From assembly GCA_021735445.1 (NCBI GenBank), contig JAIPHA010000005.1, forward strand, positions 1 through 63,561: a stretch of 63,561 bases of DNA. The letters are read 5' to 3'. The notes beneath the pieces were generated by a model. That model saw only the letters and a list, made by a program, of their open reading frames with translations, made no database searches and was not told where the DNA came from. Of this stretch, positions 1 through 63,561 are shown piece after piece. Both the position numbers and the translations under genes were made by a program. This stretch comes from Candidatus Omnitrophota bacterium. Its GTDB lineage: Bacteria > Omnitrophota > Gorgyraeia > Duberdicusellales > 4484-171. Every line of letters starts with the position of its first letter. The first letter of the stretch is position 1.

Positions 1-60
1 GGATAGAATATGGTATTTTTAGTTAAAATGAGTTAATATAAGTAAAAATAAAGGGTAAAA

Positions 61-789
61 ATGAATAAAAATCAAGTTTTAACCACAAAAGAGCTGGCCG
101 AATATATCAAACTAAATGAAAAAACTATAATAAAGATGGCTCAAACCGGTGAAATACCCGGGGTTAAAGTTGGCAGTCAGTGGAGATTCCATATAGATGC
201 AATTGATAGCTACTTGCAAAATAAAATTATTAAATCTCCTGAAAAAAAACTTAATTCAATTATCAAAGATAAAAGCGCTGTTATTCCGTTATCCCGGTTA
301 GTGGAAAATAAATTGATAGAGCTTGATTTAGGAGTAAGAAAACCAGAAAAGGTCTTATCTAAGTTAACTAATATGGCTGATTCAGCCAATCTGACACATT
401 CGCCTCGATTGCTTTATCAAGAACTTCTTAAAAGAGAAAAAATGCTAAGTACTGCTGTAGGGCAAAAGGTGGCAATCCCCCATCCCAGATATCCTTCCGA
501 TCAATTGTTTAGAGAAAATAAAATAGTAATAGCAATTTCAAAAGAAGGCATTAACTACGATGAGCCCGATAAAGACAAAGTGCATTTATTTTTTATGATT
601 TGTGCTTTAAGTGAGGCAATCCATATTAGATTGTTAGCTATGATCTCAAAACTAATTCGTGAGTCTGGTTCAATAGATAAATTTATAAAAGCTAAAAGCG
701 AAGATGAAATTATACGGTTGTCGCTGGAATTTGAACGAAAAAGTATGTTTTTCAATAACCCCTTAGAGACAACCAATAAATCTGGATAA
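61..789 (+). CDS. Excisionase-like HTH (MerR/HTH_17 type) fused to a PTS EIIA (Fru/Ntr-type) domain
   Basis: N-terminal 'LTTKELAEYIKLNEKTI..MAQTGEIPGVKVGSQWRF' is a typical excisionase-like HTH. C-terminal 'STAVGQKVAIPHPR' is the EIIA phospho-His motif. Confidence 0.85.
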   Translation: MNKNQVLTTKELAEYIKLNEKTIIKMAQTGEIPGVKVGSQWRFHIDAIDSYLQNKIIKSPEKKLNSIIKDKSAVIPLSRLVENKLIELDLGVRKPEKVLSKLTNMADSANLTHSPRLLYQELLKREKMLSTAVGQKVAIPHPRYPSDQLFRENKIVIAISKEGINYDEPDKDKVHLFFMICALSEAIHIRLLAMISKLIRESGSIDKFIKAKSEDEIIRLSLEFERKSMFFNNPLETTNKSG

Positions 790-790
790 G

Positions 791-1111
791 ATGAAAAGAT
801 CTAAATTATTTTTTATAATATGTTTGATCCTGATATTTTCAGTATTTTTTTCTCAATATAATTTTGAAGCCAAAGGATTCTCTTCTCTGAGAACAGAAAA
901 AGAAGGAGAGGAAACGACAATAGAAGAGGATAGTTTTCGAAAAAATATAGATAATTTTTATTCTACTATAGATTTGATTTCTTATTTTAAAATTAGCCTT
1001 TCCCATTTTTCTAGGTATATAGCATTATTCAATCCAGCACTTCAATCCAATCAACTTGCCACTTTTCTAGATATATTATTCAACCATTCACCTCCAAAGA
1101 CTATCAGATAA
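791..1111 (+). CDS. Hypothetical exported or membrane-anchored protein ending in ...FNHSPPKTIR
   Basis: Basic N-terminus followed by a hydrophobic stretch; starts 1 nt after the upstream stop codon. No recognisable domain. Confidence 0.55.
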   Translation: MKRSKLFFIICLILIFSVFFSQYNFEAKGFSSLRTEKEGEETTIEEDSFRKNIDNFYSTIDLISYFKISLSHFSRYIALFNPALQSNQLATFLDILFNHSPPKTIR

Positions 1112-1177
1112 TTTCTTCAAATCGTTTCACATTTTTTAAAGTTAAAAACTAAGATTATATTTAGTGAGGTGATAAAA

Positions 1178-1528
1178 GTGTTAATTATAGTTATGCATAA
1201 TAATAAGGAGTATTTAGAAGAACTTAAGCAATTAGCTAAAAAGGCAAAAATAGAATATTTTCTAATAGCTAAAACAAAAAGTTTAGGAATTTTATTGAAG
1301 GGGTTGACTTCTGATGTAATTTTTTCTCAAAGCAGTAAAATAAATATTTTTAATAAGTCTTTTCTTGCGCTAGTAAAAAATCAAAAAAGGGCTAAATATT
1401 TTTTAAAGATAGTAGAAAGTGATAATTATCTTCAAAGAGTTAATTGGAATCAGAAGGGATTTATTTATCTAGTTCCCTTTGATTACATTAGAAGTTTACA
1501 AACAAAAAAAATATTTAACGGAGGGTAA
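1178..1528 (+). CDS. Hypothetical small protein, possibly P-II-like fold
   Basis: About 116 aa. GTG at 1178 follows GAGG (the track start at 1169 overlaps the RBS). Beta-alpha pattern and C-terminal 'GFIYLVPFD' resemble short P-II-like proteins found beside antiporters. Confidence 0.5.
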   Translation: MLIIVMHNNKEYLEELKQLAKKAKIEYFLIAKTKSLGILLKGLTSDVIFSQSSKINIFNKSFLALVKNQKRAKYFLKIVESDNYLQRVNWNQKGFIYLVPFDYIRSLQTKKIFNGG

Positions 1529-1529
1529 A

Positions 1530-1991
1530 ATGAAATTAGAAAGTTATCTTAGGGAAGATAAAGTTTTGTTAGATTTAAAAGCAGAAAACAAAGAAGAAGC
1601 TATTAAAGAAATCGCCTTAGTCTTAAAAGATTCTAAAGGCGTTTTAGATTTTGATCAATTCTTTACAGATATCCTAGATAGAGAAAAGCTAAAAACTACA
1701 GGTATTGGCAAAGGAATTGCTATTCCGCATGCTCGTAGTGAGTCAGTAGATAGATTTCTAATAGCTTTTGGCCGGGTTAGGCAAGGCATAGATTTTGATT
1801 CACTAGACAATAAACCTACTAAATTAATTTTTTTGATGGGCACACCTAAAAATAAAGAGGTAGGATCATATCTTAAGATACTTGCTTATCTTACTCGTTT
1901 ATTGGATAAAGAATATTTTCGCAATGTACTGCTTGAGGTAGAAAGGCCAAAGGATGTAATTGAAGAGTTTAGGAGAGCAAAAAAATATTAA
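1530..1991 (+). CDS. PTS EIIA (Ntr/Fru-type) domain protein
   Basis: 'REKLKTTGIGKGIAIPHARS' and 'GIDFDSLDNKPTKLIFL' motifs. ATG at 1530 after GGAGGG; the track start at 1479 is an upstream extension. Confidence 0.9.
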   Translation: MKLESYLREDKVLLDLKAENKEEAIKEIALVLKDSKGVLDFDQFFTDILDREKLKTTGIGKGIAIPHARSESVDRFLIAFGRVRQGIDFDSLDNKPTKLIFLMGTPKNKEVGSYLKILAYLTRLLDKEYFRNVLLEVERPKDVIEEFRRAKKY

Positions 1992-2024
1992 TTAAATATA
2001 TAACCATACAGGTAATTTTTAAAG

Positions 2025-3215
2025 ATGAGTTTATTGTTTTTTATCGGCATGGCTTTGGTAGTTGGGTTTATAGGAGCTAAAGTATTTAAAAAGCTCAAAT
2101 TTCCTGCGGTAGTTGGCTATATCGTAGCAGGTATTATTCTTGGCCCGTCTGTTTTAGGAGTTTTTAAGTTAGAGCTTCTGGATGATTTAAGAGGCTTTAG
2201 TGATTTAGCGCTTTCGGTAGTTTCTTTTATTATCGGAAGCCAGATGCGCTTGAGTACATTAAAGAAGATGGGTAAAGGGATTGTAACTATAATTTTGTCT
2301 GAATCCTTCCTTGCTTTCTTTTTGGTTGGAATTGGTGTTTATCTTCTTACCAATAAAATCTATCTTGCTCTTATATTTGCAGCTATCGCCCCGGCTTCAG
2401 CTCCGGCAGGTACTGCAGTTGTGCTTCAAGAGCATAAAGCAAAAGGACCTTTGACTAATACTTTATATGCGGTAGTAGGCCTTGATGATGGTTTGGCGAT
2501 AATTATTTATGCTTTCTCAGCAGCTTTAGTAAAAGTATTTCTTCAGGGCGGAAGCATTTCGCTGCTTGAGGTAGCCAAAGATCCTTTAATTGAGATTCTG
2601 GGTTCAATTATCTTAGGAATATTAATAGGGGTTATATTTGGATATTTTGTAAGAAAGCTACGTTTAAAAGAAGATATATTAGTTGTTTCCTTAGGGGTTA
2701 TTTTAATTGCTAGCGGTATTGCAAAGTATTTTCATCTATCTTTGATTCTTACCAATTTAAGTATTGGAATGGTTTTTGCAAATATATTTTTGTTAGCAAA
2801 CAGAAGGGTTTACCGAGCTCTTGAATCGATAACTAGTCCTATTTATATAATTTTTTTTGTAATTGCAGGAGCCCATTTACAACTTAAATTATTACCGGCG
2901 ATGGGGCTTTTAGGGATTGTATATATTGTTACAAGAATTATTGGGTTATCAGGCGGTGCTTTTTTAGGCGCAACGTTAGCAAAGCAATCACCAGTAATTA
3001 GAAAATATTTAGGCTTTGGAATTCTTTCTCAAGCAGGAGTTGCTATCGGGCTTGCGTTGATGGCAACAAGTGATTTTAGTCAAATGGGCGCAGCTGGGCA
3101 GGAGTTAGCAGTTAAAGTTATAAATACAGTTGCTGCAACAACTATAATTTTTGAGATAATTGGTCCGATTGCGACAAAATTTGCAATTGAGAAAGCTGGT
3201 GAGTCAAAAGTATAA
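2025..3215 (+). CDS. Cation:proton antiporter (CPA2/NapA-like)
   Basis: About 12 hydrophobic segments; 'PAVVGYIVAGIILGPS', 'VVGLDDG' and 'LSQAGVAIGLA' motifs. Confidence 0.9.
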   Translation: MSLLFFIGMALVVGFIGAKVFKKLKFPAVVGYIVAGIILGPSVLGVFKLELLDDLRGFSDLALSVVSFIIGSQMRLSTLKKMGKGIVTIILSESFLAFFLVGIGVYLLTNKIYLALIFAAIAPASAPAGTAVVLQEHKAKGPLTNTLYAVVGLDDGLAIIIYAFSAALVKVFLQGGSISLLEVAKDPLIEILGSIILGILIGVIFGYFVRKLRLKEDILVVSLGVILIASGIAKYFHLSLILTNLSIGMVFANIFLLANRRVYRALESITSPIYIIFFVIAGAHLQLKLLPAMGLLGIVYIVTRIIGLSGGAFLGATLAKQSPVIRKYLGFGILSQAGVAIGLALMATSDFSQMGAAGQELAVKVINTVAATTIIFEIIGPIATKFAIEKAGESKV

Positions 3216-3249
3216 AAATGGAGAGATAATAAAGTTTTTAATTGCCAGG

Positions 3250-3390
3250 AGGGGACGTTTCCCTCGTTTATAAGCCTTTGGCAGTCAATAGGTTATGCAC
3301 CGGGGTTTTCCGCAAAATAGTTTTTCCGGAAAAATACTGTTTTATAACCTCTTGATCTACAGTAAGTTACAACAGAGGGAAACGTCCCCT
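3250..3390. repeat. MITE/REP-like element, family A copy 1 (perfect 16-bp terminal inverted repeats)
   Basis: AGGGGACGTTTCCCTC (3250-3265) and GAGGGAAACGTCCCCT (3375-3390); a homologue lies at 43043-43187. Confidence 0.85.
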
Positions 3391-3411
3391 TTTTTAAAAA
3401 ATGATTAAGTA

Positions 3412-3440
3412 TTGATTCTTAAAATATCTGGCGGTATAAT
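3412..3440 (+). promoter_or_regulatory. Sigma70-type promoter
   Basis: TTGATT (3412-3417), 17-bp spacer, TATAAT (3435-3440). Confidence 0.6.
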
Positions 3441-3510
3441 AATTTTTACGGCAAGGCACAAGTATTTTAGTTTTTTTATCTTTATTTAATTAATTAAAAA
3501 GGAGGTGGTA

Positions 3511-4119
3511 ATGAAAGAACATCTAGATATTGGAAGGTGTTTTAATGATGCTTTAGAAATTTATAAGCAGCATTGGACGATGCTGGTTGTTTTACAGGTA
3601 ATTTTAGGGCTGCTAATAGTCGGAACTTTAGGTATCGTCGCTGGGCCTTTAGTTGCTAGCTATAACCTTGTATTAATTGAGCTGCTTCGTAAAAAAAAGG
3701 ATAATATTGAGATTGCGGATTTATTTGTTTTTTTTAATAGATTTTGGCCGCTGGCCGGTTTATTCTATCTTCAGCTGTTGATAGTGGCAGGAGGCTTTAT
3801 GTTATTTATTATCCCCGGAGTTATTTTTTCGGTAATGCTGCTTTATGTTTTCTATTTTGCTGCCGACAAGGGCGCCTCTCCTAAAGAAGCAATTAAAAAA
3901 AGCTGGAATATTGTATTGGCTAAAGGATTTTGGCCTAATTTTATTATTGGCATTTTAGCCGGAGCAATCATGACGGCAGTGCAGATGATTCCGTTGTTGG
4001 GGTCTATATTAGGGCTTTTTGCGGCGCCTTTTACCGCTTTATTAATTGCATCTGCTTATATACAACAAGTTGATTTAGGCCAGGAACAATTAGAAGAGTT
4101 GAATTTACAAAACGGCTAA
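3511..4119 (+). CDS. Integral membrane protein of unknown function (YciC/DUF975-like architecture)
   Basis: 4-5 TM helices; 'AIKKSWNIV' motif is typical of this group; GGAGGT RBS before ATG 3511. Confidence 0.65.
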   Translation: MKEHLDIGRCFNDALEIYKQHWTMLVVLQVILGLLIVGTLGIVAGPLVASYNLVLIELLRKKKDNIEIADLFVFFNRFWPLAGLFYLQLLIVAGGFMLFIIPGVIFSVMLLYVFYFAADKGASPKEAIKKSWNIVLAKGFWPNFIIGILAGAIMTAVQMIPLLGSILGLFAAPFTALLIASAYIQQVDLGQEQLEELNLQNG

Positions 4120-4138
4120 ACAATGATATAATTTTAAC

Positions 4139-4411
4139 GTGGTTAATAAATTTATCAAAATTGTTTTAACTCTTTCTATTTTTATAGCCAGCATATCCCT
4201 ATTTTATAAATTCATTCTCGAACCTTTCCAAAAAGAAAATAAATTAGATCAATGTTTAAAGAGAGCAGAGGATCTTCATACTAAAAGATGGGATAATTCC
4301 TGTAAAACATTAGGGCAAAAGGCAGGTTGTGGTTTGGATAAAGATACCGCAACTGTCCATCTTCGGGTTTACGAGAGAGAAAAAGAAGAGTGTTATAAAA
4401 AATATAAATAA
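4139..4411 (+). CDS. Hypothetical single-pass membrane protein with 4 Cys
   Basis: GTG start, N-terminal TM segment, soluble part with four Cys. Confidence 0.55.
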   Translation: MVNKFIKIVLTLSIFIASISLFYKFILEPFQKENKLDQCLKRAEDLHTKRWDNSCKTLGQKAGCGLDKDTATVHLRVYEREKEECYKKYK

Positions 4412-4425
4412 AGAGCCGGCTATGT

Positions 4426-4454
4426 TTGAAGCTAAAAGAAAAATGTGATAAAAT
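4426..4454 (+). promoter_or_regulatory. Sigma70-type promoter with extended -10, for the small ORF at 4498
   Basis: TTGAAG (4426-4431), 17-bp spacer, TG-n-TAAAAT (4446-4454). Confidence 0.55.
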
Positions 4455-4497
4455 AAACAATATTAAGGGCAGAAAAATATCAAGGGGGGTGAATCAG

Positions 4498-4599
4498 ATG
4501 GCTAAACAAAAAAGATGCGCTGCTAAGACAAAATCAGGAAAAAAATGCAAGAATAAAGCAGCTGGTAGATCAAAGTTTTGCGCTGTTCACAAAAAATAA
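4498..4599 (+). CDS. 33-aa basic CCCH zinc-finger-like peptide MAKQKRCAAKTKSGKKCKNKAAGRSKFCAVHKK (not in the ORF track)
   Basis: Translated by hand. Strong RBS AAGGGGGGTG, C-x9-C-x10-C-x2-H pattern, own promoter and terminator. Confidence 0.8.
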   Translation: MAKQKRCAAKTKSGKKCKNKAAGRSKFCAVHKK

Positions 4600-4625
4600 T
4601 TATAATAGCTTCTTTTGTCATTTAT

Positions 4626-4655
4626 AAAAAGGGAGGGTGTCTACTCTCCCTTTTT
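4626..4655. terminator. Intrinsic terminator, potentially bidirectional
   Basis: AAAAA-GGGAGGGT-GTCT-ACTCTCCC-TTTTT. Confidence 0.8.
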
Positions 4656-4834
4656 GTGTTTTGGCAAAATCAAACCTCTTGACTAAAAGTTTGGTTTATG
4701 ATAATCTGAAATTGCTTGATTCTTAAGGATTTCTGAAGATTTTATCCAAAAATTTGTTGATTATAAAGCCTAAATTTATAGAAGTTAACGGGTTAAAGGA
4801 ACTCTAAATAATTGTATATTTATCAGGAGGAGAT

Positions 4835-5470
4835 ATGAAAAATAAAATACTTCTTATTTTAATTATATCTGTTTTTATTTTAAACGGTTGCGCTGTAGTT
4901 TTTCAGAAAGGCCGTCGCTCTGATATCGAAAAAATAGAAACTCTTAAAGAGGAGCTCCAAAGCCTAAAACATGCGCGGGAAGTTTTAAAGAGCCGTTTAG
5001 CCGAGGAGTTAAAAGATCAGCAAGTCCGCTTAAACATGGCAGAAAAAGGATTAGTAATTACTTTTGTGGCCGAGGTTCTTTTTAACTCCGGAAAAGCCAA
5101 AATAAGAGAGGACAGCAAACCGATACTTGATAAGGTAGCCAGGATTTTAAAAGAAGAGGTTCCCGATAATAATATCGGGGTAGAAGGCCATACAGATAAT
5201 ATCCCCATAAAACATTCAGGCTGGGATTCAAATTGGGAGCTTTCAGCTCAAAGAGCCTTAAGCGTTTTGTATTATCTAGAAAGTGAAGGAGTTAACCCCA
5301 GGAGGCTTTCTGCGATAGGCCACGGCCCTTATAAACCGGTTGCTTCTAATGATACAGAAAAAGGGCGGCAATTAAACCGGAGGGTAGAGATAGTGATTTT
5401 GCCTAAAGCAATGACCAAGATAGAACCCAAAGACACAGATACTGCTTATCCAGAGGAGGAGCTTAAATGA
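4835..5470 (+). CDS. OmpA/MotB-family peptidoglycan-binding lipoprotein with a coiled coil
   Basis: Lipobox LNGC; 'LFNSGKA', 'VEGHTDNIPI', 'NWELSAQRA' and 'NRRVEIVI' motifs. Confidence 0.85.
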   Translation: MKNKILLILIISVFILNGCAVVFQKGRRSDIEKIETLKEELQSLKHAREVLKSRLAEELKDQQVRLNMAEKGLVITFVAEVLFNSGKAKIREDSKPILDKVARILKEEVPDNNIGVEGHTDNIPIKHSGWDSNWELSAQRALSVLYYLESEGVNPRRLSAIGHGPYKPVASNDTEKGRQLNRRVEIVILPKAMTKIEPKDTDTAYPEEELK

Positions 5471-5850
5471 AAAATAATGTTTGGATAATAAGCTTATTAG
5501 TGGGGCTGGTAGTAGTGTTGGTAATCGGAGGCGTTTCTCTTTTAGTTAAGGTTAACGCTTTATCTAAGGAATATAAACAAGAAACTGCTAAAAATATAAA
5601 TTTAGAAAAGGCGATAGAAGATTTGGAAGAAGAAAAGGAAGACTTGAGAGAAAAAATAGAACAGTTAAATGGACAAAATATTTCCTTAAGCAAAACAGTT
5701 GATGATTTAAAAACAGAAAACAGCCAATTTTCCTCAGAGGTAAAGCAGCTTAAGGAAGAAATTAAAAAGTTGAAAGAAGAGAATGAATCTTTAAAGAAAG
5801 AAGAGCTTGAGGAAGAAAGTTCTAGAAAAGAAAATCCCAAGAAACAGTAG
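5467..5850 (+). CDS. Single-pass membrane coiled-coil protein
   Basis: N-terminal TM helix then a heptad-rich E/K region; ATGA overlap with the upstream gene. Confidence 0.7.
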   Translation: MKNNVWIISLLVGLVVVLVIGGVSLLVKVNALSKEYKQETAKNINLEKAIEDLEEEKEDLREKIEQLNGQNISLSKTVDDLKTENSQFSSEVKQLKEEIKKLKEENESLKKEELEEESSRKENPKKQ

Positions 5851-5883
5851 TTGTTTTCTTGTCGGTATAACTTCGTTTTATAA

Positions 5884-5903
5884 AAAGGGGGCATGAGCCC
5901 CCT
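5884..5903. terminator. GC-rich hairpin (possible terminator)
   Basis: AAGGGGGC-ATGA-GCCCCCTT; the U-tract is weak. Confidence 0.4.
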
Positions 5904-5926
5904 TAAATATTATATGGATAAGTAAG

Positions 5927-6631
5927 ATGGGTTTAATAATTCCCGAACATGTTGCGGTTATAATGGATGGTAATGGGCGATGGGCCAAAGAAAAGGGATT
6001 GTCCCGGACTAAAGGCCATAAACAAGGTTCCAAGCGGGTCAAAGAAGTAGTAAAGGAAGCTAAAAAAAGAGGGATAAAAGTATTGACTATTTTTGCCTTT
6101 TCGACGGAGAATTGGAACAGGCCAAAAAGAGAAATAAATTATCTATTTAGTTATCTTAATGATTTTTTAACCAATTACAAAGCAGAGCTTATCCGAGAGG
6201 CCATAAAGCTTAAAATAATCGGACGCAGAGACAGGCTTGGAAAAAAAGTTATTAACAAAATTAAAGAAGTTGAAACAGCTACTTTAGATAGCGATAAATT
6301 TTTTCTAAATATTGCTATCGATTATGGCGGACGGTGGGACATAGTCAATGCCACTCGAAAGATCATACAGCAGTTTACCGAAAATTCTCTGGAGGAAATA
6401 GATGAAAAAGTTTTTGATAATCATCTTTCTTTATCAGAGTTTAACGACCCGGATATTTTAGTAAGGACTTCCGGCGAAAAGCGGATTAGCAACTTTCTTC
6501 TTTGGCAGACAGCTTATACCGAGTTTTATTTTCCAGAGGTATTGTGGCCTGACTTTAGCAAAGAATGGGTTGGCAAAGTTATTCAGGAATATTCAAGGAG
6601 GGTGAGAAAATTTGGAAAAATTAATGCTTAA
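5927..6631 (+). CDS. uppS: Undecaprenyl diphosphate synthase
   Basis: 'HVAVIMDGNGRWA', 'FSTENWNRP' and 'RTSGEKRISNFLLWQ'. Confidence 0.97.
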   Translation: MGLIIPEHVAVIMDGNGRWAKEKGLSRTKGHKQGSKRVKEVVKEAKKRGIKVLTIFAFSTENWNRPKREINYLFSYLNDFLTNYKAELIREAIKLKIIGRRDRLGKKVINKIKEVETATLDSDKFFLNIAIDYGGRWDIVNATRKIIQQFTENSLEEIDEKVFDNHLSLSEFNDPDILVRTSGEKRISNFLLWQTAYTEFYFPEVLWPDFSKEWVGKVIQEYSRRVRKFGKINA

Positions 6632-7415
6632 AAGATTAATATTTTCTATTATTTTAGCGGTTGTAGCTTTTATCGGGATTACTTCTTATCCGCTTTGCGG
6701 CATATTTGTTTCTCTTTTTATTTTTATAGCATTGTATGAATTTTTTTACATGGTGGAGAAGAAAAAGGTCAGGATGTTTAAGCCGGTTGGCCTGGCAATT
6801 GGGATTTTAATTCCAATTACTATTTATTTTGGGTTTTCAATAAAGGAAGGTTGGCAATTCCTTTTTGTAATTTTAGGCCTGTTTTTATTATTTTTATTAG
6901 AGTTGACCAAAAAGCGGGCCCATCAGCCGATACTTTCTATTTCAGCTACTATTTTCGGAATTTTGTATATTTCCTGGTGTTTTAGTTTCATAATCAGGAT
7001 ACGCCAGTTGCCGGGAGGAGCGTTGCTCTGCGGTTTTTTGGTTTTAGTTACCAAATCATCGGATATTGGAGCTTATCTTTGGGGCAAGAAATTCGGAAAG
7101 ACTTCTTTGATAAAAAAAATAAGTCCTAAAAAAACCCTGGAAGGGACAGCCGGCGGTTTTTTTACGAGTTTAGGAATAGGGTTGATTTACTCCTTATTTA
7201 TCGAAAGCATTAGTTTTTGGGAAAAGTTTTTTTTAATTATAATTTTAGCAATTGTGTCTCAATTGGGGGATCTTTTCGAATCTTTGATTAAAAGAGATTG
7301 CCAAGTAAAAGATTCGGGAAAAATGTTTTTAAGCATGGGAGGAGCTTTAGATGTCATCGATAGTTTAATTTTTGCAGCTCCGACCTTTTATGTCTACATT
7401 ACAATGATGCGCTAA
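6624..7415 (+). CDS. cdsA: Phosphatidate cytidylyltransferase
   Basis: 'SDIGAY..GK.FGK', 'ISPKKTLEG' and 'GDLFESLIKRDCQVKDSG'; probable ATG at 6624. Confidence 0.95.
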   Translation: MLKRLIFSIILAVVAFIGITSYPLCGIFVSLFIFIALYEFFYMVEKKKVRMFKPVGLAIGILIPITIYFGFSIKEGWQFLFVILGLFLLFLLELTKKRAHQPILSISATIFGILYISWCFSFIIRIRQLPGGALLCGFLVLVTKSSDIGAYLWGKKFGKTSLIKKISPKKTLEGTAGGFFTSLGIGLIYSLFIESISFWEKFFLIIILAIVSQLGDLFESLIKRDCQVKDSGKMFLSMGGALDVIDSLIFAAPTFYVYITMMR

Positions 7416-7422
7416 ATAAAAT

Positions 7423-7484
7423 AGATGGCAGATTGCAGATGGCAGATAAGTATCTGCTTAACTCCAATCTCTCATCTGTAATCT
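7423..7484. repeat. Heptamer tandem-repeat hairpin (AGATGGC alphabet)
   Basis: AGAT at 7423/7430/7437/7444; ATCT at 7452, 7467, 7474 and 7481. Confidence 0.7.
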
Positions 7485-7504
7485 AATAATTAAGAGCAAT
7501 ATTT

Positions 7505-8659
7505 ATGAAAAAGAAAGTATTAGTTTTTGGTTCAACAGGTTCAGTTGGTAAAAATAGCCTGGAGATAATTGAGCAAAATAAAAACAAGTTTGAAGTAATT
7601 GGGATTTGCGGCAATAAGAATGTAAATCAACTAATTAAACAGGTCAGAAAGTTTAGGCCTAAATACGTTTGCTTGACAGATCAAGATGCCGCCTGCCAGT
7701 TGAAAAAAAGAACGAAAATAAAGTTTAAGTTATTTAGCGGCAAGCAGGGTTTAGGAGATTTTTCTTCTATAAAATCCGATATCTCAATTATGGCTATCTC
7801 CGGCATAGATTGCCTAAGGCCGTTGCTCATAAACATTGAAAAGAGTAAAAGAATTGCGTTAGCTAATAAAGAAGCAATAGTGGTCGGAGCTAAATTCATT
7901 TTTAGAAAAGCAAAAAAATATAAAACAGAAATTATTCCTGTAGATAGCGAGATCAATGCAATATTTCAATTATTAAAGTTAACTAATTTTAAACAAGAGG
8001 ATCTGGAAAAAATTTATATTACAGCTTCAGGCGGTTCACTCCTAAATTATGATAAAAAGTCTTTAAGCAAGGTTAGCGCGGCTGAAGTATTAAACCACCC
8101 TACTTGGAAAATGGGCAAAAGGATAACTATAGACAGCGCTACTTTAGTAAACAAAGGGTTTGAGGTAGTGGAGGCGCATAATTTTTTTAACATTAGTTAT
8201 GAAAAAATTGAGATACTTTTACACAGGCAATCTTTGGTTCACGCGATGGTTAAATTAAACGATCAAACTTGTTTTAGCTGCCTTTATCCTCCGAATATGA
8301 AAAACCCGATATCTTTTGCGCTTTCTTATCCAAAAAGAGTAAAACGAGCTGTATCAGCCAAAGATAAAAAAAAATATAGTTTGTCTTATCAAGCTGTCCC
8401 CTATCGAAAGTTTCCTCTTTTGCGAATAATCCTGGAAGCCGCGCAGCGGGACGATAATTCTTTAGTTGTTTTAAATGCTTGCGATGAAATAGCCGTCGAT
8501 TATTTTCTAAGGAATAAAATAAGTTTTGTTCAAATTGAGAAAATCCTAAAAAAAATTTTTAAAATCTATCCGGCTAAACAGGTAAAATCAATTAAAGATG
8601 TTTATTTTTGGGATAACTGGGCCAGAAAAAAAACAAAAGAAATATTAGGAGAAAAATGA
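7505..8659 (+). CDS. dxr: 1-deoxy-D-xylulose-5-phosphate reductoisomerase
   Basis: 'GSTGSVG', 'LANKE', 'PVDSE' and 'HPTWKMG..ITIDSAT..NKG.E..EA'. Confidence 0.95.
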   Translation: MKKKVLVFGSTGSVGKNSLEIIEQNKNKFEVIGICGNKNVNQLIKQVRKFRPKYVCLTDQDAACQLKKRTKIKFKLFSGKQGLGDFSSIKSDISIMAISGIDCLRPLLINIEKSKRIALANKEAIVVGAKFIFRKAKKYKTEIIPVDSEINAIFQLLKLTNFKQEDLEKIYITASGGSLLNYDKKSLSKVSAAEVLNHPTWKMGKRITIDSATLVNKGFEVVEAHNFFNISYEKIEILLHRQSLVHAMVKLNDQTCFSCLYPPNMKNPISFALSYPKRVKRAVSAKDKKKYSLSYQAVPYRKFPLLRIILEAAQRDDNSLVVLNACDEIAVDYFLRNKISFVQIEKILKKIFKIYPAKQVKSIKDVYFWDNWARKKTKEILGEK

Positions 8660-10041
8660 TACCATTTATTTTTAATTTTTTTATCATAGTAGTTGTTTTT
8701 AGCATTTTAATTATTGTCCATGAATTAGGACATTTTTTTGCAGCTCGCCTGTTTGGAGTTAAGGTAACAGATTTTTCGATTGGTTTTGGGCCGGCTCTGT
8801 TTAAAAAGAAAATAAGGCAAACAAATTTATCAGTTTGCCTGTTTCCTTTAGGCGGCTATATAAAAATGGCCGGCGATAACCGTTCTGAATCCCGGGGGTA
8901 CCGGGATGAATTTTTTTCAAAGTCTCCGGGAATTCGTTCCGGAATTGTTTTTGCCGGGCCGTTATTTAATTATATTTTGGCTTTCTTGTTCTTAATTATT
9001 ATTGCCACTGTTGGTTTTCCTGTCCAGGATACTATAGTGGGAGCGGTAGAGAATGGCTCTCCTGCCCAAGAAGCCGGAATACAGCCCGGAGATAAGTTGG
9101 TTGCCGTTAATGATAAAAAGGTAGAAACCTGGTCTCAACTTAAAAAGGAGATTTATCAGGCGGAAGCTTCGGTTGATATAAGTTTAGAAAGAAATAATGA
9201 AAAAATTCAGCTCAATGTGCCGGTGGTAGAAGAAGAGATGACTGATCAGCTGGGCAGGACTACTAAAGTTTCCCAAATTGGGATTATGCTTTATAAGCCT
9301 GTTATCGGTGAGGTTATCGAACAATATCCGGCTGAAGAAGCCGGGATTAAGAAGGGCGATCAGATATTAGAGGTAGATGGGGAAAAAATAGAAAATTGGC
9401 AAGATTTAGCTGAAAATATCCAAGGTTCTAAAGAAGCTGTAGAGTTGAAAATTAAAAGAGGCAAAGAGGTTTTTTCTTTAAAGGTGCCGGTTAAGAAAGA
9501 AGAGGTGGAGGGGTTTAAATCCGGCCAAGAATATATTTCGGTAATTGGCATTAGGCCGCCTTCAAATGAGAAAATTTTAAAAACAGCTTTTCCCGGCTCT
9601 TTATTAAAAGGGGCGGATATGCTGTTTAAAACTACTTTGTTGAGTGTCAAGGGCCTTTGGTATATGATAACCGATCCATCGATATCTTTTCGCGAATCTA
9701 TAGCCGGGCCTATTTATATTTCATATATTATTTCCAAGACGGCTCAACATGGATTGGTCGCTTTGTTGCAGTTGATTTCTTTATTAAGCATATTTTTATT
9801 TATAATTAATCTTTTGCCAATTCCTGTGTTTGATGGAGGCCACATTGTATTTTTTGGAATTGAGAAGCTAAAAGGAAGCCCTTTAAGCCAAAAAACAGAA
9901 GACGCAGCAACCAGAGTTGGTTTAGCTTTAATTATGGTTTTAATGTTTTTTGTTTTCTATAATGATATCGTCAAAAGAGGGCCTAAAATTTGGAAAGAAA
10001 TTAAAAGTTCGTTTAACCAAGAAAGTAATGAAAAAAACTAA
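8656..10041 (+). CDS. rseP: RIP metalloprotease with two PDZ domains
   Basis: 'HELGH', 'PLGGYIKM' and 'NLLPIPVFDGGH'; two PDZ-like repeats. Confidence 0.95.
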   Translation: MIPFIFNFFIIVVVFSILIIVHELGHFFAARLFGVKVTDFSIGFGPALFKKKIRQTNLSVCLFPLGGYIKMAGDNRSESRGYRDEFFSKSPGIRSGIVFAGPLFNYILAFLFLIIIATVGFPVQDTIVGAVENGSPAQEAGIQPGDKLVAVNDKKVETWSQLKKEIYQAEASVDISLERNNEKIQLNVPVVEEEMTDQLGRTTKVSQIGIMLYKPVIGEVIEQYPAEEAGIKKGDQILEVDGEKIENWQDLAENIQGSKEAVELKIKRGKEVFSLKVPVKKEEVEGFKSGQEYISVIGIRPPSNEKILKTAFPGSLLKGADMLFKTTLLSVKGLWYMITDPSISFRESIAGPIYISYIISKTAQHGLVALLQLISLLSIFLFIINLLPIPVFDGGHIVFFGIEKLKGSPLSQKTEDAATRVGLALIMVLMFFVFYNDIVKRGPKIWKEIKSSFNQESNEKN

Positions 10042-11086
10042 GATTGTTAAAATAGGTAATTTAGAAGTTGGGGGAAACAACCCGATAAGGATAAAGGGGA
10101 TGCTTAAGGCTCCGGCTAAAAAGATAGATTTATTAATAAAGGAAGCTAAGCTGTTAGAAAAAGAAGGGGTTGAAGCTATCAGAGTTGCGGTTCCTGAAGA
10201 AGAAGATGCGAAATTAGCTGGGATTTTAAAAAATTATGTTTCAGTTCCCATTGCTGCCGATATCCATTTTCAGCCAAAATTGGCAGTTTTGGCAATAAAT
10301 AGCGGGTTTGACCAAATTAGGTTAAATCCCTTAAATATTTCTAATAAAAAAGATGTAAAAAGAATTGCGCAATTAGCCGGCCAGAAAGGCATATCAATGC
10401 GAGTGGGGTTGAATTCCGGCGGTTTTCGGCAGCCGGGAATTACCAGGGAAGAGTTAGCGAAACAGATGGTTGATAAGTCTAGCGAGTATATTGAAATCTT
10501 GGAGAGTCAAAATTTTTTTGATATAATGGTTTCATTGAAATGCGCCGATATTGGCACAACAATTACTGCCAACAGAATGTTCCGTAAAAAATACGATTAT
10601 CCTCTCCATGTGGGGATTACAGCTACCGGTTCCTATTTAGAAGGAATAATTAAATCGTCGGTTGGATTAGGAATTATGCTTAATGAAGGCATGGGAGAGA
10701 TAATCAGGGTTTCTTTAACCACAGATTCTTTGGCTGAGGTTAAGGTGGCAAAGTATATCACTCAATCTTTAGGTTTACGAAATTTTGGTCCTGAGATTAT
10801 TTCTTGTCCGACTTGTTCAAGGTGCGAAGTCAATTTGCCTGAAATTGTAGCAAAATTTAAGAAGCGCCTGGAAGATAGAGATTGCAAAGAACCGCTTAAA
10901 ATTGCGCTTATGGGGTGTGTAGTCAATGGCCCCGGAGAAGCTGCTCAGGCGGATTTAGGAGTTGCTTTTGGCAAAACCGAAGGTGTTTTGTTTAAAAAAG
11001 GCAAAGTTTTTAAAAAAACCAAAGATGATAGAGTTATTGATGATTTAGCCAAGGAGTTAGAAAAATATGAACCAAAAAGAGATTAA
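10028..11086 (+). CDS. ispG: HMBPP synthase (GcpE)
   Basis: 'ADIHF', 'RVGLNSG', 'YPLHVGITA', 'ISCPTCSR' and 'MGCVVNGPGEA'. Likely ATG at 10028 overlapping the rseP end. Confidence 0.95.
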   Translation: MKKTKIVKIGNLEVGGNNPIRIKGMLKAPAKKIDLLIKEAKLLEKEGVEAIRVAVPEEEDAKLAGILKNYVSVPIAADIHFQPKLAVLAINSGFDQIRLNPLNISNKKDVKRIAQLAGQKGISMRVGLNSGGFRQPGITREELAKQMVDKSSEYIEILESQNFFDIMVSLKCADIGTTITANRMFRKKYDYPLHVGITATGSYLEGIIKSSVGLGIMLNEGMGEIIRVSLTTDSLAEVKVAKYITQSLGLRNFGPEIISCPTCSRCEVNLPEIVAKFKKRLEDRDCKEPLKIALMGCVVNGPGEAAQADLGVAFGKTEGVLFKKGKVFKKTKDDRVIDDLAKELEKYEPKRD

Positions 11087-12311
11087 AGAGAGTTTAAGAA
11101 AAGATATTAGTTCTTTAGTCGGAGCAAAACAGAATGTCGATAAAGAATATATAACAGAAAGGGCTGTAGTTTTTTTTGAACGCTTGGAAAAAGTCAAGAA
11201 AATAACGGTTGAGGATTCGGTAAGAGATAAAGTAGTTAAATCACTTTGTGACGATTTTTTAGGCTCAGGCCCAATTCAAAGGCTGATGGATGATCCTGAA
11301 ATTACCGAGATTATGGTAAATGGGCCCAAGAGGGTCTATATTGAAAAAGGCGGGAGTAAAGTTTTATCTGGCGTACAGTTTGACGATAAGGCGCATCTGA
11401 GGTATATAGTCGAAAAGATGGTTGCTCCCAGTGGCAGAAGAGTAGATGAGAGTTCACCTTATGTAGATTTTTCCTTAAAAGACGGTTCCCGGGTTAACGT
11501 GATTCTGCCTCCTCTGGCCGTAGATGGGATAACAGTTACTATCCGTAAATTCTTACGTTCTATTGCTAAAGTCGAAGATTTAGTTAAATTAGGGACGGTT
11601 ACCCAGGCTATGGCCGATTTTTTGGTTGCTTGTATAAAAGCCAAGGTGAATATCATGTTTTCCGGCGCTACCGGTTCAGGTAAAACGACAACCCTGGAAG
11701 TTCTTTCTTCTTATATAGATCATTCGGAAAGGATTATTACTATCGAGGATGCGCTTGAGCTTAATTTACGCCAGGATCATGTAATTAGGTTGCTGACCCG
11801 GCTTCCTAATATCGAAGGAAGGGGGAGCGTGCCGCCTCGGGAACTTTTTAGAAATAGTTTACGGATGAGGCCAAATAGGATAATCCTAGGAGAAATCAGA
11901 GGTAAAGAAGCTATGGATTATCTTCAGGCTTTAAATAGCGGGCATCGGGGTTCTTTGTCGGTTATCCATGCATCTGACCCTATTGATGCTTTGACTCGGC
12001 TGGAAACGATGTCTTTGTATGCCGGGTTAAATCTGCCGGCCTGGGCAATAAGAAAGCAAATATCACAGGGCCTGGATTTAATCGTCCAACAAGGGCAACT
12101 TCAGGACGGCACCAGAAAGTTAACCCATATAACCGAAGTCGGCCGTTTAAAAGATAATAATATAGAATTACGGGATATCTTTACTTACGAGATAGAAAAA
12201 TTAACCGATGATTTTAAAGTAAAAGGGAGTTTCCAGGCTAAAAATAAACCAACTTTCTTTGATATTTTTAAGAAGAAAGGGATAAAAATTAACGAAGATA
12301 TTTTTACTTAA
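11067..12311 (+). CDS. cpaF: TadA/CpaF-family secretion/pilus ATPase
   Basis: 'ITEIMVNG', 'RRVDESSPYVD', Walker A GATGSGKTT, 'TIEDALEL', 'LRMRPNRIILGEIRG' and His box 'GHRGS...HA'. Confidence 0.9.
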   Translation: MNQKEIKESLRKDISSLVGAKQNVDKEYITERAVVFFERLEKVKKITVEDSVRDKVVKSLCDDFLGSGPIQRLMDDPEITEIMVNGPKRVYIEKGGSKVLSGVQFDDKAHLRYIVEKMVAPSGRRVDESSPYVDFSLKDGSRVNVILPPLAVDGITVTIRKFLRSIAKVEDLVKLGTVTQAMADFLVACIKAKVNIMFSGATGSGKTTTLEVLSSYIDHSERIITIEDALELNLRQDHVIRLLTRLPNIEGRGSVPPRELFRNSLRMRPNRIILGEIRGKEAMDYLQALNSGHRGSLSVIHASDPIDALTRLETMSLYAGLNLPAWAIRKQISQGLDLIVQQGQLQDGTRKLTHITEVGRLKDNNIELRDIFTYEIEKLTDDFKVKGSFQAKNKPTFFDIFKKKGIKINEDIFT

Positions 12312-12325
12312 TTTCAGGAACAAAT

Positions 12326-13564
12326 ATGCTTTATTCAAAAAGTTTTATCAATACTTCCCGGGAAGACCCAAAGGTTGCTGAGTGCAAAAGCCACAAGTTG
12401 TTGCTTAAGGCAAATTTTCTTTATATGGTTTCTTCGGGAATTTATTCTTATCTGCCTTTAGGATGGAGGGTTTTAAATAAGATTAATAAAGTGATTAAAA
12501 AGCAAATGGTTTTAGCCGGTGCCCAAGAATTGTTAATGAGCGCTATCCAGCCCATCGATATCTGGAAAAAAACCGGCCGGGATAAAGACTTAGAAGAGGT
12601 AATGTTTAAATTCAAAGACCGGAAGTCCAGGGAACTTTGCCTTGGCCCTACCCATGAAGAGGAAATTACCGAAATTGTAAAACGTTACGCAACTTCTTAT
12701 AAGCAGCTTCCTTTTATTTTGTATCAAATTCAAACTAAGTTTAGGGATGAACCACGTCCGCGCTTTGGTTTGATGCGAAGTTCGGAGTTTATCATGAAGG
12801 ATGCTTACAGTTTCAGCCTTACCCAGCAGTGTTTAGAAGATAATTATCAAAAAATGTATAAAACTTATGAAAAGATATTTGATAAGTTTAGGCTTAATTA
12901 TTTTATAAGCGAAGCTGACCCCGGAGCAATGGGTGGCAGCGCTTCTCATGAATTTATGGTACCGGCTGAAATCGGAGAAGACATTCTTTATTTTTGCCCT
13001 GGCTGTAATAATTATTATAAAGAAAAAGGCAGGTGTGCGTCTTGTCAGGGAGAAACTGAAGCCAAGAAAATGGTTGAAGTTGGGCATATTTTTCAATTGG
13101 GAACTAAATATTCAATGGCGCAAGAGGCTTTTGTCCTTGACCAGCAGGGGAAGAGAAAACCTTTGATTATGGGTTGTTATGGAATAGGAGTAAGCAGGGT
13201 ATTGTCTGCGGTGGCAGAAACAGCTTCTGATTCGCGAGGGTTGGTATGGCCGAAATCTATAGCTCCATTTGATGCGTCCCTGCTGGTTCTAGAGAGCGGA
13301 TGGAACCAGGAGGCTTTGGAATTAGAAAGCTGGCTTGAAAAAGAAGGTTTTTCCCTTCTGATTGATGACCGTAAAGAGCCGGCCGGAGTGAAATTCAATG
13401 ACGCTTATTTGATTGGCCATCCTTATATTATGATTATTGGTAAAAATTATCGGGGTTCGGCAAAAATAGAAGTAGAAAAAAGAGAAACCGGACAAAAATT
13501 TGAGATAGCAAAAGATAAAATAGTAGATTTTTTAAAAGATGAGCATAATACTGAATCAAATTAA
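12326..13564 (+). CDS. proS: Proline-tRNA ligase, short form without the INS editing domain
   Basis: 'LGPTHEE', 'FRDEPRPRFGLMR..EF.MKDAY', 'EVGHIFQLG' and 'MGCYGIGVSR'. Confidence 0.95.
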   Translation: MLYSKSFINTSREDPKVAECKSHKLLLKANFLYMVSSGIYSYLPLGWRVLNKINKVIKKQMVLAGAQELLMSAIQPIDIWKKTGRDKDLEEVMFKFKDRKSRELCLGPTHEEEITEIVKRYATSYKQLPFILYQIQTKFRDEPRPRFGLMRSSEFIMKDAYSFSLTQQCLEDNYQKMYKTYEKIFDKFRLNYFISEADPGAMGGSASHEFMVPAEIGEDILYFCPGCNNYYKEKGRCASCQGETEAKKMVEVGHIFQLGTKYSMAQEAFVLDQQGKRKPLIMGCYGIGVSRVLSAVAETASDSRGLVWPKSIAPFDASLLVLESGWNQEALELESWLEKEGFSLLIDDRKEPAGVKFNDAYLIGHPYIMIIGKNYRGSAKIEVEKRETGQKFEIAKDKIVDFLKDEHNTESN

Positions 13565-13994
13565 AGAAAAAATTGAAGGGATTGTTAACAAGGAAGAGGT
13601 TGAACTTGTTGAATACAGAACTTTTAATTTAAGAGGCAAGTTAACTATTAGATGCTTAGTTGATTATCCGCAAGGAGGTATAACCTTAGATAAATGCGGC
13701 ATGCTTAATAAAATAATTTTTAATCAATTACAGGAACTTCTTTCGGATGTCAATTATACCGTGGAGGTCAATTCGCCCGGCCTGGACAGGCCCTTAAGGC
13801 AAATTGAAGATTTTTTAAAAGTCGAAGGCAAGGTTGTTCTTCTCTGGTTTAAAGAGCCGGTTTTTGAGAAAAGTTTTATAGAGGCGACTCTTAAAAAAGT
13901 TGAAGCAGATAAGCTTTTTATCGAGAAAAAAGGAGAACAATTAGAAATAGATTTTAATAAAGTAAAGTTAGCTAAACAAAAATTTAGAACTTAA
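13539..13994 (+). CDS. rimP: Ribosome maturation factor RimP
   Basis: 'GITLDKC' and 'YTVEVNSPGLDRPL'; position before nusA. Confidence 0.88.
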   Translation: MSIILNQIKEKIEGIVNKEEVELVEYRTFNLRGKLTIRCLVDYPQGGITLDKCGMLNKIIFNQLQELLSDVNYTVEVNSPGLDRPLRQIEDFLKVEGKVVLLWFKEPVFEKSFIEATLKKVEADKLFIEKKGEQLEIDFNKVKLAKQKFRT

Positions 13995-14035
13995 AAAAAT
14001 GTATTCATCGGATTCGGATTAAAGGAGGTAGGCTC

Positions 14036-15253
14036 GTGAAGAGAGAATTTTTAAGTGTGATTGCTCAATTGGAAAGGGAAAAAGGCCTTGATAAAGAGGT
14101 GCTCATGGAAACTGTCCGCTATGCTTTAACTGTTGCGGCAAGAAAAATAGCTAAAATAGCTTCTCACGATGAAGAAGAAGTGAAAGTAGACATAGATAGC
14201 AAAGGCGGCGATATCCATGTATACATTGGCGACCGGGAAGTAACTTCTGATGAGTTTGGCCGTATTGCGGCTCAAACAGCCCGGCAGGTAATTATCCAAA
14301 AAATTCGTGAAGCAGAAAAGGATAATATTTATAATGAATATAAAGAAAAAGAGGGCGATATAGTTGGAGGAGTGGTTTATAGATTGGAAAAAAGGGCTGT
14401 GATTTTAGATTTAATGGGAAAAACAGAAGGGATAATCCCCCAATCGTTTCTTTCTTCCTCTGACAGGTTTAGGATGGGAGAAAGAGTGAAAGCTTATGTC
14501 TATGAAGTCAAGAAAGAAAGGGGGACTCAGATTATTCTTTCCCGGATAGATCCCATTTTAGTGAAAAAACTATTTCAACTTGAAGTACCTGAGATATCGG
14601 AAGGGATAGTTGAAATAAAGTCAATTGCCCGCCAAGCCGGCGCCCGGACAAAAATTGCAGTATACTCCAAAGAGGAAAAAGTTGATTGTGTGGGGGCTTG
14701 TGTGGGGATTCGAGGTTCGAGAGTGAAAAATATAATCGAAGAACTGCGCGGTGAAAAAATTGACATCGTTAGGTGGAGCGAGGATATAAAGGAATTTATC
14801 AAGGCCGCGCTTTCACCAGCGGTGATTTCGATGATAGAATTAGATAGAGAAAATAAAAGGGCTAAGGTCCAACTTAACTCGGATCAGCTTTCGATTGCGA
14901 TTGGGAAAAGGGGCCAAAATGTAAGGTTGGCTTCCAAGCTTGTTAATTGGGAGATAGATGTCCGCTCTAAAGAAAGCATAGAAGAGGCAATTAAGGGTCT
15001 GCAAAAGTTAAAAAGCCTCGGGAAGAAGGCGGCAGAGAGTTTAGTTGATTCCGGTTATAATTCTTTGAATTCACTGGAAAACGCTCAGGAAAAAAAGCTT
15101 GCCAAACTAAAAGGAATCGGCAAGAAAAAAGCAGCTAAAATCATAAAAGAGGCCAAAAAAGTTAAGGCAGAACAAGAAAAAAAACAGAAAGAAGAAAAAG
15201 AGAAAGTAATCAACAAAGAAAAAGAAGAAAATAAACCAAAAGATGAAAAATAA
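14036..15253 (+). CDS. nusA: Transcription termination factor NusA with C-terminal HhH
   Basis: 'FGRIAAQTARQVIIQKIREAE', S1 and KH domains, 'AIGKRGQNVRLASKL'. Confidence 0.97.
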   Translation: MKREFLSVIAQLEREKGLDKEVLMETVRYALTVAARKIAKIASHDEEEVKVDIDSKGGDIHVYIGDREVTSDEFGRIAAQTARQVIIQKIREAEKDNIYNEYKEKEGDIVGGVVYRLEKRAVILDLMGKTEGIIPQSFLSSSDRFRMGERVKAYVYEVKKERGTQIILSRIDPILVKKLFQLEVPEISEGIVEIKSIARQAGARTKIAVYSKEEKVDCVGACVGIRGSRVKNIIEELRGEKIDIVRWSEDIKEFIKAALSPAVISMIELDRENKRAKVQLNSDQLSIAIGKRGQNVRLASKLVNWEIDVRSKESIEEAIKGLQKLKSLGKKAAESLVDSGYNSLNSLENAQEKKLAKLKGIGKKKAAKIIKEAKKVKAEQEKKQKEEKEKVINKEKEENKPKDEK

Positions 15254-15297
15254 GGGCAAATAGTGAAACAATTAGTTTTAAAAGGAAGGTATGGATA

Positions 15298-17202
15298 ATG
15301 AGAATTTATGAGTTAGCTAAGCAATTAGGGGTTGACAGTAAAGAGTTGATTAAGAAACTGAAAGCATTGAACTTCCCGGTAAAAAACCATATGTCTGTTA
15401 TCGATAAGGATACAGCAGAAATAATAAAACACGAAGTAGAAGAATTAGATAAAAAAGAAATAGAAGAAAATGTAATTGAGGTCGATTTCCCGATAACGAT
15501 TAAAGACCTGGCTACTAAATTAGGCAGGAAACCGTCTCAGCTTCTTAGCGATTTATTTAAAAAAGGGAAGATGTTTACTATCAACCAAAATCTTGATAAA
15601 AAAACTGCTCAGGGAATTGCCTATGAGTATAAAGTTAATTTAAAAGCAAAGCCGACCCAAGAAGAACAAATTTTACAGGCAGGTTCAAAAAATGTTAAAA
15701 AAAGAGCCCCGATAGTTACCTTAATGGGCCACATTGACCATGGAAAGACCAGTATTTTAGACTATATAAGAAAAAGTAAGCTGACTAATCAGGAAACCGG
15801 CGGGATTACCCAGCACATCGGAGCTTATCAGCTCAACCTAAGCAAGGGTAAGATTAGTTTTCTTGATACTCCCGGGCATGAAACTTTTACTCAAATGAGA
15901 GCAAGAGGGGCAAGTATTACCGATATCGTAATTATTGTTATCGCAGCGGATGATGGGATAAAACCGCAAACCATAGAAGCTATCGATCATGCCAAAGCCG
16001 CTGATGTGCCGATTATTGTGGCTATCAACAAAATCGATAAAGCTAATGCCAATGTGGATATGGTAAAACAAGGGCTTTCTAAACATGATTTGGTTCCTGA
16101 GGATTGGGGAGGAAGAACTACAGCAGTTGAGGTTTCGGCTACAAAAGGCACGGGGATAGATGAGCTGCTTGATTTAATTTTATTGCAGGCAGAGGTAATG
16201 GAATTAAAAGCAGATTTTGACCGTCCGGCTATCGGAGTTGTGGTTGAAGGAAGGCTTTCTAAGGGCAAAGGCGCTTTGGCAACGGTTCTTGTTAAAGAAG
16301 GAACCCTGAATTCGGGGCAATGGTGTGTTTGCGGGAAATACGGAGGAAAAATTAAGGCAATGCATGATGATTTAGGTAATGTACAAAATAAAATTTATCC
16401 CTCTGAACCAATCGAGATTTTAGGTTTAAACGGAGTGCCGGCCCCGGGGGATAAATTGATGGTAGTGCCCGATGAAAAGACCGCCAAAGAAATTATGAAA
16501 AAAAGGCAAGAAGAAGAAAAAAAGAAAAAGATAACCCCGGTTACTCATTTACGCCTTGAAGATTTGCATAAAAAAGTTAAACAAGGAGAAATTAAAAAGT
16601 TAAAAATTATTTTAAAAGCAGACGTAGGCGGAACTCTGGAGGCTGTAGAAGGCGCCTTGGCCAAAATTCCCTCTAAAGAAGTAGAGTTGTCTATTGTCCA
16701 TAAAGGAGTCGGTTTAATTAATTCTTCAGATATTTTATTAGCTGAGGTAAGTGATGCCATAGTTGTAGGGTTTAAGGTTACTACTGATTCACAGGCGAGA
16801 AGTTCAGCTAAGAAAAAGGGGATAGAAGTCAGGACTTATCATATTATTTATGAGTTAATCGATGATATCAGAGCGGCTTTAGAAGGGTTGCTTACTCCTC
16901 ATATAAAAAAGACTTTCATGGGTAGAGCCAGGGTAAAAGCTGTTTTTAATGTTTCCAAGTCAGGGGTTATCGCCGGATGCCAAGTCGAGAAAGGTAAAAT
17001 TTTAAGAGGAGCTCCCTGTCATTTAATCCGTGGCAATAGTGTTGTCTTTGAGGGTAAAATCGAGACCTTAAAAAGGTTTAAAAATGATGCCCGGGAAGTG
17101 AAAGAAGGGTATGAATGCGGAATAGATTTAGGGTTTGATAAAATAAGAGAGGGAGACTATGTTGATGTCTTCGGCCAGGAAGTCATTTCCCGCAAACTAT
17201 AA
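15298..17202 (+). CDS. infB: Translation initiation factor IF-2 (compact, 634 aa)
   Basis: 'MGHIDHGKT', 'GGITQHIGAY', 'DTPGHE' and 'INKID'. Confidence 0.97.
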   Translation: MRIYELAKQLGVDSKELIKKLKALNFPVKNHMSVIDKDTAEIIKHEVEELDKKEIEENVIEVDFPITIKDLATKLGRKPSQLLSDLFKKGKMFTINQNLDKKTAQGIAYEYKVNLKAKPTQEEQILQAGSKNVKKRAPIVTLMGHIDHGKTSILDYIRKSKLTNQETGGITQHIGAYQLNLSKGKISFLDTPGHETFTQMRARGASITDIVIIVIAADDGIKPQTIEAIDHAKAADVPIIVAINKIDKANANVDMVKQGLSKHDLVPEDWGGRTTAVEVSATKGTGIDELLDLILLQAEVMELKADFDRPAIGVVVEGRLSKGKGALATVLVKEGTLNSGQWCVCGKYGGKIKAMHDDLGNVQNKIYPSEPIEILGLNGVPAPGDKLMVVPDEKTAKEIMKKRQEEEKKKKITPVTHLRLEDLHKKVKQGEIKKLKIILKADVGGTLEAVEGALAKIPSKEVELSIVHKGVGLINSSDILLAEVSDAIVVGFKVTTDSQARSSAKKKGIEVRTYHIIYELIDDIRAALEGLLTPHIKKTFMGRARVKAVFNVSKSGVIAGCQVEKGKILRGAPCHLIRGNSVVFEGKIETLKRFKNDAREVKEGYECGIDLGFDKIREGDYVDVFGQEVISRKL

Positions 17203-17223
17203 CCACATAAAGTAGAAGGAGGA

Positions 17224-17352
17224 TAATCAACGAATGTACAAAGGTAATCTTCGAATTCACTAATCTGTACGAATATACGAATAGTATTATAAATATTCGT
17301 ACATTCGTAATTGATTCGTATATTCGTTGATAGTTATCTGTATTCGTTGATA
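17224..17352. repeat. ACGAAT palindromic element, family B copy 1
   Basis: ATCAACGAAT ... ATTCGTTGAT arms; 17252-17332 matches 54950-55030 at 77/81 nt. Confidence 0.88.
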
Positions 17353-17366
17353 ATTGTCAATTAATT

Positions 17367-18356
17367 ATGAATAAAAAAACAATACTGAGTGGGATGAGGC
17401 CAACCGGCAAGCTCCATCTTGGGCATTGGGTAGGAGCTTTGTCTAATTGGGTTAATTTGCAGAAAAAACACCATTGTTTTTTTATGGTTGCGGACTGGCA
17501 TGCTTTAATGAGCGAATACAGGAATCCGGAGCTGGTTAAGAATGCGACTTTTGATAATTTAGTAGATTGGCTTTCTTTTGGAATTGATCCGGAAAAATCA
17601 ACTATTTTCCGGCAATCTGAAGTGGCAGAGCATCTGGAATTATTTATGATTCTCTCGGTAATCACTCCTTTAGGGTGGCTTTGGCGCTGCCCCACTTTTA
17701 AAGAGCAAATTAAACAGCTAAAAGAAAAAAATATAAATACCTATGCTTTTTTAGGTTATCCTGCTTTACAAGCTTCAGATATAGCCTTGTATAAGGCTGA
17801 TTGCGTACCGGTAGGCAATGACCAGCTGCCCCATCTTGAACTTGCCAGAGAGATAGTCCGGAGATTCAATAGTTTTTATAAAAATAAAGTTTTAAAAGAA
17901 CCGAAGGCCCTATTGACCAAAGTGCCCAGGCTTGGCGGCCTAGACGGAAGGAAAATGAGTAAAAGTTATAATAATTATATAGCTTTAGACGAAGAAGACC
18001 AGTCTTTAAAAAAGAAGGTTTTAGGCATGTTTACCGATCCGGCTAGAAAAAGAAAAAGTGATCCCGGGAATCCGAAAAAATGCAATGTTTTTTCTTATTA
18101 CCAAATAATAAACCCAGAAAGAGAAGATGATATAAAACAGTGGTGCCACCATGCTCAGAAAGGTTGTGTTGAATGCAAAAAAATTTTACTGGAATCAATT
18201 AGAGCATTTATAGCTCCCAAAAGAGAAAAGAAGCGGGAAATACTCAAAGACAAAAAGAAAATATATGATATACTAAAAAGAGGAGAAGATAAAGCCAGGC
18301 AAGTGGCCTCTTTAACCTTAAAAGAGGTAAAAGAGGCAATGCAGTTAATCGCCTGA
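17367..18356 (+). CDS. trpS: Tryptophan-tRNA ligase
   Basis: 'SGMRPTGKLHLGH', 'YPALQASDI', 'VPVGNDQ' and KMSKS. Confidence 0.97.
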   Translation: MNKKTILSGMRPTGKLHLGHWVGALSNWVNLQKKHHCFFMVADWHALMSEYRNPELVKNATFDNLVDWLSFGIDPEKSTIFRQSEVAEHLELFMILSVITPLGWLWRCPTFKEQIKQLKEKNINTYAFLGYPALQASDIALYKADCVPVGNDQLPHLELAREIVRRFNSFYKNKVLKEPKALLTKVPRLGGLDGRKMSKSYNNYIALDEEDQSLKKKVLGMFTDPARKRKSDPGNPKKCNVFSYYQIINPEREDDIKQWCHHAQKGCVECKKILLESIRAFIAPKREKKREILKDKKKIYDILKRGEDKARQVASLTLKEVKEAMQLIA

Positions 18357-18392
18357 TCTTTTCGCTAAGGCAATATAATTTTGCGGTAAAAT

Positions 18393-19097
18393 ATGAAGCT
18401 AAAGTTAGATATATTTGAAGGCCCTCTCGATTTACTTCTTTATTTAATTAAAAAGAACCATTTAGAAATTTCGGATATCTCTATTACACAGGTAGTAGAC
18501 CAGTACTTACAGTTTCTTGAATTTATGAAACTGCTTGATTTAACTGTTGCTTCTGAATACTTGTTAATGGCTGCTACTTTAATCAGTATAAAATCAAAAA
18601 GTGTTTTGCCTAAAAAAGAAGAAGAGCCGGAGGAGGAAGAAGAAAACGCTGATCTTTTGGTTAAACGCTTGCTTGAATATGAAAAATTTAAAGAAGCTGC
18701 GGGGTTTTTGCGTAATAAAGAAAATCAAAGAAATAAATATTTTCCCCGCCCGACTTCCTCTTTGAAAGAATATAATGAACCTTATATTGAAGCCTCAATT
18801 TTTGATTTAATTAGCGCTTTTAAATCAGCTCTTAAAGAAGTTCCCAAAGATGTTTTTTTTGAGGTAATTAAAGAAGAATTTACGGTTGAAGACAAGATTC
18901 ATGATATTTTGCATATCGTTTTAGAAAAAAATAAGGTTTCTTTGGAAAAATTGTTTTCACAAAGCAAGAGCAAAATAGAAATAGTGGTCACTTTTTTGGC
19001 AATTTTAGAGTTAATTAAATTAAAAGAAATTGTTGCTGTCCAAGAGCAGCTTTTTAGCCCAATTTCGATTGCCAGGCCTCAACTAGTGAGTAGCTAA
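18393..19097 (+). CDS. scpA: Segregation/condensation protein A (kleisin)
   Basis: 'FEGPLDLLLYLI', 'ASEYLLMAATL..IKS' and 'VVTFLAILEL'. Confidence 0.95.
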   Translation: MKLKLDIFEGPLDLLLYLIKKNHLEISDISITQVVDQYLQFLEFMKLLDLTVASEYLLMAATLISIKSKSVLPKKEEEPEEEEENADLLVKRLLEYEKFKEAAGFLRNKENQRNKYFPRPTSSLKEYNEPYIEASIFDLISAFKSALKEVPKDVFFEVIKEEFTVEDKIHDILHIVLEKNKVSLEKLFSQSKSKIEIVVTFLAILELIKLKEIVAVQEQLFSPISIARPQLVSS

Positions 19098-19103
19098 TTA
19101 AAA

Positions 19104-20099
19104 ATGTCCGAAGAAAGATTCGTCGATTATTTAAAAGAAAACGAAGAAGAACAAATTGTTAATCTTTCTTTGCGTCCTCACAACCTTGATCAGTTTATCG
19201 GCCAGTCCAATACCATATCGGCTCTTAAAATCGCGATAGCGGCAGCAAAAAAAAGAGAAGAACCGATTGAACATCTTTTGCTTTCCGGGCCTCCCGGATT
19301 GGGAAAAACTTCCCTTGCTTATTGTGTGGCTAAAGAAATGGGGGCAAAGCTTACCTCAACCAGCGGCCCGGCTATTGAACGGGCCGGGGATTTAGTAGGG
19401 ATCCTTACCAATTTGGAAAAAGGCGACGTTTTGTTTATCGATGAGATTCACAGGGTATCTAAAGTAGTTGAAGAGTTCTTGTACCCGGCTATGGAGAATT
19501 TTCAAATTGATTTTATAATTGACAAGGGCCCTTACGCCAAAAGCGTTAAATTCAACCTGAATCCTTTTACTTTAATTGGCGCAACTACTAAAAAAGGATT
19601 GTTGAGTGCACCCTTGCGGGGGCGGTTTGGGCTGTTTTTTGACTTTGATTTTTATCCCGTAGATGAATTAGCTGCAGTCGTTTCAAGAAGCGCAAAATTG
19701 TTAGATGTTCCAATTGATAAAGACAGTTGCCTTGAGATTGCTTCCCGCTCACGCGGCGCGCCCCGGCTTTGCAACCGCCTTCTTAAAAGAATCAGAGATT
19801 ATGCTCAAGTTGAGGGAGATGGTAAGATTAATTTAGAAATGACAAAAACCGCATTGCAAAAAGTAGGCATAGACGGCCAAGGCTTTGATGGCCTTGACAG
19901 AAAATATCTATCTGCCCTTATAAATATTTATCAAGGCGGCCCGGCCGGAATTGATGCGATTGCGGCTTCTTTAGGCGAGGATCGCCAAACTCTCGAGGAT
20001 GTAGTTGAACCCTATCTTCTTACTAAAGGTTTTGTAACACGAAGCCCGCGCGGCCGAATCGCTACCGATAAATCTTACCACCACCTCCAAACCTTTTAA
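19104..20099 (+). CDS. ruvB: Holliday junction branch migration helicase RuvB
   Basis: 'LRPHNLDQFIGQ', 'GPPGLGKT', 'FIDEIHR' and 'GATT'. Confidence 0.97.
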   Translation: MSEERFVDYLKENEEEQIVNLSLRPHNLDQFIGQSNTISALKIAIAAAKKREEPIEHLLLSGPPGLGKTSLAYCVAKEMGAKLTSTSGPAIERAGDLVGILTNLEKGDVLFIDEIHRVSKVVEEFLYPAMENFQIDFIIDKGPYAKSVKFNLNPFTLIGATTKKGLLSAPLRGRFGLFFDFDFYPVDELAAVVSRSAKLLDVPIDKDSCLEIASRSRGAPRLCNRLLKRIRDYAQVEGDGKINLEMTKTALQKVGIDGQGFDGLDRKYLSALINIYQGGPAGIDAIAASLGEDRQTLEDVVEPYLLTKGFVTRSPRGRIATDKSYHHLQTF

Positions 20100-20121
20100 T
20101 CTCTGTCTCCGGGGCGGGAAT

Positions 20122-20149
20122 TTGTTTATTTTTTAAACTGTGATATAAT
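20122..20149 (+). promoter_or_regulatory. Sigma70-type promoter with extended -10
   Basis: TTGTTT (20122-20127) and TG-A-TATAAT (20141-20149). Confidence 0.5.
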
Positions 20150-20158
20150 TAGCCTACC

Positions 20159-21546
<1,388 letters not shown>

Positions 21547-21550
21547 TAAA

Positions 21551-22246
21551 ATGATTATCGATATTATTACTATATTTCCTGAGATGTTTTATCCTGTTTT
21601 AGGGGAATCGATTATCAAACGGGCCCAGGAGAAAGGATTAGTCAAAATTAATATACATAACTTAAGAGATTATTCCGATGATTCGAATAGAAGAATAGAT
21701 GCGCCTTCTTATGGAGGCGGAGGTATGGTTTTTAAGCCGGGGCCGGTTTTTAAAGCGGTTGAAACTATTTTAGGCCGGGATGCAGATTCTAAAGGTAAAG
21801 GCCCGGGCCGGTTGAGGAAGATTTTATTTACCCCTAAAGGAAAAACCTTAACTCAAAATAAAATAAGTAATTTTTTAGATTTTCAAAGGTTAGTGTTGAT
21901 TGCTCCTCGTTATGAAGGAGTAGATCAAAGAGTGCATGATTTTTTGATTGATGAAGAAATTTCCGTAGGTGATTATGTACTAAGTGGTGGGGAGCTTCCG
22001 GCTATGGTTTTTGCTGATTCTTTAATCCGGCTTATCCCCGGTGTAGTCTCAGACAGAGAGTCTGTAAAACAAGAAAGTTTTCAGAAAAATTGCCTGGATT
22101 TTCCTCATTATACAAGGCCGGAAAATTTTAAAGGATTAAAAGTCCCGGAAGTTTTGCTTTCCGGAAACCATAAAAAAATAGAAGAATGGAGAAAAGCTCA
22201 AGCAAACAAAATTACCAGAAAACAAAGGCCGGATCTATTAAAATAA
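21551..22246 (+). CDS. trmD: tRNA (guanine37-N1)-methyltransferase
   Basis: 'IITIFPEMF', 'RYEGVDQRV', 'SVGDYVLSGGE' and 'PHYTRP'. Confidence 0.97.
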   Translation: MIIDIITIFPEMFYPVLGESIIKRAQEKGLVKINIHNLRDYSDDSNRRIDAPSYGGGGMVFKPGPVFKAVETILGRDADSKGKGPGRLRKILFTPKGKTLTQNKISNFLDFQRLVLIAPRYEGVDQRVHDFLIDEEISVGDYVLSGGELPAMVFADSLIRLIPGVVSDRESVKQESFQKNCLDFPHYTRPENFKGLKVPEVLLSGNHKKIEEWRKAQANKITRKQRPDLLK

Positions 22247-22337
22247 TCAACGAATGTACGAATCAATTACGAATTTACAAATTTATAAAATATTTATTCG
22301 TATATTCGTATAAGATTGGTAAATTCGTAGATGATTA
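22244..22337. repeat. ACGAAT palindromic element, family B copy 2 (inverted relative to copies 1 and 3)
   Basis: Begins with the trmD stop (TAATCAACGAATGTACGAATCAATTACGAAT); its reverse complement aligns with 54941-55030. Confidence 0.85.
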
Positions 22338-22365
22338 TTAATTAACTAAATAATAAGGAGGGAAG

Positions 22366-22713
22366 ATGGGAAAATTAGATAAAGTCGAAAAAGAGTTGAA
22401 GGAGTCTTATAAAAAAGATTATCCGGATTTCAGCCAGGGTGATATGATTAAAGTATTCTATAAGATAATGGAAAAAGGAAAGACCCGCCTGCACCCGGTT
22501 GAAGGAGTAGTAATAAAGTCACAGGGCCAGATGCAAAGAAAATCTTTTACGGTAAGAAGAATCGCTTATGGGCAGGCTTATGAAGTAACTTTTCCCTATT
22601 ATTCGCCCAAAATTGAAAAGATTGAGTTGATCAAAAAAAGCAAAAGACGGCCGAGAAGAAGCAAACTTTATTATCTAAGAGGCAGAGTCGGCCGTAAGGC
22701 AACTAACGCCTAA
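22366..22713 (+). CDS. rplS: 50S ribosomal protein L19
   Basis: 'F..GD.IKV..KI.EKGKTRL', 'FTVRRIAYG' and 'RRSKLYYLR'. Confidence 0.92.
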   Translation: MGKLDKVEKELKESYKKDYPDFSQGDMIKVFYKIMEKGKTRLHPVEGVVIKSQGQMQRKSFTVRRIAYGQAYEVTFPYYSPKIEKIELIKKSKRRPRRSKLYYLRGRVGRKATNA

Positions 22714-22716
22714 AAT

Positions 22717-22787
22717 AAGTCACAAGTTTTATGTCACAAGTCACAAGTTACAAGCTAACATGTTACATGTGACTTTATACTTATGAC
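22717..22787. repeat. Heptamer tandem-repeat hairpin (AAGTCAC alphabet)
   Basis: AAGTCAC AAGTTTT ATGTCAC AAGTCAC AAGTTAC (22717-22751); right arm GTTACAT GTGACTT TATACTT ATGAC. Confidence 0.78.
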
Positions 22788-22802
22788 GCGAGGTATTAAG
22801 AG

Positions 22803-23366
22803 GTGATAGTAGGAATCGATGAAGCAGGAAGGGGCCCTTTAGCGGGTTCGGTTGTAGTCTGCGCTTTAGCTTTAGGAGACCGATTCCCCTATCCGGTAAA
22901 AGACTCTAAAGCTTTATCAGTTAAGAAAAGAGAAGCTGTTTTTTCCTGGATATTGAAAAATTGTGATTATGCGGTTAGTAAAGCCTGCAGAGAAGAAATA
23001 GAAGAAATCAATATTTTAGAGGCAACTTATCTAGCAGCCGAAGGAGCGATAACCAAGTTAATCGAGAAGGATGCTAAATTTAAAAATGCCAATTTTATAA
23101 TTGACGGCAGTTCTTTTAAAACTAAATTGGATATAAAATATCGATGTATTAAAAAAGCTGATCAAAAAATCGCCCAAGTAGCTTGTGCCTCTGTGGTGGC
23201 AAAAGTAACAAGAGATTACTTGATGCAGTTGGCCGGTTTTCTTTATCCTCAATGGAATTTTCCTAAACATAAAGGTTATCCGACCAAAGAGCACTATTTA
23301 TTAATTGATAAATACAAACTTTCACCCCTGCATCGGCGCAGCTTTTTAAAAAATCTGAATTTTTGA
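22803..23366 (+). CDS. rnhB: Ribonuclease HII
   Basis: 'GIDEAGRGPLAG', 'KDSKAL', 'KKAD', 'AKVTRD' and 'HKGYPT'. Confidence 0.95.
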   Translation: MIVGIDEAGRGPLAGSVVVCALALGDRFPYPVKDSKALSVKKREAVFSWILKNCDYAVSKACREEIEEINILEATYLAAEGAITKLIEKDAKFKNANFIIDGSSFKTKLDIKYRCIKKADQKIAQVACASVVAKVTRDYLMQLAGFLYPQWNFPKHKGYPTKEHYLLIDKYKLSPLHRRSFLKNLNF

Positions 23367-23379
23367 AAAATCGATTATA

Positions 23380-23928
23380 ATGATTACAAAAAACTACAGA
23401 AAACAAATTAAGCCTTATTTAGACGATTTAGCCAAAAAGCGGCTTGCTCCGGGCGGAGGCAGTGCGGGGGCTTTGGCTTTTTGCCTGGGCTGCTCTTTAA
23501 TCGCTAAATCGATTAATCATACAAAAAACAAAGAGATGCCTAAAGTAAAGGAGCGTAAGCTAACCAACCGGCTGGATAAGATATTAAACCTTAAGAAAAA
23601 AGTTTACCCCTATATCGACCGGGATGGCCGGCTTTTTTCTCAGATGATAAAAAGCGGGGGCCAAGAGAGGCAAAGGTATTTGAAAGAAATGACCTGCCTG
23701 CTTAAAGATCTTGCTCAATCGTCTGATACGGTAATTTCGCTTGCCAAAGAATTAGATTTTGATATAAAAAAGAGTATCAAAAGCGACTTTTATTTAGGAC
23801 TGCAATTTATTAGAGTTTCTTTAGAGAGCGTAATTTTTAATTTGGAAGCCAACAGCAACCAGAAAAAAGGAAAAGATAAATATTTGCAAAATCTTAAAAA
23901 TGTTTCAAAGAAAATAAAAATTAGATAA
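23380..23928 (+). CDS. fchA: Cyclodeaminase/cyclohydrolase family protein (FTCD_C), probable methenyl-THF cyclohydrolase FchA
   Basis: 'YLDDLAKKRLAPGGGSAGALA' motif; directly upstream of folD. Confidence 0.75.
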   Translation: MITKNYRKQIKPYLDDLAKKRLAPGGGSAGALAFCLGCSLIAKSINHTKNKEMPKVKERKLTNRLDKILNLKKKVYPYIDRDGRLFSQMIKSGGQERQRYLKEMTCLLKDLAQSSDTVISLAKELDFDIKKSIKSDFYLGLQFIRVSLESVIFNLEANSNQKKGKDKYLQNLKNVSKKIKIR

Positions 23929-23929
23929 A

Positions 23930-24769
23930 ATGGGAAAAATAATCAATATAGAAAAAATTGCCGATAGGTTAGAGGAAGAGTTGATAAGGGAAGTTAAAAA
24001 AATGCCTGCTCTTTCGTTGGCTTCTTTACGGTTCGGGCAAGCTCCCGATGCGCAAATCTATGTAAACAGCCAGATGAGACTGGCTAAGAAAATAGGGGTT
24101 GATTTCTTTCTTCATAATGCATCCGATCAGCTGTCAGAAGAGGAAGCTGCCGGCCAAGTTAAAAAGCTTAACCAGAATAAAGAGGTCAAAGGAATCATTG
24201 TTAACAAACCTTTTCCCAAAGGATGGAAGCCGGAAGAAATTTTTTCAGCAATTTTACCGCAAAAAGATATAGAAGGGGTAAGCCCTTATAACTTGGGAAA
24301 AATGATTTATGGGGATTTAACTTTTGTATCCCCGACTGTTTTAGCAGTGTTTGAAATTATAAATTCTTTAGACATTGATTTATACGGTAAGAATGTGACT
24401 GTGGTCGGTTTTTCTACTTTGATCGGGAAACCATTGGTTCTTTTACTTGGCCAAAGGTTTGCTACCGTGAGCCTTACCCATATTGCTACTTATCAAAAAG
24501 AAAAACTTCCCTTTTATGTTAAAAATGCCGATCTTTTGATATCGGCAGTCGGTAAACCGCATTTTATAAAAGCAGAATGGATTAAAGATGGCGCTGTGGT
24601 GATTGATGTGGGAATATCCAAAAAAGAATCAAAAATTTTCGGTGATGTTGAATTTGAACCGGCAGTTAAAAAAACAGCCTTTATCAGCCCCGTGCCGGGC
24701 GGAGTGGGCAGGCTGACATCGCTTTTTCTTTTTAAAAATTTAGTTAAGGCAGGCAAGCTATGCAATTAA
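23930..24769 (+). CDS. folD: Methylene-THF dehydrogenase (FolD family, probably monofunctional)
   Basis: 'KDIEG', 'SPTVLAV', 'IGKP', 'ADLLISAVGKP', 'VIDVGI' and 'PVPGGVG'. The YxxxK motif reads YVNSQ. Confidence 0.92.
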   Translation: MGKIINIEKIADRLEEELIREVKKMPALSLASLRFGQAPDAQIYVNSQMRLAKKIGVDFFLHNASDQLSEEEAAGQVKKLNQNKEVKGIIVNKPFPKGWKPEEIFSAILPQKDIEGVSPYNLGKMIYGDLTFVSPTVLAVFEIINSLDIDLYGKNVTVVGFSTLIGKPLVLLLGQRFATVSLTHIATYQKEKLPFYVKNADLLISAVGKPHFIKAEWIKDGAVVIDVGISKKESKIFGDVEFEPAVKKTAFISPVPGGVGRLTSLFLFKNLVKAGKLCN

Positions 24770-25617
24770 AAGAAAAAATAGAAAAAAAACAATTTGTAAT
24801 TACTGTAGAATTGGAGGCACCCAAGGGAGTGTCTGTCCGGGATGTATTTGCTAATTTAGATAAGGTTAAAACTAAAGTCGATGCTTTTAATGTAACTGAC
24901 ATGCAAGCTTCCCGGATGCGGATGAGTTCCTGGGGTATATGCCTAAAGCTGAAACAATCCGGCTTGGAACCAATAATGCAGTTGACGGCAAGAGACCGCA
25001 ATGCTCTTGCTCTGCAAGGGGACCTTTTGGCGGTTTTTTCCTTTGGGGTTAAAAATTTATTGTTATTAAGCGGCGATGACCCCAGTTGGGGGGACCATCC
25101 TGAAGCTCAAGGTGTATTTGAATTTGATTCTGTTAAATTGATTCAGATGGTTGAAAAGCTGAATTCAGGCAGTGATTGGGCTGGAAACCGGTTAAAAGAA
25201 GGAACCAGCTTTTACAGCGGAGCTGCCTTAAATCCATTTTCTCCCAATTTAGATAAGGAGCTTAAAAAAATGGACGCAAAGATAAAAGCAGGTGCTTCTT
25301 TTTTTCAAACTCAGCCGATATTCGATGTTGAACGTTATAGAAAATTTATCGAAAAATATAATCCACCAGTTCCCATAATTGCCGGGATAACTTTGTTAAA
25401 AAGCGAAAAGATGGCTCGCTATTTAAACGATAATATTCCCGGAGTAGAAGTTCCGGCTTATTATATCGAAAAAATGGAAAAAACTGAATCAAGGCGGGAT
25501 GAATCCGTAGCTATTGCAAAAAATATTTTTAAAGAGATCAAAGGATTAGCTGGTGGAGTCCATTTTATGCCATTTGGCTGGTTTGACCAGTTAAGCCAAA
25601 TTTTATCAGATGAGTAG
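24760..25617 (+). CDS. metF: Methylenetetrahydrofolate reductase
   Basis: 'ELEAPKG', 'NVTD', 'QLTARDRN', 'LSGDDP', 'FFQTQPIFD' and 'GVHFM'. Confidence 0.92.
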   Translation: MQLKEKIEKKQFVITVELEAPKGVSVRDVFANLDKVKTKVDAFNVTDMQASRMRMSSWGICLKLKQSGLEPIMQLTARDRNALALQGDLLAVFSFGVKNLLLLSGDDPSWGDHPEAQGVFEFDSVKLIQMVEKLNSGSDWAGNRLKEGTSFYSGAALNPFSPNLDKELKKMDAKIKAGASFFQTQPIFDVERYRKFIEKYNPPVPIIAGITLLKSEKMARYLNDNIPGVEVPAYYIEKMEKTESRRDESVAIAKNIFKEIKGLAGGVHFMPFGWFDQLSQILSDE

Positions 25618-26623
25618 CGAGAAAATAACTGAGATAACGGTAATTGGGGCCGGGCCGGCGGGAAGTTCTTTCTTAGAGGCCTTGCGCAAAGCTGATCAAA
25701 GCATAAAAGTAACTCTTATAGATAAGAATGAGTTTTATTTCCCTAAAGACCAATTAAGTAAAGACCCGCTGGACCTAAAAAAAATAAAAAAAACCAGTCA
25801 ATGGGCTGCGGATTCCGGATTTAATTTTATTTGTGCCAGGGTTGAAAAAATAAGCGTAAAAAGAAAAAAGATTTACTTAGACGACTCTAAAAGGGTCGAG
25901 TTTATGAATTTAGTAGTCGCTTCGGGAGCTCTTTCTAAAAAAATCGACATAAAGGGGACAAAAAAAGACGGTTTTTTTTACTTGGCGGAGATTAATCCCT
26001 ATGACCTAAAAGCTCTTTTAAAAATTCATAATGAAGTTACTTTATCTGTAACTACTTTAGCAGGGATAAAACTGAGCATATTCCTTAGATCCCTGAAAAA
26101 GGAAGTAAGAATCGTAGCGGCTGATTTAAATTTTTTAGGGCCGGATAAAGAAAAAATAATAGATATTCTAAAAAATCAGGGTATAGCAGTTTATTTGGGT
26201 TATCGGTTAAAAGAGGTTATCGGGGAACGGGCTATTAAAGCTGTAAAAATTGAAAAAGAAAAAGATAGCTTCCAAGAGGATCAGAGTTGTTTGGTAAAAT
26301 TATTTTCTTCACAGCTGGTTTTTATCGATAGTGGCTTAAAGCCCAATCTTGGCTTTTTAGATAGTTTGGAAATTGATTTAGGAACCGAATCTTTTTTCTC
26401 AAAATACGGCCAGATTTATATAGTTGGTGATGCGGCTAATTCAGAGTTGGAGGGCCAAAAATCTTACCGGGGCAACAAAGTAAAAGCCGAACGAGGTTCT
26501 GTTGCTTTGGCTAACCATATTTTAGGTTTGGATTTCAGCCAGCCGCAAACAGGCCAAGAAGAGAATCGAGAGGATGAGGTAAAAAAAGAAATAATAGAGG
26601 AAATATACGATAAGGAGGGTTAA
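25610..26623 (+). CDS. FAD-dependent pyridine nucleotide-disulfide oxidoreductase-like protein (degenerate)
   Basis: N-terminal 'VIGAGPAG', 'LVVASGA' and 'IYIVGD'; the second Rossmann GxGxxG is not conserved. Confidence 0.7.
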   Translation: MSSEKITEITVIGAGPAGSSFLEALRKADQSIKVTLIDKNEFYFPKDQLSKDPLDLKKIKKTSQWAADSGFNFICARVEKISVKRKKIYLDDSKRVEFMNLVVASGALSKKIDIKGTKKDGFFYLAEINPYDLKALLKIHNEVTLSVTTLAGIKLSIFLRSLKKEVRIVAADLNFLGPDKEKIIDILKNQGIAVYLGYRLKEVIGERAIKAVKIEKEKDSFQEDQSCLVKLFSSQLVFIDSGLKPNLGFLDSLEIDLGTESFFSKYGQIYIVGDAANSELEGQKSYRGNKVKAERGSVALANHILGLDFSQPQTGQEENREDEVKKEIIEEIYDKEG

Positions 26624-26625
26624 TT

Positions 26626-27786
26626 ATGGCAGAATGGGTTGGCATAGGAAGACGGGCTAGACGTTGTTATGGTTTTGATGAAATTGCACTCGCGCCGGGA
26701 GAAGTAACTATAAACCCGGATGAAGTGGATAGTTCCTGGAAGTTCGGCGGTAAAAAATTTTCCATTCCAATTTTGGCTGCGGCGATGGATGGAGTCGTAG
26801 GTGTTGATTTTGCCGTGGAAATGTCAAAGTTAGGTGGAGTTGCTGTTTTAAATTTAGATGGCGTACAAACTCGCTATGAAAATCCAGATCAGGTATTAAA
26901 AGAGATTTCAAAGGCTGAGCCGGAAGCCGCCACTGCTTTAATTCAAAAAGCCTATACTGCAGATATTAAGGAAAGTTTAATTGCCAAAAGGGTAGAGGAG
27001 ATTAAAAGCGCCGGCGGTTATGCAGCAGTAAGCTGTATACCTCAAAATGCTAATCGATTTAGTAAAATCGCCGAAGATGCGGGGGCTGATTGTTTTGTGG
27101 TCCAATCGACTGTTACGACTGCAAAGCATCTTGCCAATGCTTACAAGCCTTTAAACCTATATAGTTTTTGCAAGGAAAAAAATATTCCTGTAATTATCGG
27201 CAATTGTGTTACTTATAAAGTTACTTTAGATTTGCTTTCTACCGGCTGCGCCGGAATTTTAGTTGGAGTTGGACCCGGGGCAGCCTGCACAACCCGCGGG
27301 GTTTTAGGCATAGGGGTTCCTCAGGTTACTTCAACTATTGATTGCGCTGCGGCCAGGGATTTCTATTTCCGTAAAACCGGTAAATTTGTACCGATTATTA
27401 CCGATGGCGGAATGAGCAAAGGGGGCGATATTTGTAAAGCATTTGCATCCGGGGCCGATGCTGTGATGATTGGTTCTGCTTTTACCCGGGCTAAAGAAGC
27501 GCCGGGAGGAGGCTTTCATTGGGGCATGGCGACTTCTCATAGCAATTTACCCAGAGGCACCAGGATTAAAACCGGAATATCGGGAACTTTAAAACAAATT
27601 CTTTTTGGCCCGGCTGTAGTCGATGATGGTTCACAAAATTTGATGGGAGCCTTAGCTACTTCAATGGGTTCTTTAGGGGCAAAGACTTTAGATGAGATGC
27701 ATTTTGTCGAAATTATCATAGCTCCTTCGATTCAAACTGAAGGCAAAGTTTTTCAAGCCACTCAACGAGTAGGGATGGGCAAATAA
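26626..27786 (+). CDS. guaB: IMP dehydrogenase, CBS-less GuaB3-like form
   Basis: 'AAAMDGV', catalytic 'VGVGPGAACTTR', 'PIITDGG' and 'WGMA'. Confidence 0.88.
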   Translation: MAEWVGIGRRARRCYGFDEIALAPGEVTINPDEVDSSWKFGGKKFSIPILAAAMDGVVGVDFAVEMSKLGGVAVLNLDGVQTRYENPDQVLKEISKAEPEAATALIQKAYTADIKESLIAKRVEEIKSAGGYAAVSCIPQNANRFSKIAEDAGADCFVVQSTVTTAKHLANAYKPLNLYSFCKEKNIPVIIGNCVTYKVTLDLLSTGCAGILVGVGPGAACTTRGVLGIGVPQVTSTIDCAAARDFYFRKTGKFVPIITDGGMSKGGDICKAFASGADAVMIGSAFTRAKEAPGGGFHWGMATSHSNLPRGTRIKTGISGTLKQILFGPAVVDDGSQNLMGALATSMGSLGAKTLDEMHFVEIIIAPSIQTEGKVFQATQRVGMGK

Positions 27787-27787
27787 A

Positions 27788-27872
27788 TTAGGATTAAGTG
27801 GTATGTGGTAAGGATTAAGTTGATGATCATAAAAGTTTCACTTATCACTTAACCCTTAATCCATAATCCTTA
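27788..27872. repeat. Heptamer tandem-repeat hairpin (GGATTAA/TTAATCC alphabet)
   Basis: GGATTAA GTGGTAT GTGGTAA GGATTAA opposite TTATCAC TTAACCC TTAATCC ATAATCC. Confidence 0.8.
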
Positions 27873-27874
27873 TT

Positions 27875-29416
27875 ATGAGAAAAGACACAGTATTAATTAT
27901 TGATTTTGGTTCACAATATACTCAACTTATAGCCAGGAGGGTTCGTGAGTTACGGGTTTTTAGCGTAGTAAAGCCTTATACTATTACCAAGGCAGAGGCT
28001 GAGAAAATAAAACCAAAAGCAATAATCTTATCCGGCGGCCCGCATAGCGTTTATCAAAAAGGAGCCCCTGCTTTAAAGAAAGAGTTTTTAAAACTCAAAG
28101 TTCCCGTTTTAGGTATTTGTTACGGAATGCAAATTTTGGTACAAGCTAAAGGAGGGTTGGTAAAAGAAAGCAAAAAGAGAGAATACGGGCATGCCAAAAT
28201 GCAGATTGATAACCACCAAGACCTTTTTTTCTCTTTACCTAAGGAAATATCCAGCTGGATGAGCCATACTGACCAGATTATTGAACTTCCCGGTGGTTTT
28301 GAGCGTTTTTCTCATACAGCTAATACGAAGTTTGCTTCGGTAGGGAATTCTAAAAAGAAGCTTTATGGTGTTCAATTCCATCCCGAAGTTATCCATACCG
28401 AGTTGGGTATACAGATAATTTCTAATTTTTTATTTAGAATATCCGATTGTTTTGCTAATTGGCAGTTAGAAGATTTTGTTTCAGAGCAGATTAAGGTGAT
28501 AAAAAAGAAAGTTGGCAAAGGCAATGTGATTTGCGGTTTAAGCGGAGGGGTCGATTCATCGACCGGAGCGGTTTTACTCCAGAAAGCAATTGGGAAAAAA
28601 CTTAAATGTATATTTGTAAATAACGGATTGCTCCAAAAAGGAGAAGTAAAAAGAGTATTAAAAGTTTTTAAAGATAACTATAAAATAAATTTACATTATG
28701 TCAATGCGTCAGGCCGGTTTATAAAAAAACTTAAAGGAGTAATAGATCCGGAAAAAAAACGTAAAATCATTGGCCATGAATTTATAGATATTTTTGAAGA
28801 AGAAGCTAAACAATTTAAAAACGCTAAATTTTTAATGCAAGGTACTTTATATCCGGATGTGATTGAGTCAATTTCTTTTTTTGGCGGGCCTACTGCTTGT
28901 ATAAAATCACACCATAATGTGGGGGGGCTGCCTGATAAGATGAAGCTGAAGTTAATAGAGCCTTTTCGGGATCTTTTTAAAGATGAAGTAAGAAAAATTG
29001 CTCAAATTTTGGATTTACCCGATACAATAGTAAACCGGCATCCTTTCCCCGGGCCTGGTTTAGCGGTGAGAATTTTAGGAGAGGTAAATAGAGAGAGGCT
29101 TAAAATTTTAAGAGAATCTGATTATATTTTGGAAAAAATCATAAAACAAGCAGGGCTTTATGACCATTATTGGCAAATTTTTGCTGTTTTATTGCCAATC
29201 CGGTCAGTAGGGGTTATGGGGGATAAGAGGACTTATGAGAATGCGGTAGCAATAAGGGCAGTTACCAGTTTAGACGGAATGACCGCTGATTGGGCTAAGG
29301 TGCCTCAGGATGTATTGGCCCGGATTTCTAACGCAATTATAAATAAAGTACGCGGTGTAAACCGGGTAGTTTTTGATATAAGCTCAAAACCTCCCGCTAC
29401 AATCGAGTGGGAATAA
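27875..29416 (+). CDS. guaA: GMP synthase (glutamine-hydrolysing)
   Basis: 'DFGSQYTQLIARR', 'GICYGMQ', 'QFHPEV', 'SGGVDS' and 'KPPATIEWE'. Confidence 0.98.
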   Translation: MRKDTVLIIDFGSQYTQLIARRVRELRVFSVVKPYTITKAEAEKIKPKAIILSGGPHSVYQKGAPALKKEFLKLKVPVLGICYGMQILVQAKGGLVKESKKREYGHAKMQIDNHQDLFFSLPKEISSWMSHTDQIIELPGGFERFSHTANTKFASVGNSKKKLYGVQFHPEVIHTELGIQIISNFLFRISDCFANWQLEDFVSEQIKVIKKKVGKGNVICGLSGGVDSSTGAVLLQKAIGKKLKCIFVNNGLLQKGEVKRVLKVFKDNYKINLHYVNASGRFIKKLKGVIDPEKKRKIIGHEFIDIFEEEAKQFKNAKFLMQGTLYPDVIESISFFGGPTACIKSHHNVGGLPDKMKLKLIEPFRDLFKDEVRKIAQILDLPDTIVNRHPFPGPGLAVRILGEVNRERLKILRESDYILEKIIKQAGLYDHYWQIFAVLLPIRSVGVMGDKRTYENAVAIRAVTSLDGMTADWAKVPQDVLARISNAIINKVRGVNRVVFDISSKPPATIEWE

Positions 29417-29421
29417 ATATA

Positions 29422-29544
29422 TAGATATACACAGATAGTTTGGATGCACACAGATAAAAGATAAGGTTATGTTCTATTTAATTATATTTTTATCTTTGAT
29501 TAACTGGAATCTGTGTGAATCATATTTTTATCTGTGTATATCTA
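29422..29544. repeat. Long imperfect palindrome (ACACAGAT alphabet)
   Basis: Perfect 16-bp arms TAGATATACACAGATA (29422-29437) and TATCTGTGTATATCTA (29529-29544); inner CACACAGAT/ATCTGTGTG. Confidence 0.85.
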
Positions 29545-29558
29545 ATTAAAAATTAATT

Positions 29559-32500
29559 ATGGAACATGCCGATTTTGTCCATCTTCACGTTCATACTCAA
29601 TATAGCCTTTTAGATGGAGCTTGTCTTCTTGAGAAGTTAGTTGATAAAGCCGCCCGCCTAAAACTGCCTGCTCTGGCTATAACCGACCATGGCAACATGT
29701 TTGGCGCTATAAAATTCTACAACCTTTGCGTAAAAAAAGGAATAAAACCGATTTTGGGTTGTGAGTTTTATCTTGCTCCTGGCTCCCGGCTTGATAAAGC
29801 CAATAAGAGCCAAAATTACCATCTTGTTCTTTTAGCTAAAAATAATACCGGATACGAAAATTTAATAAAACTGGTGAGCTTGGCGCATTTAGAAGGGTTT
29901 TACTATAAGCCAAGGATTGACAAAGAACTTCTTTGCGACCATCATCAAGGCCTTATCGCTTCCAGCGCCTGCCTTAAGGGAGAGATTCCTTCTTTGATTT
30001 TAGCGGGAGACATTCCCGGTGCTTATAAAGCGGCCGATGAGTATCTCAATATATTTGGCAAAGGCAATTTTTACCTAGAGGTGATGAAAAATGGCTTGGA
30101 TGACCAAGATAAAGTAAATTCTTATTTGATTAAAATTTCTCAAGAGCTGGGAATTCCTTTATTAGCCACAAATGATATCCATTATTTGGATAAGGATCAG
30201 GCTTTTGCGCACCAGGCTTTATTGGCTATTCAAACCCAAACTACTCTTTCTGACCCGAACCGGTTTCGTTTTGGCAGTGAAAGCTTTTATTTCAAGAGCC
30301 CGGAAGAAATGAAGAAAGATTTTTACCAAATTCCGGAAGCGCTTCGGAACACCCTTGAAGTTATGCAAAAATGCAACCTTACTTTGGATTTTTCTAAAAT
30401 ACATTTGCCTCATTTCCCTTTACCTGATGGCCAAAACGATCAAGATTTTCTTAAAGAATTAGCCAAGCGAAATTTCGAAGAAAAATACTCAAAAGAAAAT
30501 TTAAAAGCAAAAAAAAGATTAGAGCATGAATTGGGTGTTATTAACCAAACAGGATTTTCCAGCTATTTTTTAATTGTCTGGGATTTGATTAAGTTTGCTA
30601 AAGAAAACGATATCCCGGTTGGCCCGGGCAGAGGCAGCGCCGCCGGCAGTATTGTAAGTTATTTGCTCAATATAACCGATATTGACCCTTTAGCTTATGA
30701 CCTTTTGTTTGAAAGGTTCCTTAACCCGGCCCGGATTTCCATGCCTGATATCGATATAGATTTTTGTTATGAGAAAAGGTCCTCAATCTTAGAATATGTG
30801 GGCCAGCGTTATGGAAGGGAAAATGTTGCTCAAATCATTACTTTTGGAACCATGCTAGCCAGGGCGGTCGTGCGCGATGTAGGCAGAGTTATGGATTTTA
30901 CTTATTCTGAGGTTGATAAAATCGCGAAAATGATTCCTACTTCGGTAGGCCATACCGTAACTCTTAAAGAAGCTATCTCTCTCAATTCTGACCTTGAAAA
31001 TATTTATAAATCCGACAGCAGAATAAAAAAGTTAATTGATGTAGCTATGCAGTTGGAAGGAGTTTCCCGGCATGCTTCTACTCACGCGGCCGGGGTGGTA
31101 GTTTCAGACAGGCCCCTTTTAGAGAGGATTCCTCTCAGCAGGGGTTCTGAAGGGGAGATCGTAACCGGATACGATATGGATTCTTTGGAAAAAACCGGTA
31201 TGCTTAAAATGGATTTTCTCGGCCTAAAGACCTTAACTGTAATAGATGAAACCGTTAAGATTATAAAACGTACGCGGCAGAAGGATATTGATATTACAGG
31301 GATCCCTATTTCTGATAAAAAGACTTTCTCTCTTTTGAGTAAAGCTGAAACCATGGGGGTTTTCCAGCTTGAATCCGGGGGGATGAGAGAGATTTTAGAG
31401 AAGATGAAACCCTCGACCTTTGAAGACATTATTGCCGTGCTGGCCCTTTACCGGCCCGGGCCTTTGGGAAGCGGCATGGTCGATGATTTTATTCAGCGTA
31501 AACAAGGCAAAAAAAAGGTTCACTACCCTCATCCGAAATTAGAACAAATTTTGGAAAAAACTTATGGGATCATAGTTTACCAGGAACAGATTATGCAAAT
31601 AGTTTCAGAGTTAGCTGGTTTTGACATGGCCAGGGCCGATACCTTAAGAAAAGCTATCGGAAAAAAAATACCGGAGATAATTCAACAACAAAAACAATTG
31701 TTTTTACGGGGTTGTAAAAATAACAAGATACCGGAAAAAGCAGCTAATCAGATATTTGATTTAATTGACTACTTTTCCGGGTACGGCTTCAACAAATGTG
31801 TAGTGGGGGATACTGAAATTATTGATGCTGATACAGGTGGTTTAGTTAAGGTAGAGGATATTTATAGATATAGGTCGACGAAAACTACTTTAGGATGCAC
31901 TGATCAGTTGAAGATAAACAAGGTAAATATAGAAAATGTAGTTTGTAACGGGGTTAAGCCTGTTTATAAGCTGAAAACTAATCTTGGCAGAGAAATAGAA
32001 GTTACTTCTAACCATCCTTTTCTTACTATGGAAGGCTGGAAAAAGCTGGAAAATCTATCTAGAGGAGAAAGGATAGCTCTTGCCAGAAAGCATCCAATAG
32101 CTGCAAAAAATTCCTGCGCTAGTTATAAATTAATAAGTTTAGCTGGAATTATCGCAGAGGGCAATACGAATCATTCGGCCGGAGTATACTTTTATGCTGC
32201 CAATAAAGAATATTGCGATGATTTTGTGAAAAATGCACAACTGTTTCCACAAACTATTCCGGCACTAAGAAGCAGAAGATCGATATATGAAGTTTATTGT
32301 GGGACTGGAAAAAATACGAGATTTTTTAGGGGCCAGGTTCCTTGGAACAAGAAAGGAGCCGTTTCAACAACATCTTTTGTCCGTTCTGGATTTAGGGTTT
32401 GGTTGGAGGAACTAAATCTTGTTGACAAGAATGCATCTGAGAAGTTTATTCCTGATTTTATTTTTAGTTTGAAACCGGATGATTTAGCGTTATTTCTTGG

Positions 32501-34310
32501 CAGGTTGTGGTCAGGAGACGGTTTTGTCTATACGAAAAGAAATTCTTTTCCATTTTACGCGACCTCTTCTGTTAAGCTTGCGCAGCAACTTCAGGAATTA
32601 TTGTTAAGATTCGGAATTATTTCGAAAATCCATAAGAAACATTTTAAATATAGATATAAACAAAAGATAAATAACAGGGTAGGCTATGTCCTTATACTGC
32701 AAGGCCGGGAAAGTATTGATAGTTTTCTTAACAATTTAGCTCGTTATATTATCGGCCAAGATAAACAATTAGATAAGTTGAGAAAATATTATCGCTCAGT
32801 TGCATCTAATCGGGAAAGCAAAGATATTATCCCTCAGCAAATAAAATTTTGTGTGCAAAAGCTGAGAGTAAAAAATAATATTCCATGGAGAAATTTAGAA
32901 TCTGATTCTTGTGTTTGTATGAGAAGCTTTACTGGTAATATTAAACAACACAAACAAGGATTTAGACGTAATACTATAAAAAAACTTGCTGATTATTTTA
33001 AAGATTCAGAGTTAATGAAATACGCTCAATCTGATATTTATTGGGATAGAGTGATTTCAATAGAATATCTAGGAGATAGGCTGACATATGATTTGCAAAT
33101 CGAAAAATATCATAATTTTCTTGCCAATGGGATCGTCGTTCACAATTCTCATTCTACGGCTTATGCTCTTATCTCTTACCGGACCGCCTACCTGAAAGCT
33201 CATTTTGGAGTTGAGTTCATTGCGGCTCTTTTAACTAGCGAAAGAAATAATACTGATAAAGTTGTTGAATATATTAATGAGGCAAATCGAATGAAGATAA
33301 AAGTGCTCCCTCCTGATATTAATACAAGTTATGCTAATTTTACTGTAACCGACGATAACAATATCCGGTTTGGTTTAATTGCGATAAAAAATGTAGGAGG
33401 AGCGGCTTTAGAGAGTATAATTTCTGCGCGAAAGGAGAAAAAATTCGAAAGCATCTTTGATTTTTCCGATCGAATTGATTCCCGGGCTGTCAATAAAAAA
33501 GTTATAGAAAGTTTAATAAAATCGGGGGCCATGGATTCTTTAGGCCTAAAACGGGCCCAGATGATGCTCTTGTTGGATAAGCTTTTGGCAAGGCAGGCCA
33601 GGAAAAAGAAAAACGCTTCTCAGTTAACTTTATTTTCGAAAGAGGAAGAACAGGAAAAGATACCCGAAGTTTCGGAATGGCCTTTGCTGCAGATTCTCAA
33701 TTTTGAAAAAACCCTTTTAGGCGTTTATCTAAGCGGCCACCCGCTCTATTGTTATTCCGGAACGATAAAATTCTTGAAACGGGAATTAATCAGTTCGTTA
33801 AACGAAAGCATCCGGAATAGGGAAGTTCTTGTTTGCGGAGTTATCGAAAAGGTCAAGGCGGTTACCACGCGAAGGCGAAATGAACGGATGGCTATAATCA
33901 GGATCGAAGATGAAACTGCCAGCGTTGAAGCTTTTGTTTTTCCGCGCCTTTTTGCCGAAACTCAATTATTTATAGCCAAGAAAAAAATTATTGTTTTAAG
34001 AGGAAAACTGGAAACCAAAGACAGGGTCCCAAAAATTTTAGCCTCGGAAATATTTCCCATTGAGCAATTGCAGCAAAAAGTAAAAGAAGTAAACATTAAG
34101 GTTGATAGGAAAACTATCCCTTTAAAGGAGCTTAAATCAATAGTAATGAGCAATCAGGGGGATAAACCGGTTTTCTTTTCTTTTCGGGATGACCGGATGG
34201 GCAACACCAAAGTGAAAGTAGGGGATAAGTTCTCTATTTCGTTAGAGCCCAGTGCTTTAGGAAAAATAAGCTCTTTGGTGGGGGAAACAAACTTGTCCTT
34301 GACACTCTAA
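29559..34310 (+). CDS. dnaE: DNA polymerase III alpha subunit (intein-containing precursor)
   Basis: PHP 'HLHVHTQYS', 'GPGRGSAAGS', 'MPDIDIDF', 'KMDFLGL', and FNK|SH split by an intein; C-terminal OB domain. Confidence 0.98.
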   Translation: MEHADFVHLHVHTQYSLLDGACLLEKLVDKAARLKLPALAITDHGNMFGAIKFYNLCVKKGIKPILGCEFYLAPGSRLDKANKSQNYHLVLLAKNNTGYENLIKLVSLAHLEGFYYKPRIDKELLCDHHQGLIASSACLKGEIPSLILAGDIPGAYKAADEYLNIFGKGNFYLEVMKNGLDDQDKVNSYLIKISQELGIPLLATNDIHYLDKDQAFAHQALLAIQTQTTLSDPNRFRFGSESFYFKSPEEMKKDFYQIPEALRNTLEVMQKCNLTLDFSKIHLPHFPLPDGQNDQDFLKELAKRNFEEKYSKENLKAKKRLEHELGVINQTGFSSYFLIVWDLIKFAKENDIPVGPGRGSAAGSIVSYLLNITDIDPLAYDLLFERFLNPARISMPDIDIDFCYEKRSSILEYVGQRYGRENVAQIITFGTMLARAVVRDVGRVMDFTYSEVDKIAKMIPTSVGHTVTLKEAISLNSDLENIYKSDSRIKKLIDVAMQLEGVSRHASTHAAGVVVSDRPLLERIPLSRGSEGEIVTGYDMDSLEKTGMLKMDFLGLKTLTVIDETVKIIKRTRQKDIDITGIPISDKKTFSLLSKAETMGVFQLESGGMREILEKMKPSTFEDIIAVLALYRPGPLGSGMVDDFIQRKQGKKKVHYPHPKLEQILEKTYGIIVYQEQIMQIVSELAGFDMARADTLRKAIGKKIPEIIQQQKQLFLRGCKNNKIPEKAANQIFDLIDYFSGYGFNKCVVGDTEIIDADTGGLVKVEDIYRYRSTKTTLGCTDQLKINKVNIENVVCNGVKPVYKLKTNLGREIEVTSNHPFLTMEGWKKLENLSRGERIALARKHPIAAKNSCASYKLISLAGIIAEGNTNHSAGVYFYAANKEYCDDFVKNAQLFPQTIPALRSRRSIYEVYCGTGKNTRFFRGQVPWNKKGAVSTTSFVRSGFRVWLEELNLVDKNASEKFIPDFIFSLKPDDLALFLGRLWSGDGFVYTKRNSFPFYATSSVKLAQQLQELLLRFGIISKIHKKHFKYRYKQKINNRVGYVLILQGRESIDSFLNNLARYIIGQDKQLDKLRKYYRSVASNRESKDIIPQQIKFCVQKLRVKNNIPWRNLESDSCVCMRSFTGNIKQHKQGFRRNTIKKLADYFKDSELMKYAQSDIYWDRVISIEYLGDRLTYDLQIEKYHNFLANGIVVHNSHSTAYALISYRTAYLKAHFGVEFIAALLTSERNNTDKVVEYINEANRMKIKVLPPDINTSYANFTVTDDNNIRFGLIAIKNVGGAALESIISARKEKKFESIFDFSDRIDSRAVNKKVIESLIKSGAMDSLGLKRAQMMLLLDKLLARQARKKKNASQLTLFSKEEEQEKIPEVSEWPLLQILNFEKTLLGVYLSGHPLYCYSGTIKFLKRELISSLNESIRNREVLVCGVIEKVKAVTTRRRNERMAIIRIEDETASVEAFVFPRLFAETQLFIAKKKIIVLRGKLETKDRVPKILASEIFPIEQLQQKVKEVNIKVDRKTIPLKELKSIVMSNQGDKPVFFSFRDDRMGNTKVKVGDKFSISLEPSALGKISSLVGETNLSLTL
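31797..33146 (+). mobile_element. Intein (450 aa) with LAGLIDADG homing endonuclease, inserted in the DnaE FNK/SH motif
   Basis: Block A 'CVVGDTEI' (Cys747), block B 'TSNHPF', LAGLIDADG-like 'LAGIIAEG' and 'FLGRLWSGDG', block F 'YDLQIEKYHNFLANG', terminal HN followed by +1 Ser. Confidence 0.95.
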
Positions 34311-34327
34311 ATGCTAACTGATAAACT
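34299..34327 (+). promoter_or_regulatory. Sigma70-type promoter overlapping the dnaE stop codon
   Basis: TTGACA (34299-34304), 17-bp spacer, TAAACT (34322-34327). Confidence 0.65.
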
Positions 34328-34333
34328 AAATTC

Positions 34334-34606
34334 ATGAGAAAACGAGATATTGTTTTACGGATAAGCCAGGATACAGGCATAAAACAGGTAGTGGTTAAAG
34401 AGATAGTTCAGCATACCTTTGATTTTATTCTTGAATCCTTAAAAGAGGGCAAAAGAATTGAATTAAGAAACTTCGGTGTTTTTCAGATTAAACGGAGAAA
34501 GCCCAGGGTTGGGAGAAATCCTAAAACTGGCGAAGTGGTTCCTGTCCCGGAAAGAAAAGTAGTTACTTTTAAGCCCGGTTTGGATATGAAAAAATATATT
34601 CACTAG
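34334..34606 (+). CDS. HU/IHF-family DNA-binding protein
   Basis: 'RIELRNFGVF' and 'RVGRNPKTGEVV.VP....V.FKPG'. Confidence 0.95.
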   Translation: MRKRDIVLRISQDTGIKQVVVKEIVQHTFDFILESLKEGKRIELRNFGVFQIKRRKPRVGRNPKTGEVVPVPERKVVTFKPGLDMKKYIH

Positions 34607-34675
34607 AGTTTTTGCTCACTGTGGTTATGAAGATCCCGCCATTAGAGGTTATTCTAAAAAAAAATTTGGAGAAAA

Positions 34676-35932
34676 ATGAAAAGGCAATATTCTAATGTAA
34701 GAGGTACAGTAGATTTTTCGTCCCAGCAAGTTTCTCTTTATGAATCTCTGCGCCGCAAATCAATGAATTTGTTTAATCTTTATGGGTATAGGCAGTTGAT
34801 GCTTCCTTTTTTGGAGGAAAAGAACTTATTCATAAAAGGTGTGGGCCAAGCTAGCGAGATAGTTCAGAGCCAGATGATGAAGATCGAGGGCAAAGATATA
34901 GTTTTAAGGCCCGAAGGCACGGCTCAGGTAGTAAGGTACTATTTACAGCATCGCTTAGATAAAAAAAATAATTTTTACAAGTTTTTCTATCTCGGGCCAA
35001 TGTTCCGGGGGGAGCGGCCTCAAAGAGGCCGTTTGCGCCAATTTAACCATATCGGAGCAGAGGTGGTTGGATCCGATAGCGTTTATCTAGACGCAGAAAT
35101 AATAATATTAGCGCTTAAGATAGTCGATTCGATAGGCCTCAAGAAGAAACAGCTCCAGCTAAATAGCCTTGGTTGCCAGGCGGACAAAAAAAAATTATCA
35201 CAATATATCAAAGAAAAACTTAGCAAGCAGAAGGATAAATTGTGTTCGGCTTGCCAAAAGAGGATAGTTAATAATCCTTTAAGGGTTATTGATTGTAAAA
35301 GAGATAAATGTAAAAGAATCGTTAATTCTTTAAAACTGGGCAAGGGGCACCTTTGCTTTGATTGCCAGAACCATTTTAACAATCTTCTTAATGTTTTAGG
35401 CGATTTAGGGATAAATTATAAATATAATCCTTTTTTGGTCAGAGGCCTTGATTACTATACCCATACTGTTTTTGAAATTACCTCTGACCAGTTAGGGTCC
35501 CAAGACGCTTTAGGCGCGGGGGGCCGTTATAATAATTTGTTTAGCCAGTTGGGAGGAGTAGATATCCCTGCCGTAGGATTTGCTTTAGGTGTTGAAAGGG
35601 TTATGCTGGCTTTGGGAAAAAAAGAGCAAAAAAAGCGCTCCTTAGTTTTTATCGCAAGAGCCGGGAAAAATTTAGAAAAGCAGGGGCTTTTGTTATTATC
35701 TGAATTAAGGGCTAACCGGATAGCTTCCAGCTGCGATTTCCGGGCTAAATCATTAAAAGCGCAGCTGCGTTACGGACAAAAAATAGGCGCAGAGCTTGTG
35801 GTTATCTTAGGAGAAGATGAATTAAAAGAAAATAAGGTGATTTTAAAAGATATGAGCAAGTCAGAACAAGAAACGTTAAAGTTAAAAGATTTAACAACCA
35901 AAATAAAGGAGAAGCTAAAAAATTATGATTAG
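34676..35932 (+). CDS. hisS: Histidine-tRNA ligase
   Basis: 'LRPEGTA', 'FRGERPQRGRLRQF', 'LVRGLDYY', 'GGRY' and 'GFALGVER'. Confidence 0.97.
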   Translation: MKRQYSNVRGTVDFSSQQVSLYESLRRKSMNLFNLYGYRQLMLPFLEEKNLFIKGVGQASEIVQSQMMKIEGKDIVLRPEGTAQVVRYYLQHRLDKKNNFYKFFYLGPMFRGERPQRGRLRQFNHIGAEVVGSDSVYLDAEIIILALKIVDSIGLKKKQLQLNSLGCQADKKKLSQYIKEKLSKQKDKLCSACQKRIVNNPLRVIDCKRDKCKRIVNSLKLGKGHLCFDCQNHFNNLLNVLGDLGINYKYNPFLVRGLDYYTHTVFEITSDQLGSQDALGAGGRYNNLFSQLGGVDIPAVGFALGVERVMLALGKKEQKKRSLVFIARAGKNLEKQGLLLLSELRANRIASSCDFRAKSLKAQLRYGQKIGAELVVILGEDELKENKVILKDMSKSEQETLKLKDLTTKIKEKLKNYD

Positions 35933-37316
35933 AACTCACAATTGCGGCCAGCTGAATGAAAAGAAAATAAACGAAAAAGTTGTTCTTTGCGGATGGGTTG
36001 CCTCCCGCCGTGACCATGGCAAAATTATATTTGTTGATTTACGCGACCGGTATGGAATCACTCAGCTAATATTTTTGCCTAAACCGGAAGAGTTGAGCAG
36101 CAAAGCAAAAAAAATAAGGTCCGAGGATGTGGTAAAAATAAAAGGAGTGGTAAACAAGAGGCCGGCAAAGACGGAAAATCCAAATATTCCTACCGGGCTT
36201 GTTGAAGTTTGCGTTGAAGAGCTGGAATTTTTAAGCCGGTCTGAAGAGCTGCCTTTTGAGCTGGATAAAGATAAAGAAGTAAGCAAAGAGTTAACATTGC
36301 TTCACCGCTATCTTTATCTGCGTAAACCGGAAGTAACAAAAAAATTTATTTTACGCCATAAGTTAAATCAAAATGTAAGAGAGTTCTTGAATAAAAAAGA
36401 ATTTTTAGAAATAGAGACGCCGATTTTGACTAAGTCTACTCCGGAAGGAGCCCGGGATTTTCTGGTCCCATCCCGCCTTCAACCAAAAAAGTTTTATGCT
36501 CTCCCCCAGTCTCCCCAGCTTTTTAAACAGATCCTTATGGTTTCCGGGTTCGATAAATATTATCAAATCGCCCGTTGTTTCCGGGACGAAGATTTACGTA
36601 AAGACCGGCAGCCGGAATTTACTCAGCTTGATATAGAAGCGTCGTTTTTAGAAGAGGATGATGTTTTGAAATTAACCGAGGAAATGCTTGCGTCTGTATT
36701 TTTCCAAGTTTTAGGCGTAAAACTTAAAACTCCTTTTCCCCGGATTTCCTATCAGGATGCGCTTGAAAAATACAAGACTGATAAACCGGATATCGAAAAT
36801 AATCCGGTTTCCGGAGACTATCGTTTTCTCTGGGTAGTTGGTTTTCCGCTTTTTGAATATAATCAGGAAGATAAACGCTGGCAGTCTTTGCACCATCCTT
36901 TTACCGCTCCCGACTCAGAAAGCGTAGAAGGGTTAGGCGGCAATAATTTAGCTCAATTAAAATCACGCTCTTATGACCTTGTTTTAAATGGCGAAGAAAT
37001 CGGCAGTGGCTCGGTAAGAATCCATTCAACTGAAATCCAGAAAAAAGTTTTTGAAATTTTAGGGATATCTTCAGAAGAGGCGGAGGAAAAGTTTGGGTTT
37101 TTGTTAAGGTCTTTTAAGTTTGGCGTCCCACCTCATGCGGGTATTGCTTTTGGTTTGGATAGATTATATGCTATAATAACAAAATCTGAAAGTATCAGGG
37201 ATGTAATAGCTTTTCCAAAAACCCAAAGAGGCATTTCGCCCTTGACGGGAGCTCCTGGGCCGGTTTCAGAAAATCAGCTTAAGGAATTAGGGATAAAAAA
37301 AATAGAGGAAGAATAA
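35925..37316 (+). CDS. aspS: Aspartate-tRNA ligase lacking the GAD insertion; probably non-discriminating
   Basis: 'RTHNCG', 'RRDHG', 'GARDFLVPSR', 'LPQSPQLFKQ', 'HHPFT' and 'PPHAGIAFGLDR'. Confidence 0.95.
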   Translation: MIRTHNCGQLNEKKINEKVVLCGWVASRRDHGKIIFVDLRDRYGITQLIFLPKPEELSSKAKKIRSEDVVKIKGVVNKRPAKTENPNIPTGLVEVCVEELEFLSRSEELPFELDKDKEVSKELTLLHRYLYLRKPEVTKKFILRHKLNQNVREFLNKKEFLEIETPILTKSTPEGARDFLVPSRLQPKKFYALPQSPQLFKQILMVSGFDKYYQIARCFRDEDLRKDRQPEFTQLDIEASFLEEDDVLKLTEEMLASVFFQVLGVKLKTPFPRISYQDALEKYKTDKPDIENNPVSGDYRFLWVVGFPLFEYNQEDKRWQSLHHPFTAPDSESVEGLGGNNLAQLKSRSYDLVLNGEEIGSGSVRIHSTEIQKKVFEILGISSEEAEEKFGFLLRSFKFGVPPHAGIAFGLDRLYAIITKSESIRDVIAFPKTQRGISPLTGAPGPVSENQLKELGIKKIEEE

Positions 37317-37357
37317 AGAGAGCAGTTAAAAAAATAATGGGGTAAAATGAAAGCAGG

Positions 37358-37492
37358 AAATAATCAAGATACAAGAAACAATAACCAAATAATAACCAAT
37401 AACCAAATTCAAATAACCAAACAAAACATTTATTTTTTGATTATTGGTTGTTGGTGATTGTTTGTATCTTGTAACTTGGTGATTGGTTATTT
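37358..37492. repeat. Tandem-repeat hairpin (AATAACC/GGTTATT alphabet)
   Basis: Left arm AATAACC units plus CAAGATACAAG; right arm TGGTGAT/TGGTTAT units plus GTATCTTG. Confidence 0.82.
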
Positions 37493-37527
37493 CGAGTTAT
37501 TAACGTATTATACGAGGGAGGTTGGAA

Positions 37528-38046
37528 GTGAAAAAAATATTATTTTTGTTGTTTATCGTATTTTTATCCGGATGCATGAGAGTCAGAACCTATACGGTTG
37601 AAAAGCCGCGTGAGGATAGAGAGGTTGAAGGCAATCAAGGCTATTTAGCCGGAGAACCCGGCCAAGTTCAAAAAGATAACAGGTTAGGCCCGACCCGGAA
37701 AGTTTCGGTATTGGAGTTCGAATTCGGCCCCAAATCAGAAGAAGAGGTTGCCTCCGGGGTTTCAGAATCAGAAGAATTTTACCAGCAAGAATCTTACCAG
37801 GAAGAAGTTTATCAGCAAGAGCCTCCCGCTTCTGAGCTAAAAGTTAAAGAGTATGATTTAGATTCTCCCCGCTATGAATATGAGGATTATACTGTCAAAA
37901 AGAATGATACTTTACAAAAAATTTCCCGTAAATTTTACGGGACGACTAAAAAATGGGAACTTATCTACCAGGAAAATAAAGATACTCTTACCAGCCCCGA
38001 TAAAATATATCCGGGGATGAAGATTAAAGTGCCTGTTTTAAGATAA
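37528..38046 (+). CDS. LysM-domain lipoprotein
   Basis: Lipobox LSGC (GTG 37528 after GGGAGG); C-terminal 'YTVKKNDTLQKISRKFYG...IYQENK...PDKIYPGMKIKVP'. Confidence 0.88.
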   Translation: MKKILFLLFIVFLSGCMRVRTYTVEKPREDREVEGNQGYLAGEPGQVQKDNRLGPTRKVSVLEFEFGPKSEEEVASGVSESEEFYQQESYQEEVYQQEPPASELKVKEYDLDSPRYEYEDYTVKKNDTLQKISRKFYGTTKKWELIYQENKDTLTSPDKIYPGMKIKVPVLR

Positions 38047-38051
38047 TATTT

Positions 38052-39017
38052 ATGCGTAAAGCAATTCCTCTAGAAGATTCATCTTATTTTAGGTCCATCT
38101 TTGGCCCCAGAGATAAGAACCTGCGCTTGTTAGAAGATGAGTTAGGCGTATCGATTTATCTAACTTCGGAAGGGATATCGGTTGAAGGCAGAGCAGATAA
38201 AGTCGAAGGCTCTTTAGGCCGGATTAATAAGATTATTAAATTAGCCAAAGAGGGGCTGTCTCTTACCCGGCATGATTTAACAAAGATTCTCCATCCTGAA
38301 CACTCTTTCAATCCTTCTCAAACAGCAAATAAAGAAATAGTTAAAAAAGGGATAAAAGTATTTTCCGGGAGGAAACCGCAGGTTTTTCCTAAAACGAAAG
38401 GACAGCTGAATTATATTGAGGCAATAACCCGGGATGATATAGTTATTGCGACTGGGCCGGCTGGTACAGGTAAAACTTATCTGGCAATGGCAATGGCTGT
38501 AAATTATCTTTTTGATAAAAAAGTACGCAGGATTATCCTTACCCGCCCGGCTATCGAAGCGGGTGAATCTTTAGGGTATTTGCCGGGAAGCATGCAGGAA
38601 AAACTCAATCCCTATTTGCGCCCCTTATATGATGCTTTATATGATATGATGGAAATTGAAGTTATAGAGGAATACCTTGAAACTGGCATAATAGAAATAG
38701 CTCCTCTGGCTTATATGAGAGGCAGGAGTTTAAATAATGCTTTTGTGATTTTGGATGAAGCTCAAAATTGTACTTCAGAACAATTAAGGATGTTTTTGAC
38801 CCGGTTAGGATTTGACTCTAAAACTGTAATTACAGGCGATATCACTCAAAGTGATTTACCGGGAGGCAAGCCCGCCGGATTGCTTGAAGCAAAGAATATA
38901 TTGGAAAAAATTGAAGGCATTAAATTAACCGAGTTGGAAGGAAAAGACGTAGTAAGGCATCCTTTGATTCAAAAAATAGTTCAAGCTTATGAAAATTTCT
39001 ATAACAATAAGGCTTAA
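38052..39017 (+). CDS. phoH: PhoH-family ATPase (PhoH2/YbeZ-like)
   Basis: 'GPAGTGKTYLA', 'RPAIEAGESLGYLPG', 'LAYMRGR' and 'DEAQN'. Confidence 0.95.
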   Translation: MRKAIPLEDSSYFRSIFGPRDKNLRLLEDELGVSIYLTSEGISVEGRADKVEGSLGRINKIIKLAKEGLSLTRHDLTKILHPEHSFNPSQTANKEIVKKGIKVFSGRKPQVFPKTKGQLNYIEAITRDDIVIATGPAGTGKTYLAMAMAVNYLFDKKVRRIILTRPAIEAGESLGYLPGSMQEKLNPYLRPLYDALYDMMEIEVIEEYLETGIIEIAPLAYMRGRSLNNAFVILDEAQNCTSEQLRMFLTRLGFDSKTVITGDITQSDLPGGKPAGLLEAKNILEKIEGIKLTELEGKDVVRHPLIQKIVQAYENFYNNKA

Positions 39018-39022
39018 AAAAG

Positions 39023-40390
39023 ATGGATATCTCATTAATTAAAGCAAAAATAGATATAAAAAATGCGCTTATCGGGGGTATCCTTTTTCTGGCCGCGGCT
39101 TTTATCTTTTATCTTTATTCGATTAATTTTTCCCTACTTGCCTTAATCGCTGTTTTGTTTATATATCTGAATTTTTTTCGTAAATCCACTGATTTACCAT
39201 CTCTCCTGGACTTAGCTATACTTACGGTAATTGCCATTTTAGTCCCCTTAATTACCACGATTATATTTAAGATTCCCGGTTATGGGATAGCTGCGATAGG
39301 TTTTATTATTTTAATCACTCTTTTATTTGAAAATCTCGAGCTTTCTTTTATCTTTTCGGTCCTAATTGCATTTTTAGCTGCCGATGTTTCTGATAGAAGC
39401 TTTAGCGTAGCCTTAAGTTTGCTTATTGCTTCAATTGTTGCTGCTTTGCTTAGTTATAGAATTAGGCGGCGTTTTCAGGTAATCCGGGCCGGATTTTTAG
39501 CCGGAATTGTGCAGTTTATAGTTGCTTACTTTTTAGAAGGAAGAAATAGTTTTTTAATATTTTCTACTCTGGATTTGGGGCTGCTGAAAATATGTTTAAT
39601 TAACGGTATATTGTCGCCGATTATCGTTTTGGGGATCTTGCCGATTTTTGAGTATATATTTAAAGTTTTAACTAATATATCTTTGCTTGAACTTTCCGAT
39701 TTTAACCATCCTTTGATGCGGCGTTTGATATTAGAGGCACCGGGTACTTACCAGCATTCTTTAGTTATGGCTAATTTAAGTGAAGCGGCCGCAGAGGCTA
39801 TCGGAGCTAATTCGCTCCTTGTGCGTGTAGGGGCTTATTACCATGATATTGGTAAGCTTGTTAAGCCTCAATATTTTATTGAAAATTTAGTAAATTATAA
39901 AGATATGCATAAAAAATTAAAACCCTCGATGAGTAAACTGATTATTTTTAATCATGTTAAAGAGGGGGTTGAGTTGGCAAAAAAACATCACATAAATCCT
40001 CAAATAATTAATTTTATTCGCCAGCATCACGGAAAAACCTTAGTTTATTATTTTTATTCCCGGGCTAAGGAGATTGAGCCGGATCAGAAACATGAAGAAG
40101 AATACAAGTATCCGGGCCCTAAACCGCAGTCTAAAGAGATTGCTATCGTGGCTTTGGCTGATTCGGTAGAGGCTATTTCGCGCACAGTTTCTGAGCCGAA
40201 TCCGGCTCGGATAGAAGAGATGGTCAGAGATGTCGTAAAAAAGAGATTTTTAGAAGGTGAATTGGACGAAAGCAGCCTGACTCTAAAAGATTTAGAAAAA
40301 ATTACCCAAAGTTTTATCCGCATACTCAATGCAACATACCACACCAGAATTAAATACCCTAAGGAAAACAACAATTCCAAAAAGAAGTAA
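39023..40390 (+). CDS. 7TM-HD phosphohydrolase (PgpH/YqfF-like) without the extracellular domain
   Basis: About 7 TM segments followed by 'EAPGTYQHS', 'YYHDIGK', 'QHHG' and 'LADSVEA'. Confidence 0.9.
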   Translation: MDISLIKAKIDIKNALIGGILFLAAAFIFYLYSINFSLLALIAVLFIYLNFFRKSTDLPSLLDLAILTVIAILVPLITTIIFKIPGYGIAAIGFIILITLLFENLELSFIFSVLIAFLAADVSDRSFSVALSLLIASIVAALLSYRIRRRFQVIRAGFLAGIVQFIVAYFLEGRNSFLIFSTLDLGLLKICLINGILSPIIVLGILPIFEYIFKVLTNISLLELSDFNHPLMRRLILEAPGTYQHSLVMANLSEAAAEAIGANSLLVRVGAYYHDIGKLVKPQYFIENLVNYKDMHKKLKPSMSKLIIFNHVKEGVELAKKHHINPQIINFIRQHHGKTLVYYFYSRAKEIEPDQKHEEEYKYPGPKPQSKEIAIVALADSVEAISRTVSEPNPARIEEMVRDVVKKRFLEGELDESSLTLKDLEKITQSFIRILNATYHTRIKYPKENNNSKKK

Positions 40391-40426
40391 AGCCGCGTTG
40401 TAGGCGGGCTTTACTTGTATATTTTG

Positions 40427-40855
40427 ATGGATATTTTAAACCAACAAAGAATTAAAAAGATAGATATAGAAAAGGTAAGAGGATATTTAAAGAAAATATT
40501 TTTTTATCTTTCAATCGAATCGAAAAAAGCTTCTTTTGTTTTGTCTGATAACCGGTTTATTGTTAAATTAAACAAAGAATATTTTTCTAAAGATACTCCC
40601 ACTGATGTTATTTCTTTTAATTTGGCTGACGAAATTGAGCCGGATTATTTGGGAGAAGTGGTCGTATCTGTGGAGGAAGCGGTAGTTGTGGCTGAAAAAT
40701 TAAAAATTGATTGGCAGGTTGAACTATTGCTTTACCTTATCCACGGCATATTGCATCTGATTGGTTTCGAGGATTCAGCTGCTGCTCAAAGAAAAAAGAT
40801 GGAAGAAAAACAAAGAGAAATTCTTCTAAAATTCCAAAAAATAAAATTAAGCTAA
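40427..40855 (+). CDS. ybeY: rRNA maturation RNase YbeY
   Basis: 'PTDVISF', 'LGEVVVS' and 'HGILHLIGF' (third His replaced by E in 'FED'); start uncertain (40415 or 40427). Confidence 0.85.
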   Translation: MDILNQQRIKKIDIEKVRGYLKKIFFYLSIESKKASFVLSDNRFIVKLNKEYFSKDTPTDVISFNLADEIEPDYLGEVVVSVEEAVVVAEKLKIDWQVELLLYLIHGILHLIGFEDSAAAQRKKMEEKQREILLKFQKIKLS

Positions 40856-41592
40856 TGATAAAAAAAGATATAGGTTTTGTTTTAAAAAGATTCAACTTTA
40901 GGGAAACAAGCGTAATCGCCACGATTTATCTTCATAATTTTGGAAAAATCAGAGGAATTTTCAAAGGTTTTTACCGGCAAAAAAAAGAGTTTTCTACACC
41001 TCTGGACTTGTTTAGTTTAAATGAATTTGTATTTTACCCGAAGCAGAGCGAAATTTGGCTGGTTTCTCAGGCAGAGCTCATTTCAGAATTTAGTTATTTA
41101 AGGAATAATTTAGAGAAAGCGGCGGTAGCGGGATTTTTTTTTAATTTACTGGATAAAACTATGCAGCTTTGGGATAAAAATAAATATATTTTCAATCTCA
41201 CCTTTCACTCGATTCGTTTGATTGAAAAGGACCATCAGAAAGCGTTTTATCTTTTTTTAATTAAATTTTTAACTTTAGCCGGAATCAAACCAGAACTTAA
41301 CCATTGTATAGTTTGCCAAAAACTAATCAAAGGCTCTCTCTTTTTTAGCACTAAAAGGGGAGGGCTCCTTTGTCAGGATTGCCGCAAAAATTACAAAGAT
41401 TACAAGCCGCTTAGCCAGGAGGCGTCTAAAACATTCAGCTATATCCAGAATAATTCAATCGCAGCTGCCAGCCGTATCCGGCTAAGCTTGCGTTGCCAAA
41501 ACGAAATCTCCCAAATCATCCAAAAGTTTTTAACCTACCACTCGATCCTCGATCTCCCCCCAAAGGGGTCAGGTCTTAAACTTGTAACTTAA
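40855..41592 (+). CDS. recO: DNA repair protein RecO
   Basis: 'FRETSVIA', Zn-finger 'CIVC...CQDC'; phoH-ybeY-recO synteny. Confidence 0.88.
   Translation: MIKKDIGFVLKRFNFRETSVIATIYLHNFGKIRGIFKGFYRQKKEFSTPLDLFSLNEFVFYPKQSEIWLVSQAELISEFSYLRNNLEKAAVAGFFFNLLDKTMQLWDKNKYIFNLTFHSIRLIEKDHQKAFYLFLIKFLTLAGIKPELNHCIVCQKLIKGSLFFSTKRGGLLCQDCRKNYKDYKPLSQEASKTFSYIQNNSIAAASRIRLSLRCQNEISQIIQKFLTYHSILDLPPKGSGLKLVT
41564..41591 (+). repeat. Half-element related to family A, inside the recO 3' end
   Basis: AGGGGTC-N11-TTGTAACTTA has the same spacing as AGGGGAC-N11-TTGTAACTTA at the right end of copy A1 (reverse strand). Confidence 0.5.
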
Positions 41593-41631
41593 CTATATTT
41601 TGAGAGAAAAGGTGGAAATTAAGAGGGGTTT

Positions 41632-41640
41632 TGGTATAAT
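41632..41640 (+). promoter_or_regulatory. Extended -10 promoter upstream of queF
   Basis: TG-G-TATAAT. Confidence 0.5.
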
Positions 41641-41648
41641 AAAACACT

Positions 41649-42077
41649 ATGATTTTTGAGGAACGAAAAATATCTCCTTTAGAAAAGAAAGCAAAAAAAA
41701 CTGCATCAAAGAGTTTTTTACCCGAAGATATTGACGACTCCATTTTAGAGACTATTGCCTATCAATATCCAAAAAATGAAATAGATGTTCAGCTAGCCTC
41801 AGAAGAGTTTAGCTGTGTTTGTCCATACTCTGGCTTGCCGGATTTTGCTTGCCTTACGATAAAATATACCCCAGATAAAAAATTAGTTGAATTAAAATCA
41901 TTAAAGTATTATCTTTATGCCTTCCGTAACGTAAAGATTTATAATGAACACGCCGTAAATAAAATATTAGAAGACCTCAAGAAAGCATTAAAACCAAAGA
42001 GTTTAGACGTTACAGCTGAATTTACTGTCCGTGGTGGTATAAAAAACAAAGTAGTAGCTAATTTTAGAAAAAGCTAG
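41649..42077 (+). CDS. queF: NADPH-dependent preQ0 reductase (short type)
   Basis: 'EEFSCVCPYSGLPDF', 'VELKSLKYYL' and 'RGG'. Confidence 0.93.
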   Translation: MIFEERKISPLEKKAKKTASKSFLPEDIDDSILETIAYQYPKNEIDVQLASEEFSCVCPYSGLPDFACLTIKYTPDKKLVELKSLKYYLYAFRNVKIYNEHAVNKILEDLKKALKPKSLDVTAEFTVRGGIKNKVVANFRKS

Positions 42078-42099
42078 ATTATTATTTCACAAAAATAAT

Positions 42100-43035
42100 A
42101 TGTCGAAAAGGATTTTGATATTTTTTTTGTTGCTTGTCGCATCTTGCTCGAATTCACCTTATCAGGAAAGGTTTATTGTATCAGGCACTTATCTGGAAGT
42201 AATTTCTTTTAACCAAGATGCTGCAAAAATCGTTTACCAAGAAACAAAAAAGCTAGAGAATATTTTCAACAAGTATGACAGTAATTCCGAAGTTTATAAG
42301 TTAAATCATAATATTGGCAGGGAAATTAAGGTTTCCAGGGAGTTGATAGATGTCATTGAAATAGCAAAAAAATATCAGCAACTTACCGATGGAGCTTTTG
42401 ATATAAGTAAAGGGGATTTATACGATTTTTGGAAAAAGGTGATGCAAGATAAAAAAGTTAAGAATTTATTTGATTCAGCAAAGATAGAAAAATTAAAAAA
42501 ATCTGGGGGCATTTCCCAGGTTAAGGTTGACCGCGGCTCCCAAACTGTTATTATCAGCAAAAAAGGCATTAACTTAGATTTATCTGGTATTGCGAAAGGT
42601 TATATGGTGGACCAGGCGATAAGAGAGTTAAAAAAACAGGGCATAGATAATGCTTTAGTTAATTTAGGGGGAGAGGTTTATTGTTTGGGTAGAAATCAAG
42701 GTAAACCTTGGAGAGTGGGGATAAGAAAACCATTCGGGAATGTCGCTAAAACAATAGAAGTAGTTGATAGGGCAGTTGCGACTTCAGGAAACTATGAGCA
42801 ATTTTATGAAAAAAACGGACAAATTTATTCTCACCTTATCGATCCAGAAAGAGGGTATCCAGTCGAAAAAAAATTCTTAAGCATAACGGTAATTGCAGAA
42901 AAATCCGTAGAGGCTGATATATTAGCTACAGCGTTTTTTATAAAGGGAAGACAGCTTGCGAAAGAAGTTGGAGAAAAAAACCCATCGCTTACTGTTTATT
43001 TCGTGACTGAAAAAGGAATAGAAAAAATAAACTAA
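42100..43035 (+). CDS. apbE: FAD:protein FMN transferase lipoprotein
   Basis: Lipobox VASC; 'LDLSGIAKGY', 'NLGGE', 'ATSGNYE', 'HLIDP' and 'AD..AT'. Confidence 0.92.
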   Translation: MSKRILIFFLLLVASCSNSPYQERFIVSGTYLEVISFNQDAAKIVYQETKKLENIFNKYDSNSEVYKLNHNIGREIKVSRELIDVIEIAKKYQQLTDGAFDISKGDLYDFWKKVMQDKKVKNLFDSAKIEKLKKSGGISQVKVDRGSQTVIISKKGINLDLSGIAKGYMVDQAIRELKKQGIDNALVNLGGEVYCLGRNQGKPWRVGIRKPFGNVAKTIEVVDRAVATSGNYEQFYEKNGQIYSHLIDPERGYPVEKKFLSITVIAEKSVEADILATAFFIKGRQLAKEVGEKNPSLTVYFVTEKGIEKIN

Positions 43036-43042
43036 AAAAGAG

Positions 43043-43187
43043 AGGGGACGTTTCCCTCTTATATAAGTCATTGATAGCAAGTATCTTATGAAGGCGTGTT
43101 TTCCAGAGTAAAAAGGAAAAATTGCGGAAAACGTTGAGTTGTAAGTTGTTATTAATCAAAAAGTTATAAACGAGGGAAACGTCTCCT
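43043..43187. repeat. MITE/REP-like element, family A copy 2 (inverted relative to copy 1)
   Basis: AGGGGACGTTTCCCTC (43043-43058) and GAGGGAAACGTCTCCT (43172-43187). Confidence 0.85.
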
Positions 43188-43202
43188 CTTTGAAGGGTTA
43201 GT

Positions 43203-43991
43203 ATGGAGAAAAAGGAAGCACGAATAAGGGAAATTATCGCGGGGGAGAAGAAAATATCTATGGTTACTTGCTATGATTATTCTTTTGCTTCCAGCCTTAA
43301 TGAAAGTGATGTTGATATAATTCTGGTAGGGGATTCAATGGCTAATGTTTGTTTGGGCTTATCCGATACCAAGGAAGTTACTGTGCCTGAAATGATAAGC
43401 CATACATTAGCTGTTGCTAAAGGAGCCCCGGATAAAATTATTGTTGCCGATATGCCTTATGCAGGCTGTCAAAAGAAAAACAGCCAGCCCCTGGAAACAG
43501 CAAAAAAGCTGATTAGAGCTGGAGCTGACGCAATTAAAGTAGAATGGTTTAGGGGGTGTAAAAAAGTAATTAAGAATTTAATCAATAATGATATTTTGGT
43601 GATGGGCCACATTGGCCTCACTCCTCAGACTATTCATCTTCTGGGCGGGCACAAAATTCAGGGAAAAGATAAAAGTTCTGTAGATGGATTGATCAAGCAA
43701 GCTAAACAATTGGAAAGGTTAGGCGCCTTTAGCATTGTTTTAGAATGTATGCGAAAAGATGCGGCAAAAGAGATTACCGATGTTTTAGAAATCCCTACTA
43801 TCGGTATCGGCGCCGGCAAACACTGCACCGGCCAAGTTTTAGTCTTGTATGATTTGTTAGGCCTTTATCCTGGCAAGATGAAATTTGTAAGAAGGTTTTT
43901 GGATTTATCCGTTCAAGTAAAGAATGCAGTAAATTCGTTTAACCAGGAAGTAAAAAGAGAAACTTTTCCTTCAGAAGGGGAAAGTTTTTGA
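43203..43991 (+). CDS. panB: 3-methyl-2-oxobutanoate hydroxymethyltransferase
   Basis: 'TCYDY', 'ILVGDS', 'VADMP', 'GHIGLTPQ' and 'TIGIGAG...GQVLV'. Confidence 0.96.
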   Translation: MEKKEARIREIIAGEKKISMVTCYDYSFASSLNESDVDIILVGDSMANVCLGLSDTKEVTVPEMISHTLAVAKGAPDKIIVADMPYAGCQKKNSQPLETAKKLIRAGADAIKVEWFRGCKKVIKNLINNDILVMGHIGLTPQTIHLLGGHKIQGKDKSSVDGLIKQAKQLERLGAFSIVLECMRKDAAKEITDVLEIPTIGIGAGKHCTGQVLVLYDLLGLYPGKMKFVRRFLDLSVQVKNAVNSFNQEVKRETFPSEGESF

Positions 43992-44017
43992 ACAAACTAT
44001 TATTTATATATTTTTGA

Positions 44018-44046
44018 TTGACTGCTGTAGGCAGTTTTGTTAATAT
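44018..44046 (+). promoter_or_regulatory. Sigma70-type promoter for the pur cluster
   Basis: TTGACT (44018-44023), 17-bp spacer, TAATAT (44041-44046). Confidence 0.55.
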
Positions 44047-44055
44047 TGTAACCTA

Positions 44056-45348
44056 ATGATCAAAAGATATACCCCAAAAAAAATAGGCAGAATTTGGCAG
44101 GAAGACGAGAAGTTTAAGCGTTTCTTAAAGATAGAAGCTCTCTTGTGTGAATCTTTAGAAAAACAGAAAAAGATACCCAAAGGAACTAGTAAAAAATTTG
44201 CTAAAGTAAAAATATCAGTTGATAAAATAAAAGATATTGAAAAAGAAACCCGCCATGATATTGTCGCTTTTTTAAAACATATTTCCGTCCAAATTGGCCC
44301 GGCTGCACAATACCTTCACCGCGGCCTTACTTCCTCGGATCTTTTAGATACAACTTTGGCTTGGCAGATAAAAGATACTTATAAGATTATTTTATCAGAT
44401 TTAGATAAATTAATAAGAGTAGTCAAGGCGAAAGCCATAAAATATAAAGATACAATTTGCATGGCTCGGTCTCATGGAATGCATGCTGAAATTTATAGTT
44501 TTGGTTTAAAATTTCTTTATTTATATAATGATTTATTAGAGGAAAGGGAAAAGCTATCCGATAGTTTCGATTATGTGGTATCCGGAAAAATTTCCGGCGC
44601 GGTCGGCACATTTGCTTATTTTAGCCCAAAAACCGAAGAATATATTTGTAAGAAAATAGGCATTAATTGGGCTAAGGTTTCGACTCAAATTGTTTCCCGG
44701 GAAAGGTTTGCTTATTTTTTATTTTTGCTTTCTTTGCTTGGTTCAACCTTGGAAAGATTCGCGACCGAGATCAGGCATTTGCACCGGACTGAAGTAGATG
44801 AAGCCAAAGAGCCTTTCTACAGCGGCCAAAAAGGCTCGTCAGCTATGCCGCATAAACAAAATCCTATTGTATCTGAAAGAATTTGCGGTTTGGCTCGTTT
44901 ATTAAGGTCTAATGCTTTTGCGGCATCTGAAAATATAAACCTTTGGCATGAACGGGATATTTCTCATTCTTCGGTAGAAAGAGTGATAATTCCCGATTCA
45001 ACCATAATAATAGATTATATGTTGCAGAAATTTAAAGAAGTTGTATCTAAAATAAAAGTTAACCCTAAAAGCATGATTCGCAATATTGAACTGAATAGAG
45101 GAATAATTTATTCTCAGAAAGTATTAACTGAACTTATGAAAAAAGGGCTATCGAGAATGGATGCCTATGATTTAATACAAAAAATTTCGCTGGAAGTAAT
45201 CAATAACAATTCTAATTTTAAAGAAGAAATATTTAAAAATAAGAGAATAAGAAATATACTCGATGAAAAAATTTTAAATAAGATATTTGACCCTTATAGC
45301 TATTTATCAAATATTGATAAAATTTATAAAAGGTTTAATCTAAGTTAA
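44056..45348 (+). CDS. purB: Adenylosuccinate lyase
   Basis: 'TRHD', 'HRGLTSSD', 'RSHGMHA' and 'GSSAMPHKQNP'. Confidence 0.97.
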   Translation: MIKRYTPKKIGRIWQEDEKFKRFLKIEALLCESLEKQKKIPKGTSKKFAKVKISVDKIKDIEKETRHDIVAFLKHISVQIGPAAQYLHRGLTSSDLLDTTLAWQIKDTYKIILSDLDKLIRVVKAKAIKYKDTICMARSHGMHAEIYSFGLKFLYLYNDLLEEREKLSDSFDYVVSGKISGAVGTFAYFSPKTEEYICKKIGINWAKVSTQIVSRERFAYFLFLLSLLGSTLERFATEIRHLHRTEVDEAKEPFYSGQKGSSAMPHKQNPIVSERICGLARLLRSNAFAASENINLWHERDISHSSVERVIIPDSTIIIDYMLQKFKEVVSKIKVNPKSMIRNIELNRGIIYSQKVLTELMKKGLSRMDAYDLIQKISLEVINNNSNFKEEIFKNKRIRNILDEKILNKIFDPYSYLSNIDKIYKRFNLS

Positions 45349-45363
45349 ACCCGCCTTTCTTTT

Positions 45364-45435
45364 TTAGTGAGTGGTTAATTAGTGAGTGGCGATTATTTAT
45401 TGACCATTTAACAAATTAACCAATTAACCAGTTAA
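45364..45435. repeat. Octamer tandem-repeat hairpin (TTAACCAA alphabet)
   Basis: TTGACCAT TTAACAAA TTAACCAA TTAACCAG (45400-45431) opposite TAGTGAG/TGGTTAAT units. Confidence 0.7.
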
Positions 45436-45448
45436 AAATGGGAGTTTT

Positions 45449-55054: not shown

Positions 55055-56305
55055 ATGTTTGAACAATTAAAGCTAAAAGATCCGGAAATTTATTCTGCGG
55101 TAGCTAATGAATTAAAAAGGCAAAGGGAGCACCTTGAGCTTATCGCGAGTGAAAATTTTGCGCCTTTAGAAATTTTAGAAGCACAGGGTTCGGTTTTGAC
55201 TAATAAGTATGCTGAGGGGTATCCACATCGGCGCTGGTACGGAGGTTGTGATTGTGTCGATTCAGCCGAAGACCTTGCCATTGAGAGGGTAAAAAAGCTT
55301 TTTGGCGCTGAATTCGCTAATGTACAGCCTCATTCCGGAACCCAGGCTAATATTGCTGTTATGATGGCTGCTTTAAAACCAGATGATACTATTTTAGCTA
55401 TGGATTTAGCTTGCGGCGGCCATCTTTCCCACGGGCACCCGCTTAATTTTTCGGGAAGATTCTATAATATAATTTCCTATAGCGTTGATAAAAATACAGA
55501 ATGCCTTAATTATGAAAATATAGAAAGATTAGCTTTAGAGAATAAGCCGAAGATGATAATTGCCGGAGCGAGCGCATACCCGAGGAAAATAGATTTCAAG
55601 CGTTTTAGGAAAATAGCTGATAGGGTAGGCGCTTTCCTCTGTGTAGATATGGCTCACTTTGCCGGATTGGTTGCCGCCGGAATTCACCCTAACCCTTGCC
55701 CTTATGCCGATTTTGTAACCTCAACCACCCATAAAACTTTACGCGGCCCGCGGGGCGGTTTCATCTTGGCAAAAAAAGAATTTGCTAAAAAAATTAATAC
55801 CGCGGTTTTTCCGGGAAACCAGGGCGGGCCTTTGATGCATATCATAGCTGCTAAAGCTGTGGGGTTTAAACTTGCCGGAGAAGATGGTTTCCTTCAATAT
55901 CAAAAACAAGTTGTAAAAAACAGTTCTTATTTAGCCAAAAAGATGGCTGATTTAGGTTATAGAGTTGTAAGCGGCGGCACTGATACGCATTTATTTCTCC
56001 TTGATTTAGGTTCGAAAAATATAACCGGAAGAAGCGCTTCGGCGGTTTTAGGGAAAGTAAACATTACCGTAAACAAGAACCTTATTCCTTTTGACACCAA
56101 GCCACCGGCGGTCGCAAGCGGAATCAGGCTCGGGACGCCGGCAGTAACCACCCGGGAAATGGGAGAAGAAGAGATGGGTAAAATAGCTAATTTAATAGAT
56201 TTAGCTCTGGTTAACAGAGAAGATGAAACCAAGCTATCAGAAATTAAAAAAGAAGTTCTGGTTTTAACCGGAGAGTTTCCTCTTTATAAAGAACTGGATT
56301 TATAA
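55055..56305 (+). CDS. glyA: Serine hydroxymethyltransferase
   Basis: 'LIASEN', 'YAEGYP', 'GGHLSHG', '[12 protein letters not shown]' and 'SGIRLGTP'. Confidence 0.98.
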
Positions 56306-56335
56306 TCATTTTTTTAATTTAAGGGTTAGGGGGAT

Positions 56336-56842
56336 ATGTTAAATAATCAATTTTGCGGTAAAAAAAAGCCAAAAAGGCCTTCCTGGGATCAATATTTTAT
56401 GGGAGTTTCTTTTTTAGTTAGCCAGCGGGCTACTTGTTTAAGGAGAAAAGTGGGAGCGGTGTTGGTAAAAGATAAACAAATTCTTGCTACCGGCTACAAT
56501 GGCGCCCCCGTGGGCTTAGAACATTGCCAGATAACCGGTTGCCTCAGAGAGACAACTAAAGTCCCTTCCGGACAGCGCCACGAAATATGCCGGGGATTGC
56601 ACGCAGAGCAGAATGTGCTTCTTCAGGCCGCCAAGCACGGAACGCCGGTAAAGGGAAGCGTTCTTTATATAACAAATTCACCTTGTAGTATTTGCGCGAA
56701 AATGATTATTAACGCCGGTATCGATGAAATAGTTGTTTTTGATGATTATCCTGATAAAATGGCTATGGAATTTTTGAAACAATCGAAACTAGTTTTAAGA
56801 AAGTTAAAGGATTTTAATAAAAACGAGGTTTTAATCGATTAG
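56336..56842 (+). CDS. dCMP deaminase / ComEB-family Zn deaminase
   Basis: 'RPSWDQYFM', 'TGYNG', 'HAEQN' and 'PCSICAKMI'. Confidence 0.92.
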
Positions 56843-56844
56843 TT

Positions 56845-57309
56845 ATGCGGTGCCCTTATTGTGGTTTCAATCAAGATAAAGTAGTTGACTCCCGCCTTAC
56901 CTCCGAAGGTTTAGCGATAAGAAGAAGAAGGGAGTGCAATGGTTGCGGCAGGCGTTTTACTACTTATGAATATGTAGAAAAAACTCCCTTGATGGTAATA
57001 AAGAAGGATGGGCGGAGAGAGCCTTTTTCTCAACAAAAAATTTTAGATGGATTAATTAAAGCTTGTGAAAAAAGAGCGGTAAGTGTAGAAAAGTTAGAAA
57101 ATATGGTTGCCGAGATTGAAATTAAACTACAAAAGAAATTTGAACAAGAAGTTGAATCTAATCATATCGGGGAATTAGTCATGGAAAAACTTTCCCGGCT
57201 GGATGATGTTGCCTATGTAAGGTTTGCTTCTGTGTACAGGCAATTTAAAGATATTAATCAATTTTTGCGTGAGTTACGCGAGGTTTTGGGAAGAAAAATA
57301 AATAAATAA
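56845..57309 (+). CDS. nrdR: Transcriptional repressor NrdR
   Basis: 'MRCPYC', '[17 protein letters not shown]', ATP cone and 'YVRFASVY'. Confidence 0.97.
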
Positions 57310-57387
57310 GAGTTAAGTGGAGGTAAATCCAAAACGCCTGCTAATTTCTCACAATACTAACCCACTCTTTTAGATCATTACTTATCT

Positions 57388-58815
57388 ATGAAAGCTAATG
57401 CTTGCCTAAAAAAAGTTCCGCGCATAAATATAATTTCGAAATTAGCTAAAGAAACAAAAATTAAGGTATGGTTGGTGGGCGGTTTTTTAAGGGACAGCTA
57501 TCTTAAAACACCCAAAGATTTGGCCGATTTTGATTTTTGTGTGGAAAAAAATATAGATTTATTTGTTAAGAAAATAGCTAAATCCTTCAGAAAGAAAGTA
57601 ATTGTATTAGATAAAGAAAGCTCCAGTTTTCGAATCGTTGTAAACAAAAATAAAAAAAATTACAGTTATGATTTTATCTTAATGCGGGGTAAGGATATCA
57701 AGCAAGACCTATCGCAAAGGGATTTTACTATTAATACCTTGGCATTGGATATAAGCGAGCCAAAAAAAGTTTTAGATTATTACGGAGGGATAAAAGATTT
57801 AAAAAATAGAAAGATAAAAACCCTATCCGGTTCTGTAATAAATGATGACCCCTTAAGGATATTAAGAGGTTTTTCTTTTGCTTCCAGATATGGATTTAAG
57901 ATTGAGGCTCAAACTTTAAAGTTTTTTCATTCATATAAGGAAAAATTGAAAAAAGTATCCTCTGAGAGGATTAACCAAGAATTATTTCAAATATTCGATT
58001 CTCAAAAGTCGCATAAGGTAATAAAAAAAATGGACGAGCTGAGGATAATTGATCAAATTATACCTTATGTCGGAAAGATGAGAGAAACCGGCCAGGGGGG
58101 TTTTCACCATTTAAACGTTTGGGATCATTCGATAGAAACCTTAAAACAATTTGAGCTGCTTTATCAGCGGAAAATTAAAAATGAGCAGGAGCTTAAAGAT
58201 TTTCTTAAGGAGCAGTTAGGCGGAGGCAGAAAGAGAGGGCAAATTATAAAGTTAGCTTGTTTGCTTCATGATATCGGCAAACCTTTCGTAAAAAAGAAAA
58301 CTAAGGCCCGTACAATATTCCATATGCATGAAAAGGCAGGCAGGGAAATTTCTTCTAAGTTTGCCCAAACAATGCGTTTATCAAGGGTTGAAAGGCAAAA
58401 AATAGCCAAGATGGTTTTTTGGCATCTTCGGCCCGGCTATCTAGCCGATCAGGTTACTCCCAGCCGCAGGGCTGTTTACCGTTTTTTTCGGGATACCCAA
58501 GAAGAAGGCGTATCAGTTATTCTTCTTTCTTTGGCTGATTGGCGCGCCACGCGCGGCCCTTTAACAAGTTCGTTAAAGAGAAAACGCCATGAGAAAGTTA
58601 TGTTGCAATTAGTGGATGATTATTTGAGCGCAAAAAAAATAAAACCTGTTCCTAAAATTATCAATGGCTATGATTTGATCAATAGTTTAGGCCTAAAAGA
58701 AGGGCCGGAGGTAGGAAAAATTTTAGCAAAAATTAAAGAACTCCAGGCCTTAGGCAAAGTAAACAAAAAAACAGAGGCCTTAGAAGCCGCTAAAGATATT
58801 TTAAAAAAAATATGA
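57388..58815 (+). CDS. Class II tRNA nucleotidyltransferase with HD domain (probably CC-adding)
   Basis: 'VGGFLRD', 'DFDF', 'DL.QRDFTIN', 'DDPLR', 'VSSERI' and 'LLHDIGKP'. Confidence 0.88.
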   Translation: MKANACLKKVPRINIISKLAKETKIKVWLVGGFLRDSYLKTPKDLADFDFCVEKNIDLFVKKIAKSFRKKVIVLDKESSSFRIVVNKNKKNYSYDFILMRGKDIKQDLSQRDFTINTLALDISEPKKVLDYYGGIKDLKNRKIKTLSGSVINDDPLRILRGFSFASRYGFKIEAQTLKFFHSYKEKLKKVSSERINQELFQIFDSQKSHKVIKKMDELRIIDQIIPYVGKMRETGQGGFHHLNVWDHSIETLKQFELLYQRKIKNEQELKDFLKEQLGGGRKRGQIIKLACLLHDIGKPFVKKKTKARTIFHMHEKAGREISSKFAQTMRLSRVERQKIAKMVFWHLRPGYLADQVTPSRRAVYRFFRDTQEEGVSVILLSLADWRATRGPLTSSLKRKRHEKVMLQLVDDYLSAKKIKPVPKIINGYDLINSLGLKEGPEVGKILAKIKELQALGKVNKKTEALEAAKDILKKI

Positions 58816-59693
58816 AATTAGAAAATATAACTGTAAATTTATCCAAAAAAATAAAAAGTATTCAATGCATGGTGGTTTCGTCTGATTACTTTTTGCAGCT
58901 GAATCAAGAAAAAAGAAGAGCCGGAAAGTTAAAGAAGCTAAAACCCGGCCAAGCTGTTTTAAGAAAAGATGATTTTTTTAACAGCGAATATGTCATTTTT
59001 ATTAATTTAAGCTGCGTTAAGAAGCAAGAAGTTATCCGGAAAGCTTTAGATAGCTGCTTTAGGCGGGTTAAAAGATACAATATTGAATCCTTGGGCTTTT
59101 TGACTGATAGTTTCAAAAATAGCGTTGATTTTGCTGTCTTTTCCAAAATAGCTGCTCAGGAGATATTTCGCCAGGCAAAGATTAATGATAAGAAAAGATT
59201 AAAAAAAATATTATTAATAACAGAGAGCGGCTTAACCGAGAATATATTAAGCAGGAACGTAATCGGTTATCTCAACCATATAAAAATAAACAGAGGCCCT
59301 TTTCTTACCGTAGACGGCCTGGTGCAATATAAAAACGGTATTGTTTTGGTAGAAAGGAGAAATCCTCCCCTGGGCCTGGCTTTGCCGGGCGGTTTTGTTG
59401 ATTATGGAGAAAAAGTAGAAGACGCGGTTGCCCGGGAAGTCAAGGAAGAAACGAACCTTGATTTTATAAATATAAAACAATTTAAAGTTTATTCCGATAA
59501 GTTTAGGGATCCCCGCTTCCATACGGTTTCGGTGGTTTTTACCGGAAAAGGCAGAGGGAAGCTTAAAGCAGCTTCCGATGCGAAAAAAGCTTTAGTTCTC
59601 GAAATTGTTAAAGGTAAAAGCCGCTTGGCAAAATTACCGGATAACATTGCTTTTGACCACAAAAAGGTAATCAAAGACTTTTTAAATGGTTGA
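58812..59693 (+). CDS. Degenerate macro-like domain fused to a Nudix hydrolase (ADP-ribose pyrophosphatase-like)
   Basis: Nudix box 'GFVDYGEKVEDAVAREVKEETNL', 'RDPRFH' and 'AFDH'. The N-terminal macro assignment is by secondary-structure-like pattern only. Confidence 0.7.
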   Translation: MKLENITVNLSKKIKSIQCMVVSSDYFLQLNQEKRRAGKLKKLKPGQAVLRKDDFFNSEYVIFINLSCVKKQEVIRKALDSCFRRVKRYNIESLGFLTDSFKNSVDFAVFSKIAAQEIFRQAKINDKKRLKKILLITESGLTENILSRNVIGYLNHIKINRGPFLTVDGLVQYKNGIVLVERRNPPLGLALPGGFVDYGEKVEDAVAREVKEETNLDFINIKQFKVYSDKFRDPRFHTVSVVFTGKGRGKLKAASDAKKALVLEIVKGKSRLAKLPDNIAFDHKKVIKDFLNG

Positions 59694-59701
59694 GGTTGGC
59701 T

Positions 59702-61732
59702 ATGGAAAAGATACCCATACGTTATATTAAAGGGGTAGGGCCTCATAAAGAAGAGGTATTCAATAGAAAGGCCCAGGTTTATAGCCTAAAGGACCTTTTT
59801 TATTATTTCCCTTTCCGTTATGAAGACCGGACTAATTTTGTAAATATCCAGGATTTAAAAAAAAATGAAAATGCGGTAATTCAGGGCGAAGTTTTAGCCA
59901 GAAACTTAAAGAAATTCCCTCACTTTATCCGCTCTGTAAAAATAAAAAGTATCTTGGAAGTTATTCTGGGAGACCAAACCGCTAAAATTAGCTGTAAGTG
60001 GTTCAACCAGCCTTATCTTGTTGATTCCCTTAAAGTCGGCCAAAAAATAATTGTTTATGGAAAAGTTACTTATTATCGAGGCAAACTGCAAATGGTTGCC
60101 CCTAAATTTGAGCAAAGCGACAAAGCGCAAAGTTTAGATATCGGTAAAATTACGCCTATTTACAGGTTGCCGGCTGAATTCAGCCAAAGGTTTATGAGAA
60201 AAACAATATTTTTAGCTTTAAAAAAATACAGCTCCGGCCTTGTTGACCCGATTCCTTTTGAGGTCAGAAAGAGGCAGAATATTTCTAATATTGCCAAAAG
60301 CTTTCAGCAGATACATTTTCCTGCTTGCCTAGAAGATGCGGATTTAGCCAGGCAGAGATTTATTTTCGAAGAGTTATTTATTTCTCAGGTAAGGGTCTAT
60401 CTACGCAAAGCTAAACACCGTTTTCAACAAGGTCCCTGTTTGGAATTTAATAAAAAAATAGTACAACAAATAGAGCAAACATTGCTTTTTTGCCTAACCC
60501 GGGCTCAAAGAGGCGCCGTGCAGGAAATTTTAGCGGATCTGGAAAAGAAATATCCAATGCGCCGGCTTTTACAGGGAGATGTAGGCAGCGGGAAAACCGC
60601 TGTGGCTATTTTTCCCATAATTTTGTCAGCACTATCTTCCCAGCAGGTAGCGTTTATGGTACCAACAGAGTTTTTAGCTTATCAGCATAAAAAGACAATA
60701 GATAGCTTATTAGAAAAATCAGCCCCGCCCTTGTCCGGCTTAAAAGGCAAAATAGATTTATTAACCTCTTCTTCTTCGCTAAAAGAAAAAAACCTCGTTC
60801 TAAAAAGGTTAACGAGGGGTGATTCTTTAATTGTGGTAGGAACCCATTCTTTAATCCAGAAGAAAATAAAATTTAAAAAGTTAGGGATGGTAGTGATAGA
60901 TGAACAACATAAATTCGGAGCGGCTCAAAGGGCCCTTTTGCCAAAAAAAAGCAAAACTCCGCCTAATTGTTTAGTGATGAGCGCCACCCCTATTCCCCGC
61001 AGTTTAGCTCTTTCTCTTTATGGAGATTTGGATTTATCAACGATTGGCCAGTTACCTCCGGGGCGGGTTGCGCCGGAGACGATTTTAGTTAAAGATAAAA
61101 ATAGAGAACGGGTCTATGATTTGATTGAAGAAAAAATAAAAGAAGGCAGGCAGGCCTACATAGTTTATCCGGTTATAGATCAAAATGATAAATTAGAAGT
61201 TAAATCATTAAACCAGATGGCGCAATTGGCCAAAAAAAGGTTTTCCGGGTTTTCTTTAGGGGTATTTCATGGGCGGTTAGAAAACCAAGAAAAAATAAGA
61301 GTGGTTAATAAGTTCAATCACGGTAAAATTGATATTCTTGTATCTACTAACCTGGTAGAGGTCGGCCTTGATATTAAAAATGCCACGCTTATGGTAGTTG
61401 AAAGCCCGGAAAAGTTTGGTTTATCTCAATTGCATCAGCTGCGCGGCCGGATTAGAAGGTCCCGGCGCAAATCCACTTTTGTTTTAATTTATAATGAAAA
61501 TATTTCCCAAGAAGCCCGAAAGAGGCTGATAACTATCAAAAAAGAAAGTGATGGATTCCAGATAGCCGAAATGGACTTAAAGTTGCGCGGGCCGGGAGAT
61601 TTTTTTGGCCAGCTTCAACATGGCTTGCCGGATTTAAGAATTGCAAATCCCGCCAGAGATTTAAAAATTTTAAAAGAGGCGCGGATTTTAGCCAGAGAGG
61701 CGGTTAAAAAAGTAAAAAAATGCAAATTTTAG
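59702..61732 (+). CDS. recG: ATP-dependent DNA helicase RecG
   Basis: 'IKGVGP', 'PFRYEDR', 'QGDVGSGKT', 'DEQH', 'MSATPIPR', 'QLRGRI' and 'RGPGDFFG'. Confidence 0.97.
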   Translation: MEKIPIRYIKGVGPHKEEVFNRKAQVYSLKDLFYYFPFRYEDRTNFVNIQDLKKNENAVIQGEVLARNLKKFPHFIRSVKIKSILEVILGDQTAKISCKWFNQPYLVDSLKVGQKIIVYGKVTYYRGKLQMVAPKFEQSDKAQSLDIGKITPIYRLPAEFSQRFMRKTIFLALKKYSSGLVDPIPFEVRKRQNISNIAKSFQQIHFPACLEDADLARQRFIFEELFISQVRVYLRKAKHRFQQGPCLEFNKKIVQQIEQTLLFCLTRAQRGAVQEILADLEKKYPMRRLLQGDVGSGKTAVAIFPIILSALSSQQVAFMVPTEFLAYQHKKTIDSLLEKSAPPLSGLKGKIDLLTSSSSLKEKNLVLKRLTRGDSLIVVGTHSLIQKKIKFKKLGMVVIDEQHKFGAAQRALLPKKSKTPPNCLVMSATPIPRSLALSLYGDLDLSTIGQLPPGRVAPETILVKDKNRERVYDLIEEKIKEGRQAYIVYPVIDQNDKLEVKSLNQMAQLAKKRFSGFSLGVFHGRLENQEKIRVVNKFNHGKIDILVSTNLVEVGLDIKNATLMVVESPEKFGLSQLHQLRGRIRRSRRKSTFVLIYNENISQEARKRLITIKKESDGFQIAEMDLKLRGPGDFFGQLQHGLPDLRIANPARDLKILKEARILAREAVKKVKKCKF

Positions 61733-62265
61733 GCGGAAAATTAAAAGGGAGAAAAATTGAAGCTCCTTTGGGGATAAGGCCGGTTTCTCAACGGATCAAA
61801 AAAAGCTGTTTTGATATAATAACCGAATTGGTTAGAGGCAAAACCGTGTTAGACCTTTATGCCGGCAGCGGCGCATTAGGGATAGAAGCTTTAGCCCAGG
61901 GAGCCGCTCAAGCTGTTTTTGTTGACAAAAGCAAAAGGAGCTTAAGGGCTGTGGGCAATAACCTTAATGGTTTAAAATTAAAGGATCAGGCTAAGGTGTA
62001 TTATAAAGAAAGTTCTTTGGCTATAAAATATTTTTACCGGAAAGAATATTTTTTTGATATTATTTTTCTGGACCCCCCTTATTCTCGGGGGCTGCTTACA
62101 AAGAGCTTGCAACTATTAGAAAGTTATGATATATTAGCCCGTCCTGGATATTTAGTAGGGTTTTGTTCTAAAAAAGATAATTACAGTAAAGAATACAGCA
62201 AGTTTTCTTTAATTTTAGATAGAGGATATGGCCAATCCAGGCTGATTATATACAGAAAAAAATAG
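61720..62265 (+). CDS. rsmD: 16S rRNA (guanine966-N2)-methyltransferase
   Basis: 'ILGGKLKGR', 'LDLYAGSGALGIEAL' and 'DPPY'. Confidence 0.93.
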   Translation: MQILGGKLKGRKIEAPLGIRPVSQRIKKSCFDIITELVRGKTVLDLYAGSGALGIEALAQGAAQAVFVDKSKRSLRAVGNNLNGLKLKDQAKVYYKESSLAIKYFYRKEYFFDIIFLDPPYSRGLLTKSLQLLESYDILARPGYLVGFCSKKDNYSKEYSKFSLILDRGYGQSRLIIYRKK

Positions 62266-62329
62266 AACCCCTGTTTTTTTCTAAAAATTCAATGAAACCT
62301 AGATTGGCAAAAAAGGTAAATTAAAAAAA

Positions 62330-62833
62330 GTGATGCAGAAAGCAATTTATCCTGGTACCTTTGACCCTATTACTAATGGACACCTTGATATAGTAAACAG
62401 GGCTAATCTTTTATTTGACCAACTAATAGTGGCTGTAGTTAAGAGCCCTCCCAAAGCCTGCCTTTTTCCTTACAATGAACGCCTTGATTTAGCTAAAAAA
62501 GTGACTAAAAATATAAAAGGCGTGGAGGTTCTAGGATTTGAAGGTTTAGTGATAGATTTTGCGCGCCAAAACAAAGCTGATGTAATCATTAGAGGATTGA
62601 GGACAATGTCAGATTTTGAATATGAATTCAAGATGGCTTTAACCAATAAAAGTTTAGCTCCAGCTATAGAAACCTTTTTTTTAATGACTCAGCCTCAATA
62701 TTCTTTCATTTCTTCGCATTTAATAAAAGAAGTGGCTTTATTGGGGGGAGACCTAAATAAATTTTTACCTGAGGCAGTATTTGACGCGGTAAACAAGAAA
62801 GTGGATGAAGGTTGCGGTTGGAAAAATAACTGA
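62330..62833 (+). CDS. coaD: Phosphopantetheine adenylyltransferase
   Basis: 'IYPGTFDPITNGH', 'RGLR...DFEYE' and 'ISS'. Confidence 0.97.
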   Translation: MMQKAIYPGTFDPITNGHLDIVNRANLLFDQLIVAVVKSPPKACLFPYNERLDLAKKVTKNIKGVEVLGFEGLVIDFARQNKADVIIRGLRTMSDFEYEFKMALTNKSLAPAIETFFLMTQPQYSFISSHLIKEVALLGGDLNKFLPEAVFDAVNKKVDEGCGWKNN

Positions 62834-63242
62834 ACAGGGGCTAAGGCTGGATGAAAAAATTCCGGCTGCTTCCTTAAGCTTAGACGGATTTGATTTAAAA
62901 TTTGTTGATTGCCTTAAGGTAGAGGCGGTTTTTACCAAGATTTATAGTGAGGTAATCAGTAAAGTTGAGATTACAGCTTATTGCCAAATTAGTTGTTCGC
63001 GCTGTTTAGTTGAGGTCGGCCAGATTAAAAAATATGGATCCCAAAAAACCTATCAACTAAATAAATTGGGTAATTTTTTAGATATTAATGATCAGGTCAG
63101 AGAAGAGATTTTACTGAATTTTTCTCTTAAAGTGCTTTGCTCTCCTGGCTGTCAAGGGCTGTGTTCCTCTTGTGGCAGGAACCTTAATTGGGGAGAATGC
63201 AATTGCTCGAAAAGTCAACAGGTTAACAAATTAACCAATTAA
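62805..63242 (+). CDS. DUF177/YceD family protein
   Basis: 'CSRCL' and 'LCSPGCQGLCSSCGRNLN..C.C'; position before rpmF. Confidence 0.9.
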   Translation: MKVAVGKITEQGLRLDEKIPAASLSLDGFDLKFVDCLKVEAVFTKIYSEVISKVEITAYCQISCSRCLVEVGQIKKYGSQKTYQLNKLGNFLDINDQVREEILLNFSLKVLCSPGCQGLCSSCGRNLNWGECNCSKSQQVNKLTN

Positions 63243-63253
63243 CAAATTAATTA
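63214..63253 (+). repeat. Octamer tandem repeat (TTAACCAA alphabet) containing the yceD stop
   Basis: GTCAACAG GTTAACAA ATTAACCA ATTAACAA ATTAATTA. Confidence 0.7.
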
Positions 63254-63272
63254 ATTTCAATGGAGGTCAATA

Positions 63273-63479
63273 ATGGCACATCCTAAACGGAAACACTCCC
63301 ATGCACGCACTCATAAAAAAAGAACTCATCAAACAATAAGCTCTCCATCTTTAATAAAATGCAGCCAGTGTAAAAAAATGAAGCCGAAAAGCATGGTTTG
63401 CCCTTTTTGCGGTTATTACAAGGATAAAGAAATAATAAAAATAGAGCAAAAAGAAAACAAAAAGAAAAAAACCGGCTAA
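63273..63479 (+). CDS. rpmF: 50S ribosomal protein L32 (Zn-ribbon form)
   Basis: 'MAHPKRKHS' and 'CSQC...VCPFCGYY'. Confidence 0.93.
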   Translation: MAHPKRKHSHARTHKKRTHQTISSPSLIKCSQCKKMKPKSMVCPFCGYYKDKEIIKIEQKENKKKKTG

Positions 63480-63517
63480 TTTATAGAATTTTCTGCTTAT
63501 CTTAGAAGGAGATAACT

Positions 63518-63561
63518 TTGGAGAACCAAAAAAAGAGATTTAAGATAGGAGTAGATGCTTC
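63518..63561 (+). CDS. plsX: Probable 5' end of phosphate acyltransferase PlsX (truncated by the window edge)
   Basis: AGGAG RBS, TTG start, 'MENQKKRFKIGVDA' resembles the PlsX 'IAVDAMGGD' start; rpmF-plsX synteny. Confidence 0.55.
   Translation, partial: MENQKKRFKIGVDA

What the first reader, a model, noticed from the sequence alone, without database searches (positions are those of the whole stretch)
4426..4655. Unannotated stand-alone transcription unit for a 33-aa basic CCCH zinc-finger peptide
Seen: promoter TTGAAG-17-TGnTAAAAT, RBS AAGGGGGGTG, ORF 4498-4599 (MAKQKRCAAKTKSGKKCKNKAAGRSKFCAVHKK: C-x9-C-x10-C-x2-H, 13 of 33 residues K/R, no acidic residue), then a strong terminator. It is below the ORF-track cutoff. 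The C..T..G..C...C..H pattern resembles, from memory, DUF5763 and HGGxSTG-type motifs, which are usually parts of larger proteins. Inference: a highly expressed minimal nucleic-acid-binding zinc micro-protein, for example nucleoid- or ribosome-associated.
Basis: partly seen in the sequence, partly recalled or inferred. Interest (0 to 1): 0.68.

Follow-up and report, generated by a model that had tools for sequence, protein, structure and literature searches.

The report
Tiny stand-alone zinc-finger protein gene
This is a real, strongly conserved gene for a 33-residue, very basic protein that is essentially one zinc-finger module; it belongs to an uncharacterised family of about 30-36-residue proteins scattered through anaerobic bacteria and archaea, and it most likely binds DNA or RNA.

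Summary
ORF 4498-4599 (+) encodes MAKQKRCAAKTKSGKKCKNKAAGRSKFCAVHKK (C-x9-C-x10-C-x2-H, 13 K/R, no acidic residue). It sits between a promoter-like site, a very strong Shine-Dalgarno sequence (top 0.2% of the genome) and a 16-bp terminator hairpin.

It is a genuine gene. Four other genomes of the genus carry it, with dN/dS of 0.02-0.12, variable columns by codon position of 2/2/13, and conserved signals. One genus-mate lacks exactly this ~240-bp unit.

It belongs to a large unnamed family: at least 316 protein clusters, and 177 loci in species-representative genomes. These are mostly Nitrospirota/Thermodesulfovibrionales, plus Omnitrophota, Thermoplasmatota and other archaea, and Zixibacteria. 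Typical members are 30-36 aa, and C, C, C and H are invariant.

No Pfam or NCBIfam model reaches threshold. A profile-profile comparison ties it (98.6%) to the DUF5763 repeat module, which overlaps WRC, HGGxSTG and TRM13/Mcm10-type CCCH fingers.

Function is inferred, not shown. It is probably a one-zinc knuckle that binds nucleic acid, more likely DNA. A core ribosomal role is unlikely, because only 6 of 301 Omnitrophota genomes carry it. "Unannotated" is only partly true: NCBI holds a 57-aa call with a wrong TTG start.

The parts
4426..4431 (+). -35-like hexamer TTGAAG
   Evidence: scan (9/12 with TG). TTTGAA is invariant in the 5 genus genomes.
4446..4454 (+). extended -10 TGaTAAAAT
   Evidence: TG.TAAAAT is conserved in G000, G006, G003 and G001, and a TGGTAAAAT is also present upstream in G002.
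4482..4492 (+). Shine-Dalgarno AAGGGGGGTGA, 5 nt before the ATG
   Evidence: Duplex with the genome's own 16S 3' tail is -16.3 kcal/mol, top 0.2% of 920 long ORFs. Orthologues have AAGGAGGTGA.
4498..4599 (+). 33-codon ORF plus TAA: single-module CCCH (C-x9-C-x10-C-x2-H) zinc-finger micro-protein, 3.6 kDa, pI 10.6
   Evidence: dN/dS is 0.02-0.12. Variable columns by codon position are 2/2/13. The family has invariant C, C, C and H.
4626..4662 (+). intrinsic terminator: A-tract, GGGAGGG stem, 6-nt loop, CTCTCCC, T-run
   Evidence: -23.4 kcal/mol. The stem is kept with loop changes in G006, G003 and G001, and is replaced by a different hairpin in G002. It is present at the contig end in G005.

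Best explanation
Window 4426-4662 is a self-contained, monocistronic transcription unit. Its 33-residue product is a single CCCH zinc-knuckle module. Cys7, Cys17, Cys28 and His31 would bind one Zn(II), which folds an otherwise core-less, lysine-rich peptide into a small beta-hairpin/loop knuckle. The folded, strongly cationic surface then binds a polyanion, most likely nucleic acid, and DNA more likely than RNA. The protein would act as an abundant accessory nucleoid or nucleic-acid-associated protein.

Shown here: the gene is real and under purifying selection; it has strong expression signals; it belongs to a widespread family of 30-36-aa proteins with invariant ligands; and it is homologous to the DUF5763/WRC-type CCCH module.

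Inferred: zinc binding, the fold details, nucleic-acid binding and abundance. The gene behaves as a dispensable ~240-300-bp cassette that is gained, lost and duplicated as a unit.
For: Gene reality:
- Orthologues occur in 4 other genomes of the genus (79-100% identity).
- Counts are 13 synonymous against 3 non-synonymous changes between G000 and G003, with dN/dS 0.02-0.12. Third-position bias is 2/2/13.
- The -35, extended -10, SD and terminator are conserved.

Family:
- 107 representatives in the 1.8-billion-protein library.
- 316 clusters of 31-100 aa.
- 177 confirmed loci in species-representative genomes.
- In the 80 best loci, 56 products are 30-36 aa, the module is always C-terminal, 75 start with ATG, and 91% have an SD duplex of -8 kcal/mol or stronger.
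- Invariant residues are C7, A9, T11, G14, C17, K18, G23, K26, C28, H31 and K32.

Module homology:
- hhalign gives 98.6%, E 7.7e-16, to repeat modules. Half of those modules individually hit DUF5763.
- Their parent proteins pass the Pfam thresholds for DUF5763, WRC and zf-TRM13_CCCH.

Zinc and DNA:
- The WRC domain has the identical CX9CX10CX2H spacing. It binds one Zn with nanomolar Kd, folds only with Zn, lacks a hydrophobic core and binds about 7 bp of dsDNA (bioRxiv 10.1101/2025.01.03.631214).
- Its DNA interface lies before Cys1, before Cys2 and next to His. Here the corresponding positions are K5-R6 and K15-K16, and K32-K33 follow the His; this mapping is my inference.
- The AF2 model has pLDDT 82 with almost no regular secondary structure, as reported for WRC.

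Context of the module elsewhere:
- Family members carry Lys/Ala-rich histone-H1-like N-terminal tails in Zixibacteria, Calditrichota and Thermoplasmata. One member is fused to an AP_endonuc_2 domain.
- The module lies inside phage terminase small subunits (phrog_10899, E 1e-4), phage HNH endonucleases and a multi-HNH protein.

Cassette behaviour:
- G004 lacks exactly the unit.
- One Thermodesulfovibrionales genome has three near-identical cassettes of 300-900 bp.
Against: - There is no direct evidence of transcription, translation, zinc binding or any ligand.
- P0001 reaches no curated family threshold, and no solved structure matches by sequence or fold.
- The Trp of the WRC motif, implicated in DNA contact, is absent.
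- Many two-module relatives carry N-terminal signal peptides (for example P0023, P0033, P0038, P0056). The module therefore also works outside the cytoplasm, and nucleic-acid binding cannot be universal for it.
- Near-total sequence conservation across phyla is more than non-specific DNA coating would seem to need. It could point to one specific conserved partner.
- There is no conserved gene neighbour to hint at a pathway.
Confidence: 0.6

Rival explanations
1. The protein is an RNA- or ribosome-associated micro-protein. The zinc knuckle would bind rRNA, tRNA or mRNA, acting as an accessory ribosomal or hibernation-type factor or an RNA chaperone, rather than binding DNA.
For: - The most frequent weak Pfam hit of family members is the tRNA-methyltransferase TRM13 CCCH finger (33 of 56 members).
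- Size, charge and a zinc site resemble the small zinc ribosomal proteins (my own knowledge).
- The very strong SD and multi-copy cassettes suggest high abundance.
- Near-complete residue conservation across bacteria and archaea would fit a universal RNA target.
Against: - Distribution is very patchy: 6/301 Omnitrophota and 20/151 Thermodesulfovibrionales genomes. A genus-mate has the unit cleanly missing.
- The gene is not in any ribosomal or translation gene cluster.
- Fusions are to H1-like tails, HNH, terminase small subunit and an AP-endonuclease-type domain, all DNA contexts.
- The ligand spacing differs from bL36.
Confidence: 0.2
2. The protein is a protein-binding regulator. The knuckle would dock onto one conserved enzyme (for example RNA polymerase, a topoisomerase or a protease) and modulate it, in the way small zinc proteins such as YacG act on gyrase.
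For: - Almost every residue is conserved across phyla, more than charge-driven nucleic-acid binding would require.
- The gene is dispensable and sporadic, as expected of a modulator.
- Relatives exist with DnaJ or RING domains.
Against: - There is no conserved neighbour or co-occurring partner.
- The extreme positive charge and the Lys/Ala tail fusions point to polyanion binding.
- A core-less 25-residue knuckle needs many conserved residues merely to fold (WRC paper).
Confidence: 0.1
3. The unit is a selfish or mobile mini-cassette, or a phage-derived gene (for example a counter-defence or addiction function), rather than a housekeeping accessory protein.
For: - The ~240-bp unit shows clean presence/absence within one genus.
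- One genome carries 3-4 near-identical 300-900-bp copies.
- Distribution across bacteria and archaea at 60-80% identity suggests horizontal transfer.
- The module is found in phage proteins.
Against: - There are no stand-alone homologues in 50,697 phage or 72,556 plasmid records, and no PADLOC hit.
- The cassette GC (34%) is close to the genome's (36.7%).
- No terminal repeats, transposase or integrase neighbours recur.
- There is long-term purifying selection in a fixed syntenic site in the genus.
Confidence: 0.05
4. This is not a protein gene: either a chance ORF inside a small non-coding RNA, or a leader for the downstream OmpA-like gene.
For: The ORF is very short. The region is capped by a terminator, and weak sub-threshold Rfam hits overlap the hairpin.
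Against: - dN/dS is 0.02-0.12, and variable sites are concentrated at third codon positions.
- There are hundreds of protein-level homologues in unrelated genomic contexts.
- The downstream gene has its own conserved promoter-like block and keeps it in the genome that lacks the unit.
- The Rfam hits are far below gathering scores and cover only the terminator.
Confidence: 0.03

Closest known systems
DUF5763 (Pfam PF19067) repeat module
   Same: Same ligand pattern and the same conserved non-ligand residues (C-x-A-x-T-x-x-G-x-x-C-K-N-x-A-x-x-G-S-x-[FY]-C-x-x-H). Profile-profile probability is 98.6%. phmmer links P0001 to DUF5763-bearing proteins at E 1e-12 to 1e-8.
   Different: DUF5763 proteins found here carry 2-8 tandem modules, often with signal peptides or other domains. 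This protein is a single module that makes up the whole protein. It has a distinctive AKTK...GKSKFC...HKK signature and does not reach the Pfam threshold. DUF5763 itself has no known function and no paper in the library.
WRC domain (Pfam PF08879) of plant GRF transcription factors
   Same: Identical CX9CX10CX2H spacing, with a basic residue before the Cys ligands and [KQ]-[KY]-aromatic-C before Cys3. Repeat relatives pass the WRC threshold (P0004, 45 bits). WRC is experimentally a one-zinc, zinc-dependent, core-less fold that binds dsDNA.
   Different: There is no Trp-Arg-Cys motif (here Lys-Lys-Cys). The conserved Thr and Gly in the first loop are in a different register. WRC is a domain of large eukaryotic transcription factors, whereas this is a free-standing prokaryotic 33-mer. 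The Pfam threshold is not met.
HGGxSTG domain proteins (NCBIfam NF041373) and GvpO_arch_Nterm (NF045806)
   Same: The first 25 model positions (the CCCH knuckle) align to residues 7-31, at E 4e-4 and 1e-4.
   Different: Both hits are below the curated cut-offs (20 against 29 bits; 21.7 against 52 bits). The name-giving HGGxSTG continuation after the His is absent (the sequence ends HKK). There is no gas-vesicle context.
Zinc-finger micro-proteins of prokaryotes (C(P)XCG proteins of Haloferax volcanii, PMC11241148)
   Same: Stand-alone proteins under 70 aa that consist of essentially one zinc-binding module and are encoded by their own small genes.
   Different: They use a different motif (paired C(P)XCG zinc-ribbon knuckles, against C-x9-C-x10-C-x2-H) and are not homologous. 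This family is smaller (30-36 aa) and far more basic.
zf-TRM13_CCCH (PF11722) and Mcm10/zf-primase (PF09329) CCCH fingers
   Same: Weak recurrent hits across the family (33 and 22 of 56 members, best E 1e-3 and 2e-4). Both are nucleic-acid-binding CCCH fingers with similar loop lengths.
   Different: All hits are below threshold. Those fingers are parts of large enzymes or replication factors.

Membership tests
Pfam DUF5763 (PF19067) | Score at or above the Pfam gathering threshold (26.3 bits) | tested here: not met
   There is no DUF5763 hit for P0001 even at E<=10. Only 3 of 56 stand-alone family members hit at E<=1, with a best E of 0.071.
Pfam DUF5763 (PF19067) | Module pattern C-x9-C-x10-C-x2-H with conserved Thr (+4) and Gly (+7) after Cys1 and an aromatic residue before Cys3 | tested here: met
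   P0001 has C7, T11, G14, C17, F27, C28 and H31. The same columns are invariant or nearly invariant in the repeat-module alignment A4.
Pfam DUF5763 (PF19067) | Homology to bona fide DUF5763 modules | tested here: met
   hhalign of A3 against A4 gives probability 98.6%, E 7.7e-16, over 29 columns. 23 of 46 A4 modules hit DUF5763 at E<=0.01 on their own, and the parent proteins pass the threshold.
NCBIfam HGG_STG (NF041373) | Score at or above the curated cut-off (29 bits) | tested here: not met
   20 bits, E 4e-4, model positions 1-25 of 38 only.
NCBIfam HGG_STG (NF041373) | HGGxSTG motif following the zinc-ligand His | tested here: not met
   The sequence ends ...C-A-V-H-K-K-stop. The family consensus is HKKK.
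WRC domain (PF08879) | CX9CX10CX2H ligand spacing | tested here: met
   The spacing for WRC is as stated in the papers found and in the WRC structure preprint.
WRC domain (PF08879) | Trp-Arg-Cys motif at the second ligand, and the Pfam threshold (28.6 bits) | tested here: not met
   Residues 15-17 are K-K-C. There is no WRC hit for P0001, and 2 of 56 family members hit at E<=1.
WRC domain (PF08879) | Binds one Zn(II), folds on zinc binding and binds dsDNA | not testable with these tools
   This needs peptide biochemistry. Only an AF2 model (pLDDT 82, little regular secondary structure) is available.
Ribosomal protein bL36 (small CCCH zinc ribosomal protein) | C-x2-C-x12-C-x4-H spacing and near-universal presence in the lineage | tested here: not met
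   The spacing here is x9/x10/x2. The family is found in 6 of 301 Omnitrophota genomes. The bL36 spacing is from my own knowledge.
C(P)XCG zinc-finger micro-proteins (Haloferax type) | Two or more C(P)XCG motifs | tested here: not met
   There is no CxxC-type knuckle in P0001. The family definition is from PMC11241148.
Stand-alone AKTK/KSKFC CCCH micro-protein family (unnamed, defined here by alignment A3) | 30-45 aa, a single C-terminal module, consensus C-A-A-K-T-K-x-G-K-x-C-K-N-x-A-x-G-[KR]-S-K-[FY]-C-A-x-H-K-K, and its own SD | tested here: met
   P0001 is 58-82% identical to the 55 other members. The profile match in its own genome has E 4.9e-16.

The most novel reading that the evidence does not exclude
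The 30-36-aa AKTK/KSKFC proteins would be the smallest autonomous zinc-finger proteins with a dedicated cellular target. They would form a pan-domain, horizontally spread mini-gene cassette of about 300 bp (promoter, SD, ORF, terminator). Its product would recognise one specific, universally conserved nucleic-acid or protein structure (for example a defined site on the ribosome, RNA polymerase or a particular DNA structure) rather than coating DNA non-specifically. This would explain why nearly every residue is conserved between bacteria and archaea, and why cells amplify the cassette.
Probability: 0.2. Interest if true: 0.7.

Novelty: new variant of a known kind. Interest (0 to 1): 0.5.

Why it matters
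If the inference holds, this is a minimal natural zinc finger of about 25 structured residues that works as a complete protein. It is conserved from Omnitrophota and Nitrospirota to Thermoplasmatota archaea. It would put a first testable function on the DUF5763/HGGxSTG module, which has no literature, and would link it to the plant WRC DNA-binding domain. The family is also a concrete case of systematic mis-annotation of micro-proteins: gene callers either miss it or extend it upstream across its own SD and promoter. The peptide is only 33 residues long, so it can be made synthetically. Zinc binding, folding and ligand preference can therefore be tested directly without cultivating the host.

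Tried and rejected
- **Longer 57-aa ORF from TTG 4426 (the form in NCBI nr).** Rejected. The extension covers the -35 and -10 elements, and it is not conserved: stops lie 4 codons upstream of the ATG in G001 and G003. Family-wide, the "extensions" are translated SD sequences such as KGG or GGE directly before Met.
- **Second copy in the own genome (C15:24473).** Rejected. It lies antisense inside a murE-like gene.
- **Weak tblastn hits in G047, G012 and G007.** Rejected. They have no intact CCCH ORF.
- **PDB searches.** Sequence search with the single protein, sequence search with the profile, and Foldseek with the AF2 model all returned nothing. A 33-residue model is probably too short for Foldseek.
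- **Conserved gene neighbourhood across 83 loci.** None is universal; synteny is lineage-specific only.
- **Rfam.** Only sub-threshold hits on the terminator hairpin.
- **Defence, phage and plasmid origin.** No PADLOC hit, no plasmid hit, and only module-level hits inside larger phage proteins.
- **Replacement for HU.** Rejected; HU is present at window 34334-34600.
- **Literature.** No papers mention DUF5763, PF19067 or HGGxSTG.
- **The search for homologous proteins with the 33-mer.** I worked around this with the 57-aa form and an alignment.

Full report
**1. The observation**

The sequence is as described.
- A TTGAAG hexamer is at 4426-4431. It is followed by a 17-nt spacer and TGaTAAAAT at 4446-4454.
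- The purine-rich AAGGGGGGTGA is at 4482-4492, with ATG at 4498.
- A 33-codon frame ends at TAA 4597-4599.
- An A-tract/GGGAGGG...CTCTCCC/T-tract hairpin is at 4626-4662.
- The product is MAKQKRCAAKTKSGKKCKNKAAGRSKFCAVHKK. It has 11 Lys, 2 Arg and no Asp or Glu, and the spacing is C7-x9-C17-x10-C28-x2-H31. Mass is 3.6 kDa and pI 10.6.

A promoter-like match alone means little in this 37% GC genome: there are 22 sites in 2 kb, against 6.7 in shuffles. The other two signals are exceptional. The SD duplex with the genome's own 16S tail (GGATCACCTCCTTT on contig C8) is -16.3 kcal/mol. Only 0.2% of 920 long ORFs are as strong. The terminator region folds at -23.4 kcal/mol with a 16-bp stem.

**2. 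It is a real gene**

The peptide is single-copy in its 1.17-Mb genome. A second weak hit is antisense in a murE-like gene. Four other genomes of the same genus carry it at 79-100% identity.

In the DNA alignment, TTTGAA, TGnTAAAAT, the SD (AAGGAGGTGA in two genomes), the ORF and the hairpin are conserved, while the spacers diverge. In G002 a different hairpin takes the terminator's place.

The substitution pattern is that of a coding sequence:
- G000 against G003 shows 13 synonymous and 3 non-synonymous differences.
- Pairwise dN/dS is 0.02-0.12.
- Variable alignment columns fall 2/2/13 on codon positions 1/2/3 in the four closest genomes, and 7/6/19 in all five.
- All four putative ligands are kept.

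The longer 57-aa reading from the TTG at 4426 is the form present in NCBI nr. It is not supported. In G001 and G003 a stop lies four codons upstream of the ATG, and the extension would run across the promoter elements. The 33-aa products themselves are not in the 15-billion-protein collection. The locus is therefore mis-started in this genome, and its exact 33-aa product is not on record for the genus-mates.

**3. Presence and absence as a unit**

In genus-mate G004 the flanking genes are adjacent. These are the 90-aa protein upstream and the OmpA-family lipoprotein downstream. The alignment shows that exactly the stretch from just after the upstream stop to just before the downstream gene's promoter-like block is missing. 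That stretch is about 240 bp and runs from promoter to terminator.

In G005 the contig ends inside the terminator hairpin, so its apparent absence there is an assembly break. In G002 the gene sits in another context.

**4. The family**

A full HMMER scan of 1.8 billion representatives gave 107 hits at E<1e-3. They fall into two kinds.
- Proteins with 2-8 tandem copies of the module. Examples include a 947-aa protein with HNH domains, a DnaJ fusion, and many short proteins with a signal peptide plus two modules.
- Stand-alone proteins.

A profile of stand-alone members retrieved 316 clusters of 31-100 aa. All carry no name or are called "hypothetical protein", and none has a precomputed Pfam domain.

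A scan of one genome per species found 177 confirmed loci. Of the best 80:
- 46 are Nitrospirota, mostly Thermodesulfovibrionales/-ia and Nitrospiraceae.
- 11 are archaeal: Thermoplasmata, Methanomassiliicoccales, Methanobacteriota and Methanosarcinales.
- 6 are Omnitrophota.
- 5 are Zixibacteria.
- The rest are scattered.

The window's genus-mates are Omnitrophota MAGs from "Tobar" lake samples.

I re-derived the starts by choosing the best SD in each locus.
- 56 of 80 products are 30-36 aa, and 36 aa is the mode.
- 75 use ATG.
- 91% have an SD duplex of -8 kcal/mol or stronger, with a median of -11.6.
- The 90 nt downstream fold better than shuffles, with a median z of -1.95.

Published longer forms typically read ...KGG-x-M or ...GGE-x-M before the true Met. 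In other words, gene callers translated the SD.

The consensus is MAxAKKVRCAAKTKEGKxCKNxAxGKSKFCASHKKK. Invariant residues are C, A, T, G, C, K, G, K, C, H and K.

The distribution is sparse:
- 6 of 301 Omnitrophota genomes.
- 20 of 151 genomes of the Thermodesulfovibrionales-type order, with up to 4 copies.

In one complete genome (OY970295.1), three copies about 1 Mb apart share only a 295-900-bp cassette at 94-97% identity. The shared part comprises the promoter region, SD, ORF and tail. No gene neighbour recurs across lineages.

**5. What the module is**

P0001 reaches no curated threshold.
- Pfam reports only zf-TRM13_CCCH at E 0.14.
- NCBIfam reports HGG_STG at E 4e-4 (20 against 29 bits) and GvpO_arch_Nterm at E 1e-4 (21.7 against 52 bits).
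- The same is true of the whole stand-alone family.

The multi-module relatives do pass thresholds for DUF5763 (up to 59 bits), WRC (45 bits), zf-TRM13_CCCH, zf-C3Hc3H and zf-primase. They also pass for HGG_STG and GvpO_arch_Nterm.

A profile of 56 stand-alone proteins aligns to a profile of 46 excised repeat modules with 98.6% probability (E 7.7e-16). Half of those modules hit DUF5763 on their own. Formal membership by the curated models fails.

No paper in the library mentions DUF5763, PF19067 or HGGxSTG.

**6. How it most likely works**

The only experimentally studied relative with the identical CX9CX10CX2H spacing is the WRC domain of plant GRF factors. A 2025 preprint (10.1101/2025.01.03.631214) reports the following:
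- It binds one Zn(II), with a Kd of about 14 nM.
- It folds only when zinc is bound.
- It forms a beta-hairpin, a loop and a short helix, with no hydrophobic core.
- It binds about 7 bp of dsDNA, and binding is abolished by zinc removal.
- The DNA interface is formed by residues just before Cys1, the three residues up to Cys2, and the residue before His.

I mapped this onto P0001 by ligand register; the mapping is my inference. Those positions are K5-R6, G14-K15-K16 and V30, and K32-K33 follow the His. The basic character is kept, but the Trp is not.

The AlphaFold2 model built on the family alignment is confident for so small a peptide (pLDDT 82). It shows only isolated beta-bridges, in line with a metal-organised knuckle.

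Independent hints for DNA as the ligand come from the company the module keeps:
- Lys/Ala-rich, histone-H1-like N-terminal tails of 20-100 residues in the Zixibacteria, Calditrichota, FCB-group and Thermoplasmata members. One has a weak HC2 hit.
- A fusion to an AP_endonuc_2 TIM-barrel domain in one archaeal MAG.
- Presence inside phage terminase small subunits (phrog_10899, E 1e-4; mycobacteriophage Patience gp3) and at the N-terminus of phage HNH endonucleases.

I therefore propose a Zn-folded cationic knuckle that binds nucleic acid. DNA is more likely than RNA. It would be made in quantity from a compact, strong expression cassette.

**7. Caveats and rivals**

Nothing here shows transcription, translation, metal binding or a ligand.

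Many two-module relatives have signal peptides. The module is therefore not restricted to cytoplasmic nucleic acids.

The conservation of nearly every residue from bacteria to archaea may reflect folding constraints of a core-less knuckle, or it may reflect a specific conserved partner.

The rivals fare as follows.
- A core ribosomal role is unlikely, given the patchiness and the clean loss in a genus-mate. An accessory RNA or ribosome factor remains possible (about 0.2).
- A protein-binding modulator is possible (about 0.1).
- A selfish or phage-derived cassette is possible but weakly supported (about 0.05). There are no stand-alone copies in phage or plasmid records, no defence-family hit, and the GC content is host-like.
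- The protein is not a substitute for HU, which the genome encodes at window 34334-34600.
- A non-coding reading is effectively excluded.

**8. Novelty and verdict**

The module superfamily is catalogued, but only as a DUF. The stand-alone 30-36-aa AKTK/KSKFC family is unnamed, below all curated thresholds, mis-started or missed by annotation, and unstudied. I rate it a new variant of a known kind and of moderate interest. The gene is certainly real, the family is broad and cleanly defined, and the function can be tested directly with a synthetic peptide. The mechanism, however, is so far inference by homology.

An earlier first-stage note from another genome (e1-5252247) describes the same kind of hidden 30-aa CCCH peptide. 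That fits the family's spread but is not independent evidence.

Noticed in passing
window 4669-4720: A block just downstream of the terminator is almost invariant in all five genus genomes compared, including G004, which lacks the micro-gene. The block reads TCAAACCTCTTGACTAAAAGTTTGGTTTATGATAATCTGAAATTGC. It looks like the promoter of the OmpA-family lipoprotein gene at 4835-5470 (TTGACT, a 17-nt spacer, then TAATCT preceded by TG). The consensus scan did not list it.
   Followed up: partly
window 4139-4411: The upstream 90-aa ORF has an N-terminal hydrophobic helix and 4 Cys, and ends ...ECYKKYK. It is conserved and syntenic in the genus but matches no Pfam family. Together with the 204-aa multi-pass membrane protein at 3505-4119 (weak UPF0259 hit) it forms the left flank.
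   Followed up: partly
L035:3883-4176, L048:3797-4694, L049:3798-4692 (OY970295.1, Thermodesulfovibrionales MAG chromosome): Three copies of the micro-gene lie about 1 Mb apart and share only a 295-900-bp cassette at 94-97% identity. Similar pairs are seen in two other Nitrospirota MAGs (L087/L089, L027/L031). The mechanism of duplication is unknown.
   Followed up: partly
L062, L074, L080, L083, L086, L088, L090 (Zixibacteria, Calditrichota, FCB-group and unclassified bacterial MAGs); L019, L064, L071 (Thermoplasmata-type archaea): Family members with 20-100-residue Lys/Ala-rich (AKKK)n N-terminal tails resembling histone H1 or chlamydial Hc2. In the Zixibacteria-type loci the gene sits beside a large Lon-like AAA+ protein gene and an ~1150-aa gene in a conserved arrangement.
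   Followed up: partly
L055:3287-4117: A Methanobacteriota MAG encodes a fusion of an AP_endonuc_2 (xylose-isomerase-like TIM barrel) domain, an acidic linker, a Lys/Ala-rich stretch and one CCCH module. My chosen start probably truncates the N-terminus.
   Followed up: no
P0023, P0033, P0038, P0039, P0056, P0065, P0069, P0072, P0097, P0099 (one search hits): A recurrent architecture of signal peptide plus two CCCH modules (80-105 aa). It implies exported zinc-knuckle proteins, whose ligand outside the cell is unexplained.
   Followed up: no
cluster 3: The 90%-identity cluster of the 36-aa protein P0177 lists a 2056-aa Salmonella ShdA autotransporter (P0224) as a member. This is almost certainly an indexing artefact of the collection, not biology.
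   Followed up: no

Follow-up and report, generated by a model that had tools for sequence, protein, structure and literature searches.

The window, a stretch of 63,561 nucleotides, is contig C2 of a 1.17-Mb, 37% GC Candidatus Omnitrophota MAG, and every gene on it lies on the + strand. Hairpins built of short repeats sit between the housekeeping genes of this uncultured bacterium. The gene names given in a preliminary description were correct, as NCBIfam confirmed the genes at the cdsA-dxr, infB-trpS, tgt-trmD, trmD-rplS, rplS-rnhB, guaB3-guaA, guaA-dnaE, aspS-LysM, purB-purL, purD-purE and rpiB-glyA junctions; by the same assignment, all elements of the window lie between protein-coding genes. 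That description had counted at least nine junctions with repeat elements. Significant fold-backs with periodic arms were found at 10 junctions and one-armed arrays at 2 more, where significance is expressed as the z of the fold against shuffled sequence, which spans -2.6 to -7.2 for the ten fold-backs. The elements are as follows.

7421..7479 (fold-back at 7416), + strand: cdsA-dxr fold-back with (G)GCAGAT/AGATGGC 7-mer arms; TRF period 7; -24.6 kcal/mol, z = -3.2; classed as periodic
17223..17354 (fold-back at 17203), + strand: infB-trpS ACGAAT(NN) element, whose arms are long or nested, from a multicopy family; -45.6 kcal/mol, z = -5.9
21487..21547, + strand: tgt-trmD fold-back of the AAGTC/GGACNNN family; TRF periods 7 and 14; -20.6 kcal/mol, z = -5.3
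22242..22339 (fold-back at 22247), + strand: trmD-rplS ACGAAT element; z = -5.2
22719..22787 (fold-back at 22714), + strand: rplS-rnhB fold-back with AAGTCAC 7-mer arms; TRF period 7; z = -2.6
27782..27874 (fold-back at 27787), + strand: guaB3-guaA fold-back with GGATTAA 7-mer arms; z = -4.9
29422..29544 (fold-back at 29417), + strand: guaA-dnaE fold-back with a CACAGAT (CRCRRAK) core; z = -7.2
37334..37508 (fold-back at 37317), + strand: aspS-LysM fold-back with GATACAA/AATAACC 7-mer arms; z = -4.5
45355..45444 (fold-back at 45349), + strand: purB-purL fold-back with GGTGAGT/TTAACCAA arms; z = -2.8
52840..52887, + strand: purD-purE one-armed TAAGTCC array of 6.9 copies (TRF 97% match), overlapping the stop codon of purD; no fold (z = +1.1 against shuffled sequence)
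54931..55036 (fold-back at 54926; conserved core 54944-55030), + strand: rpiB-glyA ACGAAT element; z = -3.5
63214..63250, + strand: one-armed TTAACAAA/TTAACCAA array at the end of an unassigned ORF; TRF period 8; no fold (z = +0.3 against shuffled sequence)

The inverted partner arm described earlier is thus present at ten junctions but missing from the tandem arrays at 52840 and 63214, the latter of which corresponds to the right arm of the purB-purL family. A strict period of 7 or 8 nt had also been proposed; it fails for the guaA-dnaE element, whose ACACAGAT units lie about 23 nt apart and are not 8-periodic, and for the elements at 17203 and 37317, where periodicity is loose. The guaA-dnaE element contains two CRCRRAK motifs and two complements, an arm type seen with GxxExxY cargo. 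In the tgt-trmD element, the left arm overlaps tgt at its 3' end, stop codon included, and the guaB3-guaA fold-back extends from stop codon to start codon. Outside the window, the AGATGGC arm family recurs at C16:14531 and C16:18065, and the aspS-LysM family at C1:52486 and C34:49563.

Strict tandem tracts, defined as at least 85% match over 24 nt, were then counted genome-wide. With period 7 there were 21 intergenic and 5 coding tracts, a density of 0.26 against 0.0046 per kb (about 57-fold); period 8 gave a single tract, and periods 4-6 and 9-12 gave none in the intergenic DNA of the genome. Since the tracts are almost exclusively of period 7 and so strongly enriched between genes, generic slippage fails as an explanation, as the preliminary description had maintained. 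Pooled autocorrelation of the arms peaked at 0.375 (lag 7) and 0.362 (lag 14), over a level of about 0.26. Folding at z < -3 was found in 62 of 370 intergenic regions, and 18 of 48 long hairpins showed clear 7/8-periodicity. The earlier claim that these are not classical terminators also stood: when the window sequences were read directly, no hairpin had a GC-rich stem followed by a T-run. The stems are long and AT-rich and the start region of the next gene follows directly, which rules out intrinsic transcription terminators with their short GC-rich stem and U-tract.

Comparison of ten junctions in seven genomes revealed hairpins that were present, absent or replaced; within the genus, a junction may hold a hairpin, a different hairpin, a remnant or nothing. 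G006, the closest relative, shows a precise absence of the rpiB-glyA element, and G001 has it at 97% identity. At trmD-rplS, G003 has the element, G006 and G001 retain a remnant, and G004 and G002 have none; at rplS-rnhB a TTAACCAA hairpin stands instead in G006, G003 and G001, with none in G004. The aspS-LysM junction is a 36-39-nt spacer without hairpin in four relatives and holds a different hairpin in G002, while the purB-purL element is shared with G006, reduced to its right arm in G003 and absent in three relatives. At tgt-trmD, relatives have this family or another one, and at guaB3-guaA other unit families are present in L003, L004 and L005. The purD-purE array, read as a cassette remnant, has 2 copies in G006 and about 4 in G001 and G004, and is replaced by a different full hairpin in G003; the difference of 6.9 against 2 copies between close relatives indicates that slippage does act on the arrays. 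Elsewhere, a single junction has different whole cassettes in this genome (G000) and in G003, with cargo 38% identical and flanking genes 76-79%, and another (on C4), analogous to purD-purE, is filled in G004 and one-armed in this genome. TAAGCT-armed cassettes occur in three genera at non-homologous junctions with cargo 68-81% identical. The orthologous junctions thus yielded filled/remnant, filled/differently filled and hairpin/empty alleles, but no cargo was present at the window's own junctions in six congeners.

The ACGAAT family has 7-46 raw matches per genome, and its copies are 81-97% identical and have non-periodic details in common. The infB-trpS copy, also found in G006, shows 94% identity to the rpiB-glyA copy, relative to which the trmD-rplS element is inverted (best match on the minus strand). 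Elements of this family end in ATCA(A/T)CGAAT...ATTCGTTGAT and were never seen with cargo. No direct repeat was found in the flanks of 29 copies, and this lack of a target-site duplication sets them apart from a classical (DDE-type) MITE.

The genome encodes one PF05635 four-helix-bundle protein (C15:6314-6634) and one PF13366 GxxExxY protein (C36:589-930), and both genes lie between arms of unit families shared with empty hairpins. The termini of the rplS-rnhB element (AAGTCAC) match those of the four-helix-bundle cassette, its filled counterpart at C15:6243-6730, and the GxxExxY gene is flanked by the CACAGAT core as in the guaA-dnaE element. Two further window families have filled counterparts in relatives, each around a four-helix-bundle gene: GGATTAA, the guaB3-guaA unit, in L119, and the GGTGAGT/TTAACCAA arms of purB-purL in G003 (L144), whose TTAACCAA family occurs in the window at both 45349 and 63214. 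Filled counterparts were not found for the ACGAAT, AGATGGC and GATACAA families, and the window's own elements contain no ORF; a PF05635 ORF in the loop is seen only in the related C15 cassette. A gene was scored as bracketed when its inverted arms exceeded the 95th percentile of mismatched-flank controls. Across the family this held for 24 of 28 four-helix-bundle genes and 19 of 30 GxxExxY genes, so that bracketing of TIGR02436/PF05635 and TIGR04256/PF13366 genes, the gene types named in the preliminary description, proved general in the family.

The single shared architecture proposed earlier had merged two arm classes: GxxExxY arms have a common CRCRRAK core, while four-helix-bundle arms are freely varying 7-mers, mostly 7-periodic across the family. 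Binding of the hairpin by an oligomeric protein, as suggested earlier, is speculative: four-helix-bundle proteins that are 71% identical lie between unrelated heptamers, which argues against a simple sequence-specific code. In this genome the two cargo genes contrast with more than 20 empty hairpins in eight or more unit families. Overall, the earlier interpretation is partly supported, and its reading of the elements as empty cassettes largely so: shared unit families, bracketing, and filled versus remnant alleles of a junction speak for it, and the lack of cargo at the window's own junctions in six congeners against it.

Cassettes and their empty derivatives occupy the spacer that separates a stop codon from the start codon of the following co-directional gene; the median distance from stop codon to stem is 5 nt, and from stem to start codon 14 nt. 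Cargo pointed the same way as both its neighbours 40 times and opposite to both 0 times, whereas empty elements occur in either orientation (16:11). Since the genes lie in long co-directional blocks, the 40:0 ratio could also reflect replication strand. The sense strand gave the better fold in 17 of 21 hairpins (p = 0.014), although a C-to-T mutation bias on the G-rich strand could by itself produce this bias. The stems carry a conserved mismatch every 7-8 bp. Of the observations named beforehand as speaking against cassettes (junctions never carrying cargo, no compensatory pairing, a frequency expected from slippage), just the lack of compensatory changes was encountered, in the one family tested: 27 ACGAAT copies showed compensatory double changes at 0 of 21 predicted pairs. 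What argues for the predicted pairing is the complementarity between families together with the strand bias.

We consider that the elements are probably cargo-less (full hairpin) and half-deleted (one-armed) copies of mobile "hairpin cassettes" that turn over quickly. In a complete cassette, tandem 7-8-nt units would make up the left arm and their complement the right arm, with a small gene at the apex that encodes either a PF05635 four-helix-bundle or a PF13366 GxxExxY PD-(D/E)XK-like protein. Cassettes are multicopy; junctions within a genus gain them, lose them, keep truncated copies or acquire other families in their place, and whole cassettes with arms and cargo are found at unrelated junctions in different genera. 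Insertion may be tolerated because fold-back of the transcript would re-join the upstream stop and downstream start codons; operon expression and translational coupling would then outlast insertion, much as the stem of an rRNA intervening sequence (IVS) holds the rRNA halves. Read-through would express the cargo genes and account for their always lying in sense. Arm sequence may drift while period and complementarity stay, as would follow from slippage inside an arm and fold-back-templated correction between arms. The elements lack a target-site duplication and occur in both orientations; no mobility enzyme was identified, and the GxxExxY nuclease-like protein on conserved CRCRRAK arms is the most concrete candidate mover of that class.

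Other origins for these hairpins were weighed against the mobile cassettes. Host-selected RNA devices, that is mRNA stabilisers or translational-coupling hairpins whose presence is conserved while their sequence turns over and whose mobility is secondary, would fit the fold-backs at guaB3-guaA and guaA-dnaE in 4 of 4 genomes, of a different family each time, the occupancy of infB-trpS (5 of 5 genomes) and tgt-trmD (7 of 7), the better folding of the sense strand and the reach of the stem from stop to start codon. This reading is nonetheless rather unlikely given that rpiB-glyA, aspS-lysM, purB-purL, trmD-rplS and rplS-rnhB are empty in close relatives, that the same element occurs either way round, that one-armed remnants persist, that ACGAAT copies lack compensatory changes, and that Shine-Dalgarno-like motifs follow 43% of hairpins, close to the genome-wide 41%. 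We judged it unlikely, to a somewhat greater degree, that the elements are REP/REPIN-like and moved in trans by Y1 (IS200/RAYT-type) transposases, with cargo captured incidentally at their apices. All 7 genomes of the genus carry PF01797 Y1 genes (2-14 per genome), ACGAAT copies without target-site duplication fit HUH single-strand transposition, empty elements lie in both orientations, and GC-rich hairpins are nested in two periodic-hairpin apices (C1:49667 and aspS-lysM of G002). However, what flanks the Y1 genes of this genome (C36:37804-38499, C10:124121-124783 and C28:24916-25635) is their own set of GC-rich inverted repeats, such as CTGTCCACACCCGGTGTGGACAG and AAAAGGGGTCACACCTA, instead of periodic arms. 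Nor is a terminal tetranucleotide conserved across unit families (TAG near the left end in 16 of 46, against 6 of 46 in the reverse control), the arms are 25-85 nt tandem arrays as opposed to 20-40-nt REP palindromes, and bracketing of two specific cargo families far exceeds control. As for independent replication-slippage products in AT-rich spacers, unrelated to cassettes, the copy-number change of the TAAGTCC array is in their favour, but this extremely improbable account is already contradicted by the restriction to period 7 with no tracts at periods 4-6, by loops and irregularities common to copies at different junctions, by termini that match those of filled cassettes, and by complementary partner arms being the rule.

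Another alternative, in which RNase III cuts the stem in the transcript, frees the cargo RNA and splits the operon mRNA, draws on the 23S rRNA IVS. ORF-bearing forms in Coxiella burnetii and Leptospira have terminal inverted repeats that form a stem with a PF05635 ORF in the loop, RNase III cuts them mid-stem, and ORF-less forms exist, a selfish or mobile origin being suspected (PMC4990558). The elements studied here resemble them in their terminal inverted repeats, long stem, PF05635 ("S23p"/23S_rRNA_IVP) ORF in the loop of filled cassettes, ORF-less forms, and insertion at a non-coding, presumably transcribed position at which the stem would bring the flanks back together. They differ in lying between protein genes of operons, in arms made of tandem 7-8-nt unit arrays with periodic mismatch, and in a second cargo family, PF13366, in the same layout, and the genome's own 23S gene has no large insert (C8:591-3557, 2,967 nt against a 2,925-position model). 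Moreover, the IVS-excising enzyme is undetectable in the lineage: TIGR02191 gave no RNase III in this genome, whose six-frame translation also lacks the PROSITE-type signature, and canonical RNase III is absent in 37 of 41 genomes of the family, including three single-contig assemblies, with four partial matches elsewhere, all below the curated cut-off. The stem therefore probably escapes RNase III cleavage in this lineage. The conserved mismatch every 7-8 bp also counts against such processing. The cutting of the mRNA hairpin envisaged in the preliminary description is thus unsupported, and IVS-style cutting, judged from gene content and predicted stems, appears unlikely; we regard this origin as quite improbable.

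Several known systems share features with the proposed cassettes. Cyanobacterial STRR are intergenic heptamer arrays, and the elements show the STRR-type features of tandem 7-nt units, intergenic position and hairpin-forming pairs. Comparable arrays are the inverted pairs of intergenic GGGAATC heptamers in Xanthomonas (PMC4692102), the paired heptanucleotide sites of Geobacter metallireducens (PMC2700814) and the TAACTGA repeats of Beggiatoaceae, cyanobacteria and Bacteroidetes (PMC4679880). These have been interpreted as forming G-quadruplexes, binding IHF/HU or regulating translation, and the three papers draw no link to cargo genes, filled/empty alleles or mobility (PMC4692102, PMC2700814, PMC4679880). 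Like them, our elements are intergenic tandem 7-mers, often paired convergently so that stem-loops can form; they are found mainly between co-directional genes, nearer the end of the upstream gene, and vary in length and sequence between close relatives; unlike them, many unit sequences stand side by side in one genome. REP/BIME and REPIN-RAYT elements of E. coli and Pseudomonas are multicopy extragenic palindromes that lie in operons after stop codons without target-site duplication. The elements here share these traits and an encoded Y1 transposase, but have no conserved GTAG-type end, have long tandem-array arms, and are associated with PF05635 and PF13366 genes, the Y1 genes being flanked by other, GC-rich repeats. 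Neisseria Correia elements are mRNA-folding MITEs that have terminal inverted repeats of a fixed 26 bp and a TA duplication and are processed by RNase III; they are non-autonomous, co-transcribed with neighbouring genes and polymorphic in presence between strains. The elements here are likewise non-autonomous, inverted-repeat and polymorphic in presence, and would be co-transcribed with their neighbours, but their periodic arms vary, no duplication accompanies them and RNase III is missing. Finally, the four-helix-bundle cargo matches PF05635 strongly and resembles bAvd, the Avd of diversity-generating retroelements (PMC10053308), weakly; its solved relatives 2GSC and 2RLD have five chains each as deposited. 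Unlike bAvd, the gene stands alone between its arms, with no reverse transcriptase or template/variable repeat beside the cassettes examined.

The cassette class with heptamer arms and PF05635/PF13366 cargo is proposed here, and the literature searched holds no description of it. New in the present analysis are the arm classes, the cargo orientation, the lack of target-site duplication, the stop-to-start stem and the absence of canonical RNase III from most genomes of the family. The proposed cassettes link the unexplained "heptamer repeats" of bacteria to rRNA intervening sequences.

The window belongs to a MAG of 1.17 Mb at 37% GC, and all of its genes lie on the + strand. The names that the preliminary description had assigned to the genes at the junctions were borne out by NCBIfam. 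The hairpins it had placed there are also real, as ten fold-backs in the window folded much better than shuffled sequence and two further sites carried tandem arrays with a single arm. Controls were mononucleotide shuffles in our custom scripts and dinucleotide shuffles in a later refold, which included the tgt-trmD hairpin and both one-armed arrays.

Hairpin elements in the window, by position
7416, 17203, 21487, 22247, 22714, 27787, 29417, 37317, 45349 and 54926: significant fold-backs, z from -2.6 to -7.2 against shuffles
52840 and 63214: one-armed tandem arrays, as judged by folding

The stems are built of 6-7 bp blocks with regular mismatches between them, and it is this alternation that gives the 7/8-nt period; the 8-nt period claimed for the ACACAGAT element at 29.4 kb did not hold. 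Stems start a median of 5 nt past the stop codon and end a median of 14 nt ahead of the next start codon, and in the tgt-trmD hairpin one arm lies inside the 3' end of tgt. An Rfam search of the window at gathering thresholds returned no match, and no tRNA genes were found in it. Across the genome, z < -3 folds were present in 62 of the 370 intergenic regions that are 40-350 nt long. Since a strict tandem-tract detector recovered only 10 paired arrays and missed degenerate arms, we employed a fold-based classification instead, by which 18 of 48 long hairpins are clearly 7/8-periodic. These periodic hairpins group into unit families, each represented at several loci (AGATNGN, AAGTCAC, AGTCCNN, ACGAATNN and GATACAA/AATAACC). 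The genome also holds other repeat families that lack periodicity. Among these, a separate family of ~150-170 nt (window 3216-3400 and 43036-43195; C34:44160, C10:17830, C23:22690, C6:3014 and C3:51958 on other contigs) is bounded by GGGGACGTTTCCCTC and its complement, contains a conserved inner TTTTCCGC...GCGGAAAA hairpin and folds very strongly (z = -4.3 and -7.7) but non-periodically; it has no Rfam match and looks MITE-like or like a structured RNA.

PF05635 and PF13366 are very large protein families of unknown function. This genome encodes one four-helix-bundle protein (TIGR02436/PF05635) and one GxxExxY protein (TIGR04256/PF13366), for which a search by sequence found no solved structure. 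The four-helix-bundle gene, on contig C15, is bracketed by (A/T)GTCACA x6 and TGTGACN x8. Four empty hairpins with the apex GTTAAC share the unit family of these arms, and the gene sits exactly at the apex. The GxxExxY gene, on contig C36, is flanked by ACACAGA-type arms; just upstream of this cassette, behind a tRNA gene, C36:150-480 holds two direct copies of a ~150-nt module, each opening with the 3' end of a tRNA (GACTCTCCCCCGCGGCA...). In a survey of 41 genomes of the family, four-helix-bundle genes were present in 36 and GxxExxY genes in 16. The proposed association with these genes was upheld: inverted arms exceeding the 95th percentile of mismatched-flank controls bracket 24 of 28 sampled four-helix-bundle genes and 19 of 30 sampled GxxExxY genes.

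The arms fall into two classes. GxxExxY genes have a common CRCRRAK core upstream and its complement downstream (mean 2.70 per locus; the reverse arrangement gives 0.50, four-helix-bundle flanks 0.10 and background 0.39); in the window this core occurs in the guaA-dnaE element only. The neighboring dnaE (window 29559-34310, 1,583 aa) contains an intein at approximately residues 747-1197, with N- and C-terminal splicing domains both matched. The arms of four-helix-bundle genes have no sequence in common and are mostly strict 7-mers whose unit differs locus by locus; two of them, GGATTAA (locus L119) and TTAACCAA (locus L144), are families that appear empty in the window. Unrelated heptamers flank four-helix-bundle proteins that are 71% identical to each other. 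We therefore rejected a simple code in which each such protein reads its own arms, as arm similarity and cargo identity had a Spearman correlation of ~0. TAAGCT arms enclose 68-81% identical cargo in three cassettes that lie at non-homologous junctions in three genera, indicating that whole cassettes move.

Gene order is perfectly syntenic across the genus; the content of the junctions varies, as listed below for the genome under study (G000), its closest relative (G006) and five further relatives.

Elements at orthologous junctions within the genus
guaB3-guaA: GGATTAA in G000; TTAACCAA, ACACAGAT or AGTCC in relatives
guaA-dnaE: ACACAGAT in G000; TTAACCAA or GACGA-type in relatives
rplS-rnhB: AAGTCAC in G000; TTAACCAA (three genomes), GACGA-type or none in relatives
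rpiB-glyA: ACGAAT in G000; present in G001 and G003, precisely absent from G006, G005 and G004
trmD-rplS: ACGAAT in G000 and G003; G006 and G001 retain a right-end remnant, G005 has another GC-rich hairpin, and G004 and G002 have none
aspS-lysM: GATACAA/AATAACC in G000; G002 has a different hairpin and four genomes have none
purB-purL: hairpin in G000 and G006; G003 has just the right arm and three genomes have none
purD-purE: one-armed array of 6.9 copies in G000; 2 copies in G006

Filled and empty alleles had been anticipated at such junctions. Those of the window carry no cargo in any of the six relatives, but other junctions do show filled/remnant and filled/differently-filled alleles. Where G000 has the C15 cassette, G003 has a different one with TTAACCAA arms and cargo only 38% identical over 79 residues, between flanking genes that are 76-79% identical. 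Another junction is filled in G004 and retains the matching left arm alone in G000, so one-armed arrays are best read as cassette scars. The spacer between g19104 and tgt (window 20100-20378) measures 291 nt here against 33-50 nt in G006, G005 and G001. Two of these three have AACCTCA-type one-armed arrays, and in G002 the spacer holds an ACGAAT element. The extra sequence in G000 may encode a small hydrophobic peptide.

The junction elements are best explained as mobile hairpin cassettes in empty or decayed form, and mobilization of REPs by a RAYT is less well supported. Y1 transposase genes are present in every genome of the genus. Those of this genome encode 220-240 aa and are flanked by GC-rich repeats of their own rather than by periodic hairpins, and an association with the latter was rejected.

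Y1 (IS200/RAYT-like) genes, each within its own GC-rich inverted repeat, e.g. CTGTCCACACCCGGTGTGGACAG
C36:37804-38499
C10:124121-124783
C28:24916-25635

These GC-rich repeats recur at C6:48651 and C13:41719, where they form solitary hairpins, and together with the Y1 genes they constitute a typical REP-RAYT arrangement. Periodic AT-rich hairpins at C1:49667-49813 and at aspS-lysM of G002 (locus L186) also have GC-rich hairpins nested in their apex; other small elements may preferentially land at the apex, where cargo also resides. The ACGAAT element, whose two ends are ATCA(A/T)CGAAT...ATTCGTTGAT, occurs in multiple copies in each of the seven genomes of the genus (7-46 raw matches, both strands counted), and no target-site duplication was found at it. 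A terminal TAG...CTA motif was dropped as weak, as TAG lay near the left end of 16 of 46 elements and the reverse control, with CTA at that place, gave 6 of 46. ACGAAT elements take both orientations relative to host genes (16:11), whereas 40 cargo genes are sense to both neighbors and none is antisense to both; the orientation constraint thus follows cargo, not insertion. Plain slippage is likewise a less well supported account of the elements. Strict tandem tracts of period 7 number 21 in intergenic and 5 in coding DNA genome-wide; period 8 contributed a single tract, and intergenic DNA yielded no tract at periods 4-6 or 9-12. Tract density per kb is ~57-fold higher in intergenic DNA.

The idea of host-selected RNA devices, also less well supported, agrees with four junctions being occupied throughout, and host function and mobility are not mutually exclusive. 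The better fold lies on the sense strand in 17 of 21 hairpins (p = 0.014), with 57 G·U pairs against 9 A·C mismatches, a pattern that C-to-T bias on the G-rich strand could also produce. Compensatory pairing changes, which had been expected, did not appear: none of 21 pairs shows double changes among 27 aligned copies of the ACGAAT family, which therefore lacks classical structural support. The hexamers are nearly invariant in these copies. The spacer base between them (alignment columns 32 and 61) is never Watson-Crick paired, being A·C, A·A or T·T; both sides change, yet it stays unpaired. The periodic mismatch therefore appears to be maintained, which suggests selection for an interrupted rather than a perfect helix. 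Assignment to the RNase III-processed type of intervening sequence is less well supported as well. Canonical RNase III (TIGR02191) was not detectable in this genome or in 37 of the 41 family genomes, including three single-contig assemblies; the four matches in the family are sub-cut-off and cover the N-terminal part only (model positions 1 to ~140). No insert was found in the 23S gene of this genome.

The origin of rRNA intervening sequences has been debated since about 1990. The ORF-bearing ones have in common with the cassettes described here a stem enclosing PF05635, and are cut by RNase III (PMC4990558). Paired intergenic heptamer arrays have been reported in Xanthomonas (PMC4692102), Geobacter (PMC2700814) and Beggiatoaceae/cyanobacteria (PMC4679880), where, unlike here, they were given other readings and no tie to cargo genes. 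Our literature search by the names of the cargo families found no paper linking them to such repeats. Under the cassette reading, the elements would be tolerated in the stop-start gap because fold-back re-approximates the stop and start codons. We also advance, tentatively and thinking it somewhat more probably wrong than right, that arms of tandem 7-8-nt units define an undescribed, transposase-less class of mobile element in many phyla that colonizes this gap, with rRNA intervening sequences as one special case. Such an element would depend on geometry over sequence, that is, a 7-nt period in which each unit maintains one mismatch, and slippage and fold-back copying would renew its arms. The PD-(D/E)XK-like GxxExxY protein, for CRCRRAK arms, and the pentameric four-helix-bundle protein would be the element's own propagation or maintenance factors, and the heptamer arrays of Xanthomonas, Geobacter, cyanobacteria and Beggiatoaceae would be its footprints. 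Lineages without RNase III, this one included, could then accumulate elements at many housekeeping junctions.

If true, PF05635, PF13366, the intergenic heptamer repeats that have long lacked an explanation in several phyla and rRNA intervening sequences would all belong to a single kind of element. RNase III is apparently absent from this lineage, which detaches the hairpin architecture from the sole mechanism so far attached to it and poses the question of how rRNA is matured there. Within the genus, few features of the otherwise perfectly syntenic housekeeping operons change as fast as the cassettes, which may therefore influence operon expression, assembly breakpoints and strain typing.
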